From an uncultured Gemmatimonadales bacterium (GTDB lineage Bacteria; Gemmatimonadota; Gemmatimonadetes; Longimicrobiales; RSA9): 64,000 nucleotides of DNA. The notes beneath the pieces were generated by a model. That model was not told the origin of the DNA, did no database searches, and was given only the letters and a program-made list of their open reading frames with translations. Both the position numbers and the translations under genes were made by a program. Positions 1 through 64,000 of the stretch are shown piece by piece (position 1 is the stretch's first letter; each line of letters begins with the position of its first letter). The stretch spans positions 352,001-416,000 of the forward strand of contig CAWAMW010000007.1 in the NCBI GenBank assembly GCA_963783305.1, given 5' to 3'.

Positions 1-1796
1 TTCCCCTTCCTGTCGGGCACGTACGCGTAGAAGCCCTTTCCGTTCTTCTGCCCGAACCGCTCGGCCTCGAACATGGCATCGATGGCGGTACGGTCGGGGC
101 TCGACATCCGGTCCGGGTATGCCTCCGCCATCACCGCGTTGGCATGGTGGGCCGTGTCGATGCCCACCACGTCCAGCAGGTAGGCCGGGCCCATCGGCCA
201 GCCGAACTTCTCCATCACCGCATCGATCCGGAGGAAGTCCACCCCTTCGCTGACCAGCTTCATGAAGCCGGCGAAGTAGGGGAAGAGCACGCGGTTGACC
301 AGGAAGCCCGCACAGTCGTTCACGACGACCGGCGTCTTGCCCATGGCCAGCGCGTATGCGACGGTCGTGGCGACCGCCCGCTCGCTCGACTCCTCGCCCC
401 GGATGACTTCCACCAGGGGCATCCTGTGGACCGGGTTGAAGAAGTGCATGCCGCAGAAGTTCTCCGGCCGCTCCAGCCCTTCGGCGAGCCGAGTGATGGA
501 GATCGTCGAGGTGTTGCTGGCCAGGATCGCCTCGTCCTTGACGTGGGCTTCGGCCTCCGCCAGCACCGACTTCTTGATCTTCTCGTTCTCCACCACCGCT
601 TCCACGACGATGTCCACGTCCCCGAAATCGCCGTAGGTGAGTGTCGGGCGGATCCGGGTCAGGACATCCGCCATCTCGTCCGCGGTGATCTTCTCGCGGG
701 ACAGCTGCTTCCCCAGAAGCTTCCGCGCCTCGGCCAGACCGAGATCGATGGCCTTCTCCGCGATGTCCTTCATCACGATGGGGACGCCCTCGGACGCCGA
801 CTGGTAGGCGACCCCACCTCCCATGATCCCCGCGCCCAGCACCGCGGCCGACTCCACCTTCGGAGCGGTCGCCGCCATCTTCTTCGCCACCTTCTTCACG
901 TACTGGTCGCCCAGGAAGATCGTGACGAGATTGGCGGCGGTGGGAGTCTTGGCCATCCGCGCGAACCCCTTCGCCTCCACCCTCAGCGCGTCATCGCGAC
1001 CCATCGTCGCCGACTGCTGAATCGCCTTGATCGCGGCGACGGGCGACGGGTAGTTCGGGCCCGCCTTGCCAGCGACGAAACCCTTCGCGGTCTCGAACGC
1101 CATCATGCTCTCGACCATGTTCAGCTTGAGCGGCGAGATCTTTTCCAGCCGGCGCCCCTTCCAGTCCCTCCGGCCCGCCATGGCCTGCTCGAGCAGATCC
1201 AGCGCGCCCTCCCGCAGCTTCTCCGGCGCGATCACCGCGTCCACCACACCCGTCTTCAGCGCCGTCTCGGCGTCGTACTGGCTGCCGCCAGCAATCCACT
1301 CGATCGCGTTGTCCGCTCCGGTGAGGCGGGAGAGCCGTACGGTGCCGCCGAATCCCGGGAAGATCCCCAGCTTCGTTTCCGGCACCCCGACCTTCGCCGT
1401 GGTGGCCATGACGCGGTAGCTGGTCGTGAGCGCGACCTCGAGTCCGCCGCCGAGCGCGACGCCGTTGATCGCCGTCACCGTCGGGAAATCGAAATCCTCG
1501 ATCGTCGAGAAAACCCGGTGCACGTCCAGGAGCCAGTCCACCAGCTGATCTTCCGCGTAGCTGAAGTAGTCCGTGAACTCGGTGACATCGGCTCCGACGA
1601 TGAAACCGTCCTTCCCGCTGGTCACAAGAAGGCCCCGCACGTCCTTGTCGGCGTCGAGGAGCGCCACCACCTCACCGAGCTCGTCCAGCGTCGCCCGGTT
1701 GAACTTGTTGACGGAATCACCCTGGAGATCGAACCGTAGCTCCACAATCCCGTTCTCGAGTTCGGAACACTGAATCGACTGCCCTTCGAACGTCAT
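1..1796 (-). CDS. fadB: Fatty acid oxidation complex alpha subunit (enoyl-CoA hydratase/3-hydroxyacyl-CoA dehydrogenase); 3' end lies outside the window
   Basis: Not in the ORF track because it runs off the edge. Manual translation gives [23 protein letters not shown]...VNKFN...GADVTEF...ALGGGLE...[14 protein letters not shown], then [23 protein letters not shown] and GMHFFNP. GGAGG RBS upstream. Confidence 0.95.
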
Positions 1797-1816
1797 GGGA
1801 GCCTCCGTTTGGCAAC

Positions 1817-1834
1817 TGAATGAGCGCTCATCAA
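1817..1834. promoter_or_regulatory. Palindromic operator TGAATGAGCGCTCATCAA upstream of fadB
   Basis: Perfect 12-bp core palindrome ATGAGCGCTCAT just 5' of the fadB RBS. A near-identical site lies before fadD (57623-57634). Confidence 0.65.
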
Positions 1835-2149
1835 GCGGCTGTTGGTCAGCCCGGTCGGCCGCCGCCGCGTCCAGATCGAGGCGAGGAGCCTCTACTGACC
1901 GTCCGGGCAATAACTCTATAACTGGGGTCCGCGCGGGGACCTGGCCAGAGGGGTTTCCCTTATTCTGATGCGGGGGAAGGGACTACGCCTCGCATGCGGG
2001 GTCCGAGAGGAGGGGGCCGTCGACCGGCGAGACGGGTCACCCTGGTCGGGAAGAGCGCCCCCGTCCTCGACGTCGTGCCCGCGGGATGGCAGCGGCGGGG
2101 GGGCTTCGATCAGTGCCGAGGCCGAGGCCCTGCTGATGCCGTCGTCCGG

Positions 2150-3061
2150 CTACGGTGAAGTGTCGCGCTTCTCCACCTCGATGGAGATGAAGTGAACCCG
2201 GCTGTTCCGGTCGCGTATCCGGCGCTCGATCCGATCCACCGCCTGGTCGATCTGCCCGGCATCGAGGTCCGGCCGGAACTCCAGATCCAGGTTGGCGAGG
2301 ATTGCATCCGGGCCGACGTGCATGGTGCGGATCCGTACGACGTCCTTCACGTCGTCATCCGAGATTGCGGCCTCCCGTATCTCGGCCACGTCCTCGGGCG
2401 TGCCCGCCTCGCCCACGAGCAGGCCTCGGCTCTCCCACGCGAGGACCCCGGCCACGACCATGAGGACCATGCCGATGAGCACCGATGCGCCCCCGTCGAA
2501 GTAGGGGTTGCCGAAGGTGGACCCCGCCCACACCCCCACCATGGCGATCACCAGCCCGGTCAGGGCGGCGGAGTCCTCGAGCAGGACGGCGAAGGCGGTG
2601 GGGTCCTTGGCGCGGCGGATGGCCGACCAGAGTCCGAACTCGCCGATGGAGCCCCGGAACTCCCGGTAGGCCACGAACAGCGCCGAGCCTTCGAACACCA
2701 TGGCGGCCGCGAGGACGATATAGCTGAGAGTGGGGTCGGAGATCGGGGACGGGTGGAGGAGGTGTTTGATCCCCTCGTAGATGCTCACGCCGCCGCCCGC
2801 GGCGAAGATGAGCATTGCCACCACCAGGCTCCAGAAGTAGACCTCCTTGCCGTAGCCGAACGGATGGTGCGTATCGGCGGTCCGCCGGCTGCGGCGCAGG
2901 CCCAGCAGGAGGAGGAACCCGTTCCCCGTGTCTACCAGCGAGTGGATCGCCTCCGACAGCATGGCGGAGCTGCCCGAGATCGCCGCGGCGATGAATTTGG
3001 TAATTGCGATGAGCGCGTTGCCCGCGATCGCCGCGTATATGGACTTTCGTCCGCCTGCCAT
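2150..3061 (-). CDS. Cation diffusion facilitator family transporter
   Basis: SAMLSEAIHSLVD, HPFGYGKE and LLEDSAA motifs, TM helices and a C-terminal dimerisation domain. Start reassigned to MAGGRKS (GAGGGG RBS). Confidence 0.92.
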   Translation of the reverse strand: MAGGRKSIYAAIAGNALIAITKFIAAAISGSSAMLSEAIHSLVDTGNGFLLLLGLRRSRRTADTHHPFGYGKEVYFWSLVVAMLIFAAGGGVSIYEGIKHLLHPSPISDPTLSYIVLAAAMVFEGSALFVAYREFRGSIGEFGLWSAIRRAKDPTAFAVLLEDSAALTGLVIAMVGVWAGSTFGNPYFDGGASVLIGMVLMVVAGVLAWESRGLLVGEAGTPEDVAEIREAAISDDDVKDVVRIRTMHVGPDAILANLDLEFRPDLDAGQIDQAVDRIERRIRDRNSRVHFISIEVEKRDTSP

Positions 3062-3254
3062 GTGCCCCCTCGAGCCGATCGAATCCGCGGATAGTCGTGC
3101 GGGTGAATCGGCCCACGCTCTCCTGATTCCCCCCTGGTTCGGGCGCGGCAGAGTGCAAGGATCCGGCCGCGGGAGCGGCCTTGGACACGCGGCCGGCGCT
3201 ACGGCGACCCGCTCACTCGCCCGGCGCCGCGCGCTCAGGGTCCTCCCGATCTCA

Positions 3255-3494
3255 TCAGATCGCCTGCTCCGCGACGAAGACCTCGCCGTCCAGGTCGTCG
3301 AGCTTCCGCTGCATGTAAGCCCGAGCGTCCTGGACCGCCTGGTTGTAGATCTGTGGACCAATGGTGTCGAGAAAGAAGTCCAGCAGCAGCTCCGCCCGGA
3401 ACGCGCTCAACTCCTCTTCGAACTCCTGCAGATAGATCCCTCGCAGGCTCTCGATCATCCGGCCGCGCCGGTCGTCATCCAGTTTCAGCGACAT
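3255..3494 (-). CDS. DUF2164-type small protein
   Basis: AELLLDFFLDTIGPQIYNQAVQDA signature, 79 aa. Confidence 0.8.
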   Translation of the reverse strand: MSLKLDDDRRGRMIESLRGIYLQEFEEELSAFRAELLLDFFLDTIGPQIYNQAVQDARAYMQRKLDDLDGEVFVAEQAI

Positions 3495-3624
3495 GCTGTA
3501 GGTTCGGGGTTCGGGTGCTGGGAGCAGGTCGGTGGCAACTCCGACAAACTAGGCGTGGGCGTGCCGTGGGGACAACGGCTAAGCCGGCCGCTCGAAACCC
3601 GCGGGTGGCGAACGAGTCGAGGGG

Positions 3625-4101
3625 TCACACGAGGTGGTAGAACGTCCCCAGGATAGCGCCGAATACCACGTGGGAAGCCAGCCCGAAGAGCGGCGTCCTC
3701 CGACCGTAGTTGAGGGCGAAGAAACCGGGCGGCTGGAGGGCGCGGCGGGCGGACGGCCCTTCGCGCTCCGTGGCCATCCGCGGGTGAATGGACGGCAGAA
3801 ACGGCATCAGGACCAGGACCACCCCCGAATGCACCATCCCCAGCAGCGCTCCGCTCCACCAGGACGCGTGGCCCAGGCTCTGGAACGCGGCCGCATAGCC
3901 GAAAGCGAAGATGTAGCCGTTGACGATGTGGATGCCGGCGCCCAGGAAGGGGGCGAGCCGACGGTTCGAGGTCACCATGGTGCCGAGGATGTAGGGCAGG
4001 CTCATGCGGGTCCAGCCGCGGAACATGGCTCCTTCCAGAAGGGTCGTCATGACGATGGTGGCGATCCCGCCCCAGATCAGCGTGTCCATGACGTTCACCA
4101 T
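3625..4101 (-). CDS. Conserved hypothetical membrane protein (about 4 TM), last gene of the ASRT operon
   Basis: Hydrophobic ORF with TRMSLPYILGT, IHPRMA and PPGFFALNYG. AGGAGG RBS. Directly follows GH15. Confidence 0.75.
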   Translation of the reverse strand: MVNVMDTLIWGGIATIVMTTLLEGAMFRGWTRMSLPYILGTMVTSNRRLAPFLGAGIHIVNGYIFAFGYAAAFQSLGHASWWSGALLGMVHSGVVLVLMPFLPSIHPRMATEREGPSARRALQPPGFFALNYGRRTPLFGLASHVVFGAILGTFYHLV

Positions 4102-4114
4102 TCCCGCGCCTCCT

Positions 4115-6019
4115 TCATGTCTGACCGGCCTCCGAAGCGGTAGCGGGCCGCGTCGTCTCCGGCGCCCGTGCCCGCTCGTCGGGTGCATCGCCGCGGGCGC
4201 GGGCGATCTCGACCGCGGCGGAGATGAGACCCACATGGCTGAACGCCTGCGGGAAGTTGCCGAGGAGCGCGCCGGAGCGCGGGTCCAGCTGCTCGGCCAT
4301 CAGCCCCACGTCGTTGGCGAAGGAGGCGGCATGCTCGAGAACCCGCTCCGCCTCATCGGTCCGGCGCTGCATCGCGAGCAGACGCGCCTCCCAGAAGCTG
4401 CACGCGTGAAATGCGCCCTCGCCAGGGGGGAGCCCGTCATCGTAGCGGTAGCGGTAGAGGAGGCCGTTGGACCCGAGCCGCTCCCGGACGCGGTCGAGGG
4501 TGGCCGTCATCCGGTCGCTGCCCGGCTCCGCGTACCCCATGACCCCCAGAAGGAGGAGTGCGGCGTCCACCTCGTTGGAACCGTCCCAGGCGACGTAGCT
4601 GTCCACCTCCGGGCTCCACGTGTTCTCCTCCACCCAGCGCCGGATCGCTTCCATCTCGCGCCTCACGACGCTGTGCGGGCGCCGGAGCCGGATGCGGCCG
4701 TCCAGGGCCAGGTCGAGGATGCAGCGGAGTGCGACCCAACAGAGCGCCCTGGAGTGGGTGTAGTGCCGCCGGGGGTCGGCCACCTCCCAGATCCCGTTGT
4801 CGGGCTCACGCCAGCTGTCGCACACCACCTCGGCCACCTGGCCGAGCAGTGCGGCCTCGCTGTGGTCGAGCTCGCCGCCCCGCTGAACGAACACCCATGC
4901 AGAACGAGCCACCTCGCCGTACAGATCGAGCTGAAACTGGTGCACCGCCCCGTTCCCGATCCGGACCGGACGCGACCCCCGATACCCGGCCAGGTGCTCC
5001 AGATCGGATTCTGGGCGATCGGTGCGGCCATGGACGTCGTACACGACCTGGAACTCGGGTGCGGTCAGCCGCGTGGCGCCCAGGAGCCAGCCCAGAAAGG
5101 CCTCGCCTTCTTCCGTGAACCCGAGGTGGAGGAGAGCCTCCAGGGTGAGGGAAGCATCGCGGAGCCAGCAGAAGCGGTAGTCCCAGTTCCGTACGCCGCC
5201 GGGGTCTTCCGGCAGCGAGGTGGTGGCCGCGGCCAGCATCGCGCCGGAGGGCGGGTAGACCAGGAGCTTCAGCGCCAGCAGGCTGCGGACGACCTGTTCG
5301 CGGTGGGGGCCCCTGTAGCTCGACCTGCTCACCCACTCCCGCCACCAGTCGCGCGTTTGGCCCAGCCGCTCGTCCGCCGCCGCGCCGAGCGGTGCCGCGG
5401 CCACCGGACCGGCGTGCTCGCTCGTCAGCGACAGGTAGGCCCGGTCGCCACAACGCAGCGTCGCGCGGCCGGTCCACGCCCCGGCGGAACCGGTTGGTTC
5501 GAGGGGGATGTCGGAGCGAAGCAGGAGGATGTCGGAGCCTCCCCCGAACTGGATCCCGAACCGCCCGGCACGCCGCGCATCGGGTGCCCGGCGACCGTAG
5601 TCGAAGCGGGGATCGCACAGCGTCTCGATCTCCACCTCGCCGGCGAGGCATTCGACCCGCCGCAGGATCTCGTGGTCGGCGGTGAGTCCGTCGCGGGCCG
5701 GGTGTAGACCCGTCAGGATCATGGCATCGGTGAGCCGGACCGTGCCGGTGTCGGTTCGGAAGGTGGTCTCGAGAACGTTGGTATCGGGCGCGTAACGGCG
5801 CTCCGACCGATAGTCGGCTACGGGCGCCACGCGGAACCGGCCGCCGCGATCAGTGTCGAGGAGCGCGCCGAATACGGAGGCCGAGTCGAAGCGCGGCAGA
5901 CAGTACCAGTCGATGGAACCGCCGCGGGAAACCAGCGCGGCCGTGCGGCAGTCGCCGATCACGGCATAATCGCCGATGTCCGGCTGATCGGTCCCGGCGC
6001 GCCGCTTCGCGTCCGTCAT
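4115..6019 (-). CDS. Glycoside hydrolase family 15 (trehalase/glucoamylase-like)
   Basis: [32 protein letters not shown] and GNFPQAFSH motifs. Confidence 0.93.
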
Positions 6020-6041
6020 CGCGCTCCGCTCCCCCATGCGG

Positions 6042-9000
6042 TCAGCCGCGGTGGGTAAGGGCGTGACCGACCTTCCACGCCAACCAACCCGCGCCGACGC
6101 CCACCGCGAGCTTCGCGGCGGTGGGTACCCGAGCGCCGTCGGCGGTCCCCACATCAGACCCGGCGGCGGCCGGCAGACGTCCGGCACGCTCCATGGCCAT
6201 ATGGACCACCTCCGCCGGATGCAGTGGCCGGGGGAGGTGATTCTGCTCGATCATCTCCCGGCACGAGAAGCCGCCGGTGATCACGAGGGTGCTCGGCTCG
6301 GCGTTCCGCAGGGCGGGGAGGAGGACTCGTTCGCCACAGGCCTGAGAGACCTCGTAGTGCTCCTCTTCGAATCCGAAGGAGCCGGCCATCCCGCAGCAGC
6401 CGGAGTCCAGGACCTCGTAGTCGAGACCGAGGCGGTCGAAGAGCGCGGTCTCGGTGTTGAAGTCCAGGACCGATTTGTGGTGGCAGTGCCCGTGGACGAG
6501 GGCTTTCTCCCCCTCGAGCCGCCCGAGGTCCGCGTCCGAGGCGTGCTCGGAGAGGAATTCGGTCAGCAGGTATGTCTGCCTGGAGAGCCGCTTTGCGTCC
6601 TTGTCGTGGGGAAAGAGGTTCAGGAGCTCATCGCGCAGCGTGGACACGCAGCTCGGCTCCATGCCGATCACCGGTGTGCCCGCGCGGATCTCGTCGCGGA
6701 GCTCGTCCAGGATCTGCCGGAGGAGGTGCTTCGCCATCGTGAGCATGCCGTAGTCGTAGAGCGGTCGGCCACAGCAGAGCATCGCGCGCGGGATGACCGG
6801 CCGGAACCCCGCTCCCTCCAGGACCTCGACGGTGGTCTTCGCGATATCCGGATGAAAGAAGTTGTTGAACGTGTCGGGCCAGAGGAGCACCCGCTGCCCG
6901 TCCACGGTCGAGCCGCCGCGGCGGCGGAACCAGTCGCGGAAGGTCTCCTCGGCGAACTCCGGCATCTCCCGCTCGACCGCCACGCCGCCGATCTTCTTGA
7001 TCAGGGTGGAGAGGCCGGGCGCCCGGGCGGCCCGGTTCACGAGGCGCGGGGCGATCTGAGCGAGTCGGGCCCACCAGTGGATCAGGCCCATGGCGTAGGC
7101 GCTGCGGGGGCGCAGCCGGCCCTCGTAGTAGTGGGAGAGGAACTCGGCCTTGTAGGTGGCCATGTCCACGTCCACCGGGCAGTCGCCCTTGCAGCCCTTG
7201 CAGGCGAGGCACAGGTCGAGGGCCTCCTTCACCTCCTCGCTCTTCCAGCCGTCCTGGACGGTCTGGCCCCGCATCATCTCGTACAGCAGACGCGCACGTC
7301 CGCGCGTGGAGTGCATCTCCTCCCGTGTCACCATGTACGACGGGCACATCGTCCCACCGTCGTGGCGCCGGCACTTGCCGACGCCAACGCAGCGGATGGC
7401 GGCATTGTGGAAGGCGAAGTCGTCGTTCGGGAAGCTGAAGTGGGTGTCCAGCTCCGGCGGATCCCACTCCACGCCCAGGACGAGGTTCGAGTCGGGCGGG
7501 TACGCGTCGATCACCTTGCCCGGGTTCATCTTCCATTCCGGGTCCCAGATCCGCTTGAACTCGCGGAACGCCTCCATCAGCTCCTCGCCGAACATCTTCG
7601 GCAGGAGTGCGCCGCGGGCCTGCCCGTCGCCGTGCTCGCCGGACAGGGAGCCGCCGTACTTGAGCACGAGGTCGGCGGCGTCGTCAATGAAGGCGAGGTA
7701 GGTGTCGAGTCCTTCGCGGGTCTCGTAGTCGAAGTTGATCCGGCAGTGGACGCACCCCTGTCCGAAGTGACCGTAGAGGGCGGCCCGGTAGCCGTACTCA
7801 TTCATCAGGTCGCGGAACTCGCGCAGGTAGTCGCCGCAGTGCTCCGGCGCGACGGCCGCATCCTCCCAGCCCTCCCAGGTGGCATCCATGCCCGGGACGA
7901 AGGCGGTGGCTCCGAGGCCGGACTCGCGCACCTCCCAGACCTTCTGCTGCTCTTCCTTGTTCGAGATCAGACGCATCTCGCGCAGGTGCTCGCTGGTGCC
8001 CTCGATCTCCGCCATCGCGGCGCGGGCGCGCTCCTCCGCCTCCTCGACGGTATCGCCTCCGAACTCCACCAGCAGCCAGCCGTGCCCCTCGGGCAGGAAG
8101 TCCAGGTAGTCGGCGTGGAGCCCTTTCAGCTTCATGAAGTTGGGCAGGTTGTCGTCGATGCCTTCGAGTCCCAGCGGCTTGTGCCGGCTGATCTCCACCA
8201 CGTGGTCCGCGGCGTGGTAGATGTCGTGGTATCCGAGGATCAGGAGGACGCGCTCGGCCGGGTCGGGGATAAGCCGAACCTTCGCCTCCAGCACGATCAC
8301 CGCCGTGCTCTCGGTGCCCACCAGGGCGCGGGCTGGATTGAACTCGCCGTCGGGGAGCAGGGCAGGGAGGTTGTAGCCGGAGACGCGGCGCGGGATGTCC
8401 GGGAATCGCTCCCGGATCTGGTCCTGGTAACGTTCCCCCAGCTCCCGCAGGTCGCGGTAGATCTGGCCGCGTCGGCCGCCCGCCGCGATGATGCGCTCCA
8501 ACTCCTCGGGGTCCGTGGCCGCGACGGTCATCTCCTGGCCGTCGTAGGTGAGGATGCGGAGCTCGATGACCTGGTCCTCCGTCCGTGGACCAGGCCCGTA
8601 ATGCTCGGCCATGACCGAGTGGACGCCGCACGAGTTGTTGCCGATCATCCCGCCGAGGGTACAGCGGCTGTGCGTGGCGGGGTCGGGTCCGAACGTCAGG
8701 CCCTGGGACCCGGCGGCACTCCGCAGGTCGTCCAGCACGGTACCCGGCTGGACGCGTGCCCACCGCTCCTCGGCGTTCACCTCCAGTACGGCACCCATGT
8801 ACTTGGAGAAGTCCAGCACGACGGCCGCGTTGCAGCACTGGCCCGCCAGGCTGGTGCCCCCGCCGCGGCCCAGGATGGGCGCCCCGTGCTCGCGCGCGAG
8901 CCGAACGGTCTCCCGGACATCGTCATCGTCCCTGGGAATCACCACGCCGATGGGGACCTGCCGATAGCTGGAGGCGTCGGTGGAGTACATTCCCCGCGTG

Positions 9001-9131
9001 CCGCGGTCGAACCGCACCTCGCCCCGGATCACTTCCATCAGCGCCCGCTCGAGCCCCGTGGCCTCGATGGACGCCGCCTCGCCGGACGCGCTGGGGAGAC
9101 CTGGGGTGCCGGATCGAATGAGTGTGGACAT
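6042..9131 (-). CDS. FAD-binding and Fe-S-binding oxidoreductase (GlcD/GlcF-like fusion, 2-hydroxyacid dehydrogenase family)
   Basis: RGGGTSLAGQ, GGMIGNNSCG, SGEHGDG, CVGVGKC, CLACKGCKGDCP and two CCG motifs. Confidence 0.93.
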   Translation of the reverse strand: MSTLIRSGTPGLPSASGEAASIEATGLERALMEVIRGEVRFDRGTRGMYSTDASSYRQVPIGVVIPRDDDDVRETVRLAREHGAPILGRGGGTSLAGQCCNAAVVLDFSKYMGAVLEVNAEERWARVQPGTVLDDLRSAAGSQGLTFGPDPATHSRCTLGGMIGNNSCGVHSVMAEHYGPGPRTEDQVIELRILTYDGQEMTVAATDPEELERIIAAGGRRGQIYRDLRELGERYQDQIRERFPDIPRRVSGYNLPALLPDGEFNPARALVGTESTAVIVLEAKVRLIPDPAERVLLILGYHDIYHAADHVVEISRHKPLGLEGIDDNLPNFMKLKGLHADYLDFLPEGHGWLLVEFGGDTVEEAEERARAAMAEIEGTSEHLREMRLISNKEEQQKVWEVRESGLGATAFVPGMDATWEGWEDAAVAPEHCGDYLREFRDLMNEYGYRAALYGHFGQGCVHCRINFDYETREGLDTYLAFIDDAADLVLKYGGSLSGEHGDGQARGALLPKMFGEELMEAFREFKRIWDPEWKMNPGKVIDAYPPDSNLVLGVEWDPPELDTHFSFPNDDFAFHNAAIRCVGVGKCRRHDGGTMCPSYMVTREEMHSTRGRARLLYEMMRGQTVQDGWKSEEVKEALDLCLACKGCKGDCPVDVDMATYKAEFLSHYYEGRLRPRSAYAMGLIHWWARLAQIAPRLVNRAARAPGLSTLIKKIGGVAVEREMPEFAEETFRDWFRRRGGSTVDGQRVLLWPDTFNNFFHPDIAKTTVEVLEGAGFRPVIPRAMLCCGRPLYDYGMLTMAKHLLRQILDELRDEIRAGTPVIGMEPSCVSTLRDELLNLFPHDKDAKRLSRQTYLLTEFLSEHASDADLGRLEGEKALVHGHCHHKSVLDFNTETALFDRLGLDYEVLDSGCCGMAGSFGFEEEHYEVSQACGERVLLPALRNAEPSTLVITGGFSCREMIEQNHLPRPLHPAEVVHMAMERAGRLPAAAGSDVGTADGARVPTAAKLAVGVGAGWLAWKVGHALTHRG

Positions 9132-9162
9132 CTGCCTTGCCGCTCCAGTCGGTGTCGGGGTC

Positions 9163-10272
9163 TCAATAGACCCGGTATTCCTCCGCGTCGCGCTCCTTCA
9201 GCTCCAGCCCGATCCCGGGGCGCCCGCGGTCGGGACGCAGCGTGCCGCCTTCGGGGGCCATGGTGCCATCGATCAGCAGGTCATCGATGCGCGCGTGGTC
9301 GTGGAAGTACTCCAGGTGGAGCACGCCCGGTGCCGCACAGCAGACGTGCACGTCCAGCTGCGGCGCCGTGTGGGCGGAGATGGGAGTGCTGAACGCGGCG
9401 CAGACTTCTGCCGCGCGCAGGAACCCCGTGTAGCCGCCGCACTTGATGGCGTCCGGCATCACCACGTCCGCGGCCTCTGCCTCGCACATCCGTCGGAAAT
9501 AGAAGACGTCCCAGCCGTACTCCCCGGCCGCGACGCGCATGCCGGCGGGAATCCTGGACCGGATCCAGCGGAGCCCCGCCAGGTCGTCGGAGCTCACCGG
9601 CTCCTCGAACCACGACACGCCGTGCTCGGCGAACCGCTGCGCCATCCCGATGGCCTGCGCTCGCGTATAGCCGCCGTTCGCGTCCACGAAGAGCTCGGGT
9701 CCGACGCCGATGGCTTCCCGCGCGGCGCGCACCCGCTCCGGGTCGCGATCCGGCTCCCGACCCACCTTCATCTTCACCCTGGGGATGCCCATCTCCACCC
9801 AGCCCGCAAGCTGCGCCTGGAGCCGCTCCACCGAATACGACGTGAACCCACCGCTGCCGTACACGGGACACTCGCTGCGGCGCGCCCCCAGGAGCACGCC
9901 GACGTTCGCGTCCAGCAGCTTGCCCTTCAGGTCCCAGAGCGCCACGTCCACCACTCCGATCGCCGACATGACCAGCCCCGGATGCCCGATGTTCCGCGTC
10001 TCGTGGAGCATCGCGTCCCACGCGCCCGCCGTATCCACCGCGTCCGTGCCCACCACCACCGCCGCGAGCTTCTCGTCGATCAGGCGCGCGCCCGCCGCGT
10101 CCACGAAGCCGTAGCCGAACCCGCGGACGCCTCCCGCCTCCACGTGCACCGTCGTCAACGTGGTCGAGCGCCACCGCAGCGTTCCGTCCGACTCGGGCTG
10201 CGTCTCCGTGGGAACCTTGTAGGCGCCCACCGAGAGCGAGTCGATGGCCACGCCGTCCGCGAGCCGCGCCAC
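9163..10272 (-). CDS. Enolase superfamily protein, mandelate racemase subgroup
   Basis: DVALWDLKGK, KMK, VDAN, FEEP, AGEY, SAH and PGIG motifs. Confidence 0.92.
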   Translation of the reverse strand: MARLADGVAIDSLSVGAYKVPTETQPESDGTLRWRSTTLTTVHVEAGGVRGFGYGFVDAAGARLIDEKLAAVVVGTDAVDTAGAWDAMLHETRNIGHPGLVMSAIGVVDVALWDLKGKLLDANVGVLLGARRSECPVYGSGGFTSYSVERLQAQLAGWVEMGIPRVKMKVGREPDRDPERVRAAREAIGVGPELFVDANGGYTRAQAIGMAQRFAEHGVSWFEEPVSSDDLAGLRWIRSRIPAGMRVAAGEYGWDVFYFRRMCEAEAADVVMPDAIKCGGYTGFLRAAEVCAAFSTPISAHTAPQLDVHVCCAAPGVLHLEYFHDHARIDDLLIDGTMAPEGGTLRPDRGRPGIGLELKERDAEEYRVY

Positions 10273-10278
10273 GCCAGG

Positions 10279-12087
10279 TCAGCCCACGCCCGGGATCCGC
10301 TCCGACACCGACGCCCACATCTCCTTGGCCGTCTGGCGGAAGATCCCCTTCATGTGCGGGTCGCCCTTCAGCATCGACTGCCAGAAATGGCGCGCCTGCT
10401 CGATGGAGATGTGGGGCGGGAGGGGCGGCACGCTGGGATCCGTAACGAAATCAATGACGGTGGGCCGGTCCGCTCTCAGCGCCTCCTGCCACGCCTGGGC
10501 GATGGACTCCGGACGCTCGACGCGGATGCCGTTGAGTCCGAGACGGGTGGCATAGTCGGCGAAGTGGATGTCGGGGAGGTCCTGGGTGATTTCGTATTCC
10601 GGGTCGCCGGCGAGGACGCGCTGCTCCCAGGTGACCTGGTTGAGGTCCTGGTTGTTGAGGACGCCGATGATGAGGCGCGGGTCCTCCCACTGCTCCCAGT
10701 ACTTGGCGATGGTGATGAGGCCGTTGATGCCGTTCATCTGCATGGCGCCATCGCCGACCATGGCGATGGTGGGGCGACCGGGCCAGCAGAACTTTGACGC
10801 GATGGCGTAGGGGACGCCGGGCCCCATGGTGGCCAGGTTGCCGGAAAGCGACGCCATCATGGACGGCTTCACCTTCACGTCCCGGGCCCACCAGTTGGCG
10901 GAGGAGCCGGAGTCGCAGGTGAGGATGACGTCGTCGGGGAGCCGCGATGACATCTCCCAGAAGACACGTTGCGGATTGATGGGATCCGCATCCGACATGG
11001 CGCGGTCCTCCATAATGCGCCACCACTCCTTCACGTCTTCCTCGACCTTCTCCCGCCAGCCGCGGTCGCTCTTCTTCTCCAGCATGGGGATCAGCGCCTG
11101 GAGCGTCTCCCTGGAGTCCCCGTGGAGGTTGACGTCCATGGGGTAGCGGAGCCCGAGCATGCGTCCATCGATGTCGATCTGGACACCCATGGCGGAGCCT
11201 TCCTTGGGCAGGAACTCGGAATAGGGGAAGCTGGAGCCGACCATGAGGAGGGCATCGCAGTCCTGCATGAGGTTCCAGCTCGGGCGAGTGCCCAGGAGTC
11301 CGATGGAGCCGGTGACGTAGGGCAGGTGGTCGTCGAGGGCGGCCTTTCCGAGCAGCGCCTTGGCGACGCCGGCGCCGAGCCGGTCGGCCACCTGCATGAC
11401 CTCCTCGGTGGCGCCGAGGGCGCCAGCGCCCACGAGCATGGCCACCTTCTCCGCCCCGTTCAGGATGTCGGCCGCGCGCTGGAGATCCTCGTCCTGAGGG
11501 ATGATCCGCGGGTGGCTGTAGCCCACGCCGGAATGGATGGAGCCGTGGTCGTGGGGCGGCTTCTCGATGGCGTCCATCTCGCCCACGTTGTTGGGCACGA
11601 TGATGGTGCAGACCGCGCGCTCGGCCTTGGCGATCCGCATGGCGCGGTCGACGAGGTGGCGCATCTGGGCGGGGTGGGAGCACATGTGGACGTAGTGCGG
11701 GGAGACGTCCTTGAAGAGGGTGATGAGGTCGACCTCCTGCTGGTAGTCGCCGCCGAGGGCGCGACTGTCCTGCTGGCCGACGATGGCCACGACCGACTGG
11801 TGGTCCATCTTGCCGTCGTAGAGGCCGTTGAGGAGGTGGATGGCGCCGGGCCCGGAGGTGGCGAGGCAGACGCCGACCTCACCGGTGAACTTGGAGTGGG
11901 CCGTGGCCATGAAGGCGGCCAGCTCCTCGTGGCGGGACTGGACGAACTCCATCTCGTGGTCCGTCCCCTCCGCGCCCTCGAGGGCGCCCATGATGGCGTT
12001 GATCCCATCGCCGGGGAAGCCGTAGATGCGGTTCACACCCCACTCGTGGAGGCGTTCGATCATGAAGTCGGCGACGGTCTTGCTCAT
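10279..12087 (-). CDS. Thiamine pyrophosphate-requiring enzyme, pyruvate oxidase/dehydrogenase-like
   Basis: YGFPGDGIN, RHEE, TSGPGAIHLLNGLYD and the GDGAMQM...LNN TPP motif. Confidence 0.93.
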   Translation of the reverse strand: MSKTVADFMIERLHEWGVNRIYGFPGDGINAIMGALEGAEGTDHEMEFVQSRHEELAAFMATAHSKFTGEVGVCLATSGPGAIHLLNGLYDGKMDHQSVVAIVGQQDSRALGGDYQQEVDLITLFKDVSPHYVHMCSHPAQMRHLVDRAMRIAKAERAVCTIIVPNNVGEMDAIEKPPHDHGSIHSGVGYSHPRIIPQDEDLQRAADILNGAEKVAMLVGAGALGATEEVMQVADRLGAGVAKALLGKAALDDHLPYVTGSIGLLGTRPSWNLMQDCDALLMVGSSFPYSEFLPKEGSAMGVQIDIDGRMLGLRYPMDVNLHGDSRETLQALIPMLEKKSDRGWREKVEEDVKEWWRIMEDRAMSDADPINPQRVFWEMSSRLPDDVILTCDSGSSANWWARDVKVKPSMMASLSGNLATMGPGVPYAIASKFCWPGRPTIAMVGDGAMQMNGINGLITIAKYWEQWEDPRLIIGVLNNQDLNQVTWEQRVLAGDPEYEITQDLPDIHFADYATRLGLNGIRVERPESIAQAWQEALRADRPTVIDFVTDPSVPPLPPHISIEQARHFWQSMLKGDPHMKGIFRQTAKEMWASVSERIPGVG

Positions 12088-12153
12088 GGAGTTATCCGGG
12101 GATGGTGTGAGGGTCTGGCTGCGTTGGCGCGCTTCCGGTACCGCCGGGTCTGG

Positions 12154-12531
12154 TCATCGGACGGGGAACGCGATGGTGCTGATGAGGGCGTTCTCGGCCT
12201 GCCGCGAGTCCAGACGCGTGTGCTGGACGATGATCGGGACGTCCGACTCGATGACGCTGGCGTAGTCGGTGCCGCGGGGTACGGGCTCGGGGTCGTCCAG
12301 GTCGTTGAACCGGAGGTGTCGCGTCCGTCGGGCCGGGACCTCGACCTGGTAGGGGCCGACCGGCTCGCGGTCGGAGAAGTAGAGGGTGATGCGCACGTGG
12401 GCGTCGTCGTCGGAGGCGTTCAGGAGACAGGCCGTCTCGTGGGAGGTGAATGCCGGCTCGGGGCCGTTGCTCCAATCGGGAATGTAGCCTTCGGCGATGG
12501 CCCACACCCGTCTTCCTGCTGCCTCCCGCAT
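12154..12531 (-). CDS. Anabaena sensory rhodopsin transducer (ASRT) family protein
   Basis: WAIAEGYIP, SHETACLLN, VPARRTRHLRFNDL and IESDVPIIVQHTRLDSRQ. GGAGG RBS. Confidence 0.9.
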   Translation of the reverse strand: MREAAGRRVWAIAEGYIPDWSNGPEPAFTSHETACLLNASDDDAHVRITLYFSDREPVGPYQVEVPARRTRHLRFNDLDDPEPVPRGTDYASVIESDVPIIVQHTRLDSRQAENALISTIAFPVR

Positions 12532-12828
12532 GGTGCCTCCGTGGCGGCGAAAACCTCCAGATCGGGCCGGAGCGATCATTGGATCGGAGGGCGTTCAGCG
12601 CTTTGCGGCAGCCCCGTTCCGAGCCCGTGTCGGTCGGCCAGAGGAGGCGGCAATATCCATTCCCCGCGAGCGGGCCGCCGGCCGGTACCGGGGTGGGTTC
12701 CGTCGGCGCGGTGTGGTAGGCCGGCTGGCCGGAGTGAGCCGCGGTCGCTACCGTTGCCGCTCCGGTGAGCCCCCGGGCCCCACCGTGATGGTGGGACGCG
12801 CTCGAGCGAACGGGGCAAAGGGGCGAGG

Positions 12829-13797
12829 ATGTCAGAGGCAGCGGAAGGTGGGATCGGGCGCGGCCACGCGCGGGTGCTGCGGGCGGCCGCGGTCGTGACG
12901 TTCCTGCTGGTGGTGATGGGGGGTACGGTCTGCGTCACGGGCTCGACGCTCGGGTGCCCGGACTGGCCGGCGTGCTACGGCCGGCTGGTGCCGCCGGCCC
13001 GGGCCGATTCCATCATCGAGTACACGCACCGGTTCCTGGCGCTGCTCGCCGGCCCGCTCGTCCTGGCGGCGGCGGCTCTGGGGCTGTGGCGGGCCCGGGG
13101 GGCGCACTGGATCAGCCGGGCGCCCATCCTCGCCGTGGCCCTGTTCGCCGCCGTGGCGGTGTTCGGCGCGTTCGCGGTGCTGACGGGGCTGCCCCCGATC
13201 CTGGCGGCCGTGGACCTGGGCAGCGCGCTGATGGCTCTCGCGCTCCTCCTCGCCGCCGCCGAGACGGCGCGACTCGCGAACGCCCGGGGCGTCCGACCCG
13301 GCGGGCTCCGGATCGCAGGCCCAGTGGGGACCGCGGCCGCCGCCACGGCGGTCGCCGTGTTCTTCGTGCTGGTCCTGGGGGTCCTCGTGGCGGAGCCGGG
13401 ATCGATCGTCCGGTGCCTCGGCTGGCCGCTGTACGCGGGTGGCGAAGCGGTTGCCGCGACGCGAGCGGGGCTGCTCCAGCCGGTACGCCTCGGGCTCTCG
13501 GGCCTCGCCGTGGCCGGGGTGGTCCTGCTGCCGGTGCTCGCGTGGCGCGCGGGACCGGAGCACCGCGGGGCGGCGTGGAAGGCGACGGCGGCTGCCGGCC
13601 TCCTCGCGCTCGAGCTGCTCCTGGGCCTCCGCCTCGCCGCCGGTGGGGCGGGGAGCGCGTGGCTCGTTACGTACGTGGCGCTCGCCGCCGCGATCTGGAC
13701 TCAGCTGATCGTGCTGCTCGTGGATCTCGCGCTGCCGCAGCGGTCCGGAGCGGCTGCCGAGGCCCGGTCGGCCGAGGCGCCTGCGGGGGGCCAGTAG
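12829..13797 (+). CDS. COX15/CtaA (heme A synthase) family protein, divergent
   Basis: GCPDWPAC and IIEYTHR, 8 TM helices in two repeats. The other heme-ligand His residues are replaced. Confidence 0.8.
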   Translation: MSEAAEGGIGRGHARVLRAAAVVTFLLVVMGGTVCVTGSTLGCPDWPACYGRLVPPARADSIIEYTHRFLALLAGPLVLAAAALGLWRARGAHWISRAPILAVALFAAVAVFGAFAVLTGLPPILAAVDLGSALMALALLLAAAETARLANARGVRPGGLRIAGPVGTAAAATAVAVFFVLVLGVLVAEPGSIVRCLGWPLYAGGEAVAATRAGLLQPVRLGLSGLAVAGVVLLPVLAWRAGPEHRGAAWKATAAAGLLALELLLGLRLAAGGAGSAWLVTYVALAAAIWTQLIVLLVDLALPQRSGAAAEARSAEAPAGGQ

Positions 13798-13809
13798 ATC
13801 GCTGAACGG

Positions 13810-14111
13810 GGGCGGGGAGCGAACGGTCGCTGCGCTCCCTGTCGATCGCTTCGGCCTGCGGCCTCGCTCGTCGATCTCCGCTGCGCTCCGTCTCTACTTC
13901 CACGTTTCGCCGCCACAGCCGGAAGGAAGAGCACACGCGCGTGCCCCGTCACAGCCGACGCCGCGCGCAGCGCGGTCGCCTCGCGCGAAGCGCGGGCGAT
14001 CGACCCCCCGCGCCCGCGGGGTCCTCGGGGAGCGAAGCGACCCCCGAGGATCGACCCCCGCGCCAGCGGGTCCCGAAGGGCGCGGAGCGACCGCAGGGAT
14101 CGACCCTCGAC
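13810..14111 (+). repeat. Modular intergenic repeat, copy A
   Basis: Shares the left end GGGCGGGGAGCGAAC..TCGCTG(C/T)GCTCCCTGTCGA and right end GCGGAGCGACCGCAGGGATCGACCCTCGAC with 44006-44177 and 61704-61978. Confidence 0.92.
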
Positions 14112-14220
14112 CCACCTCCCCTCGGCATTTCCAGCCGCGCGCACGCGGCCGCGCGCACGCGCAAGGCGGCAGCGCCCGCCGTGGAGGCCCGGCGTGAAGA
14201 CGGCGTCGCGACCCGGCCGA

Positions 14221-14529
14221 CTAGGGCGTCGTCTGCTCGGGCACGGGTCGCGGCGTTCCCGGGCCGTCGATGGCCGGGCGGGTGGCGACATCGAGCGTGG
14301 CCAGGACGATGAGGAGAATGACGAGGAGCACGGCGACCGAGGTGGCGATATGGGCGGGCGTGCGCTGGTCGAGGAGGTGCATGAAGAAGAGGGCGATGAG
14401 GATCGCCTTGGTGGCGGCGATGGTGATGGCGACCGGTACGCCCCAGCTGCCGAGCGGGGCGAACGAGAGGCCGAAGGTCAGGCCCGTGAGGGCGAGGAGC
14501 GCGGCGAAGGTCAGGACGTAGCTCTTCAC
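14221..14529 (-). CDS. ctaF: Cytochrome c oxidase subunit IV (caa3-type)
   Basis: 3 TM helices, IAATKAILIALFFMHL motif. GTG start after subunit III. Confidence 0.85.
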   Translation of the reverse strand: MKSYVLTFAALLALTGLTFGLSFAPLGSWGVPVAITIAATKAILIALFFMHLLDQRTPAHIATSVAVLLVILLIVLATLDVATRPAIDGPGTPRPVPEQTTP

Positions 14530-14537
14530 GGGTCCGG

Positions 14538-15245
14538 TCAGCGCATGAGGTAGAAGGCGGGCCAGACGAACAGCCAGACGATGTCGACGAAGTGCCAGTA
14601 CATGCCTCCGAGCTCGACGGGGGTGTGGTACGCGGCGTCGTAGTGGCGGCGCCAGCTCTGGACGGCGAGCCAGGACAGGATCACGATCCCGCCGGTAACG
14701 TGGACGGCGTGGAGCCCCGTGATGAGGTAGTAGAGGTTGAAGAACGCGCCCGCGCCCTGCTCCTGCAGCCCCTCGAAGTGGTAGTACCTGCCGGGCAGGA
14801 TCCCCTCCCGGATATGGCGCGCGTACTCCCAGAACTTGAGCACGAGGAAGACGACGCCGAGCCCGGCGCCTCCGGCGAGGAGCCCGGCCGTCGCCCGGGG
14901 CCGACCGTGTCGGGTGAAGTGGAGGGCGGTGGCGACGAGGAAGCTGGCGAGGAGCAGGACCACGGTCCCCGAGGAGCCCAGCCACAGGTTCGTATGGTGG
15001 GCGGCCTCCGCGAAGACCTCGGGGAAGGACGTGCGGTAGGAGGCGTAGAGGGCGAAGAGGGCGCCGAACATGAGGATCTCGCTGGCAATGAAGATCCACA
15101 TCCCGAAGTGGGCCGCGTGGGTCTGCCGGGTCATGTCCTCGAAGTGCTCCTCGAGGTGCGCGCCCGGCCCCTCCTCCGGCGCGCGGCGCACGCGGGCGGA
15201 GGCGGAGTGCAGGGTGTCGCCACCGGGAAGGCCGTCGCGGCTCAC
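14538..15245 (-). CDS. ctaE: Cytochrome c oxidase subunit III
   Basis: GMWIFIASEILMFGALF, TGLHAVHV and YWHFVDIVW. GTG overlaps the subunit I stop. Confidence 0.92.
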   Translation of the reverse strand: MSRDGLPGGDTLHSASARVRRAPEEGPGAHLEEHFEDMTRQTHAAHFGMWIFIASEILMFGALFALYASYRTSFPEVFAEAAHHTNLWLGSSGTVVLLLASFLVATALHFTRHGRPRATAGLLAGGAGLGVVFLVLKFWEYARHIREGILPGRYYHFEGLQEQGAGAFFNLYYLITGLHAVHVTGGIVILSWLAVQSWRRHYDAAYHTPVELGGMYWHFVDIVWLFVWPAFYLMR

Positions 15246-16876
15246 GCGTCCTCCTCCGCCCAGTAGTCGTGGGCCTCGCGGTTCCGGAAGTCGGGGGTGA
15301 TGGTGAAGTTGTGCGGTGGTGGCGGTGAGGGTGTGAGCCATTCGAAGCCGCGGGATCGCCACGGGTTGTCGCCGCTCACTGGCCCCTTCACGAGGGAGAC
15401 GATCAGGTAGCTCAGGATGAGCGACAGCCCGGCGGCGAAGGACCAGGAGCCCACGGTGGACACGGCGTGGAGGCTCTCGAACTCGGGGGGATAGTCGTGG
15501 AGCCGGCGCGGCATGCCGGCGTTGCCGAGGAGGAACTGGGGGATGAACGTGCCGAGGAACCCCATGAAGATGAACATTGCGCCGATCTTCCCGAGCGTCT
15601 CGTTGTAGAGCCGACCGAACATCTTCGGCCACCAGTAGTGGAGTGCGGCGAGGAAGGCGGTCATGGTGGCGCCCACCATGATGAAGTGGAAGTGCGCGAC
15701 GACGAAGTAGGTGTCGTGCCAGTGGACGTCGAGGGAAGTGGAGGCGAGCGCCACACCGGTGGTCCCGCCCACGCCGAAGAGGAAGAGGAACTCGAAGAAG
15801 TAGAGCATGGGTGTGTCCAGCGAGATGGACCCACCATAGAGCGTCCCTACCCACGAGAAGACCTTGATGGCGCTGAAGATGGAGACCCACATGGAGAGGA
15901 TCCCGAACGCGGCGCCGGCCGTGACGCTCATCCCTGACACGAACATGTGGTGGCCCCACGCCATGAAGCCGATGAACGCGATCCCGAGGGACGAGATCAC
16001 GAGGCCGCGGTACGTGTACGGGTTCTTCCGGCTGAAGGCGGAGACCACCTCGCTGATGACGCCCATCCCCGGCAGGATCATGATGTAGACGGCCGGGTGG
16101 GAGTAGAACCAGAAGAGGTGCTGGTAGATGAGCGGGTCGCCGCCGGTCCCGGGATCGAAGATGCCGAGCCCCCAGAGCTGATCCAGGACCACCAGCAGCA
16201 GGGTGATCCCGAGGACGGGCGTGGCCAGCGTCTGCATGATGGCGGTGGCGTAGATGGTCCAGACGAAGATCGGCAGCTTCCCCCACGTCAGGCCGCGGGC
16301 GCGCAGCGTGTGCGTGGTCACTACCAGGTTGATGCCGGTCATGATGGTGGACACGCCGAGCACGAAGACCCCGAGCCCCACCACCGCCACGTGGGAGAGC
16401 GTGTGGGTGGAGTAGGGGGTGTAGAACGTCCAGCCCGCGTCCACGCCGCCGGCCGCCAGACCGTAGAGGACGATGAAACCGCCGAGAAGGTAGACGTACC
16501 AGCTGGCCAGGTTGAGCCGCGGGAACGCGACATCCCGTGCGCCGATCATGAGCGGCACCATGAAGTTGCCGAACGTGGTCGGGATCGACGGAATCATGAA
16601 CAGCCATACCATGATGATCCCGTGGGCGGTGAAGAAGCGGTTGTACGTGCTCGCGCCCACGATGGTCTCGCCGGGGGTGAGCAGTTCCAGGCGGAGCAGG
16701 ATGGCGAAGGTGCCGCCGAGGGCGAGCATTGCGGCCGTGGAGATCAGGTAGAGGACGCCGATCCGCTTGTGGTCGGTGGTGGTGAGCCACGACCAGAGCG
16801 TCTTCTCGACGCCGAGGTACGACGGCCCGTGCGTCGTGGCCATCCGTGCGCCATGGCGGTCCACGGGCGTGCTCAT
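15242..16876 (-). CDS. ctaD: Heme-copper oxidase subunit I, type A2
   Basis: DHKRIG, TAHGIIM, DVAFPRLN, FWFYSHPAVY (YS motif of A2), WGHHMF and AHFH. Confidence 0.96.
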   Translation of the reverse strand: MSTPVDRHGARMATTHGPSYLGVEKTLWSWLTTTDHKRIGVLYLISTAAMLALGGTFAILLRLELLTPGETIVGASTYNRFFTAHGIIMVWLFMIPSIPTTFGNFMVPLMIGARDVAFPRLNLASWYVYLLGGFIVLYGLAAGGVDAGWTFYTPYSTHTLSHVAVVGLGVFVLGVSTIMTGINLVVTTHTLRARGLTWGKLPIFVWTIYATAIMQTLATPVLGITLLLVVLDQLWGLGIFDPGTGGDPLIYQHLFWFYSHPAVYIMILPGMGVISEVVSAFSRKNPYTYRGLVISSLGIAFIGFMAWGHHMFVSGMSVTAGAAFGILSMWVSIFSAIKVFSWVGTLYGGSISLDTPMLYFFEFLFLFGVGGTTGVALASTSLDVHWHDTYFVVAHFHFIMVGATMTAFLAALHYWWPKMFGRLYNETLGKIGAMFIFMGFLGTFIPQFLLGNAGMPRRLHDYPPEFESLHAVSTVGSWSFAAGLSLILSYLIVSLVKGPVSGDNPWRSRGFEWLTPSPPPPHNFTITPDFRNREAHDYWAEEDA

Positions 16877-17967
16877 GGCGTGCTCCGGAGGGAGCGGATG
16901 TACTCCACCAGCGCCGCGGCCTGCGCGGGCGTGAGCCTGCCCTGGAAACTGGGCATGATGGGATCGAACCCTTCGACGATCTTCCGCTGCGGATCCATCA
17001 TCGACTCCGTCAGATACGCGGGATCGGCCACCACGGTGTCTCCGCCGCTCAGCGGGACGCGGGCGCCGTAGAGTCCCAGCCAGGTCGGGGCCAGGTGTCG
17101 GCTGCCATCGGTGGTGTGGCAGCTGAAGCAGCCTTTTTCGGCCGCGATCGCCTGGCCGCGGCCAGGCAGCGTGAGGCGGTTGGGGCCCACCGCGGCCCCG
17201 GGCGCGATCACCCCCGGCTCGCCCGCGGAGGGCTCCTCCGCGATGTCGGGCGGGTACCCCTCGAGCCAGCGGTCAAACCGGTCGGCCGGAAGGACCACCA
17301 CCTCCGCCCACATGCGGCCATGTCCGTCGCCGCAGAACTCCGCGCACATGAGACGGTAGCGCCCCGTCTCGACGGGCTCGAACCAGATGGACGTGTAGCG
17401 GCCCGGTACCGCGTCCTGCTTGATCCGGAACGCGGGGATGAACAGCGAATGGATGACGTCCCGGGACGTGAGGATCAACCGCACCGGCCGGCCCACGGGC
17501 AGGTAGAGGGTGCCCACGGACTCCGGCCCGCCCGGATAGCTGAATTTCCACACCCACTGCCGTCCGACGGCGTAGATCTCGACGGCGTCGTCGGGCGGGT
17601 CATAGCGCTCGCGATACTGGGAGAACCCGATCATCCACCAGAGCATGAACATGCCCAGGAGCGCGAAGGCGATACCGAGCTCGAGCCACGCCGGCGCCCG
17701 GATCTCCCGCGTGCGCGGCGCCTCGCCGTCGGTGGAGCGGCGTCGGTAGCGGAGTACGAACCAGGCGCTGGCGCCGATCACCACGAAGCCGATGGCCCAG
17801 AAGACGACGAACTCGAAGTAGTGGAGCGAGTCCAGCGACCGCGCGTGGGCGGAGGCCTGGGGTGGGAGCAGAAGGAGCCTGTGGAGGAGGTTGCCCGCGG
17901 CCCCGAGGAAGTCGGAGAGCGCCGACGGGGGCTCGGCCAGCACGGCGGGGAGCGGGTGCACTGTCAT
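16873..17967 (-). CDS. ctaC: Cytochrome c oxidase subunit II with C-terminal cytochrome c (caa3-type)
   Basis: DVIHS, CuA motif CAEFCGDGHGRM, heme motif CFSCH and distal MP. ATG overlaps the actG stop. Confidence 0.94.
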   Translation of the reverse strand: MTVHPLPAVLAEPPSALSDFLGAAGNLLHRLLLLPPQASAHARSLDSLHYFEFVVFWAIGFVVIGASAWFVLRYRRRSTDGEAPRTREIRAPAWLELGIAFALLGMFMLWWMIGFSQYRERYDPPDDAVEIYAVGRQWVWKFSYPGGPESVGTLYLPVGRPVRLILTSRDVIHSLFIPAFRIKQDAVPGRYTSIWFEPVETGRYRLMCAEFCGDGHGRMWAEVVVLPADRFDRWLEGYPPDIAEEPSAGEPGVIAPGAAVGPNRLTLPGRGQAIAAEKGCFSCHTTDGSRHLAPTWLGLYGARVPLSGGDTVVADPAYLTESMMDPQRKIVEGFDPIMPSFQGRLTPAQAAALVEYIRSLRSTP

Positions 17968-18350
17968 GGCGCCGCCTGCGCACCACCGCTGCCCTCGGCG
18001 ATGAGCCGCATGGCCGCGGAGATGGGGATGCGCGCGAGCCCGCTGTCGATCTCCGACCACCCGTAGGCGTCGAGTGCCCGGCGACGGCGATCGCGGGCGG
18101 TCTCGGTGCTGGAGTCCTCCTCGATGAGCGTCGTGTTGAGCCGTCCGACTCGCGGCATGTCCCTCACCTCCTCGGTGCGCGGCGGCGTCCGGTCGGTGGA
18201 GAAGGCCGCTCCGGCGCCGCCCAGGACGGTGGCCCACCAGATCGCGGCCGCGGTGAGCAGGGCCACGACCGCGACGATGGCGCCGGCGCGCCGGCCGGGC
18301 ACGCGGTCCTCCTCCTGGAACAGGCCGGGGCGGCGCGGGGACTCACTCAC
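17964..18350 (-). CDS. actG: Alternative complex III small subunit, ActG-like
   Basis: Single TM, then LDAYGW...ARIPISAAMRLIA. Positioned after actF. Confidence 0.7.
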   Translation of the reverse strand: MSESPRRPGLFQEEDRVPGRRAGAIVAVVALLTAAAIWWATVLGGAGAAFSTDRTPPRTEEVRDMPRVGRLNTTLIEEDSSTETARDRRRRALDAYGWSEIDSGLARIPISAAMRLIAEGSGGAQAAP

Positions 18351-19557
18351 GGCGGTAGTCGATGGAGGTGGCGATGCGCGGGTCGCGCCAGGCGACCACG
18401 GAGTGGCCGGCCAGGCGCCACGCGCCGAACGCGACCGCGGGTGCGGTGACGAGGAGCAGCGCGGCGGGGTCGACCCAGTGGAGCTGGAGGTCCCGGCGGG
18501 CGAGGGCGGGGACCACGAGCCAGAACATGTCGATGTAGTGCATCAGCAGCATCCAGGCGGCGACGACGGCGAGGGATGGGCCCTGCTGCTTGAGTCGATA
18601 CGAGAGGAGCGCGGCGAACGGGAGCAGGAAGTGTCCGATCGCCAGGATGATGAGGACGACGCCCCAGCCGCCGCGGAGCCGGTCCAGGTACCAGCCCACC
18701 TCCCGGGGCAGGTCGGCGATGTAGATCAGGAATCCCTGGGAGAAGGCGATGTAGGCCCAGAAAATGGTGAACACGAGGAGGAGCCGCCCCAGGGCGTAGT
18801 AGTGGCCCTCGGCCACCTCGTCGCCGATGAGGTCGGCGCGCTGCGCACCCCATGTGAGGAGCGTGAGCGCGGCCAGGCCGCCGTACATCCCGCCCGAGAA
18901 CCAGTACACGCCGAAGATCGTGGACAGCCACGTGGGGTCGAGGGACATCAGCCAGTCGACGGCCGCGAAGGTCATGGTCACGCCCGCGGCGACGAGCCCC
19001 GGGCCGCTGAGCCGGACGGCGCGCGCGGCGGGGGCGGCGTCGGGGTCGCGGTCCTGCCGCAGCGACCATCGTCGCAGCGCCCACGCGAGGGCGGTCCAGA
19101 CGGCGAAATAGACGATCGCGCGGATGAGAAAGAACGGGACGTTCAGGTACGCCGCCTTGCGACCGATGGCCTCCAGCTCCGGCTCGGTGAACCCCACGAC
19201 CGGCGGCACCCACGGGTAAAGCCGCGCCATGCCCAGGAGCACGGGCAGGAGGAGGAGTGCGAAGAGCGGCAGGGTGGCGGCCACGGACTCGGCGAGGCGA
19301 CGGATCACGACGAACCAGCGGGCGTTGGTGGCGTGGGCGATCAGCACCATGAAGAGGGCGCCGAGGGCAATGGAGAGGCCGTACGCGTACGCGGCCAGGT
19401 AGCTGAAGAGGGCCCGCTCGGGCGCGACGATCAGGGCCAGCACGAAGACGAGGGCCGCCGCGGCGGTCACGATCAGCGCGGGGGCGATCACGCCGCGCGC
19501 GCGCCGCAGCACCCGCGGCTCCGCGGCGGGGCCGAGCTTCGAGCGCGACCGGCTCAC
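18343..19557 (-). CDS. actF: Alternative complex III membrane subunit ActF
   Basis: KAAYLNVPFFLIR, DWLMSLDPTWLSTIFG and FWAYIAFSQ, about 10 TM. Confidence 0.9.
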   Translation of the reverse strand: MSRSRSKLGPAAEPRVLRRARGVIAPALIVTAAAALVFVLALIVAPERALFSYLAAYAYGLSIALGALFMVLIAHATNARWFVVIRRLAESVAATLPLFALLLLPVLLGMARLYPWVPPVVGFTEPELEAIGRKAAYLNVPFFLIRAIVYFAVWTALAWALRRWSLRQDRDPDAAPAARAVRLSGPGLVAAGVTMTFAAVDWLMSLDPTWLSTIFGVYWFSGGMYGGLAALTLLTWGAQRADLIGDEVAEGHYYALGRLLLVFTIFWAYIAFSQGFLIYIADLPREVGWYLDRLRGGWGVVLIILAIGHFLLPFAALLSYRLKQQGPSLAVVAAWMLLMHYIDMFWLVVPALARRDLQLHWVDPAALLLVTAPAVAFGAWRLAGHSVVAWRDPRIATSIDYRRE

Positions 19558-20270
19558 GGGCCACCTCCGGGAACGGCGGCGCGGAACGCCCGACGGACGG
19601 AGTCGGGGAGCGCGTCGAGGTCGGCGCGCTGCGCGAGCTGGAGTGCCCGCACGTACGCGACGACCGCCCAGCGGTCGAGCACGTCGAGCTCCGCCGCGTA
19701 CGACGGCATGAGCCCGTACCCCTCCGTGATCGCGGCGAAGATGCGCCCGTCCGGGGCCTCCCGCAGCTCCTCTCGGAGCAGGGAGGGGGGCGGCCGAAGG
19801 GACATGTTCCCGGCGACCGGTGTGCGGGCCTGCCCGTCGATCCCGTGGCAGACGGCGCAGAAGATCCCGAAGCGGTCACGGCCGCGCTGGAGATCATCCA
19901 TGCCGAGTCGGAGCGGGATCCGCTGCACGAAGGGCGCGCGCTCGCGCCGCGGACCCGCGGGGCCGGCGGTGGCGGCGGGGACGAGCACGAAACTGTCCGG
20001 CCGCACGCGCCCCGTGAGCATGGCCGCATCACCGATCGCGGCGGCGCGGTGCACCGTGCCCGAAGGTGGGTGGCGCATGACCATGGAGTCGGGGAACAGC
20101 GCGGCGCCCTCGTACGCCCTGAACGACCGCTGGTCGATCATGCGTTCGAAGCTCCAGGTGACCGGCTGATCCTGCCAGTCGCACCCGGCGAGGAGGGCCG
20201 CGGCGGCGAGGGCCAGGAGCGCCGGCCGGGGTGCCGGAACGCGCCGGAAACGACGGGCGCGGGCGCTCAC
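19554..20270 (-). CDS. actE: Alternative complex III monoheme cytochrome c lipoprotein ActE
   Basis: Lipobox LLAGC, CAVCH and GYGLMPSYA. Confidence 0.9.
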   Translation of the reverse strand: MSARARRFRRVPAPRPALLALAAAALLAGCDWQDQPVTWSFERMIDQRSFRAYEGAALFPDSMVMRHPPSGTVHRAAAIGDAAMLTGRVRPDSFVLVPAATAGPAGPRRERAPFVQRIPLRLGMDDLQRGRDRFGIFCAVCHGIDGQARTPVAGNMSLRPPPSLLREELREAPDGRIFAAITEGYGLMPSYAAELDVLDRWAVVAYVRALQLAQRADLDALPDSVRRAFRAAVPGGGP

Positions 20271-20863
20271 GACTCCTCCGGCCGCAGGGGCACCACGGCA
20301 TCGTCGGCCCCGAGCCCGCCGGGGACGCGCTCCACGTGGAGCGCGCCGGCGCTCCTGAGGTCGCCGGCGGTGCGCTCGAACTCGAAGAGGGGGTCGCGCT
20401 CGTCGATGCCGAGGAAGAACGCGTCGTCGTTGACGCGATCAAAGCCGGGCACGTCGAAGAGCGGCTGCCAGAGCATGGGGAGGCGCGAGCCCACGATCAC
20501 GCCGAGGAAGGCGGCGATGGAGGCGAAGAGGATGGCGGTCTCGAACGTGATCATGACGTACGACGGGAACGGGTGCATCGGCCGTCCGCCCACATTGAGC
20601 GGGAAGTCGACGGTATTGGTCCACCACTGGATCCCGTAGCCAACGGCGGCGCCGAGCAGTCCCGCCAGGAGGGTGAAGAGCGGGATCCGTCCGCGGGGCA
20701 GCGCGAGGGCATCCTCGAGCCCCTCCACCTCCCAGGGGGCGAAGCCCTCCACCAGCGTGTAGCCGTGCCCACGCATTGCCGCCGCGGCGCTCTTCACCGC
20801 CTCGGCGGACTCGAACTCTGCGAGGACGCGGATCCTCATGACGTCCGGCGCCGAGCCCCTCAT
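20267..20863 (-). CDS. actD: Alternative complex III subunit ActD (DUF3341)
   Basis: VLAEFES, PLNVGGRP and ITFETAIL. ATGA overlap with the actC stop. Confidence 0.9.
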   Translation of the reverse strand: MRGSAPDVMRIRVLAEFESAEAVKSAAAAMRGHGYTLVEGFAPWEVEGLEDALALPRGRIPLFTLLAGLLGAAVGYGIQWWTNTVDFPLNVGGRPMHPFPSYVMITFETAILFASIAAFLGVIVGSRLPMLWQPLFDVPGFDRVNDDAFFLGIDERDPLFEFERTAGDLRSAGALHVERVPGGLGADDAVVPLRPEES

Positions 20864-22233
20864 GGCCTCGCCCACAGGTCGCGGTCGCGCTCGTGCGCCA
20901 GCTGCTTGACCTCGTGGATGGGGATCCCGGGCACGAAGCGCAGGAAGAGGAGGAACAGGAAGAGGAACGTGCTCATGGAGCCCAGGAGGAGGCTCCAGTC
21001 CACCCACGTCGGCATGTACTCGTGCCAGCTGGACGGGAGGAAGTCGCGGTCCAGGCTGGTCACCACGATGAGGAATCGCTCGATCCACATGCCCGCGAGG
21101 ACCAGCGTGGAGGCGCCAAAGAGCACGACGCGGCTGTGGCGGGCGCGTCGGCTCCAGAACACCTGGGGCACGAGCCCGTTCAGGATGACGGTCGCCCAGT
21201 ATATGACCGGCCATTCGAGGGGGCGGTGGACGAGGTAGATGAACCGCTCGACGGGGTGGCCGGAGTACCAGGCCATGAAGCTCTCCATGAGGTAGGCGTA
21301 GAGCATGAGCGAGCCCATGACCAGGAGGAGCTTGGCGATCATGTCCAGGTGGCGGCGCGTGATCATCTCCTTCCACCCCATGAGGGAGCGGATGGGGATG
21401 AGCAGCATGGCCACGAGGGCGAGGCCGGAGTGGATGGCGCCCACCACGAAGTAGGGTGGGAAGATGGTGCTGTGCCACCCTGGCAGCTGCGCGATGGCGA
21501 AGTCCATGGACACGATGGAGTGCACGGAGACCACGAGCGGTGTGGCGAGCCCGGCGAGGAGGCCGTAGCCGATCTGGTATCGGCGCCAGTCGCGGGCTGC
21601 GCCGCGCCAGCCGAGGGCGAAGATGCCGTAGATCCGCGCCCGCCGGCGGGTCGGCGCGGCGTCGCGGGCGGAGGCGAGGTCGGGGATCAGGCCCAGGTAC
21701 CAGAAGAGGAGCGAGACGATGCCGTACGTGGCGATGGCAGCGGCGTCGTAGGGGAGGGAGCTGCGGAATTGCGGCCACACGCCCATGGTCGCGGGGTAGG
21801 GCAGGAGCCAGTAGGCGAACCAGGCGCGGCCCAGGTGCAGGACGGGGAACAGCATGGCCATGGCGATGGCGAAGAGGGTCATCGCCTCGGCCACGCGGTT
21901 GATGGAGCTCCGCCACTGCTGCTCGAGGAGGAGCAGGAACGCCGAGATGAACGTGCCCGCGTGCCCCAGCCCGATCCACCAGACGAAGTTGATGATGGCG
22001 AACGCCCACGCGACGGGGATGTTGTTCCCCCATACGCCGATGCCGCTGAAGATCGTGTAAGCCATGGCGCCGACGAAGCCGAGGGCGCCCATGCCGGTCA
22101 TCAGGAAGAAGAACCGGAACGGCAGCGAGGGTTTGGACCAGAGCGGTGAGAGGACGCGCGACGTGATGTCGTGGTAGCCGAGGTCGTCGCGGAGAACGGG
22201 GTCCGGGTCGAGGGACGGGGCGTCCTGTCTCAC
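20860..22233 (-). CDS. actC: Alternative complex III NrfD/PsrC-family quinol-binding subunit ActC
   Basis: GIGVWGNNIPVAWAFAIINFVWWIGLGHAGTFISA, LHLGR and SVHSIVSMDFA. GTGA overlap with the actB stop. Confidence 0.94.
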   Translation of the reverse strand: MRQDAPSLDPDPVLRDDLGYHDITSRVLSPLWSKPSLPFRFFFLMTGMGALGFVGAMAYTIFSGIGVWGNNIPVAWAFAIINFVWWIGLGHAGTFISAFLLLLEQQWRSSINRVAEAMTLFAIAMAMLFPVLHLGRAWFAYWLLPYPATMGVWPQFRSSLPYDAAAIATYGIVSLLFWYLGLIPDLASARDAAPTRRRARIYGIFALGWRGAARDWRRYQIGYGLLAGLATPLVVSVHSIVSMDFAIAQLPGWHSTIFPPYFVVGAIHSGLALVAMLLIPIRSLMGWKEMITRRHLDMIAKLLLVMGSLMLYAYLMESFMAWYSGHPVERFIYLVHRPLEWPVIYWATVILNGLVPQVFWSRRARHSRVVLFGASTLVLAGMWIERFLIVVTSLDRDFLPSSWHEYMPTWVDWSLLLGSMSTFLFLFLLFLRFVPGIPIHEVKQLAHERDRDLWARP

Positions 22234-25200
22234 AGGGGCCGTTCCTCGGCTGCCCGCGCCCGCTGGCGCTGCGCCTCGTCCAGCTCCGGGTTCGGGTTCG
22301 AGATCCGGGCCAGGTACTGCGTCCGGGGCTTCGTGCCGAGCTCGTGCAGGACGCTGTAGATCCGCGGGTGCTCGCGGCTCCGTGAGACGGCGCTGTCGGG
22401 GTCCGTGAGCGATCCAAAGACGATGGCCTCCGTGGGGCACGCCGACTGGCAGGCCGTCCGGACGGCGTCGCGGGCGAGCGGCCGGCCCTCCCGGTCCGCC
22501 TCCCGCTCCGCGCGCCGGATCCGCTGGACGCAGTACGTGCACTTCTCCATCACGCCCCGCTCCCGCACGGTCACGTCCGGGTTCAGAACCAGCGTCTCCG
22601 GCGGCTCACGGTCGTTGTTGTAGTCGAACCAGTTGAAGCGCCGCACCTTCCAGGCGCAGTTGTTGGAGCAGAAGCGCGTACCGACGCAGCGCTGGTAGAC
22701 CATTTCGTTCAGGCCGTCTTTGGAGTGGACGGTGGCGTTGACGGGACAGACATACTCGCACGGCGCTTTTTCGCAGTGCTGGCAGAGCATGGGCTGATGG
22801 ACCACGTCGGGACGATCCGGCGGTCCCGTGAGATACCGGTCGATCCTCAGCCACTGCATCTCCCGGGACTGCAGGACTCCCTGCTTTCCCACCACCGGGA
22901 TGTTGTTCTCCGCCTGGCACGCCACCACGCAGACGGAGCAGCCGGTGCAGAGCGAGAGGTCGATGGTCATCGCCCACTGCTGCTCGCCGTCGAGGCCGGG
23001 GCCTTCATAGAGCGTCTCCACCCGGCCGCGGTGGTGGCGGGTGAACTCGGGCTCGCGGCGATACTCCTCCAGCGTGTGCTCGAGGACGATCTCCCGCCCC
23101 TCCATGGACCAGTGCGTCTGCGTGCCGGCGAGCTCCCGCCGCTCGGGCCGGCCATCCCCGTCGAGGACCCGGAGCACCGTCACGCCGGACAGGAGGAAGG
23201 GCGCGTCATGGGTGCGGAGACGGTAGGCGCTCACCCCGTGGCCCAGCGCCGTTTCCTCGGCCCCCTCCCGGCCGTAGCCGAGGTGGAGGGTGACCGCATC
23301 AGGGGCGTGGCCCGGGACGGGCAGGGCCGGGATCTCGAGGGCGCGGCCACCGTCCTCCAGGCGTACCACGTCGCCTTTCTCGACCCCGAGCCGGGCCGCT
23401 GTGACCGGCGAGAGCAGCGCGGCGTTCTCCCAGGTCAGCTTCGTGATCGGGTCGGGGAGCTCCAGGAGCCAGGCGTTGTTGGCGAAGCGGCCGTCGTAGA
23501 CGCGGGGGTCCGGGCGGATCGCGATTTCCACCACGCCGGCGGGGATCGGGGCGGTGCTGGCTGGCGGGTCGGGTGGGCCGGGGACGCCGTCCCCCCGTTC
23601 CCGGGGTGAAGGGGCGGCCTTCAGTCTCTCGGCGGAGATCCGGGTCTGGCGGTGGGCCCGCTCCCGCCGCGTCCGCAGCTGTCGCGTCAGCGAGTCCGCG
23701 TCGATGGCGGGGGTCGCGCGGACGGTCGGGGTGTCGCTGCCAGCGACCACGCCCGACCGGAGCGACTCGCGCCAGAGCTCCTCGAAATCCACAGCCGGGA
23801 CCGCCAGGACCTGCCGACGCCAAACCTCGCGCACCGCCGCGTCCGCCGGGACCGACTCCGCACCCGCGAACGCCCGGAGGATGTCGTCGACGGAATGGCC
23901 GTCGTAGAGGGGGCGAATGAGCGGCTGTATCGTGGAGAGGGTGCCGTCGTAGGCGCGGGTGTCCCCCCACGCTTCCAGGTAATGGGTGGTGGGCAGGTAC
24001 CAGTCGCAGAGCGCCGCCGTCTCGTTCTCATACAGTCCTCCGCAGATCGAAGTGCGGACGCCGCGGAGGGCGGCGGCGAAGTCCAGGTCCGCGGGGGCGG
24101 TGTAGGCGGGGTTGGAGTCGAGGACGACCAGCGTGTCCACTCGCCCGGCGCCCATTTCGCCGACCAGCGGACGGAGCCCGTGGGACGTCGATCCAGCTTC
24201 GTGGATAACCGGCTCCCCCAGGGTGACGGTGCGTCCGAGATTGCCCAATCGCTCGTTGATGACGTGAACCAGGGCGTGGACTTCCGGCGGCTGATGCGGC
24301 CCCGCGATGACCACGCCCGAGCGGGCGTATTCGCGCAGGTCGCGAGCCGCATGGCGGACCCAGTCGGCGGCGTCGGGCCCGAGCCCGGGCAGCGCCGCGG
24401 ACGGGTCGAGGATCGCCGCGTGGAGCGCCACCGCGATCCACTCGATCTCTGAGCTGCGCGCGGGGAGGTGATGGTCGGCGGTGGCCGCCGTGGGGTCCAG
24501 CATGGGGGCCGCGGCGTAGAGGCGGTTCATCGCGCTCCCTGGCCCATCGGGGCGCCGCGCGAGCGCGAAATGCCGGGCGTTCCGAATCCGAGCGGGGCCT
24601 TCGGCCAGGAAGTTCGACTCCAACGCCACCACGACGCGGGCGCGGCGGAAGTCGTGCCGCGGAACCAGGGGCCGTCCGAACGCGAGTCGCGCTCCCTCCA
24701 GCTCGGCCGTGCCGCCTGTGGGCGAAAAGAAGTGGAAGCGGGCTTCCGGAAGGCGCGAACGGATCGCATCGATCCAGTGGATCCGGAAGGGAGAGCTGGT
24801 GGGCTGGAGGAGGAAGTGAAGGCCGCGCCCTCCGGAGGGGACCAGCGGGGCGGACGCTCCGTCCGGCGGACGGGGGCCGTCCGGACCCTGCACAGCCCGG
24901 ACGAAGCGCCCCCAGCTCCGCGGCTGAGCGCTCTCCAGGATCAGCCGGCCGCGGTGGGGGTCGTAGAGCTGGAGGATCGAGGCCTGCTCGAACGGCCCCA
25001 GCGCCCCAAGGCTCGAGGGGTGGTCCGGGTTGCCCTCGACCATCACCGGCCGCCCCTCCCGGCTCTGGGCCAGCAGCCCGATCCCGTACCCGTCCAGCAC
25101 CATGGTCGTGGCGTATGCCAGCGGGATGCCAGGGGTCACCTCAGGGGGGCGGTGCACGTACGGGAGCACCGTGCCCACGGGGCGCTCGCAGGCCTGAAGG

Positions 25201-25382
25201 CCGGCCAGGGCGGCCGAAGCCCCCACGATCTTCAGGAACTCCCGCCGGGTGGTCCCGTCCGGCGCCCGGTCCGCCCCCTCCGGGAACTCCGGGCTGGCGC
25301 CGGCGAACCCGGCTCGCTCTTCCAGGCTGCGCCAGTAGCGGGGCGGGTGCGGGAGGACGGGGAGCTGGCCGGATCGGGTCAT
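22230..25382 (-). CDS. actB: Alternative complex III subunit ActB (molybdopterin-oxidoreductase-like domain plus Fe-S domain)
   Basis: YWRSLEE, Tat motif TRREFLK, EGNPDHP and the C-terminal motifs CTGCSVCVVAC, CQHC..APC...CP, CVGTRFCSNNC and CTYC. Confidence 0.94.
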   Translation of the reverse strand: MTRSGQLPVLPHPPRYWRSLEERAGFAGASPEFPEGADRAPDGTTRREFLKIVGASAALAGLQACERPVGTVLPYVHRPPEVTPGIPLAYATTMVLDGYGIGLLAQSREGRPVMVEGNPDHPSSLGALGPFEQASILQLYDPHRGRLILESAQPRSWGRFVRAVQGPDGPRPPDGASAPLVPSGGRGLHFLLQPTSSPFRIHWIDAIRSRLPEARFHFFSPTGGTAELEGARLAFGRPLVPRHDFRRARVVVALESNFLAEGPARIRNARHFALARRPDGPGSAMNRLYAAAPMLDPTAATADHHLPARSSEIEWIAVALHAAILDPSAALPGLGPDAADWVRHAARDLREYARSGVVIAGPHQPPEVHALVHVINERLGNLGRTVTLGEPVIHEAGSTSHGLRPLVGEMGAGRVDTLVVLDSNPAYTAPADLDFAAALRGVRTSICGGLYENETAALCDWYLPTTHYLEAWGDTRAYDGTLSTIQPLIRPLYDGHSVDDILRAFAGAESVPADAAVREVWRRQVLAVPAVDFEELWRESLRSGVVAGSDTPTVRATPAIDADSLTRQLRTRRERAHRQTRISAERLKAAPSPRERGDGVPGPPDPPASTAPIPAGVVEIAIRPDPRVYDGRFANNAWLLELPDPITKLTWENAALLSPVTAARLGVEKGDVVRLEDGGRALEIPALPVPGHAPDAVTLHLGYGREGAEETALGHGVSAYRLRTHDAPFLLSGVTVLRVLDGDGRPERRELAGTQTHWSMEGREIVLEHTLEEYRREPEFTRHHRGRVETLYEGPGLDGEQQWAMTIDLSLCTGCSVCVVACQAENNIPVVGKQGVLQSREMQWLRIDRYLTGPPDRPDVVHQPMLCQHCEKAPCEYVCPVNATVHSKDGLNEMVYQRCVGTRFCSNNCAWKVRRFNWFDYNNDREPPETLVLNPDVTVRERGVMEKCTYCVQRIRRAEREADREGRPLARDAVRTACQSACPTEAIVFGSLTDPDSAVSRSREHPRIYSVLHELGTKPRTQYLARISNPNPELDEAQRQRARAAEERPL

Positions 25383-26029
25383 CGGTGGCACGTCGTGCAG
25401 TCGGTGCCCGGCGCCACGTCGTACTCGGCCATGAGGGCGGCGGCCAGCGAGTCCCGGTCGCCCTGGAAGGTCCACCCCGGCGTGGTGATCTCGGACCGGG
25501 GACGCAGCCGTGGGCCCGGGTCCCGGTGGCATTCCAGGCACCAGCCCATGGTCAGCGGCGCGACCTGAGTCACCCGCGCCTGCCGGTCGAGCCGGCCGTG
25601 GCAGCTCTCGCAGCCCACACCGTTCAGGACGTGGGCGGAATGGTCGAAATAGACGAAATCGGCCAGGGAATAGACGCGGGCCCAGGCCAGGGGCGCGCCC
25701 TCGAAGTAGCTCTCACGTACCGGCTCCAGGAGAGGGCTGTCGTTCCAGATCTGGTTGTGGCAGTTCATGCAGAGGTCGGCGCCGGGGATGCCGGCGTACG
25801 GCGACCGGTCGGCGAGGGAGTGGCAGTAGAGGCAGTCCACGAGGTCATCCGCCACGTGGTGGCGGTGGTCGAAGGGCACCGGCTGCTCGGGTGCGCGGCC
25901 CACACCGGTGTTCCACGGGCTTCGAACATACCCCATGAGCGCGAGCGGGACCGCCAGGACCAGGAGCACGGCCGCTGCGATCGCCACCCGGAACGCATGG
26001 TTCGACCAACTGGGGAAGAGCGCCGGCAT
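25379..26029 (-). CDS. actA: Alternative complex III pentaheme cytochrome c ActA
   Basis: N-terminal TM, QPVPFDHRHH and five CxxCH motifs (CLYCH, CMNCH, CESCH, CLECH, CTTCH). Confidence 0.94.
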   Translation of the reverse strand: MPALFPSWSNHAFRVAIAAAVLLVLAVPLALMGYVRSPWNTGVGRAPEQPVPFDHRHHVADDLVDCLYCHSLADRSPYAGIPGADLCMNCHNQIWNDSPLLEPVRESYFEGAPLAWARVYSLADFVYFDHSAHVLNGVGCESCHGRLDRQARVTQVAPLTMGWCLECHRDPGPRLRPRSEITTPGWTFQGDRDSLAAALMAEYDVAPGTDCTTCHR

Positions 26030-26186
26030 CTCCGTTCCGGAAAGGGTCGCCCCGCGACCGGGCCGGTCGCGGCGGACGCCGATTCGCGGCATGCAAGACA
26101 CGTGCAGCAGACGCCGATCGACGGGCGCCCGGAGCCGCCCGGTGGTATGTTCAGCGGCTCGTAATCCGCCAATCGGAGTCTGTCGA

Positions 26187-27509
26187 ATGCCCCGTACGTC
26201 GCCGTGGGCCCGAGCCCTTCTGTTCTCCTCCGCCGCCCTGGGTGTGAGCCTGGCGTCGTGCGCGCGGCCGAGCGAGCCGGCCCTGCCGGTCGCCGCCCCT
26301 GAAGCGCTGGGATTGTCGCCGAAGGTGCTCGAGCGCGCGGATTCAGTGCTCCGTGCGTTTGTCGACGCGGGGCAGGTGGGGGGGGTGTATGCGGTGATCG
26401 CGCGTGGCGGGCGAGTCGGATACGAGCGGACGTTCGGGTGGCGCGACGTGGGCGGGCGCGATCCGCTGCGCCGGGACGATGTCTTCCGGATCTACTCCAT
26501 GACCAAACCGATCACCGCCGTCGGGATGCTGCGACTGGTCGAGGAGGGGCGGGTGGCGCTGGATGACCCGGTCTCCCGCTACATCCCGGCCTTCGCGAAG
26601 GTAAAGGTATTCGCCGGGGGAACGGCCGCTGCGCCCCTGCTGGAGGAGCCTCGCTCCCCCATCACGATCCGGCAGCTGCTCAACCACACTTCCGGTCTTG
26701 CGTACGGACTCACCCGCTCGCCGGTGGACACGATCTTCGCCGCGGCGAAGCTGTACGACGCGGAGCGGACCCTGGAGGCGTTCACAGACTCCCTCGCCCG
26801 CGTGCCGCTCCTGTTCCATCCCGGCACGGCGTGGAGCTACAGCTCGGGACTGGACGTAGCCGGACGGGTAATCGAGGTCGCCTCGGGGCGGTCGCTCGAT
26901 CGATTCCTCGAGGAGGAGATCTTCCGCCCGCTCGGGATGCGAGACACGGCCTTTCGGATCCGGCCCGACATGCGAGACCGTCTCGCCACCGTGTACAGGC
27001 CGGGGGCGGGGGGCGAGCTCGAGAGGCTCGGCCCGGACGGGCTCATGGCCATGTTCGAGCCGGGTGCCCGGTTCTTCTGGGGCAGTGGAGGGCTGGTCTC
27101 GACGCCCGACGACTACCTCCGGTTCGCCCAGATGCTCCTGAACGGCGGCGCGCTCGGGGAGGCCCGGGTGCTCCGACCGGAGACCGTCGCCATGTTGACC
27201 GGCGACACGGTCCCGTTCCATCTGGGACGTCCCACGAACAGCATCCTCGAGGACCCCACCTACCGGTTCGGGCTGGGAGTGGCAGTGAAGGTCGACACCG
27301 TCGGCGCGCTGCGGCCCGGGCCCGCCGGCCTGTTTCGATGGTCCGGCTACCTGGGGACCTACTTCTGGATCGACCCGGTCAACGACATGATCGCCATGGT
27401 CTGGACGCAGCTGTCGCCCGGCTCCAGGTACCCGATCGAGGCGCGCTTCCAGGATCTCGTGTACGAGGCGCTGTCGCGCCGTGTCGGCTTTCCGGCCCCT
27501 GGCGTCTGA
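26187..27509 (+). CDS. Serine hydrolase, beta-lactamase family (EstB/AmpC-like) lipoprotein
   Basis: Lipobox LASC, FRIYSMTK (SxxK), LLNHTSG, WSYS and WSG. Confidence 0.9.
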   Translation: MPRTSPWARALLFSSAALGVSLASCARPSEPALPVAAPEALGLSPKVLERADSVLRAFVDAGQVGGVYAVIARGGRVGYERTFGWRDVGGRDPLRRDDVFRIYSMTKPITAVGMLRLVEEGRVALDDPVSRYIPAFAKVKVFAGGTAAAPLLEEPRSPITIRQLLNHTSGLAYGLTRSPVDTIFAAAKLYDAERTLEAFTDSLARVPLLFHPGTAWSYSSGLDVAGRVIEVASGRSLDRFLEEEIFRPLGMRDTAFRIRPDMRDRLATVYRPGAGGELERLGPDGLMAMFEPGARFFWGSGGLVSTPDDYLRFAQMLLNGGALGEARVLRPETVAMLTGDTVPFHLGRPTNSILEDPTYRFGLGVAVKVDTVGALRPGPAGLFRWSGYLGTYFWIDPVNDMIAMVWTQLSPGSRYPIEARFQDLVYEALSRRVGFPAPGV

Positions 27510-27597
27510 TCAGGGCCCGACGAGGACCACTCGCCGGGCTTCCGCGTCGAAGCTGATGGCGAAATCGCGGAGCGCGGCCGGGCCGATCTCCGTGGTT

Positions 27598-29268
27598 TCA
27601 TGGGAGGTTGGCGGACCGGAAGGCCTCCTGCACCATCGATCGCGCCTCGTCCTGGATGCGGGCCAGGTGCTTCTCGTCCCGGAAGCTCTCCGCGTAGATC
27701 TTGTACACGTTCTCCGTTCCGGACGGCCGCGCCGCGAACCAGCCGTTCTCCGTCACCACCTTGAGACCGCCGATGGGCGCGTTGTTGCCGGGCGCCCGCG
27801 TCATCCGCTGGACGATCGGCTCTCCGGCGAGGTCGCGGGTCCCGATGGATTCGGGAGAGAGGGTCTTCAACGCCGCCTTCTGCTCGGGCGTCGCCGGGGC
27901 GTCGATCCGCTGATACACGGGGGTTCCGAATCGCTCTTCCAGGTCGTGGTAGATCTCGGCGGGATCCCGGCCGGTGACCGCGAGGATCTCGGCGGCGAGC
28001 AGGGCGAGGAGGATGCCGTCCTTGTCGGTGGTCCACGGGGACCCGTCGTGGCGCAGGAAGGTGGCGCCCGCGCTTTCCTCACCGGCGAAGGCGACGTCGG
28101 CGTTCATGAGCCCCTCGACGAACCACTTGAAGCCGACGGGCACCTCGACCAGGGGTCGACCGAGGTCCCGGGCCACGCGATCGATCATGGAGCTGGAGAC
28201 CAGCGTTTTGCCGATGCCGGCGTCCGAGGGCCAGTCGGGTCGGTGCTGGAAGAGGTACCAGACGGCGACGGCCAGGTAGTGGTTCGGGTCGAGCAGTCCG
28301 CCCGTGGGGGTGACGATCCCGTGGCGGTCGGCGTCCGGGTCGAGCCCGGCGGCAACGTCGAAGCGGTCCCGGAGCCCGATCAGCCCGGCCATGGCATAGG
28401 GTGAGGAGCAGTCCATCCGCACCTTCCCGTCGCGGTCCAGCGGCATGAAGGAGAACGTGGGGTCGACGTCTTTGTTCACGACCTCGAGGTCGAGACCGTA
28501 GCGTTCCGCGATGGGCTCCCAGTAGTCGACGGAGGAGCCGCCCATGGGGTCCACGCCAATGCGCAACCCGGACGCGGCGATGGCGTCCATGTCGAGGACC
28601 GACGCGAGCTCCTCGATGTAGGCGGATCGCAGGTCCACCTCCCGGGTGGTGCGGGCCGCTCTCGCCGCCCGGAGCGAAAGCCGCTCGCCCCCCGGGGCGC
28701 CTGAGTCCAGCAGCTCGTTCGCCCGCTCCTCGATGGCGGACGTGGTCTCTCCGGCGGCGGGTCCCCCGTGGGGCGGGTTGTACTTGATCCCTCCGTCCTC
28801 CGGCGGATTGTGCGACGGCGTGAGGATCAGCCCGTCCGCGCGCCCCGCACCGGCGGCACCCGCCGCCCCGCCCGAGTGGTTCGCCCGGAGGATCGCGCGG
28901 GATATGACCGGCGTGGGTGTGAACGGGGAGGCACCGTCCAGCCGGAGCTCCACACCGGCACCGGCCAGGACCCCCACGGCCACCTCGAAGGCCTGCTCCG
29001 ACAGGGCATGTGTGTCCTTGCCGACGAACATGGGCCCGTCGATGCGCTCGTGCGCGCGATACTCGGAGATGGCGGTGGCAATGGACCGGATGTGCGCCTC
29101 GTTGAAGCTTCCATCGAGAGACGTGCCCCGGTGTCCCGAGGTGCCGAAGGACACCCGCTCCGCACGGACCGATGGGTCCGGCGTCCGATCATGGAACGCC
29201 GCGCGTAGCGCGCCAATGTCCGTCTGACGATCGGGGGGCGTCGGTTCGGCCTGCGGGTCATTGCTCAT
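27598..29268 (-). CDS. pgm: Phosphoglucomutase (glucose-1,6-bisphosphate dependent)
   Basis: [29 protein letters not shown] and ARPSGTE. Confidence 0.95.
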
Positions 29269-29506
29269 GAAGGCGCGCTCTCCTGCGTCGGGGTCCTCGT
29301 GGTTCGAGTGCGGCCCAGGCGATGCAAGTTCCCGCCCGTGCGCCCCCGGTGCAACGCCGGCGACGACCCGGCGGCGGGTGCGTGTGAAACGGGTGTTGTG
29401 GGTGAGGGTGAAGCGTGACGAGGGTGGAACGATTACTGCGCGGGAAAGGGGTGCGAGGCGGCAGCGTTCCTGTCGCCTTTTGTCGTAATTCCAGCAGGGG
29501 GTCAAC

Positions 29507-29764
29507 ATGCCGAAGAACCACGGATCGAGCGTAAAGGACGACGAACAGTACGAGGCGCTGCGGGAAGAGGGCGCCAGCAAGGAGAAGGCGGCCCGGATCG
29601 CGAACTCCGGCTCGCGGTCGTCGACGGGGAAGAAGGGCGGGAACGCCAGCCAGTACGAGGACCGTACCAGGGACGAGCTCTACGAGAAGGCGAAGGAAGT
29701 GGGCATAGAGGGCCGGTCGGACATGACGAAGGACGAGCTGATCGACGCCTTGCGGAACCACTGA
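29507..29764 (+). CDS. Small hydrophilic stress-type protein with Rho-N-like helical domain
   Basis: [26 protein letters not shown]...[27 protein letters not shown]. Confidence 0.85.
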
Positions 29765-29827
29765 CTCCGGTATACGGGTTTCCGTTGAGGACGAGGCGTT
29801 CGCCGAGCGCCTGGAGGTCCCCCGCAC

Positions 29828-30154
29828 GTGGAGTCAGATGAGGCATACGGGAGCCGACGCGCCGTGCGGCTGATCGCGACGCGGAAATCCGAGCAGAACC
29901 ACCGGGCCATCGACCCGTGGACCGTGGTGCACGTGTCCGCGGGTCTCGCGCTGGGGCTGATGGACATCGACCGTGGGAAGGCGCTGGCGCTGGCGGTGGG
30001 GTACGAGCTCGCTGAGCAGGTGTTCGAGCGTCGGCCGTGGGGCAGAGAGCTGTTCAAGACGTCCGGTCCCGAGATCCTGCCGAACGCGGCCGTGGACCTG
30101 GCGGTGTTCTGGGGAGGGCACGTACTCGGTACGCTGTGGAACGCCACGGAGTGA
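29828..30154 (+). CDS. Hypothetical small membrane protein
   Basis: GGAGG RBS. DPWTVVH..G, YELAE and E...N...D pattern. Stop overlaps the TBDR start. Confidence 0.65.
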   Translation: MESDEAYGSRRAVRLIATRKSEQNHRAIDPWTVVHVSAGLALGLMDIDRGKALALAVGYELAEQVFERRPWGRELFKTSGPEILPNAAVDLAVFWGGHVLGTLWNATE

Positions 30155-32298
30155 CCACGAGACGGGCGGCCCGTGGAAATCGGCTTCGCCGGGCGCTTGG
30201 CGCGCTGCTGGCGGCCCTTCCTCTGGTGCCGGGGGTCGGCGTGCAGGCGCAGGAGGCGAGCACGCCCCAGTCCGCGGACTCCACCCTGGTGCTCGCGCAC
30301 CCCGAGCTGGTGGTGCGGGCACTGCGCGCACCGGTCGCGGCGGCCGAGCTTCCCTATGCGGTGACGGTCCGGCGGCCCGCGCTCGACGCGTCAAGCGCGG
30401 GCCTGAGCCTCGCCGGGGAGCTCCGAGCGGTTCCGGGGCTCCAGGTGCAGAGCCGGTACAACGACGCGCTGGGAGAGCGGATCGTCATGCGCGGCTTCGG
30501 AGCGCGGGCGCAGTTCGGAGTGCGGGGCATCCAGGTCCTGGTGGACGGGGTCCCCGCCACCATGCCGGACGGTCAGACCACGCTCAGCCACCTCGACCTC
30601 TCGTTGCTCGAGCGGGCGGAGGTCCTGCGCGGTCCCGCCGCGGCGGCGTACGGAAACGCGGCCGGCGGCGTGCTCCTGCTGAGCACCCGGCCTCCCCCCT
30701 CGGCGGGGTTGCGACAGGAGGTGGAGGTGGTCGGTGGAGAGGGTGACCTGTTCCGGCTCCGGTCCACCACGGCCGGGGGCGGGGGAGGCGCGGGCTGGAT
30801 CGTCTCGGCCACGCGGGAGCGGCGCGACGGGTACCGGCCGCACTCGGGCACCGAGCGCTACCAGGGGACCGGGCGACTGGACGCGTCCATGGCGGGTGGC
30901 TTCCTGCGGGTCGTAGCGCACGGGGTATCGTACGACGCGGACAATCCCGGCTCCCTCACGCTGGAGCAGTACTTGGCGGAGCCTCACCAGGCGCAGGGCT
31001 ACAACGTGGCGCAGCGGACGGGTGAAGAGGGGCTGCACGGCCAGGTGGGCGCCACGTGGGAGGCGGCCACGGGGATCGGCCAGCTGGAGGCCACGGCCTA
31101 TGCGGTGGCTCGCACCCTCGACAACCCGATTCCGCCCGCTTTCATCGACCTGGAGCGGCGGGTCGGTGGCGCCCGCGTCCTGCTGAGGAGCGGGGGCGGC
31201 GAGGGTCGGGCATCCACCGGTGGCACGGACGCGGACCGGCAGCCTGTGAGCTGGGCTGTCGGCCTGGAGGCCGCGGTGCAGAGGGACGACCGGCAGAATC
31301 ACGAGAACGTGGACGGGCGGCGCGGAACCCTCACTTTGGATCAGGGGGAGCGGGTGAGCAACGTCGCGGTGCACGGGCAGGCCCTGGTGCCGATCCTCCC
31401 CCCGCTCGGCGTGTTCCTGGGCGCGCGCTATGACCGGATCTCGTTTGCCGCAGACGACCACTTCACCGAAGCGGGCGATCCCGACGATTCGGGTCGGCGG
31501 ACGATGCACGCCGTGAGTCCGACCGCCGGGCTCCGGCTGGACGTCGCGCGGGGCGTGTCATTCTTCGGGAACGTCAGCACCGCGTTCGAGACGCCGACCA
31601 CCACCGAGCTGGTGAACCGCCCGGACGGGTCCGGCGGGTTCAATGCGGAGGTGGACCCTCAGCGAACGATCTCGTACGAGATCGGCACCCGCGCGGAGAT
31701 TGCGCCGATGTTTCGGTTCCAGGCGAGCGCCTATCACGCCCGCGTGACGGACGCGCTGATCCCCTTCGAGGTGGCCACGGCGCCGGGGCGGCAGTATTTC
31801 CGCAACGCCGGCGGGGCGGTACACGAGGGGCTCGAGCTGCTGGCGGAGGTACGCACGAGTGTGGTGGAGGTATTGGGCGCGGTGAGCTGGACGGAGGCCG
31901 GGTTCACCGCCTACGAGGAGGGTGGACGATCCTTCGATGGCAACGCGGTCCCGGGTGTACGCCCGTGGACGGTGGGGTTGGTGGCCAAAGCGCGACCGAC
32001 CGCAACGCTGAGGCTGGAGGTCGACTACGAAGGTACGGGCGCTATGGCGGTGGACGATGCCAACGAGTCCTGGGCGCCCGGCTACGACCTCGTGGGGGTG
32101 AGGGTGGCCGCCACGGGGATCTCCGTCGGCAGGGGGTCGCTCGCGCCGTACATCGGCGTGGGCAACCTCCTGGACGAGGTGTACGTGGCGTCGGTGGTGC
32201 CGAACGCGTTCGGCGGCCGGTTCTTCGAGCCCGGACCTGGTCGCAGCGTATACCTCGGGATGGAACTGGAAATCACCGTGAGGGGGGCCGGACAATGA
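30151..32298 (+). CDS. TonB-dependent receptor
   Basis: Signal peptide, plug motifs (VPGL, MRGFG, VLVDGVP, EVLRGPAAAAYGNAAGGV) and C-terminal NLLDEVY...PGRSVYLG. Confidence 0.92.
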   Translation: MTTRRAARGNRLRRALGALLAALPLVPGVGVQAQEASTPQSADSTLVLAHPELVVRALRAPVAAAELPYAVTVRRPALDASSAGLSLAGELRAVPGLQVQSRYNDALGERIVMRGFGARAQFGVRGIQVLVDGVPATMPDGQTTLSHLDLSLLERAEVLRGPAAAAYGNAAGGVLLLSTRPPPSAGLRQEVEVVGGEGDLFRLRSTTAGGGGGAGWIVSATRERRDGYRPHSGTERYQGTGRLDASMAGGFLRVVAHGVSYDADNPGSLTLEQYLAEPHQAQGYNVAQRTGEEGLHGQVGATWEAATGIGQLEATAYAVARTLDNPIPPAFIDLERRVGGARVLLRSGGGEGRASTGGTDADRQPVSWAVGLEAAVQRDDRQNHENVDGRRGTLTLDQGERVSNVAVHGQALVPILPPLGVFLGARYDRISFAADDHFTEAGDPDDSGRRTMHAVSPTAGLRLDVARGVSFFGNVSTAFETPTTTELVNRPDGSGGFNAEVDPQRTISYEIGTRAEIAPMFRFQASAYHARVTDALIPFEVATAPGRQYFRNAGGAVHEGLELLAEVRTSVVEVLGAVSWTEAGFTAYEEGGRSFDGNAVPGVRPWTVGLVAKARPTATLRLEVDYEGTGAMAVDDANESWAPGYDLVGVRVAATGISVGRGSLAPYIGVGNLLDEVYVASVVPNAFGGRFFEPGPGRSVYLGMELEITVRGAGQ

Positions 32299-32305
32299 GC
32301 TCATC

Positions 32306-32797
32306 ATGACTTTCTGGCCGGATGCCTGGGGTCCCATTCTCCTCCCCGAGGCGCCCATCGCGGAGCTGCTGGTCCGGGGCACGGCGATCTACGTCTTCCT
32401 CTACTTCCTCATGAGGGTCTCCGGACGGCGGCTGTTCTCTCGGCTCGCCATGTCGGATATCCTGGTCATGCTGCTCATCGCGGTGGCCGTGCGGGAAGGG
32501 ATGACGGGGGACCACTACGGAGTGGGCGACGCTGCGATCTCTGGGGCGACGATCCTCGGGTGGGACATGCTCGTGGACCGCCTGGCGTACCGATTCGAGT
32601 GGCTGCGCGGATCCCTCCGGCACCAGCCCGTGCCGATCATCCGCCATGGTCAGCTCATCGTGGAGAACGCCCGGGACAACCTGCTGACCCGGCCGGAGAT
32701 CATGGAGCGGGTTCGGGCGCAGGGCCTGAGCTCCCTCGACCAGGTGGAGGAGGGGTACCTGGAGCAGGATGGCACGTTCACCATCGTCCCGAAATGA
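32306..32797 (+). CDS. DUF421 (YetF/YcaP) membrane protein
   Basis: 3 TM, P.PIIRHGQ and YLEQDGTFTIV. Confidence 0.88.
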   Translation: MTFWPDAWGPILLPEAPIAELLVRGTAIYVFLYFLMRVSGRRLFSRLAMSDILVMLLIAVAVREGMTGDHYGVGDAAISGATILGWDMLVDRLAYRFEWLRGSLRHQPVPIIRHGQLIVENARDNLLTRPEIMERVRAQGLSSLDQVEEGYLEQDGTFTIVPK

Positions 32798-32809
32798 GCC
32801 CGCGCGGCC

Positions 32810-33682
32810 TCAGCGGTCGTTGGAGCTGCTCTTCACGTGACCGAACTTGAGGGTGGCCACGAACACGGCCCCCCCGATGGCGTTCCCCAGCACGGACCAG
32901 ATCAGGAACCGGCCGTAGTCGCCCAGGGTGGGCCCCGCGCCGGCAAATACGCCCATCAGGACTTCCAGTGTGCCGGCGATGGAGTGGTGCAGGTGACCGA
33001 AGGCGATGAGGAAGGTCGTGCTCCAGATGAAGAAGATCTGGCTGATGGTATCGCGGGCTGCCGCGGTCAGCCAGGCGAGCAGCCCCATGAGCCAGCCCGC
33101 GGCGATGGCGCTCATGAGGATCAGGCCGGAGGAGGGCTCCAGCAGCGGCCGCGCCATCTCGGCCAGCGCCGCCACCTCGATGATCCCGAGCCCGGTCCCG
33201 AGCACCACCACGAACGCGGAGAAGAGCGCCGCGCCGACGAGGTTGGCGACGAGCACCAGCCCCCACAGGCGCAGGAGCCGGACGGGGTGCACCCGCCGAG
33301 CGAGGATGGGCAGAACGGCGGAGGTGGTGTGCTCGGTGAAGAGCGCGGAGCGCCCCATGACGACGAAGATAAAGCCGATCGTATAGAGGTTGGCCAGGAC
33401 CAGTTCCTTCACCGGCTCGGACGCGACACCCGCCATCAGGGTCAGGGCGATGGCGATGGCGAGCGGCCCGAATCCGAGGTCCAACCCCGCCGTCAGCCCG
33501 GAGAGGAGAAGCGCTGAGGCCGGCCTGTCCAGCTCCTCCTCCGCCTGGAGCATCTCCTGCTCCAGCGTCGTGTGGTAGCTCTTCTGCGCCTCTTCCAGGG
33601 GATGGTCGCGGAGCAGGCCACGGTGCCGGTCATCCGAAGGCGGGATGTTGTCCCGCGTCTCACGTCGCGCTTCTGAGTCCAT
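32810..33682 (-). CDS. Formate/nitrite transporter family protein (YfdC-like)
   Basis: EELDRP, SGLTAGL, LFTEHT, ANLVG, HSIAG and LGNAIGG. Confidence 0.88.
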   Translation of the reverse strand: MDSEARRETRDNIPPSDDRHRGLLRDHPLEEAQKSYHTTLEQEMLQAEEELDRPASALLLSGLTAGLDLGFGPLAIAIALTLMAGVASEPVKELVLANLYTIGFIFVVMGRSALFTEHTTSAVLPILARRVHPVRLLRLWGLVLVANLVGAALFSAFVVVLGTGLGIIEVAALAEMARPLLEPSSGLILMSAIAAGWLMGLLAWLTAAARDTISQIFFIWSTTFLIAFGHLHHSIAGTLEVLMGVFAGAGPTLGDYGRFLIWSVLGNAIGGAVFVATLKFGHVKSSSNDR

Positions 33683-33720
33683 CAGATCCACCCTGGGCGG
33701 TCGAGGTGCGATCGTGGCCG

Positions 33721-33736
33721 GGCACACGGCGTGCCA
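33721..33736 (-). promoter_or_regulatory. Putative sigma54 (-24/-12) promoter of the FNT gene
   Basis: TGGCACGCCGTGTGCC against consensus TGGCACG-N4-TTGC, about 40 bp before the ATG. Confidence 0.6.
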
Positions 33737-33751
33737 ATGGCCGCGGGCCCC

Positions 33752-35011
33752 TCAGCGGAAGCGCGGGAACACCCCCGTCACGAGCCGCGCCCGGACTTCG
33801 TTCATGAAGGCCAGGGCGTCCAACGATCGGTCGGGTCCCGGGGCGCCATCGGTGTTGATCACGCCGATGGCGCCCGCGCCGCTCTCCGGGTCCACGTAGA
33901 AGAACGAGAGGTGGTTCCACTGTTGGCCGGCGTGTCCCACCAGGCGGCCGCCATCGTGCCGCGTGAGGAAGAAGGTGAGCCCGATCTCCTCGTGGGGCTC
34001 GCCCCACGCCGCGTCCTCGCCGACCGGCGCGACCGGCGTCCACATCTCCTCGAGCGACGCGCGCGCCAGGACCGGCGCATCCAGGGTACCACCGAGGAAG
34101 GCCAGGTAGCGAGCCAGGTCGTCGAGGGGCGCATTGAGGCCACTGTTCGACACGGTGATGCCGGGATCGAAGTCGGGCCCGAGCGCCACTGGTCGGCCGT
34201 CCTCGATGCGGTAGGCGTTGGAACGGTACGGCGCCAGGTGGGGAGGCGTGAGCCGGAAGTAGCTGTGGCGCATGTCCAGCGGGCGCAGGATCCGCTTTTC
34301 CACGTACGCCTCCCACGGCTCCCCGGAGACGATCTCGACAATGTGGGCGAGGAAGACGATGCCGGGGTTCGAGTACGCGAAGCGCGACCCCGGTTCGAAG
34401 AGCAGCGCCGTCCAGGGCATCATGGCGGCGATCTGGTCCCAGCGGGTGGGCTCGAACGGGTGCCAGGGCTGGTCACCGCCCCAGGGCCAGGTGGAGGATC
34501 GGAACCCGGCGGTGTGGCTGAGGAGTCGTCGGATCGTGACCTCCTCGATGGGCCCGAAGGGAGCGTGCACCTCGCGCAGCTCCGGGAGCCAGCGCACGGC
34601 GGGGTCGTCGAGTGAGAGCAGGCCGCGGTCCCTGAGCTGGAGGATGGCAATGCCCGTGAGCGTCTTCGTGTTGGAGGCCCAGTGGAAGATCGTCCGGTCC
34701 GTAACGGGAGCCTCGGCGGCGAGGTCGGCGTGGCCGTGAAGCTCGCGGGCGAGGACCTGTCCATCGCGGACGAGCCAGAGGCTGCCCCCCACAACGCCCC
34801 GTGCCGCCGCCGCCGTGTGGAAGAAATCGGCCACGTCTGCCCAGGCCGCACCGGCGTCTTCGGGGAGGCCGCGCGGGTCCTGCGCGTGAAGGTCGCCGGT
34901 CATTCCCGCAACGGTGCTCACGAGGCCGAGAACGAGGGCGGGCCCGCGGAGGACGGCGGGGCCCGGCCGGGAATGGAGAGTGGGGCTGTTTCCGTCATCG
35001 GTCTGTTCCAT
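33752..35011 (-). CDS. Serine hydrolase, beta-lactamase family
   Basis: FHWASNTK, LLSHTAG, YSN and GHAG. Start uncertain; the ORF-track extension is antisense to the ABC-F gene. Confidence 0.88.
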   Translation of the reverse strand: MEQTDDGNSPTLHSRPGPAVLRGPALVLGLVSTVAGMTGDLHAQDPRGLPEDAGAAWADVADFFHTAAAARGVVGGSLWLVRDGQVLARELHGHADLAAEAPVTDRTIFHWASNTKTLTGIAILQLRDRGLLSLDDPAVRWLPELREVHAPFGPIEEVTIRRLLSHTAGFRSSTWPWGGDQPWHPFEPTRWDQIAAMMPWTALLFEPGSRFAYSNPGIVFLAHIVEIVSGEPWEAYVEKRILRPLDMRHSYFRLTPPHLAPYRSNAYRIEDGRPVALGPDFDPGITVSNSGLNAPLDDLARYLAFLGGTLDAPVLARASLEEMWTPVAPVGEDAAWGEPHEEIGLTFFLTRHDGGRLVGHAGQQWNHLSFFYVDPESGAGAIGVINTDGAPGPDRSLDALAFMNEVRARLVTGVFPRFR

Positions 35012-35137
35012 GGTCGGTGCGTCAGGAGGTGTGCGCGGCCGGAGCAACGAGCCGTTCGGGAACCATGGGGCGCGGCGGCCACGCGCGCCAGCCGGCGCGG
35101 GTCCGACCGGCTCGACAATCGTGTTACCTTTTCGCCC

Positions 35138-37096
35138 ATGCCAGCCCTGACCGTCGACCGTCTCCGCAAGAGCTACGGCACCCGCGTGGTGTTCGATGGC
35201 GTCTCGTTCTCCATCGAGGAGGGCGAGAAGGTGGGGTTCATCGGCGTGAACGGCTCCGGCAAATCGACCCTGTTCCGGATCGTCGCGGGGGCGGAGGGCT
35301 CGGAAGACGGGTCGCTGGCGTTCCGTCGCGGATTGAGCGTGGGCTATCTCCCGCAGGAGCCGGCGTTCGAGGCCGGCGAAACGATCCTGAAGGCGGTAGC
35401 GGGAGGGCGTCCGGAGCTGCTTGGGGCCATTGGCGACTACCACGACGTAACGCTGGCGCTGGACGCCGGCTGCGCCACGGCCGGGGAGCTGGAGCGGCTG
35501 GTGGCATGGCAGGCGAAGGCGATGGAGCGGATCGAGGCGCTGGGCGGCTGGGACTACGAGCATCGACTTGAGTCGGTGCTGACGCGCCTGGACGTGGACG
35601 GGTGGGAGCGGTCCGTGGACGACCTGTCGGGCGGCGAGCGGAAGCGGGTAGCGCTGGCGCGCGTGCTCGTGCAGCAGCCCGGCCTCCTGCTGCTGGACGA
35701 GCCGACCAACCATCTCGATGCCGACACGACCGAATGGCTCGAGGACGCGCTCCTGGACTACCCGGGCGCGGTCATGCTCATCACCCACGACCGCTATTTC
35801 CTCGACCACGTCGTGACGCGGATGATCGAGGTGAGTCGGGCGGAGCTGGCGCCGTTCCCGGGCGGGTTCACGGAGTACCTGGAGGCGAAGGCGGAGCGCG
35901 AGGAGCGGCTGGCGGTGGCCGAGGAGAAACGGTCGAAGCTGATCGCGCAGGAGCTGGCGTGGGTGAAGCGGGCGCCGAAGGCCCGCACGGGGAAGCAGAA
36001 GGCGCGCATCCAGCGTCTCGAGAAGACTCGGGAGAAGCAGGAGGCGGAGCGTACGCCCGACCGGGATACGGTGGACCTCAAGTTCGGGCGGCCGCCGCGG
36101 CTCGGTCGGACCGTTCTGGACCTGGAGCACCTCGGGAAGTCATACGGCGACCAGACGCTGATCCGCGACTTCTCCACGCAGCTGCGTGGCGGGGAGCGGA
36201 TCGGCATTGTGGGCCCCAACGGTGCGGGCAAGACGACGCTCCTCCGCATGATCCTGGGTGAAGAATCGCCCGACGCTGGCACGGTGAAGCCGGGCGTGAA
36301 CACGGTCATGGCGTACTACGACCAGGCCCGCGCCGACCTCGATCCCGACGCTGACCTGCTGGAGACCGTGGCCGGCCACCAGGACTGGGTGGAGGTGGCG
36401 GGGCGGCAGGTCCACGTCCGCAGCTATCTGAACAGCTATCTCTTCCCGAACGAGATCCACGAGCAGAAGGTCCGGAGCCTCTCCGGGGGCGAGAAGAACC
36501 GGCTGCTGCTGGCCCGCCTCCTCCTCGAGGACGCCAATCTGCTCATCCTGGATGAGCCCACCAACGACCTCGACCTCTTCACGCTCCAGGTGCTCGAGGC
36601 CGCGCTGGTCGACTTCCCGGGCTGCGTGCTCGTGGTCACCCACGACCGCTACTTCCTGGACAAGGTCGCCACCGCGCTGTTCGTCTTCGAGGGTGACGGC
36701 CGGGTCCATCGCCACGAGGGTGGCTACGCCAGCTACCGCCGCCGGAAGGACGCGGCGGCGCGGGAGGCGGAGGCGCACAAGGCCGACGAGGCCGCGCGCG
36801 CCGCCGCTGCGCGCGCGGCCACAGCGCAGCAGGAGCGCGCACGGAAGGCGTCCGCCGATACGGATCGGCCCCGGCGGCTCACGTACCGGGAACAGCAGGA
36901 GCTGGCTGGAATGGAAACGGCCATCACCACCGCCGAAGCGGAGCGGGAGCGGCTCGAGAAGGCGCTCGCGGACCCCGCGCTGTACAGCGGGCCGCCCGAG
37001 GCGGTGGCCACCCTCAGTGCCGCGTTCGAGGTGGCGGGTCAGCGCGTGGAGCAGCTCTACGCTCGCTGGGCAGAGCTGGACCGTTCGGAGGGCTGA
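35138..37096 (+). CDS. uup: ABC-F family ATPase (Uup-like)
   Basis: Two ABC domains (GVNGSGKST/LSGGE/LDEPTNHLD and GPNGAGKTT/LSGGE/LDEPTNDLD), no TM, C-terminal coiled coil ending LYARWAEL. Confidence 0.92.
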   Translation: MPALTVDRLRKSYGTRVVFDGVSFSIEEGEKVGFIGVNGSGKSTLFRIVAGAEGSEDGSLAFRRGLSVGYLPQEPAFEAGETILKAVAGGRPELLGAIGDYHDVTLALDAGCATAGELERLVAWQAKAMERIEALGGWDYEHRLESVLTRLDVDGWERSVDDLSGGERKRVALARVLVQQPGLLLLDEPTNHLDADTTEWLEDALLDYPGAVMLITHDRYFLDHVVTRMIEVSRAELAPFPGGFTEYLEAKAEREERLAVAEEKRSKLIAQELAWVKRAPKARTGKQKARIQRLEKTREKQEAERTPDRDTVDLKFGRPPRLGRTVLDLEHLGKSYGDQTLIRDFSTQLRGGERIGIVGPNGAGKTTLLRMILGEESPDAGTVKPGVNTVMAYYDQARADLDPDADLLETVAGHQDWVEVAGRQVHVRSYLNSYLFPNEIHEQKVRSLSGGEKNRLLLARLLLEDANLLILDEPTNDLDLFTLQVLEAALVDFPGCVLVVTHDRYFLDKVATALFVFEGDGRVHRHEGGYASYRRRKDAAAREAEAHKADEAARAAAARAATAQQERARKASADTDRPRRLTYREQQELAGMETAITTAEAERERLEKALADPALYSGPPEAVATLSAAFEVAGQRVEQLYARWAELDRSEG

Positions 37097-37210
37097 GATC
37101 CAGCCTGGTGCCTGGCTCCCAGTTCTCGGCAGACGACAGAGGTATGCTCCGTGCATCGGCCCATCCACGCCCTCGCCATTCCACTCCAGCAGCGCAATAT
37201 GAGAGGATCC

Positions 37211-38470
37211 ATGTCCCTGTTCCAGCCCTTCCAGGCCATGGCCGTTCTGCTGTCATGCACGGCCTGCAACGCCGCGGCCAACGAGCAGCCTTCCGGGATC
37301 GCGAACGACACGCTGAACGGTCCGACGCAGGAATGCACCCCGCTTCAGACGGTGGAGCCGAACGCCCCCCAACAGAGTCCGGCGTTCGAGGGACAGACGC
37401 GGGCGTGTGAGGCGGAGTCGGGGGTGGCCTTCGAGGTGCAGGTGATCACGGATCGGCTCGTCCACCCGTGGGCGGTCGAGGCGCTGCCGGACGGTGACCT
37501 CCTGGTGACGGAGCGCCCCGGCCGCATGCGTGTGGTGACCCCCAGCGGGCAGGTGAGCGAGCCGATCGCGGGGCTGCCGGCTGTGGACGCAGAAGGGCAG
37601 GGCGGACTGCTAGACGTGGCACTGAGCCCCGATTTCAACTCCGACCGCACGGTCTTCTGGAGCTATGCGGAGCCCCGGGAAGGCGGCAACGGCACGGCGG
37701 TGGCCCGTGGCGTCCTTTCGGCGGACAGGAGCCGGATGGACGAGGTCCGTGTGATCTTCCGGGCCATGCCCACGTACGATGGCGCGGCCCATTTCGGATC
37801 GCGGCTCGCGTTCGGACCCGAGGGTCGACTCTACATCACCACCGGCGAGCGCTCCGACCGCGCCATGCGTGAGCACGCGCAACGGCTGGACGGTCACATG
37901 GGCAAGGTCATGCGCATCGACCCCAATGGCTCGATTCCCGAGGACAACCCGTTCGTGGGCAGAGAAGGTGCGGAGCCGGAGATCTTCGCTCTGGGGTTCC
38001 GGAACGTGGAGGCGGCCGCGTTCGACTCCGAGGGCCGACTCTGGACCATTGAGCACGGACCCCGGGGCGGTGATGAGCTCAACCTCGTGGAGGCGGGCGA
38101 GAACTACGGCTGGCCCATCCAGTCGTACGGGATCGAGTATTCCGGTCAGCCCATCGCGGGCGCGTCCACAAACCCCGATGGGTACCGTCAACCGGTTTAC
38201 TACTGGGACCCGGTGATCGCGCCGTCCGGCGCGCAGTGGTACACGGGCGACCTGTTCCCGGAGTGGCGCGGCAGTCTGTTCGTGGGCGCGCTGAAGGAGC
38301 AGCGGCTGGTGCGGCTGGAGGTCGAGGGCGGGCGAGTGACGGGCGAAGAGCACCTGCTCACGGATCTGGGGCAGCGGATCCGTGATGTGAGGCAGGGCCC
38401 GGCCGGCGCCCTCTACCTGGTAACAGACGAAGACCGGGGCAAGCTGTTGAAGCTCATCCCGCATGGGTAG
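37211..38470 (+). CDS. PQQ-dependent soluble sugar dehydrogenase (YliI/GSDH family)
   Basis: HPW, VTERPG, GQGGLLDV, HFGSR, GFRN, EHGPRGGDELN, NYGWP and RIRDV. Confidence 0.92.
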   Translation: MSLFQPFQAMAVLLSCTACNAAANEQPSGIANDTLNGPTQECTPLQTVEPNAPQQSPAFEGQTRACEAESGVAFEVQVITDRLVHPWAVEALPDGDLLVTERPGRMRVVTPSGQVSEPIAGLPAVDAEGQGGLLDVALSPDFNSDRTVFWSYAEPREGGNGTAVARGVLSADRSRMDEVRVIFRAMPTYDGAAHFGSRLAFGPEGRLYITTGERSDRAMREHAQRLDGHMGKVMRIDPNGSIPEDNPFVGREGAEPEIFALGFRNVEAAAFDSEGRLWTIEHGPRGGDELNLVEAGENYGWPIQSYGIEYSGQPIAGASTNPDGYRQPVYYWDPVIAPSGAQWYTGDLFPEWRGSLFVGALKEQRLVRLEVEGGRVTGEEHLLTDLGQRIRDVRQGPAGALYLVTDEDRGKLLKLIPHG

Positions 38471-38509
38471 CGGGACGAGCTTCGAAAGCCCGGCGACCGG
38501 CCCCGAGCG

Positions 38510-38887
38510 TTAGGGGGCCGTTACCCTGCGATCCTCTTCCTGCTCGAGTGCGCGGGTGCGGGCGATGGCTTCCTCGAGATCATCCGTGACGGCCACAATG
38601 CGGGCGATGGCGACATCCGGCTCCGCCGGCAGACTGTCGATCTCCCAGATCGCCTCCATCAGCGCGTGCCCGAGCTCCTCGTGCATGGCCAGTAGCTTGC
38701 CACAGGGGCTGGATCGGGCCAGCGCGAGCCGACGCGCCGCTGGCGTATGGGCCGTGCGAACCTCGAGTCCCGCCGTGGTGCAGCCGGGGCAGCAGCCGCC
38801 GCACTCGGGGCACTGAATCAGTCGAGCATCGACCGTGGCGCCGCACGTTCTACACGTGGTGACGGGGCGTGATCGTGTATCCTCCAT
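38510..38887 (-). CDS. Hypothetical protein with N-terminal Cys-rich zinc ribbon and C-terminal helical hairpin
   Basis: GGGAGGGAG RBS. CRTC...CPECGGCCPGC. Confidence 0.6.
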   Translation of the reverse strand: MEDTRSRPVTTCRTCGATVDARLIQCPECGGCCPGCTTAGLEVRTAHTPAARRLALARSSPCGKLLAMHEELGHALMEAIWEIDSLPAEPDVAIARIVAVTDDLEEAIARTRALEQEEDRRVTAP

Positions 38888-39099
38888 TGTACTCCCTCCC
38901 GTTTCCAATTCACTTCGCCGATAGAACGGTATCGGTTTCCACACCGCGCCGCAGTGGGGAAACAGACTATTTCGGCGGAGACGGGGTGTAGGGCTTTACC
39001 GGCCCGGTGTAGGGGATCGCACCCGCGGAGTGGAGTCTGGTGTCGGAGCCGGGTGACGCGCCGTGGGGTCCGGGGGCGCGGCCTTCCGGAGGCGCGACG

Positions 39100-40170
39100 T
39101 CAGGAATGGCCCGGAGTGGCCTCCATCTCTGCGCGAATCCGGGGTAGCCCGCCTGGATGGTGCTCCTGGACGTATTCGATCAGGCGCTCGCGCACCTCGC
39201 AGCGCAGGTCCCACGCCGCGCTCGCGTCGGCGGCGCTCATGAGGGCCCGGAGCTGGAGCGCGCGGTCTGTGGCATCGGTGACCACCAGTCCCCACGCCCG
39301 GCCGTCCCACTTCTCGCTGGCCTGAAGAAGCCGGTGGAGCTCCTGGCGCACCGCCTCCACGGGGACCGTGTAGTCCACGTAAAGGTACACCGTCCCGAGA
39401 ATCTCCGCGTCCGTCCGGGTCCAGTTCTGGAAGGGGTGCTCGATGAAGTGGTTGAGCGGAACGATCAGTCGGCGCTGATCCCAGATCTTGACGACCACGT
39501 ACGTGGCCGTGATCTCCTCGATCCGACCCCACTCGCCCTCTACGATCACCACGTCATCGATCCGGATCGGCTGAGCAATGGCGATCTGCACGCCCGCGAT
39601 CAGGTTCTGGAGGACCGGGCGGGCGGCGAAGCCGACCACGATCCCCGCCAGTCCCGCTGAGGCCAGCACGCTGGCACCCAGCTCACGCACCTGCGGGAAC
39701 GTCATGAGCATGACGCCGATGGTGACGATGACGATGAGGACCGCGAGCGTGCGACGGAGGACCCGCGCCTGCGTGTGGACCCGCCGCGCCTCGAGGTTGT
39801 CGCTCACATCGAGACGGTAGCGGAGCCCAAGGACGTCGTCGATGATGCGGCTCATGGAGATGATCAGCCAGGCCACTCCGGCGATGAGACCGAGCGCCAG
39901 CGCGTGCCTCAGGGCGAGGAACACGGTGGGGTGCAGGTAGGGGGTGACCACCGGGAACACCAGATGGATGGTGATCAGCGGGAGGATGAGGGCGGCCGGC
40001 CGCCTGGAGTAGGCCACGAACCAGTCGCCGATCTCGCCCTCGCCGCGCAGCGCGAGCCGTCGGCCCAGGGTGTAGAGGACCGCGTGCAGCAGCGCGCCCA
40101 CGGCGGCGGCCACGGCGATGATGAGCAGGGCGGTCAGGGTATGCCGGAGAACCAGCGCGTCTGCGGTCAT
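39100..40170 (-). CDS. mscS: Small-conductance mechanosensitive channel (MscS family)
   Basis: LASAGLAGIVVGFAA, NLIAG, PIRIDD, GRIEEI and FQNWT. Confidence 0.92.
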   Translation of the reverse strand: MTADALVLRHTLTALLIIAVAAAVGALLHAVLYTLGRRLALRGEGEIGDWFVAYSRRPAALILPLITIHLVFPVVTPYLHPTVFLALRHALALGLIAGVAWLIISMSRIIDDVLGLRYRLDVSDNLEARRVHTQARVLRRTLAVLIVIVTIGVMLMTFPQVRELGASVLASAGLAGIVVGFAARPVLQNLIAGVQIAIAQPIRIDDVVIVEGEWGRIEEITATYVVVKIWDQRRLIVPLNHFIEHPFQNWTRTDAEILGTVYLYVDYTVPVEAVRQELHRLLQASEKWDGRAWGLVVTDATDRALQLRALMSAADASAAWDLRCEVRERLIEYVQEHHPGGLPRIRAEMEATPGHS

Positions 40171-40448
40171 GGCTCGGGGGGTGGCTCAGGTGTGCGTGCG
40201 AATCGGCGGTAGACGCGGCTGGCCAGCGGCGTGAGAGCGATGGTGGCCGCGATGCGCAGGGGCTGCGTCAGCTTCGTCGCCAGATATGCTGCTGTGAACG
40301 TCCCGACGTTCCCCGCCACGCTGTCGGGGTGCCATCCGAAGTGGATGGCGGCCCAGGCTCCGAAGAGGACGGCGAAGAAGATGGTGAGGTAGACCACGAG
40401 AGCGACCGGCCCGTACTCCGTCAGGAGGCGCTGCAGGGTCTGCTTCAC
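40167..40448 (-). CDS. DUF1279/FAM210-like small membrane protein
   Basis: EYGPVALVVYL...AYLATKLTQPLRIAATIALTP. Overlapping stop/start with both neighbours. Confidence 0.7.
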   Translation of the reverse strand: MKQTLQRLLTEYGPVALVVYLTIFFAVLFGAWAAIHFGWHPDSVAGNVGTFTAAYLATKLTQPLRIAATIALTPLASRVYRRFARTPEPPPEP

Positions 40449-41584
40449 AGGGCACCGAAGCGTGAGGGTGCGAACGACGCGAGGTCCCCGGGCGACAGGC
40501 CGTGGCGAGCGGCAGTGGGATCTCCGTCGAGGATCGCGCCGGAGATGATCTCCCCGATGAGGGGTCCGAGAAGGATGCCACTCCGGCCCGCACCGGTGGC
40601 GTGGAAGAGTCCCGCTATCTGCGGGTCCGGTCCAAGGATCGGCACGCCGTCGATGCTGATGGGTCGAAGGTCGGCCCACTGCTCGAGCGCGTTGCTCTCC
40701 ATCACCGCGGGTACCAGGCGGGCGCAGGCCGCGCGGATGTCGTTCGCGCCACTCTCGGTGATGGAGCGGTCGAAGCCCGCATCCTCCATGGTGCTCCCGG
40801 CGAGGACGGTGTGGTCGGAGCGCGGGACGAGGTAGCGGCCTCCGTGGTTGGCTGCGATCCGCCGGAGCGGGAGGGGTCCGGGGGACATGCGGAGCATCTG
40901 GCCGCGGATGGGTCGGACCGGCGCAGCGGCGAGCCCGGCGCTCCATGCGCCGGCGGCCACGACCACCCGGTCGGCACTCACGCGGCGCCCGTCCTCGAGC
41001 ACTACGCCCTCCGCGGCCCCGCCGCGCAGAGCGATCTCACGGACGGGGGTGCCCGTGAGCAGCCGGATGTCGGTGCGGCGGAGCGCGGCGTCGAAGAGGT
41101 CCACCAGCCGCTGCGCGTCGACCTGCCCCTCGTCCGGCAGCCACAGCCACGACCGCGCCTCGGGGCCCAGGCCTTCCTGCAGCTCACCGGCCTCCGCGGG
41201 AGACAGGATCTCGGCGGACTGGCCCGCCGCGCGCTGCCAGTCGACAGAGGTGCGCGCGTCGCGCTCCTCCGCCTCATCGAAATTCGCGACGAGCATGCCG
41301 CTGACCTCCAGCGGGAGCTCGGCGCCCGCCATCTCCCCGAGCCGCCGGGCGAACGTCGGCCAGGCCGCGCGGCTCACAATGCCGGCGCGGTACAGCGGAC
41401 CGGGGCCGGGCGACTCGTACTGCGGAGCGATCATGCCGGCGGACGCGCCAGTGGCCGCGTTCGCCGGGCGACCGGAATCGACGAGGTTGACGGCCACACC
41501 CCGTGACGCCAGCGCCAGCGCTGTCGAAACGCCCGCCATCCCGGCGCCCACCACCACCACCTCCAGCATCGATCCTGCTGCCAT
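40445..41584 (-). CDS. thiO: Glycine oxidase ThiO / D-amino acid oxidase family FAD oxidoreductase
   Basis: VVGAGMAG, ASAGMIAP, AAGAWS, PIRGQ, YLVPR, LRP and RSGILLGP. Confidence 0.8.
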   Translation of the reverse strand: MAAGSMLEVVVVGAGMAGVSTALALASRGVAVNLVDSGRPANAATGASAGMIAPQYESPGPGPLYRAGIVSRAAWPTFARRLGEMAGAELPLEVSGMLVANFDEAEERDARTSVDWQRAAGQSAEILSPAEAGELQEGLGPEARSWLWLPDEGQVDAQRLVDLFDAALRRTDIRLLTGTPVREIALRGGAAEGVVLEDGRRVSADRVVVAAGAWSAGLAAAPVRPIRGQMLRMSPGPLPLRRIAANHGGRYLVPRSDHTVLAGSTMEDAGFDRSITESGANDIRAACARLVPAVMESNALEQWADLRPISIDGVPILGPDPQIAGLFHATGAGRSGILLGPLIGEIISGAILDGDPTAARHGLSPGDLASFAPSRFGAL

Positions 41585-41906
41585 CCCGTTCCGCCTCCTG
41601 AGCACGTATCCCGCCGCAGTCGCGTATGCGGCCGCGCGACCCTCAACCTGTCCAGAGTCGGCCGGCCGCGCGAGGGGCGACCGCTGGCCCTGACCCCGCT
41701 CGAGCAGGAGATCGGGGAGAGGCCGGCGGGGCCGCCCACGGACCGGGGCGAGCGCGCGAGCGAGGACGAGCAGGGCTTGCGCGGGAGGGACCGCATCGCT
41801 AGACCAAGCGGAGCGGTGTCGTGGGCGGTTCCCGGAAGGGGCACGTCCGGAGCGGCGCCGGACGCGGCGGCCGCCGCCCCATCGTCACAGCCATACGAGG
41901 ATCGAC

Positions 41907-43952
41907 ATGAGGATTCTCCCTGCGGGTCTTGGAGCCGCCCTGATCCCGGGCGCGCTTCTCCTTGCGCTGGTTGCCACACCGCTCGTGGCGCAGCGACCGA
42001 TGACGCCGGAGGACCTCTGGGCCATGGGTCGCGTCGGCACGCCCGCGGTGAGCCCCGACGGCCGGAGCGTGGTGTACCCGGTGACCCGCTACGACCTGGA
42101 GGACGACCGGGGCCAGACGCAGCTCTGGCGGGTGCCCGTGTCGGGCGGCGAGCCCCAGCAGCTGACCACCGGGAGCGCCTCCAGCAGCTCGCCGGCGTGG
42201 TCGCCGGACGGACGGTGGATCGCGTTCGTCTCCGCGCGCAACGAGGAAGGGCGGCAGGTGTGGCTGATGCCGGCGCAGGGCGGGGACCCGCGGCAGCTGA
42301 CGCGGGTCGAGGGCGGCGTGGGCGGCCCCGTGTGGTCGGCTGACGGCTCGCGGTTGGCGGCGGCGGGCGAGGTGTGGGTGGAGGACGACGCGCTGAGCGA
42401 GCGGATGCGGGAGATCTCGGGGTCCGGCTCCAGCGCCATGGTCTTCGACGAGCTCATGTACCGCCACTGGGACGCGTGGGAGGACGGCATGCGGAGCCAC
42501 GTGTTCGTGGTGGACCCGGAGAGCGGCACTGCGCTGGACCTGACCCCCGGCGCGTTCGACTCGCCGCCGCTCGGTCTCGGCGGCTTCCAGGACTACCACC
42601 TGAGCCCGGATGGTGCCGAGCTGGCCTTCGTCCGGAACACCGATGTGCCCACGGCGGTGGGGACCGGCAACGACATCTGGCTCGTACCGACGGCGGGCGG
42701 GGAGCCGCGGCTGCTCACGGAAAGCCACGGCAACGATGTAGCGCCCCGCTACTCGCCCGACGGCCGCTGGATCGCTTACCTGGCGCAGGAGCGGCCGGGG
42801 TTCGAGGCGGATCGAGCCGTGCTCACTCTGTACGACCGCCGGACGGGGGAGCACCGCCCGCTGACCGCGGAATTCGATCGGTCGGTGCAGTCCTTCGAAT
42901 GGGCGCCGGACTCGCGAGCCATCTGGTTCAACGCCCAGGACGAGCTGTACGTGCGGGTGTATCGCCTTCCGCTCCGGGACGGAATGCCGGGGTCGATCGA
43001 GGCGGTCACCGATGAGGCGTACGATGGCGCGTTCGCCCTGGCCGGGGACGGTCTGGTGGTGGCGCGGCAGGAGGCGCACATGCCCACGGAGCTGTTCGCG
43101 GTGGACGGTCGGGGCGCGGTGGAACGGCAGCTGACGCATACCAACGAGGCGCTCCTGGAGGAGCTCGCGCTCCAGCCGGTGGAGCCGTTCTGGTTCGAGG
43201 GGGCGGAAGGGGCGCGGGTGCAGGGATTCCTGGTCAAGCCGCCGGAGTTCGACCCGTCCCGCAGCTGGCCGGTGGTGTTCCTCGTCCACGGTGGGCCTCA
43301 GGGCGCGTGGTCGGACAATTTCCACTACCGCTGGAACTACAACATGTTCTCGGCGCCGGGCTACGTGGTGGTGGCGGTGAACCCGCGCGGGAGCACGGGC
43401 TACGGCCAGCGCTTCACCAATGAGATCACCCGCGACTGGGGCGGGCTCGTCTACACGGACCTGATGAACGGGCTGGACCACGCGCTGAGGGAGTACCCGT
43501 ACCTGGAAGAGGACCGCATGGCGGCCGCCGGCGCCTCGTACGGCGGCTACATGATGAACTGGTTCCAGGGACACACCGATCGCTTCCGGACCATCATCAA
43601 TCATGACGGTCTCTTCGACCTTCGGAGCATGTACTTCGCCACGGAAGAGCTGTGGTTCCCGGAGTGGGAGTTCGGCGGTACGCCGTGGGAGAACCCGGAG
43701 CTCTACGACCGCTGGAACCCGGCGGCCTTCGTGGAGGAGTGGGACACGCCCATGCTCGTGATCCATGGGGCGCAGGACTTCCGGGTTCCGCTGGAGCAGG
43801 GGCTGGCGGCCTTTACGGCCCTACGTCGTCGCGACGTGCCCGCCCGGCTCCTGGTGTTCCCGGACGAGGGCCACTTCGTGCTCCGGCCATCGAACGCGCT
43901 GGTCTGGTGGAACACCATCTACGACTGGCTGGACGCGTACATCGGCGACTGA
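41907..43952 (+). CDS. S9 family (dipeptidyl-peptidase V-like) serine peptidase, secreted
   Basis: Signal peptide, PD40-like WSPDG repeats, HGGPQ, GASYGG, DFRV and DEGH. Confidence 0.93.
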   Translation: MRILPAGLGAALIPGALLLALVATPLVAQRPMTPEDLWAMGRVGTPAVSPDGRSVVYPVTRYDLEDDRGQTQLWRVPVSGGEPQQLTTGSASSSSPAWSPDGRWIAFVSARNEEGRQVWLMPAQGGDPRQLTRVEGGVGGPVWSADGSRLAAAGEVWVEDDALSERMREISGSGSSAMVFDELMYRHWDAWEDGMRSHVFVVDPESGTALDLTPGAFDSPPLGLGGFQDYHLSPDGAELAFVRNTDVPTAVGTGNDIWLVPTAGGEPRLLTESHGNDVAPRYSPDGRWIAYLAQERPGFEADRAVLTLYDRRTGEHRPLTAEFDRSVQSFEWAPDSRAIWFNAQDELYVRVYRLPLRDGMPGSIEAVTDEAYDGAFALAGDGLVVARQEAHMPTELFAVDGRGAVERQLTHTNEALLEELALQPVEPFWFEGAEGARVQGFLVKPPEFDPSRSWPVVFLVHGGPQGAWSDNFHYRWNYNMFSAPGYVVVAVNPRGSTGYGQRFTNEITRDWGGLVYTDLMNGLDHALREYPYLEEDRMAAAGASYGGYMMNWFQGHTDRFRTIINHDGLFDLRSMYFATEELWFPEWEFGGTPWENPELYDRWNPAAFVEEWDTPMLVIHGAQDFRVPLEQGLAAFTALRRRDVPARLLVFPDEGHFVLRPSNALVWWNTIYDWLDAYIGD

Positions 43953-44005
43953 GCCGCCCGGTTCCCAGCGATCGCTGGAGTCTGGCAGGTCGCTGAAGGC
44001 GCGGT

Positions 44006-44177
44006 GGGCGGGGAGCGAACCATCGCTGCGCTCCCTGTCGACCGCGTCGCTGCGCTTGCTGGTCGATCTCCCCCCGCGCCAGCGGGGTCCTCGGGGAGCG
44101 CAGCGACCCACGAGGATCGACCCCCGCGCCAGCGGGTCCCGAAGGGAGCGGAGCGACCGCAGGGATCGACCCTCGAC
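44006..44177 (+). repeat. Modular intergenic repeat, copy B (short)
   Basis: Same ends as copies A and C. Lacks the central cassettes. Confidence 0.92.
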
Positions 44178-44191
44178 GCAGCCCGCCGGAC

Positions 44192-44926
44192 TCAGGAACC
44201 GCCGGAATCGGACGGAGCCCGGGGACCTCCGCCCGTGGACGCGTCCCGGCGGCGCCATCGTCGCCAGGGAGCGCCGAGGTCCTGCCAGTCCATCATCTGC
44301 TCTGAGGGGGCGCGGATGGCCAGGAGGATCCCGACCAGCGTTGCCGCCAGGACCCCACCCACGACCCCTGCGGCGGGCAGACCCGCGACCCCCGCCCGGC
44401 CCAGTGCCTCCACAATGTCGCTCGCGGGCGTCGGGTGCGTGTACAGCTTCAGGACCCAGGCCATGAGGACGATGGTGAAGATGTAGGCGTAGTTGCGCCG
44501 GATGCGGTATCCCGCCGCGGCGAACGGTCCCAGGTGTGGGACCGTTCGACCCAGGTCGCTCAGGATCCCGCGCATGCCGTCGCGGATCTCGCCTTCCCCG
44601 GGGCGCCCGTCCGGCCCTTCACCCGGCACCAGGTACGGAGCGATCAGGTAGCGGTTGAGCCCGTGGAACTGGCGCCTCCACCGGTCGTAAGCCTGATAGC
44701 GGCGTGACTCGATCAGGAGGAATACCCCGTCGAAGAACAGTGTCAGCAGCAGGACGAAGTGCGGGGCCGAGGGCGTGCCAAAGGTGAACGTGATCATCCC
44801 GGCCGTGGTTGCGGCCGCCCAGTTGGTGGTGGAATCCATCCGTTGACGCCAGACGTCCGCGTGGCCCACCACCGCCCGATAGAAGTGGACCAGAACGGTC
44901 CGCGGCTCGTCGGGGGATTCGGCCAT
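44192..44926 (-). CDS. DUF2270 membrane protein
   Basis: LVHFYRA, WRQRMDSTTNWA, IESRRY and RIRRNY. Confidence 0.85.
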   Translation of the reverse strand: MAESPDEPRTVLVHFYRAVVGHADVWRQRMDSTTNWAAATTAGMITFTFGTPSAPHFVLLLTLFFDGVFLLIESRRYQAYDRWRRQFHGLNRYLIAPYLVPGEGPDGRPGEGEIRDGMRGILSDLGRTVPHLGPFAAAGYRIRRNYAYIFTIVLMAWVLKLYTHPTPASDIVEALGRAGVAGLPAAGVVGGVLAATLVGILLAIRAPSEQMMDWQDLGAPWRRWRRRDASTGGGPRAPSDSGGS

Positions 44927-44934
44927 TCCGCTAC

Positions 44935-46239
44935 CTACCGCAGCCGGTGGATCAGGAGCGCCGCCCGTTTCGCCGACCTGGCCAAGGACGAGAGGTCCAC
45001 AGTCTCGTCGGGGGAGTGGGCGCCGCTGCCTTCCACGCCGAGACCGCCGAGCGCGCCCAGGGCGACCCGGGCGGCGGCGAAAGACAGGTCGGAAGCGCCG
45101 CGCCGGCCGGGGTCATATTCCACGACCGTGCCGTATCCCAGGTCGCGGCTCGCGGCGGAGTAGAGACTCAGGAGCTGGCGGTTCCCCTCGGTCGGCGGCA
45201 TGCCCGGGTAGCCGTCGGTGAACACGATCTCGGCGGTGGTGCGGGGGAGGTGCCGAGCGACGATCTCGCGCATCCGCGCCCGGGCACGCTCGAGCTGGTC
45301 GTCGCTGATCGTCCGGATCCCGCCGTGCACCACAGTGCGGCCGGCCACGATGTTCGTCTTCGACGACGCGCTGCCCCGGACCATTGCGGGATCGTACTCC
45401 ACGTCCGTGCCGCCCACGATCACCGCCGGGTTGAACGTCAGGTAGCGCTCCCCGCGGAGCTCCTCGTAGAACGCATCGAGGATCCGGGCGGCCTCGAACA
45501 CGGCGCCGGCTCCCGTGCCCTCCGAGAAGATCCCGGACGAATGGGCGGTGCGGCCTTCTACGGTGAGGAGCCAACCGCTGGAGCCCCGGCGAGCGGTCGT
45601 GCCGAAGTCGTGGTCGGGCCCGCCAATGGCCGTCTCGAACTCGAGGGCTACATCGCTCCGCGCGGCGAGCTCCGTCATGTCCTGGCGCGCTTCCGTTACG
45701 GGGTCGCCTAGGGACTCCTCGTCGCCGGTGAAGATGACGCGGATCGTGCGGTCCTCCAGCGCGCCCGCCGCGTGGAGCGCCCGGAGCGCCAGGATCATGA
45801 CGGCGTTGCCCCCCTTCATGTCGTTCACACCGGGGCCCCGACCCGTCATGCCATCCCGCTCGAACCACCCTTCGCCCTCGTCCACGGTGTCCAGATGCCC
45901 GATCAGCAGGACACTGCGACCCGCCGAACCGACCCGCTCCGCCACCAGGTGACCGGCCCGACCGACGTGGTCCTGCGGGATCCATTCGGTGCGGAACCCG
46001 AGCGCGGCCAGCTCCGGTGCCAGCAGGTCCGCCACGCGGCGAATCCCCTCGTGGTCCTGGGTCCCACTGCCGATCTCCGCCTGGCGCGCGAGCAGGTCGA
46101 TCCCCTCTTCGACATGGGCATCAATGTACTCGCTGACGCTGCGCTCGGTGGCGTCCAGCTGAGCCGCGAGCGGGGCGGCCACACCGAGGCCGAGGACGAG
46201 CAGAACGAGAGTGCGGAGAGTGGCGGGATACAAGGTCAT
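44935..46239 (-). CDS. M20/M25/M40 metallohydrolase (carboxypeptidase G2-like), secreted
   Basis: Signal peptide, GHLDTV, GPGVNDMKGG, GDEE and GAHSPDE. Confidence 0.92.
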   Translation of the reverse strand: MTLYPATLRTLVLLVLGLGVAAPLAAQLDATERSVSEYIDAHVEEGIDLLARQAEIGSGTQDHEGIRRVADLLAPELAALGFRTEWIPQDHVGRAGHLVAERVGSAGRSVLLIGHLDTVDEGEGWFERDGMTGRGPGVNDMKGGNAVMILALRALHAAGALEDRTIRVIFTGDEESLGDPVTEARQDMTELAARSDVALEFETAIGGPDHDFGTTARRGSSGWLLTVEGRTAHSSGIFSEGTGAGAVFEAARILDAFYEELRGERYLTFNPAVIVGGTDVEYDPAMVRGSASSKTNIVAGRTVVHGGIRTISDDQLERARARMREIVARHLPRTTAEIVFTDGYPGMPPTEGNRQLLSLYSAASRDLGYGTVVEYDPGRRGASDLSFAAARVALGALGGLGVEGSGAHSPDETVDLSSLARSAKRAALLIHRLR

Positions 46240-46452
46240 TTCACTCCGTGGAGTCGTCGCGGGGGTTCGGTCGAGGAGAGCAAGGTAGGGGCGCGGGGCG
46301 CGGTGGGGGAAGGGGCCACCGCGGACCACCGCGCGTTCACGTGTGGCCCCGGCGGAGCACGGATTGTAGATTCTCCCTGATGGTGGAGGGCGCTCCGACC
46401 GGTTATCACTCTGTCGATGCGCCGCACAGGTCACCAAAGCCCGGAGGCGCAT

Positions 46453-46920
46453 ATGGGCCTGCACACCCCCTTCCGACGGTCGCTGCCGCTCACCCTTCTC
46501 GTGATCTTTCCGCTCGTAGCCTGCGGCGCGGACACCCCCGATCAGGCCAACCCGGCGCTGCCCGGAGAGGCGCTGGAAGCGGGCGTGGTGGACCTGGCCC
46601 TCTTCGACAGCATCACGTGGGCCACGCCGGCCGCACCGGTGGACCGGGGCGCTACCGTGTACGCGTACAGCTGCGCCAAGTGTCACGGCGACTCGGGCGC
46701 CGGCAACGGCGGCTACGTGCTTCAGGGCCGCGTGCTCCGTCCGCCCTCGTTCCTCGGAGACCAGTGGCGCTTTGCCAATGACCCCACCGGGCTCCGGGAG
46801 GCGATCGTGCAGGGCACGGATCGCGGCATGCCGCACTGGGGCGAGGCGGGGCTGAAGCCGCGCGACATCAATGCGGTGGCGCACTTCATCCTGCTCCGGC
46901 TCTGGGCCGAGGGCGGCTGA
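46453..46920 (+). CDS. Monoheme cytochrome c lipoprotein
   Basis: Lipobox LVAC, CAKCH and distal GMPHW. Confidence 0.85.
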   Translation: MGLHTPFRRSLPLTLLVIFPLVACGADTPDQANPALPGEALEAGVVDLALFDSITWATPAAPVDRGATVYAYSCAKCHGDSGAGNGGYVLQGRVLRPPSFLGDQWRFANDPTGLREAIVQGTDRGMPHWGEAGLKPRDINAVAHFILLRLWAEGG

Positions 46921-46964
46921 CAGGGAGTTTGCCGGACGGAGCTCAGGGCGGATAGCTTGCCGCC

Positions 46965-47453
46965 ATGGCTATCAGAATATTCGTGACGGGCGGAACGTTC
47001 GACAAGGAATACGACGAGATCCACGGCCGTCTGTATTTCCAGGATACGCACCTGCCGGAGATGCTCGACATGGGGCGCTGCCGGGTCGAGGTGGCGATCC
47101 GGACGCTCATGATGGTGGACTCGCTGGAGATGTCGGACGGCGACCGGGATCTGATCGCCCGGCAGTGCCGCGACAGCCCCGAGGACCGGATCATCGTCAC
47201 CCACGGTACCGACACCATGGTGGATACGGCCGCGGTGCTCGCTGCGGTGGTGCCCGACAAGACCATCGTGCTGACCGGCGCCATGATCCCCATCGCGTTC
47301 GGCAGCTCGGATGGACTGTTCAACCTCGGTGGCGCCCTCGCCGTCGTGCAGGTGCTGGATCCGGGGGTCTACGTCGTGATGAACGGCCGCGTCTTCCACT
47401 GGGACGAGGTCCGGAAGAACCGGCAGACCGGAATCTTCGAGCGCACGGACTAG
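46965..47453 (+). CDS. Short-chain L-asparaginase (N-terminal domain only)
   Basis: TGGTFDK, HGTDTM and LTGAM, 162 aa. Confidence 0.88.
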   Translation: MAIRIFVTGGTFDKEYDEIHGRLYFQDTHLPEMLDMGRCRVEVAIRTLMMVDSLEMSDGDRDLIARQCRDSPEDRIIVTHGTDTMVDTAAVLAAVVPDKTIVLTGAMIPIAFGSSDGLFNLGGALAVVQVLDPGVYVVMNGRVFHWDEVRKNRQTGIFERTD

Positions 47454-47471
47454 GAAGCCCGCTGCGGCGGG

Positions 47472-50111
47472 TCAGAGACCCATGCCCAGGCGCAGGTAGA
47501 GTCCGCGCCGTTCCCCCGAAGCGAGTTCCACGGCCACTGTGCCCACCGGAGTGGTGAACCACGCGGCGCCGCCCACGGCGGTATGCCAGTCACCGGTGGA
47601 GCTCCCGTCTACCCAGACGCGACCGGCGTCGCCGAACGCCGATACCCCGAGGGTGCCGCGGGCGATGATCTCGGCCTCCGCCAGCGGGACGCGAACCTCC
47701 GCCGTCCCGTACGCCGCCGCGTCCCCGGCGAATCGCCCCTGGGAGAACCCTCTCAGGGAGCTGCGACCACCGATGAACGCGGATCGGTACACGGGCGTGT
47801 CCCCCGTCGTGGCGGCACCTCCAACCCTGAGCGCCAGGATGGGGGAAGCGGGGACGGGCAGGGGCAGGTATGCCGACACCACGGCGCTGCCGCGACCGTA
47901 CGGCCGCGCCTCGCTCACGAGCGGCACGTACCCGCCTAGGTCCACCCGGCTCAGCATACCACGACGCGGGAAGGCCTCATCATCGCGGGTGTCATGGCGG
48001 ACCCCTGCCCGGGCCCCCACCTCACCCAGTCCGCGCACGCCGAACGGCCGGACTGCGTCGAGCCGCGTGCCATCCTCCAGCTCCGGGTCGCTGTACAGGA
48101 CGGTGGCGCCCAGGCCGAGCTCCGTGCCGCTCGCCAGCGGGATGACGAGCGCGGCATCGGCCTCGTAGCGCCGGATCCAGCTGAGGGCGGAGTCGTCGGG
48201 GAGATCGGGGGTCTCGTTCCCAAAGCCGTGGAATCGCAGCATCTCCACGTTGGATAGCCGCCCGAGGACCTCGATCCGGAGTGGCGAGGTCTCCGGGCGG
48301 AAAGATCCGGTGTATGCCAGGCGGCCCCGGAGGGACTCCGTCAGGACCATGGCGGTGAGGCGCTGCCTGGACTCGAATGGCACGTGCCGAAAGCCGTAGT
48401 GCGTCCATACCGGGCCGCCGCCCACCAGGAGCCCCGCGTCGGAGACCCAGCCGATGGCCGGTGTGAACCAATTCGAGGTCTCGCCCCAGTCGCGGGGCTT
48501 GTTCGGCAAGGGCGAGGGCTCCTCCTCCGGCGGCACGAACGGGCGGGTATCCACACGGGTGCCGGACCCCCGCACAAAGCGATTGTCGCCCTCGGCGTCG
48601 TAGAGTACCGCCCCCCCCACCGAGTCGACGAGGACATCGTCCCCCTCTCCGCCCACCACGCGCAGCCGGATCTCGGGCTCCGCGGACCCCGTGTGCTCGT
48701 CCCCGTCCTCGTATCGGATCACCGCGTGGTCGTCCCCTTCGTAGAGGAACAGGCGGACTTCGCGGGTCTCGGCGGGCACGAACCGCCGCTCGTAGTAGGG
48801 TCGACCGGCGAGCCGCTCGTTCGCGGGGGCGTACAGGCGAACGGTCACCGCCCCGCTCCGATGGTGTTCGATCAGCGCGCGCTCCCGCTCGTCCGTGCCG
48901 TGGACCTCCGCCTCCTCGGCCAGCAGGTTGTACATCCGGTCTGACATCGCGGGGAATCGATCCCGGCGGGCGCGAAGCGTGGCCGCGAGATCCGCCCCAT
49001 TCAGCGACTCCCACTCCGGCGGCAGCGCCGCGATCGCGCGGTCGATGGCCGCATCGTTGAGCGAGGCGTGAACGGTGGCGGCCACGGAGTTCCAGGCAGG
49101 GCGGTCCAGAGGGGAAAGAAGTCGGCGGACCAGGTCGGGCGAGTTGGACATCATGGCCGTGAGGTCGGGATACTCGTCCTTGAATCGGATCAGCCGGGCG
49201 GCCAGCGCGGAGCGGGCGACGGCCATGAGCAGGCCGTCGTGCTGGACGAAGGCGTAGTCCCTGTCCTCGGGAATGGGGACCCACCGATAGATCCCGTCGC
49301 GCTCGTATCGCGCGAAGCGGTACTGGCCGATGTGTCGGTCCCAGTCGCCCAGGTAGATCGACAGGAGGCGCTCCGCGAGGAAAGCGGGCGCATCGAGCCG
49401 GTGCTCCGGCTCTTCCGCCAGGTGTTCGAGGACCCGGTCGCCGGCGGCGATCTTCGGGGCCCCGAAGGAGAGTGGCTCGTCGTCGTCGCCTTCGTTCGGG
49501 TGGAGCTCGAGGGTCCCGAGGAGCCCCGCGAACTCTTCACGGAATTCGCCAAGGCGCGGGTCGTCGGCCATGACGAAGAGGCGCGGGCCAGGGTTGAGCA
49601 CGCCCGCGGCCTCCAGGAGCGGCGTGGCGGCTATGGCGGCGCCGGGGTGCTGCGCCGCCGTCTGGTCCTTCCGGAGCCACTGTATGATCGTCCCTCGGGC
49701 CCACTCGGGCATGGAATGGTCGTAGCTCTTGTTCACCGACCGGAAGTTGTACTCCCGGCCGTCCGGGGCCTCGAAGCGCAGCGTGCTGGTCTGAACGCCG
49801 CCACCGCGCTCCACCGGCGTGAGCCCCCCGTGGATGTCGAGGTTCAGGATCGGAACCCGGATGGGCGCGGTCCAGCTGTCGCGGTAGCCGTCACCCAGGA
49901 GCGCCCGATGGAGCCAGCCGGCGTCGTACTCGGGACCCGCGACCACGGTGGCCGAGTCCTCCTGTGCGGACTCCCGCTGTGCGTGTAGCGGGGCGATGGA
50001 CAGTGACAGCGCCAGCCAGACCGTGAGGCAGCAGGCCGGGAAAGCGACCGGGCGTGCGCCTCTCCGGGCCGCTCGCCGGTCGGCGGTGGGGCCGGACCGT
50101 CCGCACTTCAT
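47472..50111 (-). CDS. Omp85 (BamA/TamA-like) outer membrane protein with kinase-like N-terminal domain
   Basis: Signal peptide, GGGVQT, GDWDRH and PIPEDRD, then C-terminal barrel motifs HDTRD..FP..G, IGG...LRGF...RFAG and FGDAGRVW. Start uncertain. Confidence 0.8.
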   Translation of the reverse strand: MKCGRSGPTADRRAARRGARPVAFPACCLTVWLALSLSIAPLHAQRESAQEDSATVVAGPEYDAGWLHRALLGDGYRDSWTAPIRVPILNLDIHGGLTPVERGGGVQTSTLRFEAPDGREYNFRSVNKSYDHSMPEWARGTIIQWLRKDQTAAQHPGAAIAATPLLEAAGVLNPGPRLFVMADDPRLGEFREEFAGLLGTLELHPNEGDDDEPLSFGAPKIAAGDRVLEHLAEEPEHRLDAPAFLAERLLSIYLGDWDRHIGQYRFARYERDGIYRWVPIPEDRDYAFVQHDGLLMAVARSALAARLIRFKDEYPDLTAMMSNSPDLVRRLLSPLDRPAWNSVAATVHASLNDAAIDRAIAALPPEWESLNGADLAATLRARRDRFPAMSDRMYNLLAEEAEVHGTDERERALIEHHRSGAVTVRLYAPANERLAGRPYYERRFVPAETREVRLFLYEGDDHAVIRYEDGDEHTGSAEPEIRLRVVGGEGDDVLVDSVGGAVLYDAEGDNRFVRGSGTRVDTRPFVPPEEEPSPLPNKPRDWGETSNWFTPAIGWVSDAGLLVGGGPVWTHYGFRHVPFESRQRLTAMVLTESLRGRLAYTGSFRPETSPLRIEVLGRLSNVEMLRFHGFGNETPDLPDDSALSWIRRYEADAALVIPLASGTELGLGATVLYSDPELEDGTRLDAVRPFGVRGLGEVGARAGVRHDTRDDEAFPRRGMLSRVDLGGYVPLVSEARPYGRGSAVVSAYLPLPVPASPILALRVGGAATTGDTPVYRSAFIGGRSSLRGFSQGRFAGDAAAYGTAEVRVPLAEAEIIARGTLGVSAFGDAGRVWVDGSSTGDWHTAVGGAAWFTTPVGTVAVELASGERRGLYLRLGMGL

Positions 50112-50242
50112 GCCTGGGAGCCGGCCGCGCGGTCCATGATCTCCCGCATGGAACTGAGGCGGTCGGCCACCAGCGCGGATACGACCCGGGCGAGCGCTCG
50201 ACCCGCTGCCGTTCGATCCCTGAAACCTTCTACTCCAGCCAT
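50108..50242 (-). pseudogene. Probable N-terminal remnant of a phosphoribosyltransferase-family gene
   Basis: 44-aa ORF MAGVEGFRDRTAAGRALA... carrying the FRDRxxAGxxLA opening of that family. ATGA overlap with the Omp85 gene. Confidence 0.45.
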
Positions 50243-50510
50243 TCCGTCTGCTCGTCCATTTGCAGGAACAGGATGAGCGGCCGGCTGATCCCGGCGGCGC
50301 TCCCATGGGCTGCCGTTTCGCTCGCGATTCACCGAGCCTGCAGCCACTCGCCGCGACCAACGCAGACACCGTACCTGCCCGCAAACGCCCTGGCGGGCGG
50401 TTCTCGCCACGCCGCCGTGTACCGGAAGCGCGGTAATGCGCGGCCGCGCCATTCCAGTGGCGGAGCCGGTGGAGGATCCGACAAACGTCCGGTTCGTCAG
50501 TGAGGCTTCG

Positions 50511-51638
50511 TCAACGCCATGTTTCCTGGGATTCTCCGGCATCCCCTGTCGGGCCGACAGCGGCACCCGTGAGCTCCGCGTACAGCGCCTCGTAGCGGTC
50601 CGCCATACGACCGGCGGTGAACCGCGCGCGGGCCCGCTCGAGGGCGCGCGCGGCCTGCTCGTCGAGGGCTGCCGGGTCCTCCAGCACACCGCGAAGCCGG
50701 TTGGCCAGGACGCGCGGGGTAGGCGGATCGAAGAAGTCGGCCGCGCCGGTCCACAGCTCGCGGAACGAGCCGATCCCGGTGAGCAGCAGGCCGCAGCCGT
50801 GGCCGGCCGCCTCGAGGGGCGAGAGTCCGAACGGCTCGTACAGCGAGGGGGCGACGTAGAGCCGGGTGTTCGCGTAGAACCGGTCCATGGTGGCCGCGTC
50901 CACCTCGCCGTGCGTGATCAGGTGCTCCACTTCCATCCGCTCACCGGCCGGTCCCTCCATCGGGCCCACCAGGTGGACCGCGGGAGCGTCGGTGCCGAGG
51001 TCGTCGATCGCGCGGTCCAGAAGCGCCACACCCTTGGCCTCATCCCAGGCCCGCCCGGCCACGAGGACCATGGAGCGGCTGGAGGGCGGGGGAGCGGAGC
51101 CGTCCAGCTGCGGGAGGCGCGTCCCGTTGTGGATCACGCGCACCGCGCTCCGGCCGTAATGACGAGCGAGCAGACCGGATTGGTATGCGGTGGGGGCGAC
51201 CACGACACCGGCCGCGTCGATCCCGCGGCGGACCATCGCCTTGTACGGCCCCCATTCCTCCGGCGGCGTACGCTCCTGGACCTCCGCGTACCACGAGAGC
51301 ATATCGCTGTGCGCCACGACGACCACCGGGGCGGGGAAGACTCCGGCGGCGTAGGCGAACTGGTTGAGGTGGACGATGTCGGCTCGCCAGTCGGCGGCTA
51401 CCGACTCCAGCCAGCGGGTGGTCGGATCCACGTCGGCGAGCCCGTCCGGCATCCACTCCAGCCGCAGCTTCCGGCTGAACGCATCCACGCACTCCGGCAG
51501 CTCGGTCATCCGGGCTTCCTCGGGGTCGCCGAGCACCGCGACCGCGCAGGTGTGCCCCCGGTCCGTCAGCTCCCGGACCAGCGTGACCGTGTAGCGCCAT
51601 ACTCCGCCCACCACGTCCGTCGTCAGGAGAATTCTCAT
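50511..51638 (-). CDS. Glycosyltransferase family 4
   Basis: MRILLTTDVVGGVW, IHNG, GRAWDEAKG and YEPFGLSPLEA. Confidence 0.92.
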   Translation of the reverse strand: MRILLTTDVVGGVWRYTVTLVRELTDRGHTCAVAVLGDPEEARMTELPECVDAFSRKLRLEWMPDGLADVDPTTRWLESVAADWRADIVHLNQFAYAAGVFPAPVVVVAHSDMLSWYAEVQERTPPEEWGPYKAMVRRGIDAAGVVVAPTAYQSGLLARHYGRSAVRVIHNGTRLPQLDGSAPPPSSRSMVLVAGRAWDEAKGVALLDRAIDDLGTDAPAVHLVGPMEGPAGERMEVEHLITHGEVDAATMDRFYANTRLYVAPSLYEPFGLSPLEAAGHGCGLLLTGIGSFRELWTGAADFFDPPTPRVLANRLRGVLEDPAALDEQAARALERARARFTAGRMADRYEALYAELTGAAVGPTGDAGESQETWR

Positions 51639-51848
51639 CGTGCGTACATCCGATCGAGAACGTTAGCGACCTCCACGAGCGACTCCACCGTGGATCGTAC
51701 GACTGATCATGAGCCAATCGCCCCGCCAAGGCCAGCGCGGCCCACCGCTCCGGTCGTCCGGGGGCGTCTCCAGCACTTCCAGGAATGTGCCAGCGCCGTG
51801 CCGCGCCGGGTCCGTGGAGCCCGAACCACGATGGCCCCGGGAGGGCGG

Positions 51849-52889
51849 TCAGTCGGATGCGGCGGCGCGGGCGAGGCGATCCCGGACCGCGGTCCAGGGG
51901 GGCGAGTCGGGCACGGATTCCACCAGCAGGAGCTGGCAGCCGAGGTCGTCCATTCGGTGGAGCGTGGCGTAGAGCTCACGCGCATACCCGGCGGGGTCGG
52001 CGGGCATGCGAACCCGCTCCCGGAACGGAGAATCCTCCTCGGGGGCCGGGGCGAGAGCTGCGGCGTCGCGAACGAGAGCGCAGACGATGCGTCCCTGTGC
52101 CGCCGCTCGGCGAGCGTGCTCGAGGGCGTCCCGGGTGCCGGCGGGATCGAACAGGCGGACGGAGGCGCGCGGAGCGTAGTGGCGGTCGAGCATGCCAGGG
52201 GAGGGGCGAGCGGCAACCTCCTCGTCGCCGGGGTGACTGCGTCCTTCCGGTGTTCCGAGCTCGCCGATGAGCGGCCGCAACTCGGCACTGGAGACGGTCC
52301 CCGGCCGGAGGATCACGGGGTGGCTCCCGACCAGGCTGACGACGGTGGACTCGATCCCGACCCCGGTCCGCCCCCCGTCAAGAACGAGATCGACCCTCTC
52401 TCCCAGCCCCTTCACGACGTGCGCGGCACGGGTGGGCGACACCGCCGTGGACGGGTTGGCGCTCGGTGCCACGATGGGCACCCCCGCGGCGCGGAGCAAC
52501 GCCAGCGCCACCGGGTGAGCGGGGACCCGGACGGCCACGGTGGGGAGGCCCGCGCTCACGATGGCGGGGATGCGAGAGTGGCGGGGCAGGACGAGTGTCA
52601 GCGGGCCCGGCCAGAAGGCGGCGGCGAGGCGCTCGGCGGTCTCGGGCCAGGCAGTGACAATGGACCGAGCCGCCGCGGCGTCGACCACGTGGACGATGAG
52701 GGGGTTGTACTCCGGGCGTCCCTTGGCGCGATAGATCCCCGCCACGGCCGATTCGTCCAGCGCGTTCGCCCCGAGTCCGTAGACGGTCTCCGTGGGAAAG
52801 GCCACGAGTCCGCCGCGACGGATGATCCGCGCCGCGCGTTCGATCCGGTCGGGCTCGGGGCTGCCTGGATCAACGACGAGTGTGGGCAT
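51849..52889 (-). CDS. sua5: L-threonylcarbamoyladenylate synthase (Sua5 type)
   Basis: VAFPTETVYGLG, KGRP..NPLIVH, FWPGPLT, APSAN, GIESTV and PGML.RHYAP. Confidence 0.95.
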   Translation of the reverse strand: MPTLVVDPGSPEPDRIERAARIIRRGGLVAFPTETVYGLGANALDESAVAGIYRAKGRPEYNPLIVHVVDAAAARSIVTAWPETAERLAAAFWPGPLTLVLPRHSRIPAIVSAGLPTVAVRVPAHPVALALLRAAGVPIVAPSANPSTAVSPTRAAHVVKGLGERVDLVLDGGRTGVGIESTVVSLVGSHPVILRPGTVSSAELRPLIGELGTPEGRSHPGDEEVAARPSPGMLDRHYAPRASVRLFDPAGTRDALEHARRAAAQGRIVCALVRDAAALAPAPEEDSPFRERVRMPADPAGYARELYATLHRMDDLGCQLLLVESVPDSPPWTAVRDRLARAAASD

Positions 52890-53273
52890 GGGTACGGTCG
52901 GGAGGATCGGTGGGCTCGCGGTCGAGTGCGAGGATGGTACAGCGGATCGGTTGCGGAGGCGAGAGGCAGCGCGCCGCCAGGCGAGCGATCGCGGCCGTCG
53001 AGCGCCGGCGCCGTGGCGCGTGTCGTGAGTATTGCGCGGGCCCTTCGGCAGTTGCAAGATGAAAGCACGAGCGACGACGTGGGCCGATTCAGGGCCCCTC
53101 CCACCGGGCGCTCCGGCCACCCGCATGGCTGACCGGGCGTCTCGCCCTTCTGAAAGGGCAGCGCGGGGTGAAAACGGCACGTCGGCGCAGCCGATTCCGG
53201 CTCCGGATCCGGGGCGGATCGGTCGGGCAGACGGATCAAAGGAGGCCATCAATGCCACCGGGCAGTAGTCCAG

Positions 53274-53303
53274 GGCCCGGAACGGTCCGAACCGTTCCGG
53301 GCC
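53274..53303. terminator. Perfect 13-bp GC-rich hairpin, possible terminator or operator
   Basis: GGCCCGGAACGGT-CCGA-ACCGTTCCGGGCC. Only a short T run follows. Confidence 0.4.
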
Positions 53304-53364
53304 TTCGTCGGCCCCCCCTTTGCATCCCGCGTCGGCTCGCCACCCACTCTTCGAACGGGACGTG

Positions 53365-54204
53365 ATGGAGTACGACTACCCTTCCTTCAGGCTGCCGCGG
53401 CTCCTGAATGATATTTCCTTCGAGTCGGGACCGTACCCCGGCGAAGCCTTCCCGGATTTCGACCTTCCCACCACGAAGGGGGGTCGGATTACGCGAGATC
53501 AGCTCATCGAGCGGGGGCCGGCGCTGATCACCATGGGGTCGTTCACCTGTCCCATGACGGCGAGCGCCGGGCCCACGCTGCGAGGGCTCCACACCGAGTT
53601 CGGTCATCCCATCACCTTCATGACGCTGTACGTCCGCGAGGCGCACCCGGGCCGGGAATACCCTCAGGCCGCGTCGCTGGACCAGAAAATCCGGTACGCC
53701 CGGGCCTACAAGAAGCGGGACGGGATCCCGTGGACGGTCGCCGTGGACGATGTTACGGGGACGCTGCACCGGCAGCTGGACGCGAAGCCGAACTCCGCCT
53801 ACATCGTCGGGCACGATGGCATCGTGCTCTACCGGACGCTCTGGTCGGGCCACGAGTGGACGCTGCGCCAGGGGCTCGCGGTGGTAGCGGCCGGCGGGCG
53901 CCCGATGGAGCAGCGCGAGCCGAGGCTCATGCCCATGGCGGCGGGACTCGGCGAGCTGTACCGGATGCTGGAGCTGGCGGGGGAGGGCGCCAAACGCGAC
54001 GTCCTATACCGTGCCCCGCCCATGTACGTTCTGGCCCGGCTGGCCCACCTGCTCCCGTTCGCCGGGCCCATGCGCCGGGGGATCGGCGCCATGGGCGTGA
54101 TGTTCGGCCTGGGACTCGGGGGCGCCGTGGCGGCTGCGCGCTCGCATGGTCGGTCCAGGGCGGAGAAGGGGAGCTCCAGGGAGCGGCGGCGCCCGACCGA
54201 ATGA
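53365..54204 (+). CDS. Iodothyronine deiodinase-like thioredoxin-fold protein (Cys form)
   Basis: PDFDL, GSFTCP, LYVREAHPG and PNSAYIV. C-terminal TM. Confidence 0.82.
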   Translation: MEYDYPSFRLPRLLNDISFESGPYPGEAFPDFDLPTTKGGRITRDQLIERGPALITMGSFTCPMTASAGPTLRGLHTEFGHPITFMTLYVREAHPGREYPQAASLDQKIRYARAYKKRDGIPWTVAVDDVTGTLHRQLDAKPNSAYIVGHDGIVLYRTLWSGHEWTLRQGLAVVAAGGRPMEQREPRLMPMAAGLGELYRMLELAGEGAKRDVLYRAPPMYVLARLAHLLPFAGPMRRGIGAMGVMFGLGLGGAVAAARSHGRSRAEKGSSRERRRPTE

Positions 54205-54238
54205 GCGGGGCCGCCATCCGGCCTCGGACCGAAGTGCG

Positions 54239-54973
54239 TCAGGCGGGTTGATCGAAGCGGGGCGGCTCCGCCAGCAGCGCGCTCAGGTCCGCCCCTGCCT
54301 CCACCGCCTCCGGCTCCCGCCCCCTGCGTAAGAGGAGAGCGCCGGTCGTGCCGTGCAGCTCCAGTTCCTCCCCGCGTCGACGTAGCCAGCTGCCCTCTCT
54401 CATTCCGAGCACCGGCACGTCGTTCTCCTCGAGGAACTCCCTGATCCGCTGCTCCCGTGTCTCGCCCATGTGGGTCGAGCCGGTGGGCGGGTCCTGATAG
54501 TGCGGATTGATCTGGAACGGGATGAGCTCGAACGAGCGCAGCCCGTCGGGCTCCACGATGGGCATATCGTTGGTGGTGCGGATCGTCGGGCAAGCGTGGT
54601 TGGTGCCGGCACTCGACCCCATGTACGACAGCGATCCCGCCCCAACCCTCTCCCGCACCGGATCGATGAGGCGGAGCCGCTGAAGGGAGCGGAGCAGCCG
54701 GAAGCTGTTGCCACCCCCCACGAACAGGACCTCCGCTTCCATCAGCTCCGCGCGGGCGTCCTCCGCGCTGTGAAGCCCCACCACGCGGACACCGAGCGGG
54801 GCGAGCGCTTCGGCCACGCGGTGGGTGTAGGAGTCGTGGTCGGCGATCGCGAAGGGCGCGAAGTGCACGGTTCGGCGCCCTGCCAGGAACCGTTCGATGG
54901 CGTCCATGGCGTGCTCGAGGAAGGCGCGGCCGTGAAGGGTCGAGTTGCTGAGGAGGAGCAGGTCGTCGCGCAT
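54239..54973 (-). CDS. pepE: Dipeptidase E (S51)
   Basis: LLLSNST, VGGGNSF, GSSAG, TTNDMP, QINPHY and GETREQR. Confidence 0.94.
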   Translation of the reverse strand: MRDDLLLLSNSTLHGRAFLEHAMDAIERFLAGRRTVHFAPFAIADHDSYTHRVAEALAPLGVRVVGLHSAEDARAELMEAEVLFVGGGNSFRLLRSLQRLRLIDPVRERVGAGSLSYMGSSAGTNHACPTIRTTNDMPIVEPDGLRSFELIPFQINPHYQDPPTGSTHMGETREQRIREFLEENDVPVLGMREGSWLRRRGEELELHGTTGALLLRRGREPEAVEAGADLSALLAEPPRFDQPA

Positions 54974-54977
54974 CGCG

Positions 54978-55733
54978 TCACCTCTTCCGGTCGATTTCGC
55001 CGAGCCGCGCCTTGAGCTCATTCCTGGCGGCGGCTATCGCGCTGCGGGTACGCTCGCGGAGGGCGGGCACGTCATCCACGGTCATGCCTTTCGTCTCGAT
55101 GGGTTCCAGCACCCTGGCGATGGCCCGGGCGTAGCCGAACCGGAGCGAGTGCTTGGCCATGGCCTCCCGCGTTCCCGCCACCGCGATGGGGAGGATGGGC
55201 AGCTGCCGTTCGACGGCGATCCGGAACGCGCCGTTGCGGAAGGGCAGCAGCTCTCCGTCGGGCGACCGGGTGCCTTCGGGCAGGATCATGACGGACACGC
55301 GCTTGTCCAGACGGTCGTGGATCTGCTGGACAGCCATCTCGCGACTGCCTTTTTCGCCGCGGCGAATGGCGATGTCGCCAGCCATCCGCATCATCCAGCC
55401 CATGACAGGGATACGGAATATGGCCTCCTTGGAGAGCCACTTCATCTCCCACGGGAGGTGGCTGAGGAGGAAGATATCGGCAAAGGACTCGTGGTTGGCC
55501 ACGGCCACGTACGGCCGTCGCGGATCGGTGATCTCTACACCCTCGGTGCTGAAGTGCCAGACCGGGATGAGCTTCACCGAGGCCATGGCGGCGCGCCGGA
55601 ACCAGCGCCCGGCGGTGTAGCGCCCGGGGTCGAACGGCGCGGTGAGAAGGAAAATGATGGCGAGCATGGGCAGCCAGAGCAGGGCCAGGAGTCCGATCGC
55701 GGACCAGAGGAGGCCGGAGAGGAAGGTCCGCAT
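54978..55733 (-). CDS. plsC: 1-acyl-sn-glycerol-3-phosphate acyltransferase
   Basis: NHESFAD, PEGTRS and F.NGAF. Confidence 0.9.
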   Translation of the reverse strand: MRTFLSGLLWSAIGLLALLWLPMLAIIFLLTAPFDPGRYTAGRWFRRAAMASVKLIPVWHFSTEGVEITDPRRPYVAVANHESFADIFLLSHLPWEMKWLSKEAIFRIPVMGWMMRMAGDIAIRRGEKGSREMAVQQIHDRLDKRVSVMILPEGTRSPDGELLPFRNGAFRIAVERQLPILPIAVAGTREAMAKHSLRFGYARAIARVLEPIETKGMTVDDVPALRERTRSAIAAARNELKARLGEIDRKR

Positions 55734-57610
55734 CAGTGTTGCTCTCCGTCCCGGTCCTGCCCGTGCCGGAGGTTCCGCACCTCCTCCTTCACGTGGTCGA
55801 TCTCCGCGTAGAGCTTCTCGATGGCCTCGGTGAAGGCCTGCTCGATGGCACGTCGTCGCGCCTTCAGGGTGGGCGTGAGCAGCCCGGACTCCACGGTGAA
55901 CTCGTGCGGCAGGAGCGAGAAGCGCCGGGGAGTCTCGTGGCGGGCGAAGTCGCTCACCCGGTCCACGGTCTCATCGTGGAGCAGCTCGAGGAGCCGCGGG
56001 TGACGGGTCGCCGCGTCGCGGTCGCTCAGGTCGAGCCCGCGCTCGCTCGCCCAACGGTCCACGGCCTCCCAGTCCGGGACCACCAGCAGGGCGGGGAAGG
56101 CGCGGCGGTCCCCGACCATGATGGCCTGGGAGACGTACGGCGAGCGCATGATCTCAGATTCGACCGGCTGCGGGGCAATGTTCTTCCCGCCCGCCGTCAC
56201 GATGAGGTCCTTGAGCCGATCGGTGATGCGGAGGAAGCCATCCTCGTCGAAGCGCCCCACGTCGCCCGTGTGGAACCAGCCGCCGTCCTCCATCACCTCG
56301 GCCGTGGCCTCGTCGTCGTTCCAGTAGCCGCGCATGGTGCCGGGCCCGCGGCTCATGATCTCGCCATTCTCCGCGATCCGGATCTCCACGTCGGGGTATG
56401 GAACCCCCACGGAGCCGAGACGGGTCGCGCCCGGTCGGTTGGCGGACAGGACGGGCGAGGTCTCCGTGAGGCCATACCCCTCGTAGATGGGGAGTCCTGC
56501 CGCGAAGAAGAACGTGCCGACGTCCGCGGAAAGCGGCGCGCCGCCGGAGATGAAGCCACGCATGCGGCCGCCGGTGCGGCGCCGGAGGGTGGCGAACACG
56601 ATGCGGTCGGCGGCGCCGAGGCGCACACGATCCCCCAGCTTGAGCCGCTCCCCCGCGTCCCTCCGGATCTGGGCCCGGGCACCGACCGCGCCCGCCCAGC
56701 GTCCCAGACGCCCCCGGAGACCCGGCGCGTCCACCACGCGGGCGTGCAGCTTCTCGAACAGCCGCGGCACGGACACCATCACGTGCGGTCGGATGGCCAG
56801 CAGGTCCTCCGCGAGCGTGTCGACCGAGCGGGCGTAGCCGATGGTCACACCCTCGTCGAAGAAGAAGTAGGACGCGGCCCGCTCGAACACGTGCGACAGC
56901 GGGAGGATCGAGAGGCACATATCGCCGGCGCCGGCCGGTACCGAGCCGTGTTGCCGCGTAGCCGCCACCATGAAGGCCATGTTGCCATGCGTGAGGACCA
57001 CGCCCTTCGGCGGGCCCGTGGTCCCCGAGCTGTATACCAGGGTAGCAGCGTCCTCCGGCTGCACGGCCTCCGCCCGCTCACGCAGCCCCTCGACAGGCGG
57101 GTGTTGGCGCGCTTCGTCGAACGCGATCTCGACCCCCGCTCCCGTCCCGGCGGCGGGATCAAACACCGTGATCCACTCCAGCGCCTCGAGTCCCGCGCGG
57201 CGAGCCTTCTCCGCCTGCGCGGGCGTGGAGACGGCAAGGCCCCGCACACCCGCGTCCCTCAGGATATGCGCCACCTGGTCCGTGGGCAGCGTCGGGTAGA
57301 CCGGGACGGTGGTTGCGCCCAGGCAGAGGGCCGCGTAGTCGACGATCGCCCACTCCGGTCGGTTCTCCGACAGGATCCCGACCCGGTCTCCCGAGCCGAT
57401 GCCCCGCGCCTCGAGCCAGCCGGCCACGGCGGCCACCTGAGCGGCGACCTCGCGGTACGAGAGATCCCGCCACTGCTCGTGCTCACACCAGCGGAGCGCG
57501 GGGGCGTCGCCGAACCGGTCGACCGCGCCAAAGAACGTGGCGGTGAGGGTGCGCCGGTCGTACGGCGCGAGCGGGGGACCCGCGTGTGTCTCCCCGGATT
57601 CCGGCGGCAT
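55733..57610 (-). CDS. fadD: Long-chain fatty acid-CoA ligase
   Basis: YSSGTTGPPKG, LPLSHVFE, YEGYGLTE, WFHTGD, GGKNIAP and LTPTLK. Start at MPPES after a GGGAG RBS. Confidence 0.92.
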   Translation of the reverse strand: MPPESGETHAGPPLAPYDRRTLTATFFGAVDRFGDAPALRWCEHEQWRDLSYREVAAQVAAVAGWLEARGIGSGDRVGILSENRPEWAIVDYAALCLGATTVPVYPTLPTDQVAHILRDAGVRGLAVSTPAQAEKARRAGLEALEWITVFDPAAGTGAGVEIAFDEARQHPPVEGLRERAEAVQPEDAATLVYSSGTTGPPKGVVLTHGNMAFMVAATRQHGSVPAGAGDMCLSILPLSHVFERAASYFFFDEGVTIGYARSVDTLAEDLLAIRPHVMVSVPRLFEKLHARVVDAPGLRGRLGRWAGAVGARAQIRRDAGERLKLGDRVRLGAADRIVFATLRRRTGGRMRGFISGGAPLSADVGTFFFAAGLPIYEGYGLTETSPVLSANRPGATRLGSVGVPYPDVEIRIAENGEIMSRGPGTMRGYWNDDEATAEVMEDGGWFHTGDVGRFDEDGFLRITDRLKDLIVTAGGKNIAPQPVESEIMRSPYVSQAIMVGDRRAFPALLVVPDWEAVDRWASERGLDLSDRDAATRHPRLLELLHDETVDRVSDFARHETPRRFSLLPHEFTVESGLLTPTLKARRRAIEQAFTEAIEKLYAEIDHVKEEVRNLRHGQDRDGEQH

Positions 57611-57622
57611 GTGCTTCTCCCG

Positions 57623-57677
57623 ATGAACGCTCATGAGGTCTCTGGCCTTACAGTACGGGCGCGCCGGGGAGCGTCAA
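57623..57677 (-). promoter_or_regulatory. Putative sigma70 promoter (TTGACG-N16-TACTGT) followed by palindromic operator ATGAGCGTTCAT
   Basis: -35 at 57672-57677, -10 at 57650-57655, operator at 57623-57634 abutting the RBS. Confidence 0.6.
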
Positions 57678-57727
57678 GCCCTGACCGGGGAGCGTCAAGC
57701 CTGACCGGGGAGCGTCAAGCCCTGACC
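57664..57727. repeat. Tandem repeat, 3 x 20-21 bp CCGGGGAGCGTCAAGCC(C)TGA
   Basis: Units at 57664-57684, 57685-57704 and 57705-57725. Confidence 0.95.
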
Positions 57728-57769
57728 CTTCCCGCGCGGGTGAGGCGCATCGGGCGCAGCGCCGCCGGC

Positions 57770-58780
57770 CTAGAAGACGTCGATTTGCGGGCTCAGAGCG
57801 CTGGGATCCTCACGTATCTCCTGGATCAGCGCCTGGAGGTCGACGATCGTCTTGAGCAGCTCGTCATAGAGCTGCGGGTCGTCGAGGAGCCGTGCCATGG
57901 TACCGTCGCCTCCAGCGACCGCGCCGAGCAAGCCTTCCACGCCGGACAGAGTGGTATCCGCGCGCCCTACCACGCCGACCATGCCCTCGTAGAGCGCATC
58001 ATCGCGGACGAGCTTGCCGAGCGACCCCTCGCCCTCCAGCACGGCCGCACCCAGGCTGTCGAGCCGCGCCAGCGTGCTGTTCATCCGGTTGTACAGCTCC
58101 GGGTCGCGGATCACGCGGCCCAGCGTGCCATCGGAGCGGTTCACGGTCCTCAGGAGTGCGGCCATCTCGCCGGTGGCGGTGGTCATTTGCTGGTAGAGCG
58201 CCTCGTCCGTAAGGAGCGCCCCCAGGGTCCCCTCGCCGCCGGCCAGCCGGTGGGTGAGGACACGAAGGTCGACCACGACGTCCTGCACGTGGTCGAGGGT
58301 GGTGGCCGCGGTGCGGAGCACGGCCTCGTAGTCGAGGACGCCAATGCTCTCCAGCGTATCGCCGGGCTGGAGCGGGGGATAGGCCGGGGAGCCGGGGGAG
58401 ATGTTGAGGAACCGATCGCCGAGCAGCCCCTGTGTCTGGAGGGCCCCGCGGGAGTCCTTCCTGATCTGGGGCTGCACGCTCTCGTTGATGGAGAAGTGGA
58501 CCACGATGTTGACGCTGTCCGTGCGAGTCTCCACGGGTAGAAATTCGATGGACTGGATCTGTCCGATCCTCTGACCGGCCAGGGTGACGGGAGATCCGGG
58601 GATGAGGCCGCCCGAGCTCTCCACAAGCGTGACCAGGGTATAGCGAGAGGCGAATACATCGAAGAGCCGCCCCACCTGAAACACTCCGAAGGCCAGGACG
58701 AGGATTCCCACGATGAGGACAACTCCGACGCGGATCTGTCGCGCCGTCTGCTGACCCTGGTTGAGCTTGCCGCGTGCCAT
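57770..58780 (-). CDS. mlaD: MlaD/MCE family protein with long helical region
   Basis: N-terminal TM, GL.PGSPVTLAG..IG and GLLGDRFLNISPG. Confidence 0.92.
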   Translation of the reverse strand: MARGKLNQGQQTARQIRVGVVLIVGILVLAFGVFQVGRLFDVFASRYTLVTLVESSGGLIPGSPVTLAGQRIGQIQSIEFLPVETRTDSVNIVVHFSINESVQPQIRKDSRGALQTQGLLGDRFLNISPGSPAYPPLQPGDTLESIGVLDYEAVLRTAATTLDHVQDVVVDLRVLTHRLAGGEGTLGALLTDEALYQQMTTATGEMAALLRTVNRSDGTLGRVIRDPELYNRMNSTLARLDSLGAAVLEGEGSLGKLVRDDALYEGMVGVVGRADTTLSGVEGLLGAVAGGDGTMARLLDDPQLYDELLKTIVDLQALIQEIREDPSALSPQIDVF

Positions 58781-58797
58781 CGTCGTCTATCTCCTGC

Positions 58798-59661
58798 TCA
58801 GCTGAGCGCCAGGAAGCGCTGGATGTAGTCGTCGTCCTGCGCGATCATCTCCTCCGGCGTCCCGTCGAACGCGATCTCCCCGTTCCTCAGGAGGTTCACC
58901 CGGGAAGCGACCCGGAACCCGGCCCGCAGGTCGTGCGTCACGACGATGGAGGTCACGCCGCGCTCCCTCTGCAGTTTCCGTGTCAGGTCCCCGATGGTCC
59001 CGATGGTGAGCGGGTCGAGACCGGCCGTGGGCTCGTCGTAGAGCACGATCTGCGGGTCCGTGGCGATGGCCCGGGCCAGCCCGACCCGTTTCTTCTGCCC
59101 GCCCGAGAGCTCACCCGGCAGCTGCGGACCGACCTTGTCGGGGTCGAGATCGACGAACGTCAGTCTCTGACGCACCACCTCGGCGATCTCGTCCTCCGAC
59201 ATGCGGGTGTTCTCCCGGAGCGGGTACGCGATGTTGTCGAAGACGTTCACCGAGTCGAAGAGCGCCGCGTTCTGGAACACCATCCCGATCTTCTGTCGGA
59301 GCTCGAGCGCCTCCTGGAAGGTAAGCTGCGTGATCTCGCGCCCGAAGACGCAGATGTCGCCGCTGTCCGGGAGCAGGAGTCGGAGGATCAGCTTGAGGAT
59401 CGTGGACTTTCCCGTGCCCGACTCGCCCAGGACGAGAAGCGTTTCCCCCTCCTTCACCCGCAGGTCGACCCCGGACAGGATCGGGTGGTCGAACGAGAGG
59501 TGGACGTTCTCGAGCTCGATGACCGGCTCTCCGGTCTCCACCGGCTCCGCGCCCTCGTCGCCGCTCCGGATCTCGTCGCGGATCACCTTCCGCAGCACCT
59601 CGCCCGCGCCCGCGTCGCGCCGATCGTCGCCCTCGCGCCGCCCTTCCACGCTCTCCCTCAT
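58798..59661 (-). CDS. mlaF: MlaF-type ABC transporter ATPase
   Basis: GESGTGKS, GMVFQNAALFDS, LSGGQKKRVGLAR and YDEPTAGLDP. Confidence 0.92.
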   Translation of the reverse strand: MRESVEGRREGDDRRDAGAGEVLRKVIRDEIRSGDEGAEPVETGEPVIELENVHLSFDHPILSGVDLRVKEGETLLVLGESGTGKSTILKLILRLLLPDSGDICVFGREITQLTFQEALELRQKIGMVFQNAALFDSVNVFDNIAYPLRENTRMSEDEIAEVVRQRLTFVDLDPDKVGPQLPGELSGGQKKRVGLARAIATDPQIVLYDEPTAGLDPLTIGTIGDLTRKLQRERGVTSIVVTHDLRAGFRVASRVNLLRNGEIAFDGTPEEMIAQDDDYIQRFLALS

Positions 59662-60482
59662 CCGCCCGCCGGGAGCAGGACCATCAGGAGCTGCGTGATG
59701 AAGTAGTCCACCACGAGCACCAGGATCGAACCCGTGACGACGGCCCGCGTTGTGGCCGTCCCGACCCCTTCCGTCCCGCCCCGCGCCGCCAGACCATAAT
59801 GGCAGCCCGTCATGGCTACAATGCCCCCGAATACGAACGGCTTCAGGAGCCCGCCCACGAAGTCACGGGGGAAGACGTCGAAGATGAAGCCCGACTGCGC
59901 CAGGATGCTCCACACGCCCCGCAGATAGGCGTCCGCCGGCACCTGGATCTTGAACACCGAGACCAGGAGCCCGCCGAAGATGCCCACGGCATCCGTCATG
60001 ATCGTCAGCAGGGGAAGCATAATGAGACCCGCCAGGAGGCGCGGCGTCACCAGCTTCTTGATGGGGTCCGTACCGAAGCTCTGGAGCGCGTCGATCTGCT
60101 CGGTAACCCGCATGGCGCCGATCTCCGCCGCGATCCCCGAGCCCACGCGGCCGGCGAAGATCAGGGCGGCCAGGACCGGACCCAGCTCCCGCACCATCGA
60201 GGCTCCCACCAGGCTCCCAACGTAAATGTCCGCCCCGAACCGCTCGAGCGCCACCGCGCTCTGCAGCGCCAGGACCATCCCGGTGAACAGGCCGGTGAGG
60301 AGGAGGATAGGCACCGATCCCACGCCCATCCGGTCCATGTGCGTGAGAGTATCCCTCCAGTAGAACGGGCGTGCGACCACGAACCGCGTGGCGCGGGTCC
60401 CCAGCGTGAAGAACTGATACACACCGAGGGCCGTTCCACGCAGCCAATCGTCCACCCTGGCCACGATGCCCGTCATCCCCAC
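59658..60482 (-). CDS. mlaE: MlaE-type ABC transporter permease
   Basis: RELGPVL, GRVGSGIAAEIGAMRVTEQIDA and GVGTATT. Alternative ATG at 60476. Confidence 0.94.
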   Translation of the reverse strand: MGMTGIVARVDDWLRGTALGVYQFFTLGTRATRFVVARPFYWRDTLTHMDRMGVGSVPILLLTGLFTGMVLALQSAVALERFGADIYVGSLVGASMVRELGPVLAALIFAGRVGSGIAAEIGAMRVTEQIDALQSFGTDPIKKLVTPRLLAGLIMLPLLTIMTDAVGIFGGLLVSVFKIQVPADAYLRGVWSILAQSGFIFDVFPRDFVGGLLKPFVFGGIVAMTGCHYGLAARGGTEGVGTATTRAVVTGSILVLVVDYFITQLLMVLLPAGG

Positions 60483-60610
60483 GTCTTTCGGTCGATTCTC
60501 TGGCTACTTTCGCTTTACAGTGCAGGAACACTCCGGTAGCTTGCAGCGACCCGGAACGTCGGGTAGGCCTGAATCAATTTCCGTGCCCACGACCGCCGAA
60601 CCACGCCGAC

Positions 60611-61606
60611 ATGGATCGTCTGGAACTCAGCCGAGCGAACGAACTTCTCGGTAGCATCGGGGGCGTGCGGATCCTGGTGGTAGGCGACCTGATGCTCGAC
60701 GTATACCTGCGTGGGGGCGCGTCACGAATCTCTCCGGAGGCCCCGGTGCCGGTGGTGCGGGTGCGGGACGAGTGGCGTGCGCTGGGTGGTGCGGCGAACG
60801 TGGCGGCGAACCTGGTGGCTCTTGGTGCGAAGACGCGGCTCGTGGGCGGGGTCGGGGACGACGGGGCGGCCGTGGACTTCCGGTCCGCTGCGAGCGGCGC
60901 GGGGATCGACGTGGCCGACCTGGTGGTACTGCCGGGCCGGCCGACCACGCTGAAGACGCGGGTCCTGGTGGGCCATCAGCAGGTCGCCCGGTACGATCGG
61001 GAGGTCGACGCCGATGTGGGGGGCGTGGATGCCGCCGCACTGGCCGAGCGGGTGGAGGCCGCCGCTCGGGAGGCGGACGCGGTGGTGCTGGAGGACTACG
61101 ACAAGGGCGTGCTGGTCCCGGTGGTGATCGATGCGGCGCTGGACGTCGCCCGGCAGCGGCGCATCCCGGTGGTCGTGGATCCGAAGGCGCGCCATTTCTT
61201 CCAGTACCGCGGGTGTACGGTGTTCAAGCCCAACGAGCCGGAACTGGCTGCGGCGCTCCGGGCCGAGCTTCGGCCCGACGACGCTGGCTGGATGGACGAG
61301 ACCCGCCGTCACATGGAGTGCGATGCCCTCCTCCTCACGCTCGGCGCCGAGGGTATGGCCCTCTGCACCGGGCCCCACGATCTGCTCCGTGTCCCGGCGG
61401 TAGCCCGCGCCGTCTACGACGTCTCCGGCGCCGGTGATACCGTGACCGCCGTGATCGCCGCCGTCCTCGCCGTCGGCGGTACGCCGGAGGAGGGGGCGAT
61501 CCTCGCCACGCACGCCGCCGGCGTGGAGGTGGGGAAGGCCGGCGTGGTCACGGTCGGCTCCGAGGAGATCCTCGAGAGCCTCCGCCATCACCGGAACGAG
61601 GTCTAG
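60611..61606 (+). CDS. rfaE1: D-glycero-beta-D-manno-heptose-7-phosphate kinase (stand-alone RfaE/HldE kinase domain)
   Basis: GDLMLD, RISPEAPVPV, GGAANVA, DYDKG, VDPK and DVSGAGDT. Confidence 0.92.
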   Translation: MDRLELSRANELLGSIGGVRILVVGDLMLDVYLRGGASRISPEAPVPVVRVRDEWRALGGAANVAANLVALGAKTRLVGGVGDDGAAVDFRSAASGAGIDVADLVVLPGRPTTLKTRVLVGHQQVARYDREVDADVGGVDAAALAERVEAAAREADAVVLEDYDKGVLVPVVIDAALDVARQRRIPVVVDPKARHFFQYRGCTVFKPNEPELAAALRAELRPDDAGWMDETRRHMECDALLLTLGAEGMALCTGPHDLLRVPAVARAVYDVSGAGDTVTAVIAAVLAVGGTPEEGAILATHAAGVEVGKAGVVTVGSEEILESLRHHRNEV

Positions 61607-61703
61607 CGACGTCGAACATCGTGCTGTGCAGCGAACAGGGAGCCATGCATCGACTACGGCTGCGGCCGCCCGGGCAGGCGGCTGAAGACGTCAGGGGTCG
61701 ACG

Positions 61704-61978
61704 GTCGAGGGTCGATCCCTGCGGTCGCTCCGCTCGCCGCGGACCCCGCTGGCGCGGGGGGTCGATCGCCCGCGCCTGCGCGCGAGGCGACCGCGCTGCG
61801 CGCAGCGTCGACGGGACGGGGCACGCGCGTGCCCTTCCCGCTGCGCCTGTCGGCGGGGATACCGGAGCAAGACGGAGCGCAGCGGAGATCGACCAGCGAG
61901 GCCGGAGGCCCAAGCGGTCGACCAGCGAGGGCAGCGACGCGGTCGACAGGGAGCACAGCGACCGTTCGCTCCCCGCCC
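61704..61978 (-). repeat. Modular intergenic repeat, copy C (inverted)
   Basis: Its reverse complement has the same ends and cassettes as copies A and B. Confidence 0.92.
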
Positions 61979-62048
61979 ACACATTTTTGCAGCGTTCTGC
62001 TGGACCCTTGACCCACAGGAAGCCCGCAACCCTAACAGGATCGGAACC

Positions 62049-62426
62049 ATGAAGATTATATCGACGCCGGACGCTCCCGCCGCCATCGGCCCCTATAGCC
62101 AGGCCATGAGGCTCGACAGCCTCGTGTTCACGGCGGGCCAGATTGCCCTCGACCCCGCTACCATGGAGATCGTGCCCGGCGACGTGGCGGCGCAGACGGA
62201 GCGCGTCATGAAGAACCTCTCCGCCATCCTGGAGAAGGCGGGATCCGGCCTCGGGTCGATCCTCAAGACCACTGTCTACCTGGCCGATATGAACGACTTT
62301 GCGGCCATGAACGAGGTGTACGGCCGGCACCTGGGCGACCATCGCCCCGCCCGGTCCACGGTGGAGGTGGTGCGGCTGCCCAAGGACGTGCTGGTGGAGA
62401 TCGACGCCATCGCCTTCGCCGGCTGA
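62049..62426 (+). CDS. ridA: RidA family reactive enamine/imine deaminase
   Basis: APAAIGPYSQA, GQI, F..MNEVY, PARS and LP...LVEID. Confidence 0.95.
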   Translation: MKIISTPDAPAAIGPYSQAMRLDSLVFTAGQIALDPATMEIVPGDVAAQTERVMKNLSAILEKAGSGLGSILKTTVYLADMNDFAAMNEVYGRHLGDHRPARSTVEVVRLPKDVLVEIDAIAFAG

Positions 62427-62433
62427 GCGCTCG

Positions 62434-64000
62434 CTACTCGTCCTCGACCATGTAGGCGAGCCCCCAGGCCCGCAGTCCGATGTGGGTGGCGACCACGGGC
62501 GTGGCCGGAGAGATGAGTACGTCGCGGGCGCCAAAGCGGTCTTCGAGCGCGGCGCGCACCTCCTCGGCCACGTCGAGGGCATCGACATGGATCACGCCGA
62601 AACGGACATTCCGGGCCTCAGCGATCTCTCGTGTCACAAGGCTCAACACCTTGGGCACCAGCGCTTTATATCCCCTCACCTTAGAAACGGGTTCAATCTT
62701 CCCCAGCCGGTCGACGCGGAGGATCGGCTTGATGTCGAGCAGGCTGCCCAGCCACGCGCGGCCCCGGCTCACTCTCCCTGACGCGATCAGCCGGTCGAAG
62801 GTGTCGACGGTGAAGAAGATTCCGGATCGATCGCGGATCCGGTGGAGGGTGGTGATGATCTCGTGAGCGGGCCGGCCGAGCTCTGCGAGCTCGACGGCCT
62901 TGAGGAGCAGGAGCCCCTGCAGGAGCGAGATCCCCCGTGAATCGACCAGGTGCGTGGTCGTGGATTCCTCGGTTGTGCGGGCGGCGGCCTGGGCTGAGCG
63001 GAAGGTCCCGGAGAGGGCGGCGGCGAGGATCACGGCCATGATCTCCTCGCCCTCGTGGGCCGCGCGCTGGAAGCCCGCGTAGAAGGCGGCGGGCGGCGGT
63101 TGTGAGGTGCCGGGGTGGTCGCCGTTGCGGAGCCGCTCGACGAAGGTCTCGGCGTCGATGTCGATTCCATCGCGGAGTACGCGGTCCTCGTAGATGAGCG
63201 AGAGGGGGACCACGTGGATGCCGTGGGCACGGATGACCGCCTCCGGCAGGTCGCAGGCGCTGTCGGTGACGAAGGTGAGCGGCCTGCGGGCGCGGCCGGC
63301 GGAGCGTTCGATGGCCGCGTGCTGCGCCTCCATGTCCTCCGCCTTGTGGGACTCGAGCCGGCCGACGCCCCGGAGATAGTCGAATACGCCTTCGGGATCG
63401 TCGGTGTGGACGTGGACCTTGAGGAGGGAGCCACTCCGGATCACGATGAGGGAGTCACCGAAGCCCGCGAGCGCGACGTGTACCGTGTGCTCATCCGGGA
63501 GATCCTCGCCCCGGGCGAGCCCCTCGGTGCAGAAGCGGAATGCGCTGTCTCCGGCGGGGTATTGGGCGCTCACTACGGGCTCGGGGTCGGCGAAGTGGAG
63601 GGTCTCGTCCACGGCCCGAATGGGCTGTCCCTCGATGAGGGCCCCCATCCCCTCGAGCCAGTGGACGAATCCCTTGGCGCCGGCGTCCACCACTCCGGCC
63701 GCCTTCAGGGGCGGGAGGAGGTCGGGCGTGCGGGCGAGAGCGGCGCGGGCGCGGGCCATGATGCGGGAGTAGAGCTCGACCAAGTCCGCGCTGGTGCAGG
63801 CCTCCGCCTCTTCGGCCGTCTCCCGCATGACGGTGAGCATGGTGCCCTCCACGGGCGTCTCCATGGAGGCGTAGAGGTGGTCGACGGCGTTACGGAGCGC
63901 GCGCTTGATGTCATCGACGTGAACGCGCTTGCGCTCGGTGAGCCCTTCGGCCAGTCCGATGAGCCAGTGGGAGAGGATCATGCCGCAGTTCCCGCGCGCC
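62434..64000 (-). CDS. DAK2-domain plus DegV-domain fusion (fatty acid kinase FakA/FakB-like); 5' end lies outside the window
   Basis: ARGNCG, PVEGTMLTV, VVDAGAKG, FCTE and KVHVHT (FakA-like), then VTDSACDLP, TSQP, LSGT and THIG (DegV). Confidence 0.9.
   Translation of the reverse strand, partial: ARGNCGMILSHWLIGLAEGLTERKRVHVDDIKRALRNAVDHLYASMETPVEGTMLTVMRETAEEAEACTSADLVELYSRIMARARAALARTPDLLPPLKAAGVVDAGAKGFVHWLEGMGALIEGQPIRAVDETLHFADPEPVVSAQYPAGDSAFRFCTEGLARGEDLPDEHTVHVALAGFGDSLIVIRSGSLLKVHVHTDDPEGVFDYLRGVGRLESHKAEDMEAQHAAIERSAGRARRPLTFVTDSACDLPEAVIRAHGIHVVPLSLIYEDRVLRDGIDIDAETFVERLRNGDHPGTSQPPPAAFYAGFQRAAHEGEEIMAVILAAALSGTFRSAQAAARTTEESTTTHLVDSRGISLLQGLLLLKAVELAELGRPAHEIITTLHRIRDRSGIFFTVDTFDRLIASGRVSRGRAWLGSLLDIKPILRVDRLGKIEPVSKVRGYKALVPKVLSLVTREIAEARNVRFGVIHVDALDVAEEVRAALEDRFGARDVLISPATPVVATHIGLRAWGLAYMVEDE

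Follow-up and report, generated by a model that had tools for sequence, protein, structure and literature searches.

Introduction

MITEPsy1 of Pseudomonas syringae, as portrayed in the sections of PMC3189936 drawn upon here, is a non-coding and dispersed element which shares its ends with an IS5-family element and carries CTAG at these ends. The BrickBuilt MITE of Porphyromonas gingivalis (PMC4596501, in part) places IS5-type ends round internal tandem repeats, its length follows the repeat number and many of its copies are without one or both ends. In the 23S rRNA intervening sequences (IVS) with an S23p/IVP ORF, a PF05635 gene lies between inverted arms, and these genes sit within stems that are excised by RNase III; PF05635 has no known function (PMC4990558) and is not known to be catalytically active. 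The family member XCC0516 is a pentamer of solved structure (PDB 2gsc). The REP/BIME/REPIN-RAYT systems, in the parts of PMC2817692 and PMC3733652 considered, pair a single small gene with hairpin repeats in inverted orientation on either side of it; each paralogue has a dispersed family of its own, the tips read GCG-NA-GC, and there is a bias towards 3'-ends and convergent genes.

The repeat family described here was noticed in a 64,000-nt stretch of DNA (the window) of a Gemmatimonadota genome (label G000), and it resembles the two MITEs in the features listed above. With the IVS its parent cassettes share the PF05635 gene between inverted arms, and with the REP/BIME/REPIN-RAYT systems they and their dispersed families share the features given. 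Unlike MITEPsy1 as described in those sections, the repeat family is the longer of the two, at up to ~390 nt, and is an old, decayed one; its partner transposase was not found in the genome and its interior is apparently a captured two-arm hairpin array. Where the BrickBuilt account reports one 23-nt unit, the present family has a pair of arms in opposite orientation, made of diverged hairpin units and traceable to the arms flanking a specific gene family. The parent cassettes differ from the IVS of that source in lying outside rRNA, between operon protein genes, with arms that are word arrays or hairpin-spaced words and that appear to spawn dispersed gene-less families. In contrast to the REP/REPIN-RAYT systems of the parts considered, the flanked gene encodes a four-helix bundle and not an HUH nuclease, and the units are TCGA-linked with no GTAG/CGTC tag at the palindrome foot (compared with the text of section 6 of PMC3733652). 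The literature look-ups made here gave neither a hairpin-spaced TCGA form nor an IS5-ended composite.

We consider it likely that the family is a decayed composite of IS5-type ends around a gene-less two-armed hairpin array like the arms of PF05635 cassettes, probably a MITE served in trans by an IS5-family transposase at CTAG. Judging by sequence comparison, the preliminary description missed two layers, the IS5-type mobile shell and the derivation of the units from four-helix-bundle cassette arms.

Results and discussion

Genome-wide BLAST yielded 56 loci, 55 of them distinct, a copy number far above chance, and an nhmmer profile search of the genome added zero loci to this set. The three copies first reported in the window are real in their coordinates, strands, lengths (302, 172 and 275 nt for copies A, B and C), unit sizes and common 36-nt left end, and the BLASTN check bore out their membership of a multi-copy family. 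That family is, as had been proposed, non-autonomous, modular, dispersed and intergenic with no cognate transposase nearby; the core spans 31–307 nt across the 55 loci and holds no transposase coding capacity. The unit spans given for each copy stand, but the element reaches further, to decayed terminal inverted repeats (Table 1). Copies A and B each occupy a gap between convergent genes, the arrangement originally noted for two copies, and copy C is placed between the tandem genes rfaE and ridA, ~65 nt from the rfaE stop. The present stop of the ctaA-like gene falls within the left end of copy A.

Table 1 Positions of element parts in the window and of the gene reaching into copy A
Feature	Position	Strand	Description
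ctaA-like gene	12829–13797		Present stop is the TAG within the left end of copy A
Copy A left end	13791–13806	+	Decayed CTAG 4-mer and IS5-type inverted repeat, 3 mismatches
Copy A left arm (L, b)	13810–13874	+	Short TCGA-linked hairpin units
Copy A centre c1	13875–13958	+	Variable sequence
Copy A right arm (c2, d, e, CCCTCGA)	13959–14111	+	Match to four-helix cassette arms, G000:C11:29.6–30.3 kb
Copy A right end	14130–14145	-	Heavily decayed, 6 mismatches, marginal
Copy B left end	43982–43997	+	1 mismatch, CTAG to CTGG
Copy B interior (L, a, 4-nt stub, d, e, CCCTCGA)	44006–44177	+	~152-nt internal deletion
Copy B right end			Looked for, not found
Copy C left end	61988–62003	-	4 mismatches
Copy C interior (L, a, b, c1, c2, d/e chimera, CCCTCGA)	61704–61978	-	In the rfaE-ridA spacer
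Copy C right end	61671–61686	+	3 mismatches

The units measure 25 nt (a), 29 nt (b), ~51 nt (d) and 49 nt (e). Unit c has the 129 nt ascribed to it in copy A, but it is not a single unit, being mostly divided by an internal TCGA into c1 (~81) and c2 (~45); likewise the cassette order read for copy C is correct save that its supposed e is a d/e chimera with the crossover inside the unit. The two arms are built from different unit types, the left from short hairpin units with GNA loops on the bottom strand and the right from long double-hairpin units with GNA loops on the top strand. This polarity, counted over 17 copies (left arm 4 top and 51 bottom, right arm 69 top and 7 bottom), is the same as in the four-helix cassettes. 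Triloops of the form GNA and G-N-N-A tetraloops make up the loops, GNRA accounting for just 13 of 69, the linkers between units vary among TCGAAT, TCGAAC and TCGACC, and the variable centre c1 keeps 59–67 nt between its anchors. The whole element folds mildly better than shuffled sequences (z -1.51 as DNA; z -2.05 as RNA, for copy A).

The putative mobile shell

The outer ends, CTAG followed by CAGGYYGCTGAA, are decayed terminal inverted repeats flanking the units and are common to 1.30-kb IS5-family insertion sequences of relatives, which encode NF033581 IS5 transposases at 240–268 bits against a cut-off of 140 bits. With up to 3 mismatches allowed, the 16-mer was present at the left of 16 of the 55 loci, at the right of 12 and on both sides of 8, as compared to 0.13% of random windows. 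On this evidence the shared outer ends make most copies a decayed MITE. Among 73 family genomes the ends or left arm were matched in G000 alone. No IS5 transposase was found in G000 or in 6 congeners; searches of the own genome for DUF772, DDE_Tnp_1, NF033551 and NF033581 gave no match, and tblastn of two IS5 transposases against G000 gave a best E of 0.18.

CTAG or its decayed forms occupy the ends. Genes facing the sites end in CTAG at 16 of 37 end-bearing and 10 of 42 end-less sites; for the other four-helix families the count is 4 of 49 sites, and over the whole genome 252 of 3676 genes (7%) end this way. Stop codons constitute 8 of the 9 intact CTAG ends. The genome is CTAG-poor and 234 of its 724 CTAG sites, about a third, are stops, which offers a simple reason for copies following stop codons. 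A Vsr-type process is a possible explanation for the decay of CTAG. The 11 copies with two ends include none in which CTAG survives on both sides, and an empty allele within the species was not seen, so that a target duplication is putative. Decay looks greater in the ends (15% and 24%) than in the arms (1–9%). Family loci fill 9 of the 13 pairs of facing ends, the other 4 pairs (0.6–2.2 kb) look like chance and no short empty shell was seen, which, like the restriction of ends or left arm to G000, speaks for a single capture.

The putative hairpin cargo

The interior of the family matches inverted arms around genes for four-helix-bundle proteins (PF05635, '23S rRNA IVP'). The right arm scored 118 (z 34) and 73 against the two arms of the C11 cassette at metH and 60–107, best arm, against five orthologues of this cassette, and at most 32 against the remaining 31 of 37 loci. 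The left arm gave a weak match (best 40–45) to a second cassette, C16, at which an intact four-helix gene persists (C16:294038–294415, minus strand). The parent cassettes hold a PF05635 ORF between their arms and the window copies are gene-less; derivation of the centre from a four-helix gene or its flanks was unsupported, with a flank match of 30 against a null maximum of 32. TCGA arrays were present in 13 of 15 clade matches, and the clade cassettes of relatives have TCGA either as arrays of plain hexamers or as words set apart by hairpins of ~45 nt with GNA loops, both forms occurring at the same locus; it follows that the TCGA linker is a conserved word. The six four-helix genes of G000 each have their own dispersed gene-less family of 9–32 loci, and two-arm forms devoid of ends occur dispersed in the genomes G005, G002, G432, G449, G450 and G000 (#4, 15, 28, 29).

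Proposed origin and alternatives

The composite could have arisen from the four-helix genes of one clade, which carry inverted TCGA-word arrays as plain hexamers or with ~45-nt GNA-loop double-hairpin spacing. Loss of the gene would have given the gene-less forms, two-armed and short-centred, that are seen dispersed in at least six genomes. In the G000 lineage IS5 ends may have closed around one such form on a single occasion, after which it would have multiplied at CTAG sites, often stop codons in this CTAG-poor genome. The transposase would then have been lost, slippage and deletions at microhomology between paralogous units wearing down the copies and CTAG decaying except where it served as a stop. 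Kept between the hairpins across relatives, TCGA is probably a protein-binding word and not a cutting site, putatively read by the four-helix pentamer when shown single-stranded between extruded DNA mini-hairpins.

A different course of events, in which the four-helix system and not IS5 moved most copies and the IS5 ends were passengers captured once, draws upon the dispersal of end-less forms in the six genomes named above, the better conservation of arms than of ends, and the survival of a four-helix gene where no IS5 transposase was found. We regard it as unlikely, since the enrichment of CTAG stops is specific to end-bearing loci (16/37 vs 4/49) and catalysis is not known for PF05635 (PMC4990558). 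Mobilization of a REP/BIME family by a RAYT (HUH) transposase, the link suggested by the preliminary description, is hinted at by the second hairpin of the long units, a REP-like stem with an internal loop and a GCG-NA-GC tip (compare Table 1 of PMC2817692), and by two Y1_Tnp genes in G000. It did not survive the HUH check and is highly improbable, as the repeat does not flank either Y1 gene, all 5 congeners searched carry Y1 genes whether the family is present or not, and the gene that the arms do flank is PF05635. IS200/IS605-like guide pairing of TCGA with GAAT was dropped as well because the linker varies and the flanked gene does not encode an HUH protein.

The family could also be read as a host-maintained structured RNA, acting as a terminator or stabilising mRNA 3' ends, or else as a stem of the IVS type that RNase III would process. 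In keeping with this are its place between convergent genes (28 of 55 loci, compared with 187 of 1803 among the other spacers), the RNA fold of copy A and the residence of PF05635 genes in RNase III-excised stems. This reading is improbable: Rfam gave no match at gathering scores in the window and none up to E=1 around copy A; GNRA is scarce among the loops, and the GNA-type class forms stable structures in DNA but far less stable ones in RNA (PMC13037366); the two arms are of different unit types and copies are freely deleted. Excision and insertion of cassettes at TCGA by a dedicated recombination system would suit the TCGA-delimited units and the 12 of 38 deletion junctions that are TCGA-compatible, when 0.4% of random deletions are. 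Yet 26 of 38 junctions lie elsewhere, that of copy B being 4 nt beyond a TCGA, and since only 12 fit and all of these fall within longer homology between paralogous units, TCGA is not a dedicated exchange site. The d/e chimeras (#7, 42, 47) cross over inside units, unit order is not permuted across end-bearing copies and a recombinase gene with copies on its flanks was not found. The census largely refutes this system, which we hold to have very little chance of being correct; of the role first given to TCGA, the conserved linker stands and gain or loss at TCGA as a rule does not.

The likely composite leaves room for a wider and more doubtful conjecture, that four-helix IVP proteins may be the word-reading factors of an undescribed, REP/RAYT-like selfish class acting on ssDNA, with an own word and gene-less family per paralogue. 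TCGA(A/C/T)N would be held fixed while the spacers went from two bases to 45-nt GNA mini-hairpins reuniting the words, and one such element would have been hijacked and amplified by an IS5 shell. If so, one mobile system carries another. The MITE shell is ordinary and the four-helix cargo would be the useful part: the plain and hairpin-spaced TCGA series, together with six paralogues with private families, puts forward a candidate ligand, points to single-stranded DNA and would supply ready natural substrate pairs for a binding test of PF05635 proteins.

Orthologous sites in relatives

The search for empty orthologous sites succeeded for one copy of three. The query for site A was not found in 6 congeners, site B was not syntenic in 5, and three DNA contig sets with small shares gave neither a piece spanning copy A nor a joint that skips it. 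At the site of copy C the element is absent from the orthologous spacer of relatives: the rfaE-ridA spacer is 442 nt here against 20–111 nt in 5 congeners, and is short by eye in a sixth.

Copies of the repeat in the window and in the genome

The three copies in the window were confirmed on the sequence with the positions and unit sizes of the preliminary description, and BLASTN of the 4.35-Mb Gemmatimonadota genome (G000) returned 56 merged loci, placing the family far beyond three copies. Fifty-five are distinct, because the numbered loci #27 and #49 are identical, flanks included, their segment having been either duplicated or assembled twice. A profile built from 22 copies gave 63 matches in G000 and no new locus. 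When copy A was searched in 41 genomes, multi-copy matches were confined to G000 (25) and the congeners G002 and G005 (17 each, mostly to the right half), with 1–4 weak matches in each of ten others. A structured RNA family had been considered; the repeat is without any match in Rfam.

Coordinates of the repeat copies and associated features (window positions for copies A to C; genome:contig otherwise)
Feature	Location	Strand	Remark
Copy A	13810-14111	+	
Copy B	44006-44177	+	
Copy C	61704-61978	-	
Identical copy, first	G000:C2:934109-934329		
Identical copy, second	G000:C3:2205-2425		
Four-helix gene	G000:C11:29.8-30.1 kb		5'-truncated
Four-helix gene	G000:C16:294.0-294.4 kb		Intact
Further four-helix gene	G000:C15:137.2-138.0 kb		
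Further four-helix gene	G000:C2:93.5-94.2 kb		
Further four-helix gene	G000:C12:103.8-104.5 kb		
Further four-helix gene	G000:C7:128.5-129.2 kb		
RAYT-like Y1_Tnp gene	G000:C2:249181-250191		Open frame, 336 aa
RAYT-like Y1_Tnp gene	G000:C6:65577-66638		Open frame, 353 aa
L095, metH locus	G005:C103:2000-7900		

An IS5-type shell with a probable CTAG target

The repeat is probably a dead IS5-type MITE. The preliminary description overlooked an outer inverted repeat in the flanks. With up to three mismatches, 16 of the 55 loci have the 16-mer CTAGCAGGYYGCTGAA on their left, 12 on their right and 8 on both (random-window background 0.13%); with up to four, the counts are 19, 16 and 11 (background 1.6%). 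Of 401 genomes searched in the phylum, 32 have the exact 16-mer and 10 its reversed control. In three genomes such ends bound elements of 1297–1308 nt whose ORF scores 240–268 bits on NF033581 (IS5 family; cut-off 140 bits) and also matches DUF772 and DDE_Tnp_1. In other genomes they enclose MITEs of 58–357 nt with unrelated interiors. A search for NF033581 found it in 10 of the family's 73 genomes, the seven genomes of the genus giving no match; of 17 loci returned, 10 were examined and 7 had ends like those of the G000 repeat. G000 gave no match to DUF772 or DDE_Tnp_1 or, by tblastn, to an IS5 transposase, and no short empty IS5 shell was seen. Known parallels are MITEPsy1, likewise IS5-derived and duplicating CTAG at its target (PMC3189936), and BrickBuilt, likewise with IS5-type ends around an internal repeat region, a minisatellite (PMC4596501). 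A separate, younger MITE family of 283–357 nt (loci L051, L062-L069, L052 and L053 in G327, G015, G293 and G389) has the same IS5 ends, intact CTAG and a hairpin-rich interior of another kind, and is found across genera.

We infer that CTAG was duplicated on insertion. This word is strongly depleted in G000 (724 sites, 0.17 per kb, versus 7.3 per kb for TCGA), and by our own codon-based calls of 3676 genes stop codons fall at 234 of these sites. A gene stop lies exactly within the outer 4-mer at 10 of 35 recognisable ends, and stops make up 8 of the 9 ends at which CTAG is intact. The remaining 4-mers have decayed, to CTGG or CCAG for example, and CTAG is kept at both ends in none of 11 two-ended copies. 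CTAG-ending genes face 16 of 37 end-bearing sites. The corresponding figures are 10 of 42 for the family's end-less sites and 4 of 49 for other four-helix families, and 252 of the 3676 genes as a whole end in CTAG. Convergent genes flank 28 of the 55 loci versus 187 of 1803 other spacers. The rfaE-ridA spacer holding copy C spans 442 nt in G000 versus 20–111 nt in five congeners, measured to the match start; a sixth, judged by eye, is short. At six ends (both of #23, and #41, 42, 46 and 51) the decayed 4-mer has a TAG stop 4–5 nt outside it, in most cases as part of CTAG, possibly a footprint of repeated insertion.

Cargo related to four-helix cassettes

Units of the long double-hairpin types d and e form arrays without IS5 ends in G002 and G005 (ends present within three mismatches at 0 of 28 arrays, within four at 2). 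At one G005 locus such arrays flank, on either side, a four-helix-bundle gene (PF05635) whose neighbours are metH and a homocysteine methyltransferase/MTHFR gene. The G000 orthologue, on C11, has family loci #31 and #32 on either side. Across 37 four-helix loci compared, the MITE right arm scored 118 (z 34) and 73 with the C11 cassette arms, 60–107 with the best arm of five orthologues, and at most 32 with the other 31. The C16 gene has inverted short TCGATAG units as arms, which score 52–86 with ten end-less loci; descent of the MITE left arm from a C16-type arm is suggestive, not firm, because left arms match these units only at 44–45. The MITE centre had no match in the cassette flanks. GNA/GNNA loops face outward in cassettes and MITE alike, with 4 top and 51 bottom in MITE left arms and 69 and 7 in right arms (17 copies, mutually non-independent). 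G005, G002, G432, G449, G450 and G000 also contain two-arm forms that lack the gene and the IS5 ends and have a short centre. Among the 73 family genomes the composite (ends or left arm) was found only in G000, nine candidates being scored per genome. In one orthologous spacer, between an SNF transporter and a gene that we take to be glyS-like, G000 has a four-helix gene with arms, G002 hairpin arms and G001 hexamer arms without the gene, G004 a different insert, G006 nothing, and G005 one arm before the contig ends.

At L095, hairpin arrays lie in frame at two places within the metH coding sequence, adding low-complexity peptide. At L166 (G001) and L136 (G006), the same methyltransferase gene is immediately preceded by a four-helix gene from another subclade, accompanied by different repeats; the site appears to be reused.

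Loss of units and spread of copies

Gain and loss of cassettes at TCGA, proposed previously, is not the rule. A junction script on 33 copies gave 63 junctions, 19 of them TCGA-compatible and partly artefacts of truncated copies; restriction to the 23 copies having both outer regions left 39 rows, one of which (#19, L>a) was dropped for aligning flank, with 12 compatible and 26 incompatible. One further compatible loss, at #10, was missed by the script and found by eye. TCGA falls in 0.4% of random deletions but in 20% of those with at least 6 nt of microhomology. Compatible losses are of four kinds, all within homology between paralogous units. Of the other junctions some show internal microhomology and others no microhomology, and d/e chimeras (copy C, for example) are among them. 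Slippage or recombination between paralogous units explains this pattern, and no TCGA-specific enzyme is needed.

A four-helix-linked or conversion-based process may have contributed to the spread of the MITE copies, since decay appears greater in the ends, at 15% and 24% for the inner 12-mers with lost ends counted, than in the arms (1–9% in aligned blocks), and since end-less forms have spread in other genomes. Both RAYT-like genes of G000 have a common 5' motif around TTCCATATTCCA and ACCGGTTTC, without a tie to the present repeat.

Hairpin units and the four-helix genes

Linkers in 120 distinct long units, taken from six genomes, mostly read TCGACC/G in G000, TCGAAC in G002 and TCGAAT in the other four genomes. 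First loops are G..A in 82 of the 120; G-N-N-A tetraloops number 69, of which only 13 are GNRA. GCGNAGC and GCGNNAGC mini-hairpins are very stable in DNA and far less so in RNA (PMC13037366). The stems of the long units differ in sequence yet remain paired. The loop class points to single-stranded DNA but is not proof, because the filter used to pick units favoured G..A-type loops and template switching can perfect hairpins without selection.

The six closest four-helix genes form a clade (99/99). A search across the family gave 15 matches in 11 of 73 genomes; the arms of seven have TCGA words with hairpin spacing, those of six are plain TCGA hexamer or heptamer arrays, and those of two lack a TCGA word. 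Hairpin-spaced and plain arrays both occur at the metH locus across genomes (metH outside G005 being identified by eye from 3' sequence). In G000, the six four-helix genes each have a dispersed intergenic family of their own, of 32, 10, 16, 16, 14 and 9 loci, with overlaps of 1 and 4. PF05635 has no known activity (PMC4990558); among solved structures the closest is the XCC0516 pentamer (2gsc, E 5e-5). The MITE cargo links the repeat to this poorly described cassette class and supplies a testable candidate ligand for the protein family. A literature search, with most subscription journals outside it, found nothing relevant on a link between four-helix genes and repeats or on the present MITE.

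The four further four-helix genes of G000 have inverted arms, of GNA-hairpin units of about 20 nt in two and simple 7-8-mers in two, and 9–16 gene-less dispersed copies each. By eye, a motif resembling G(A/T)CCCATCCGGC(C/T)AT recurs ahead of the start codon of many four-helix genes, a possible promoter or binding site.
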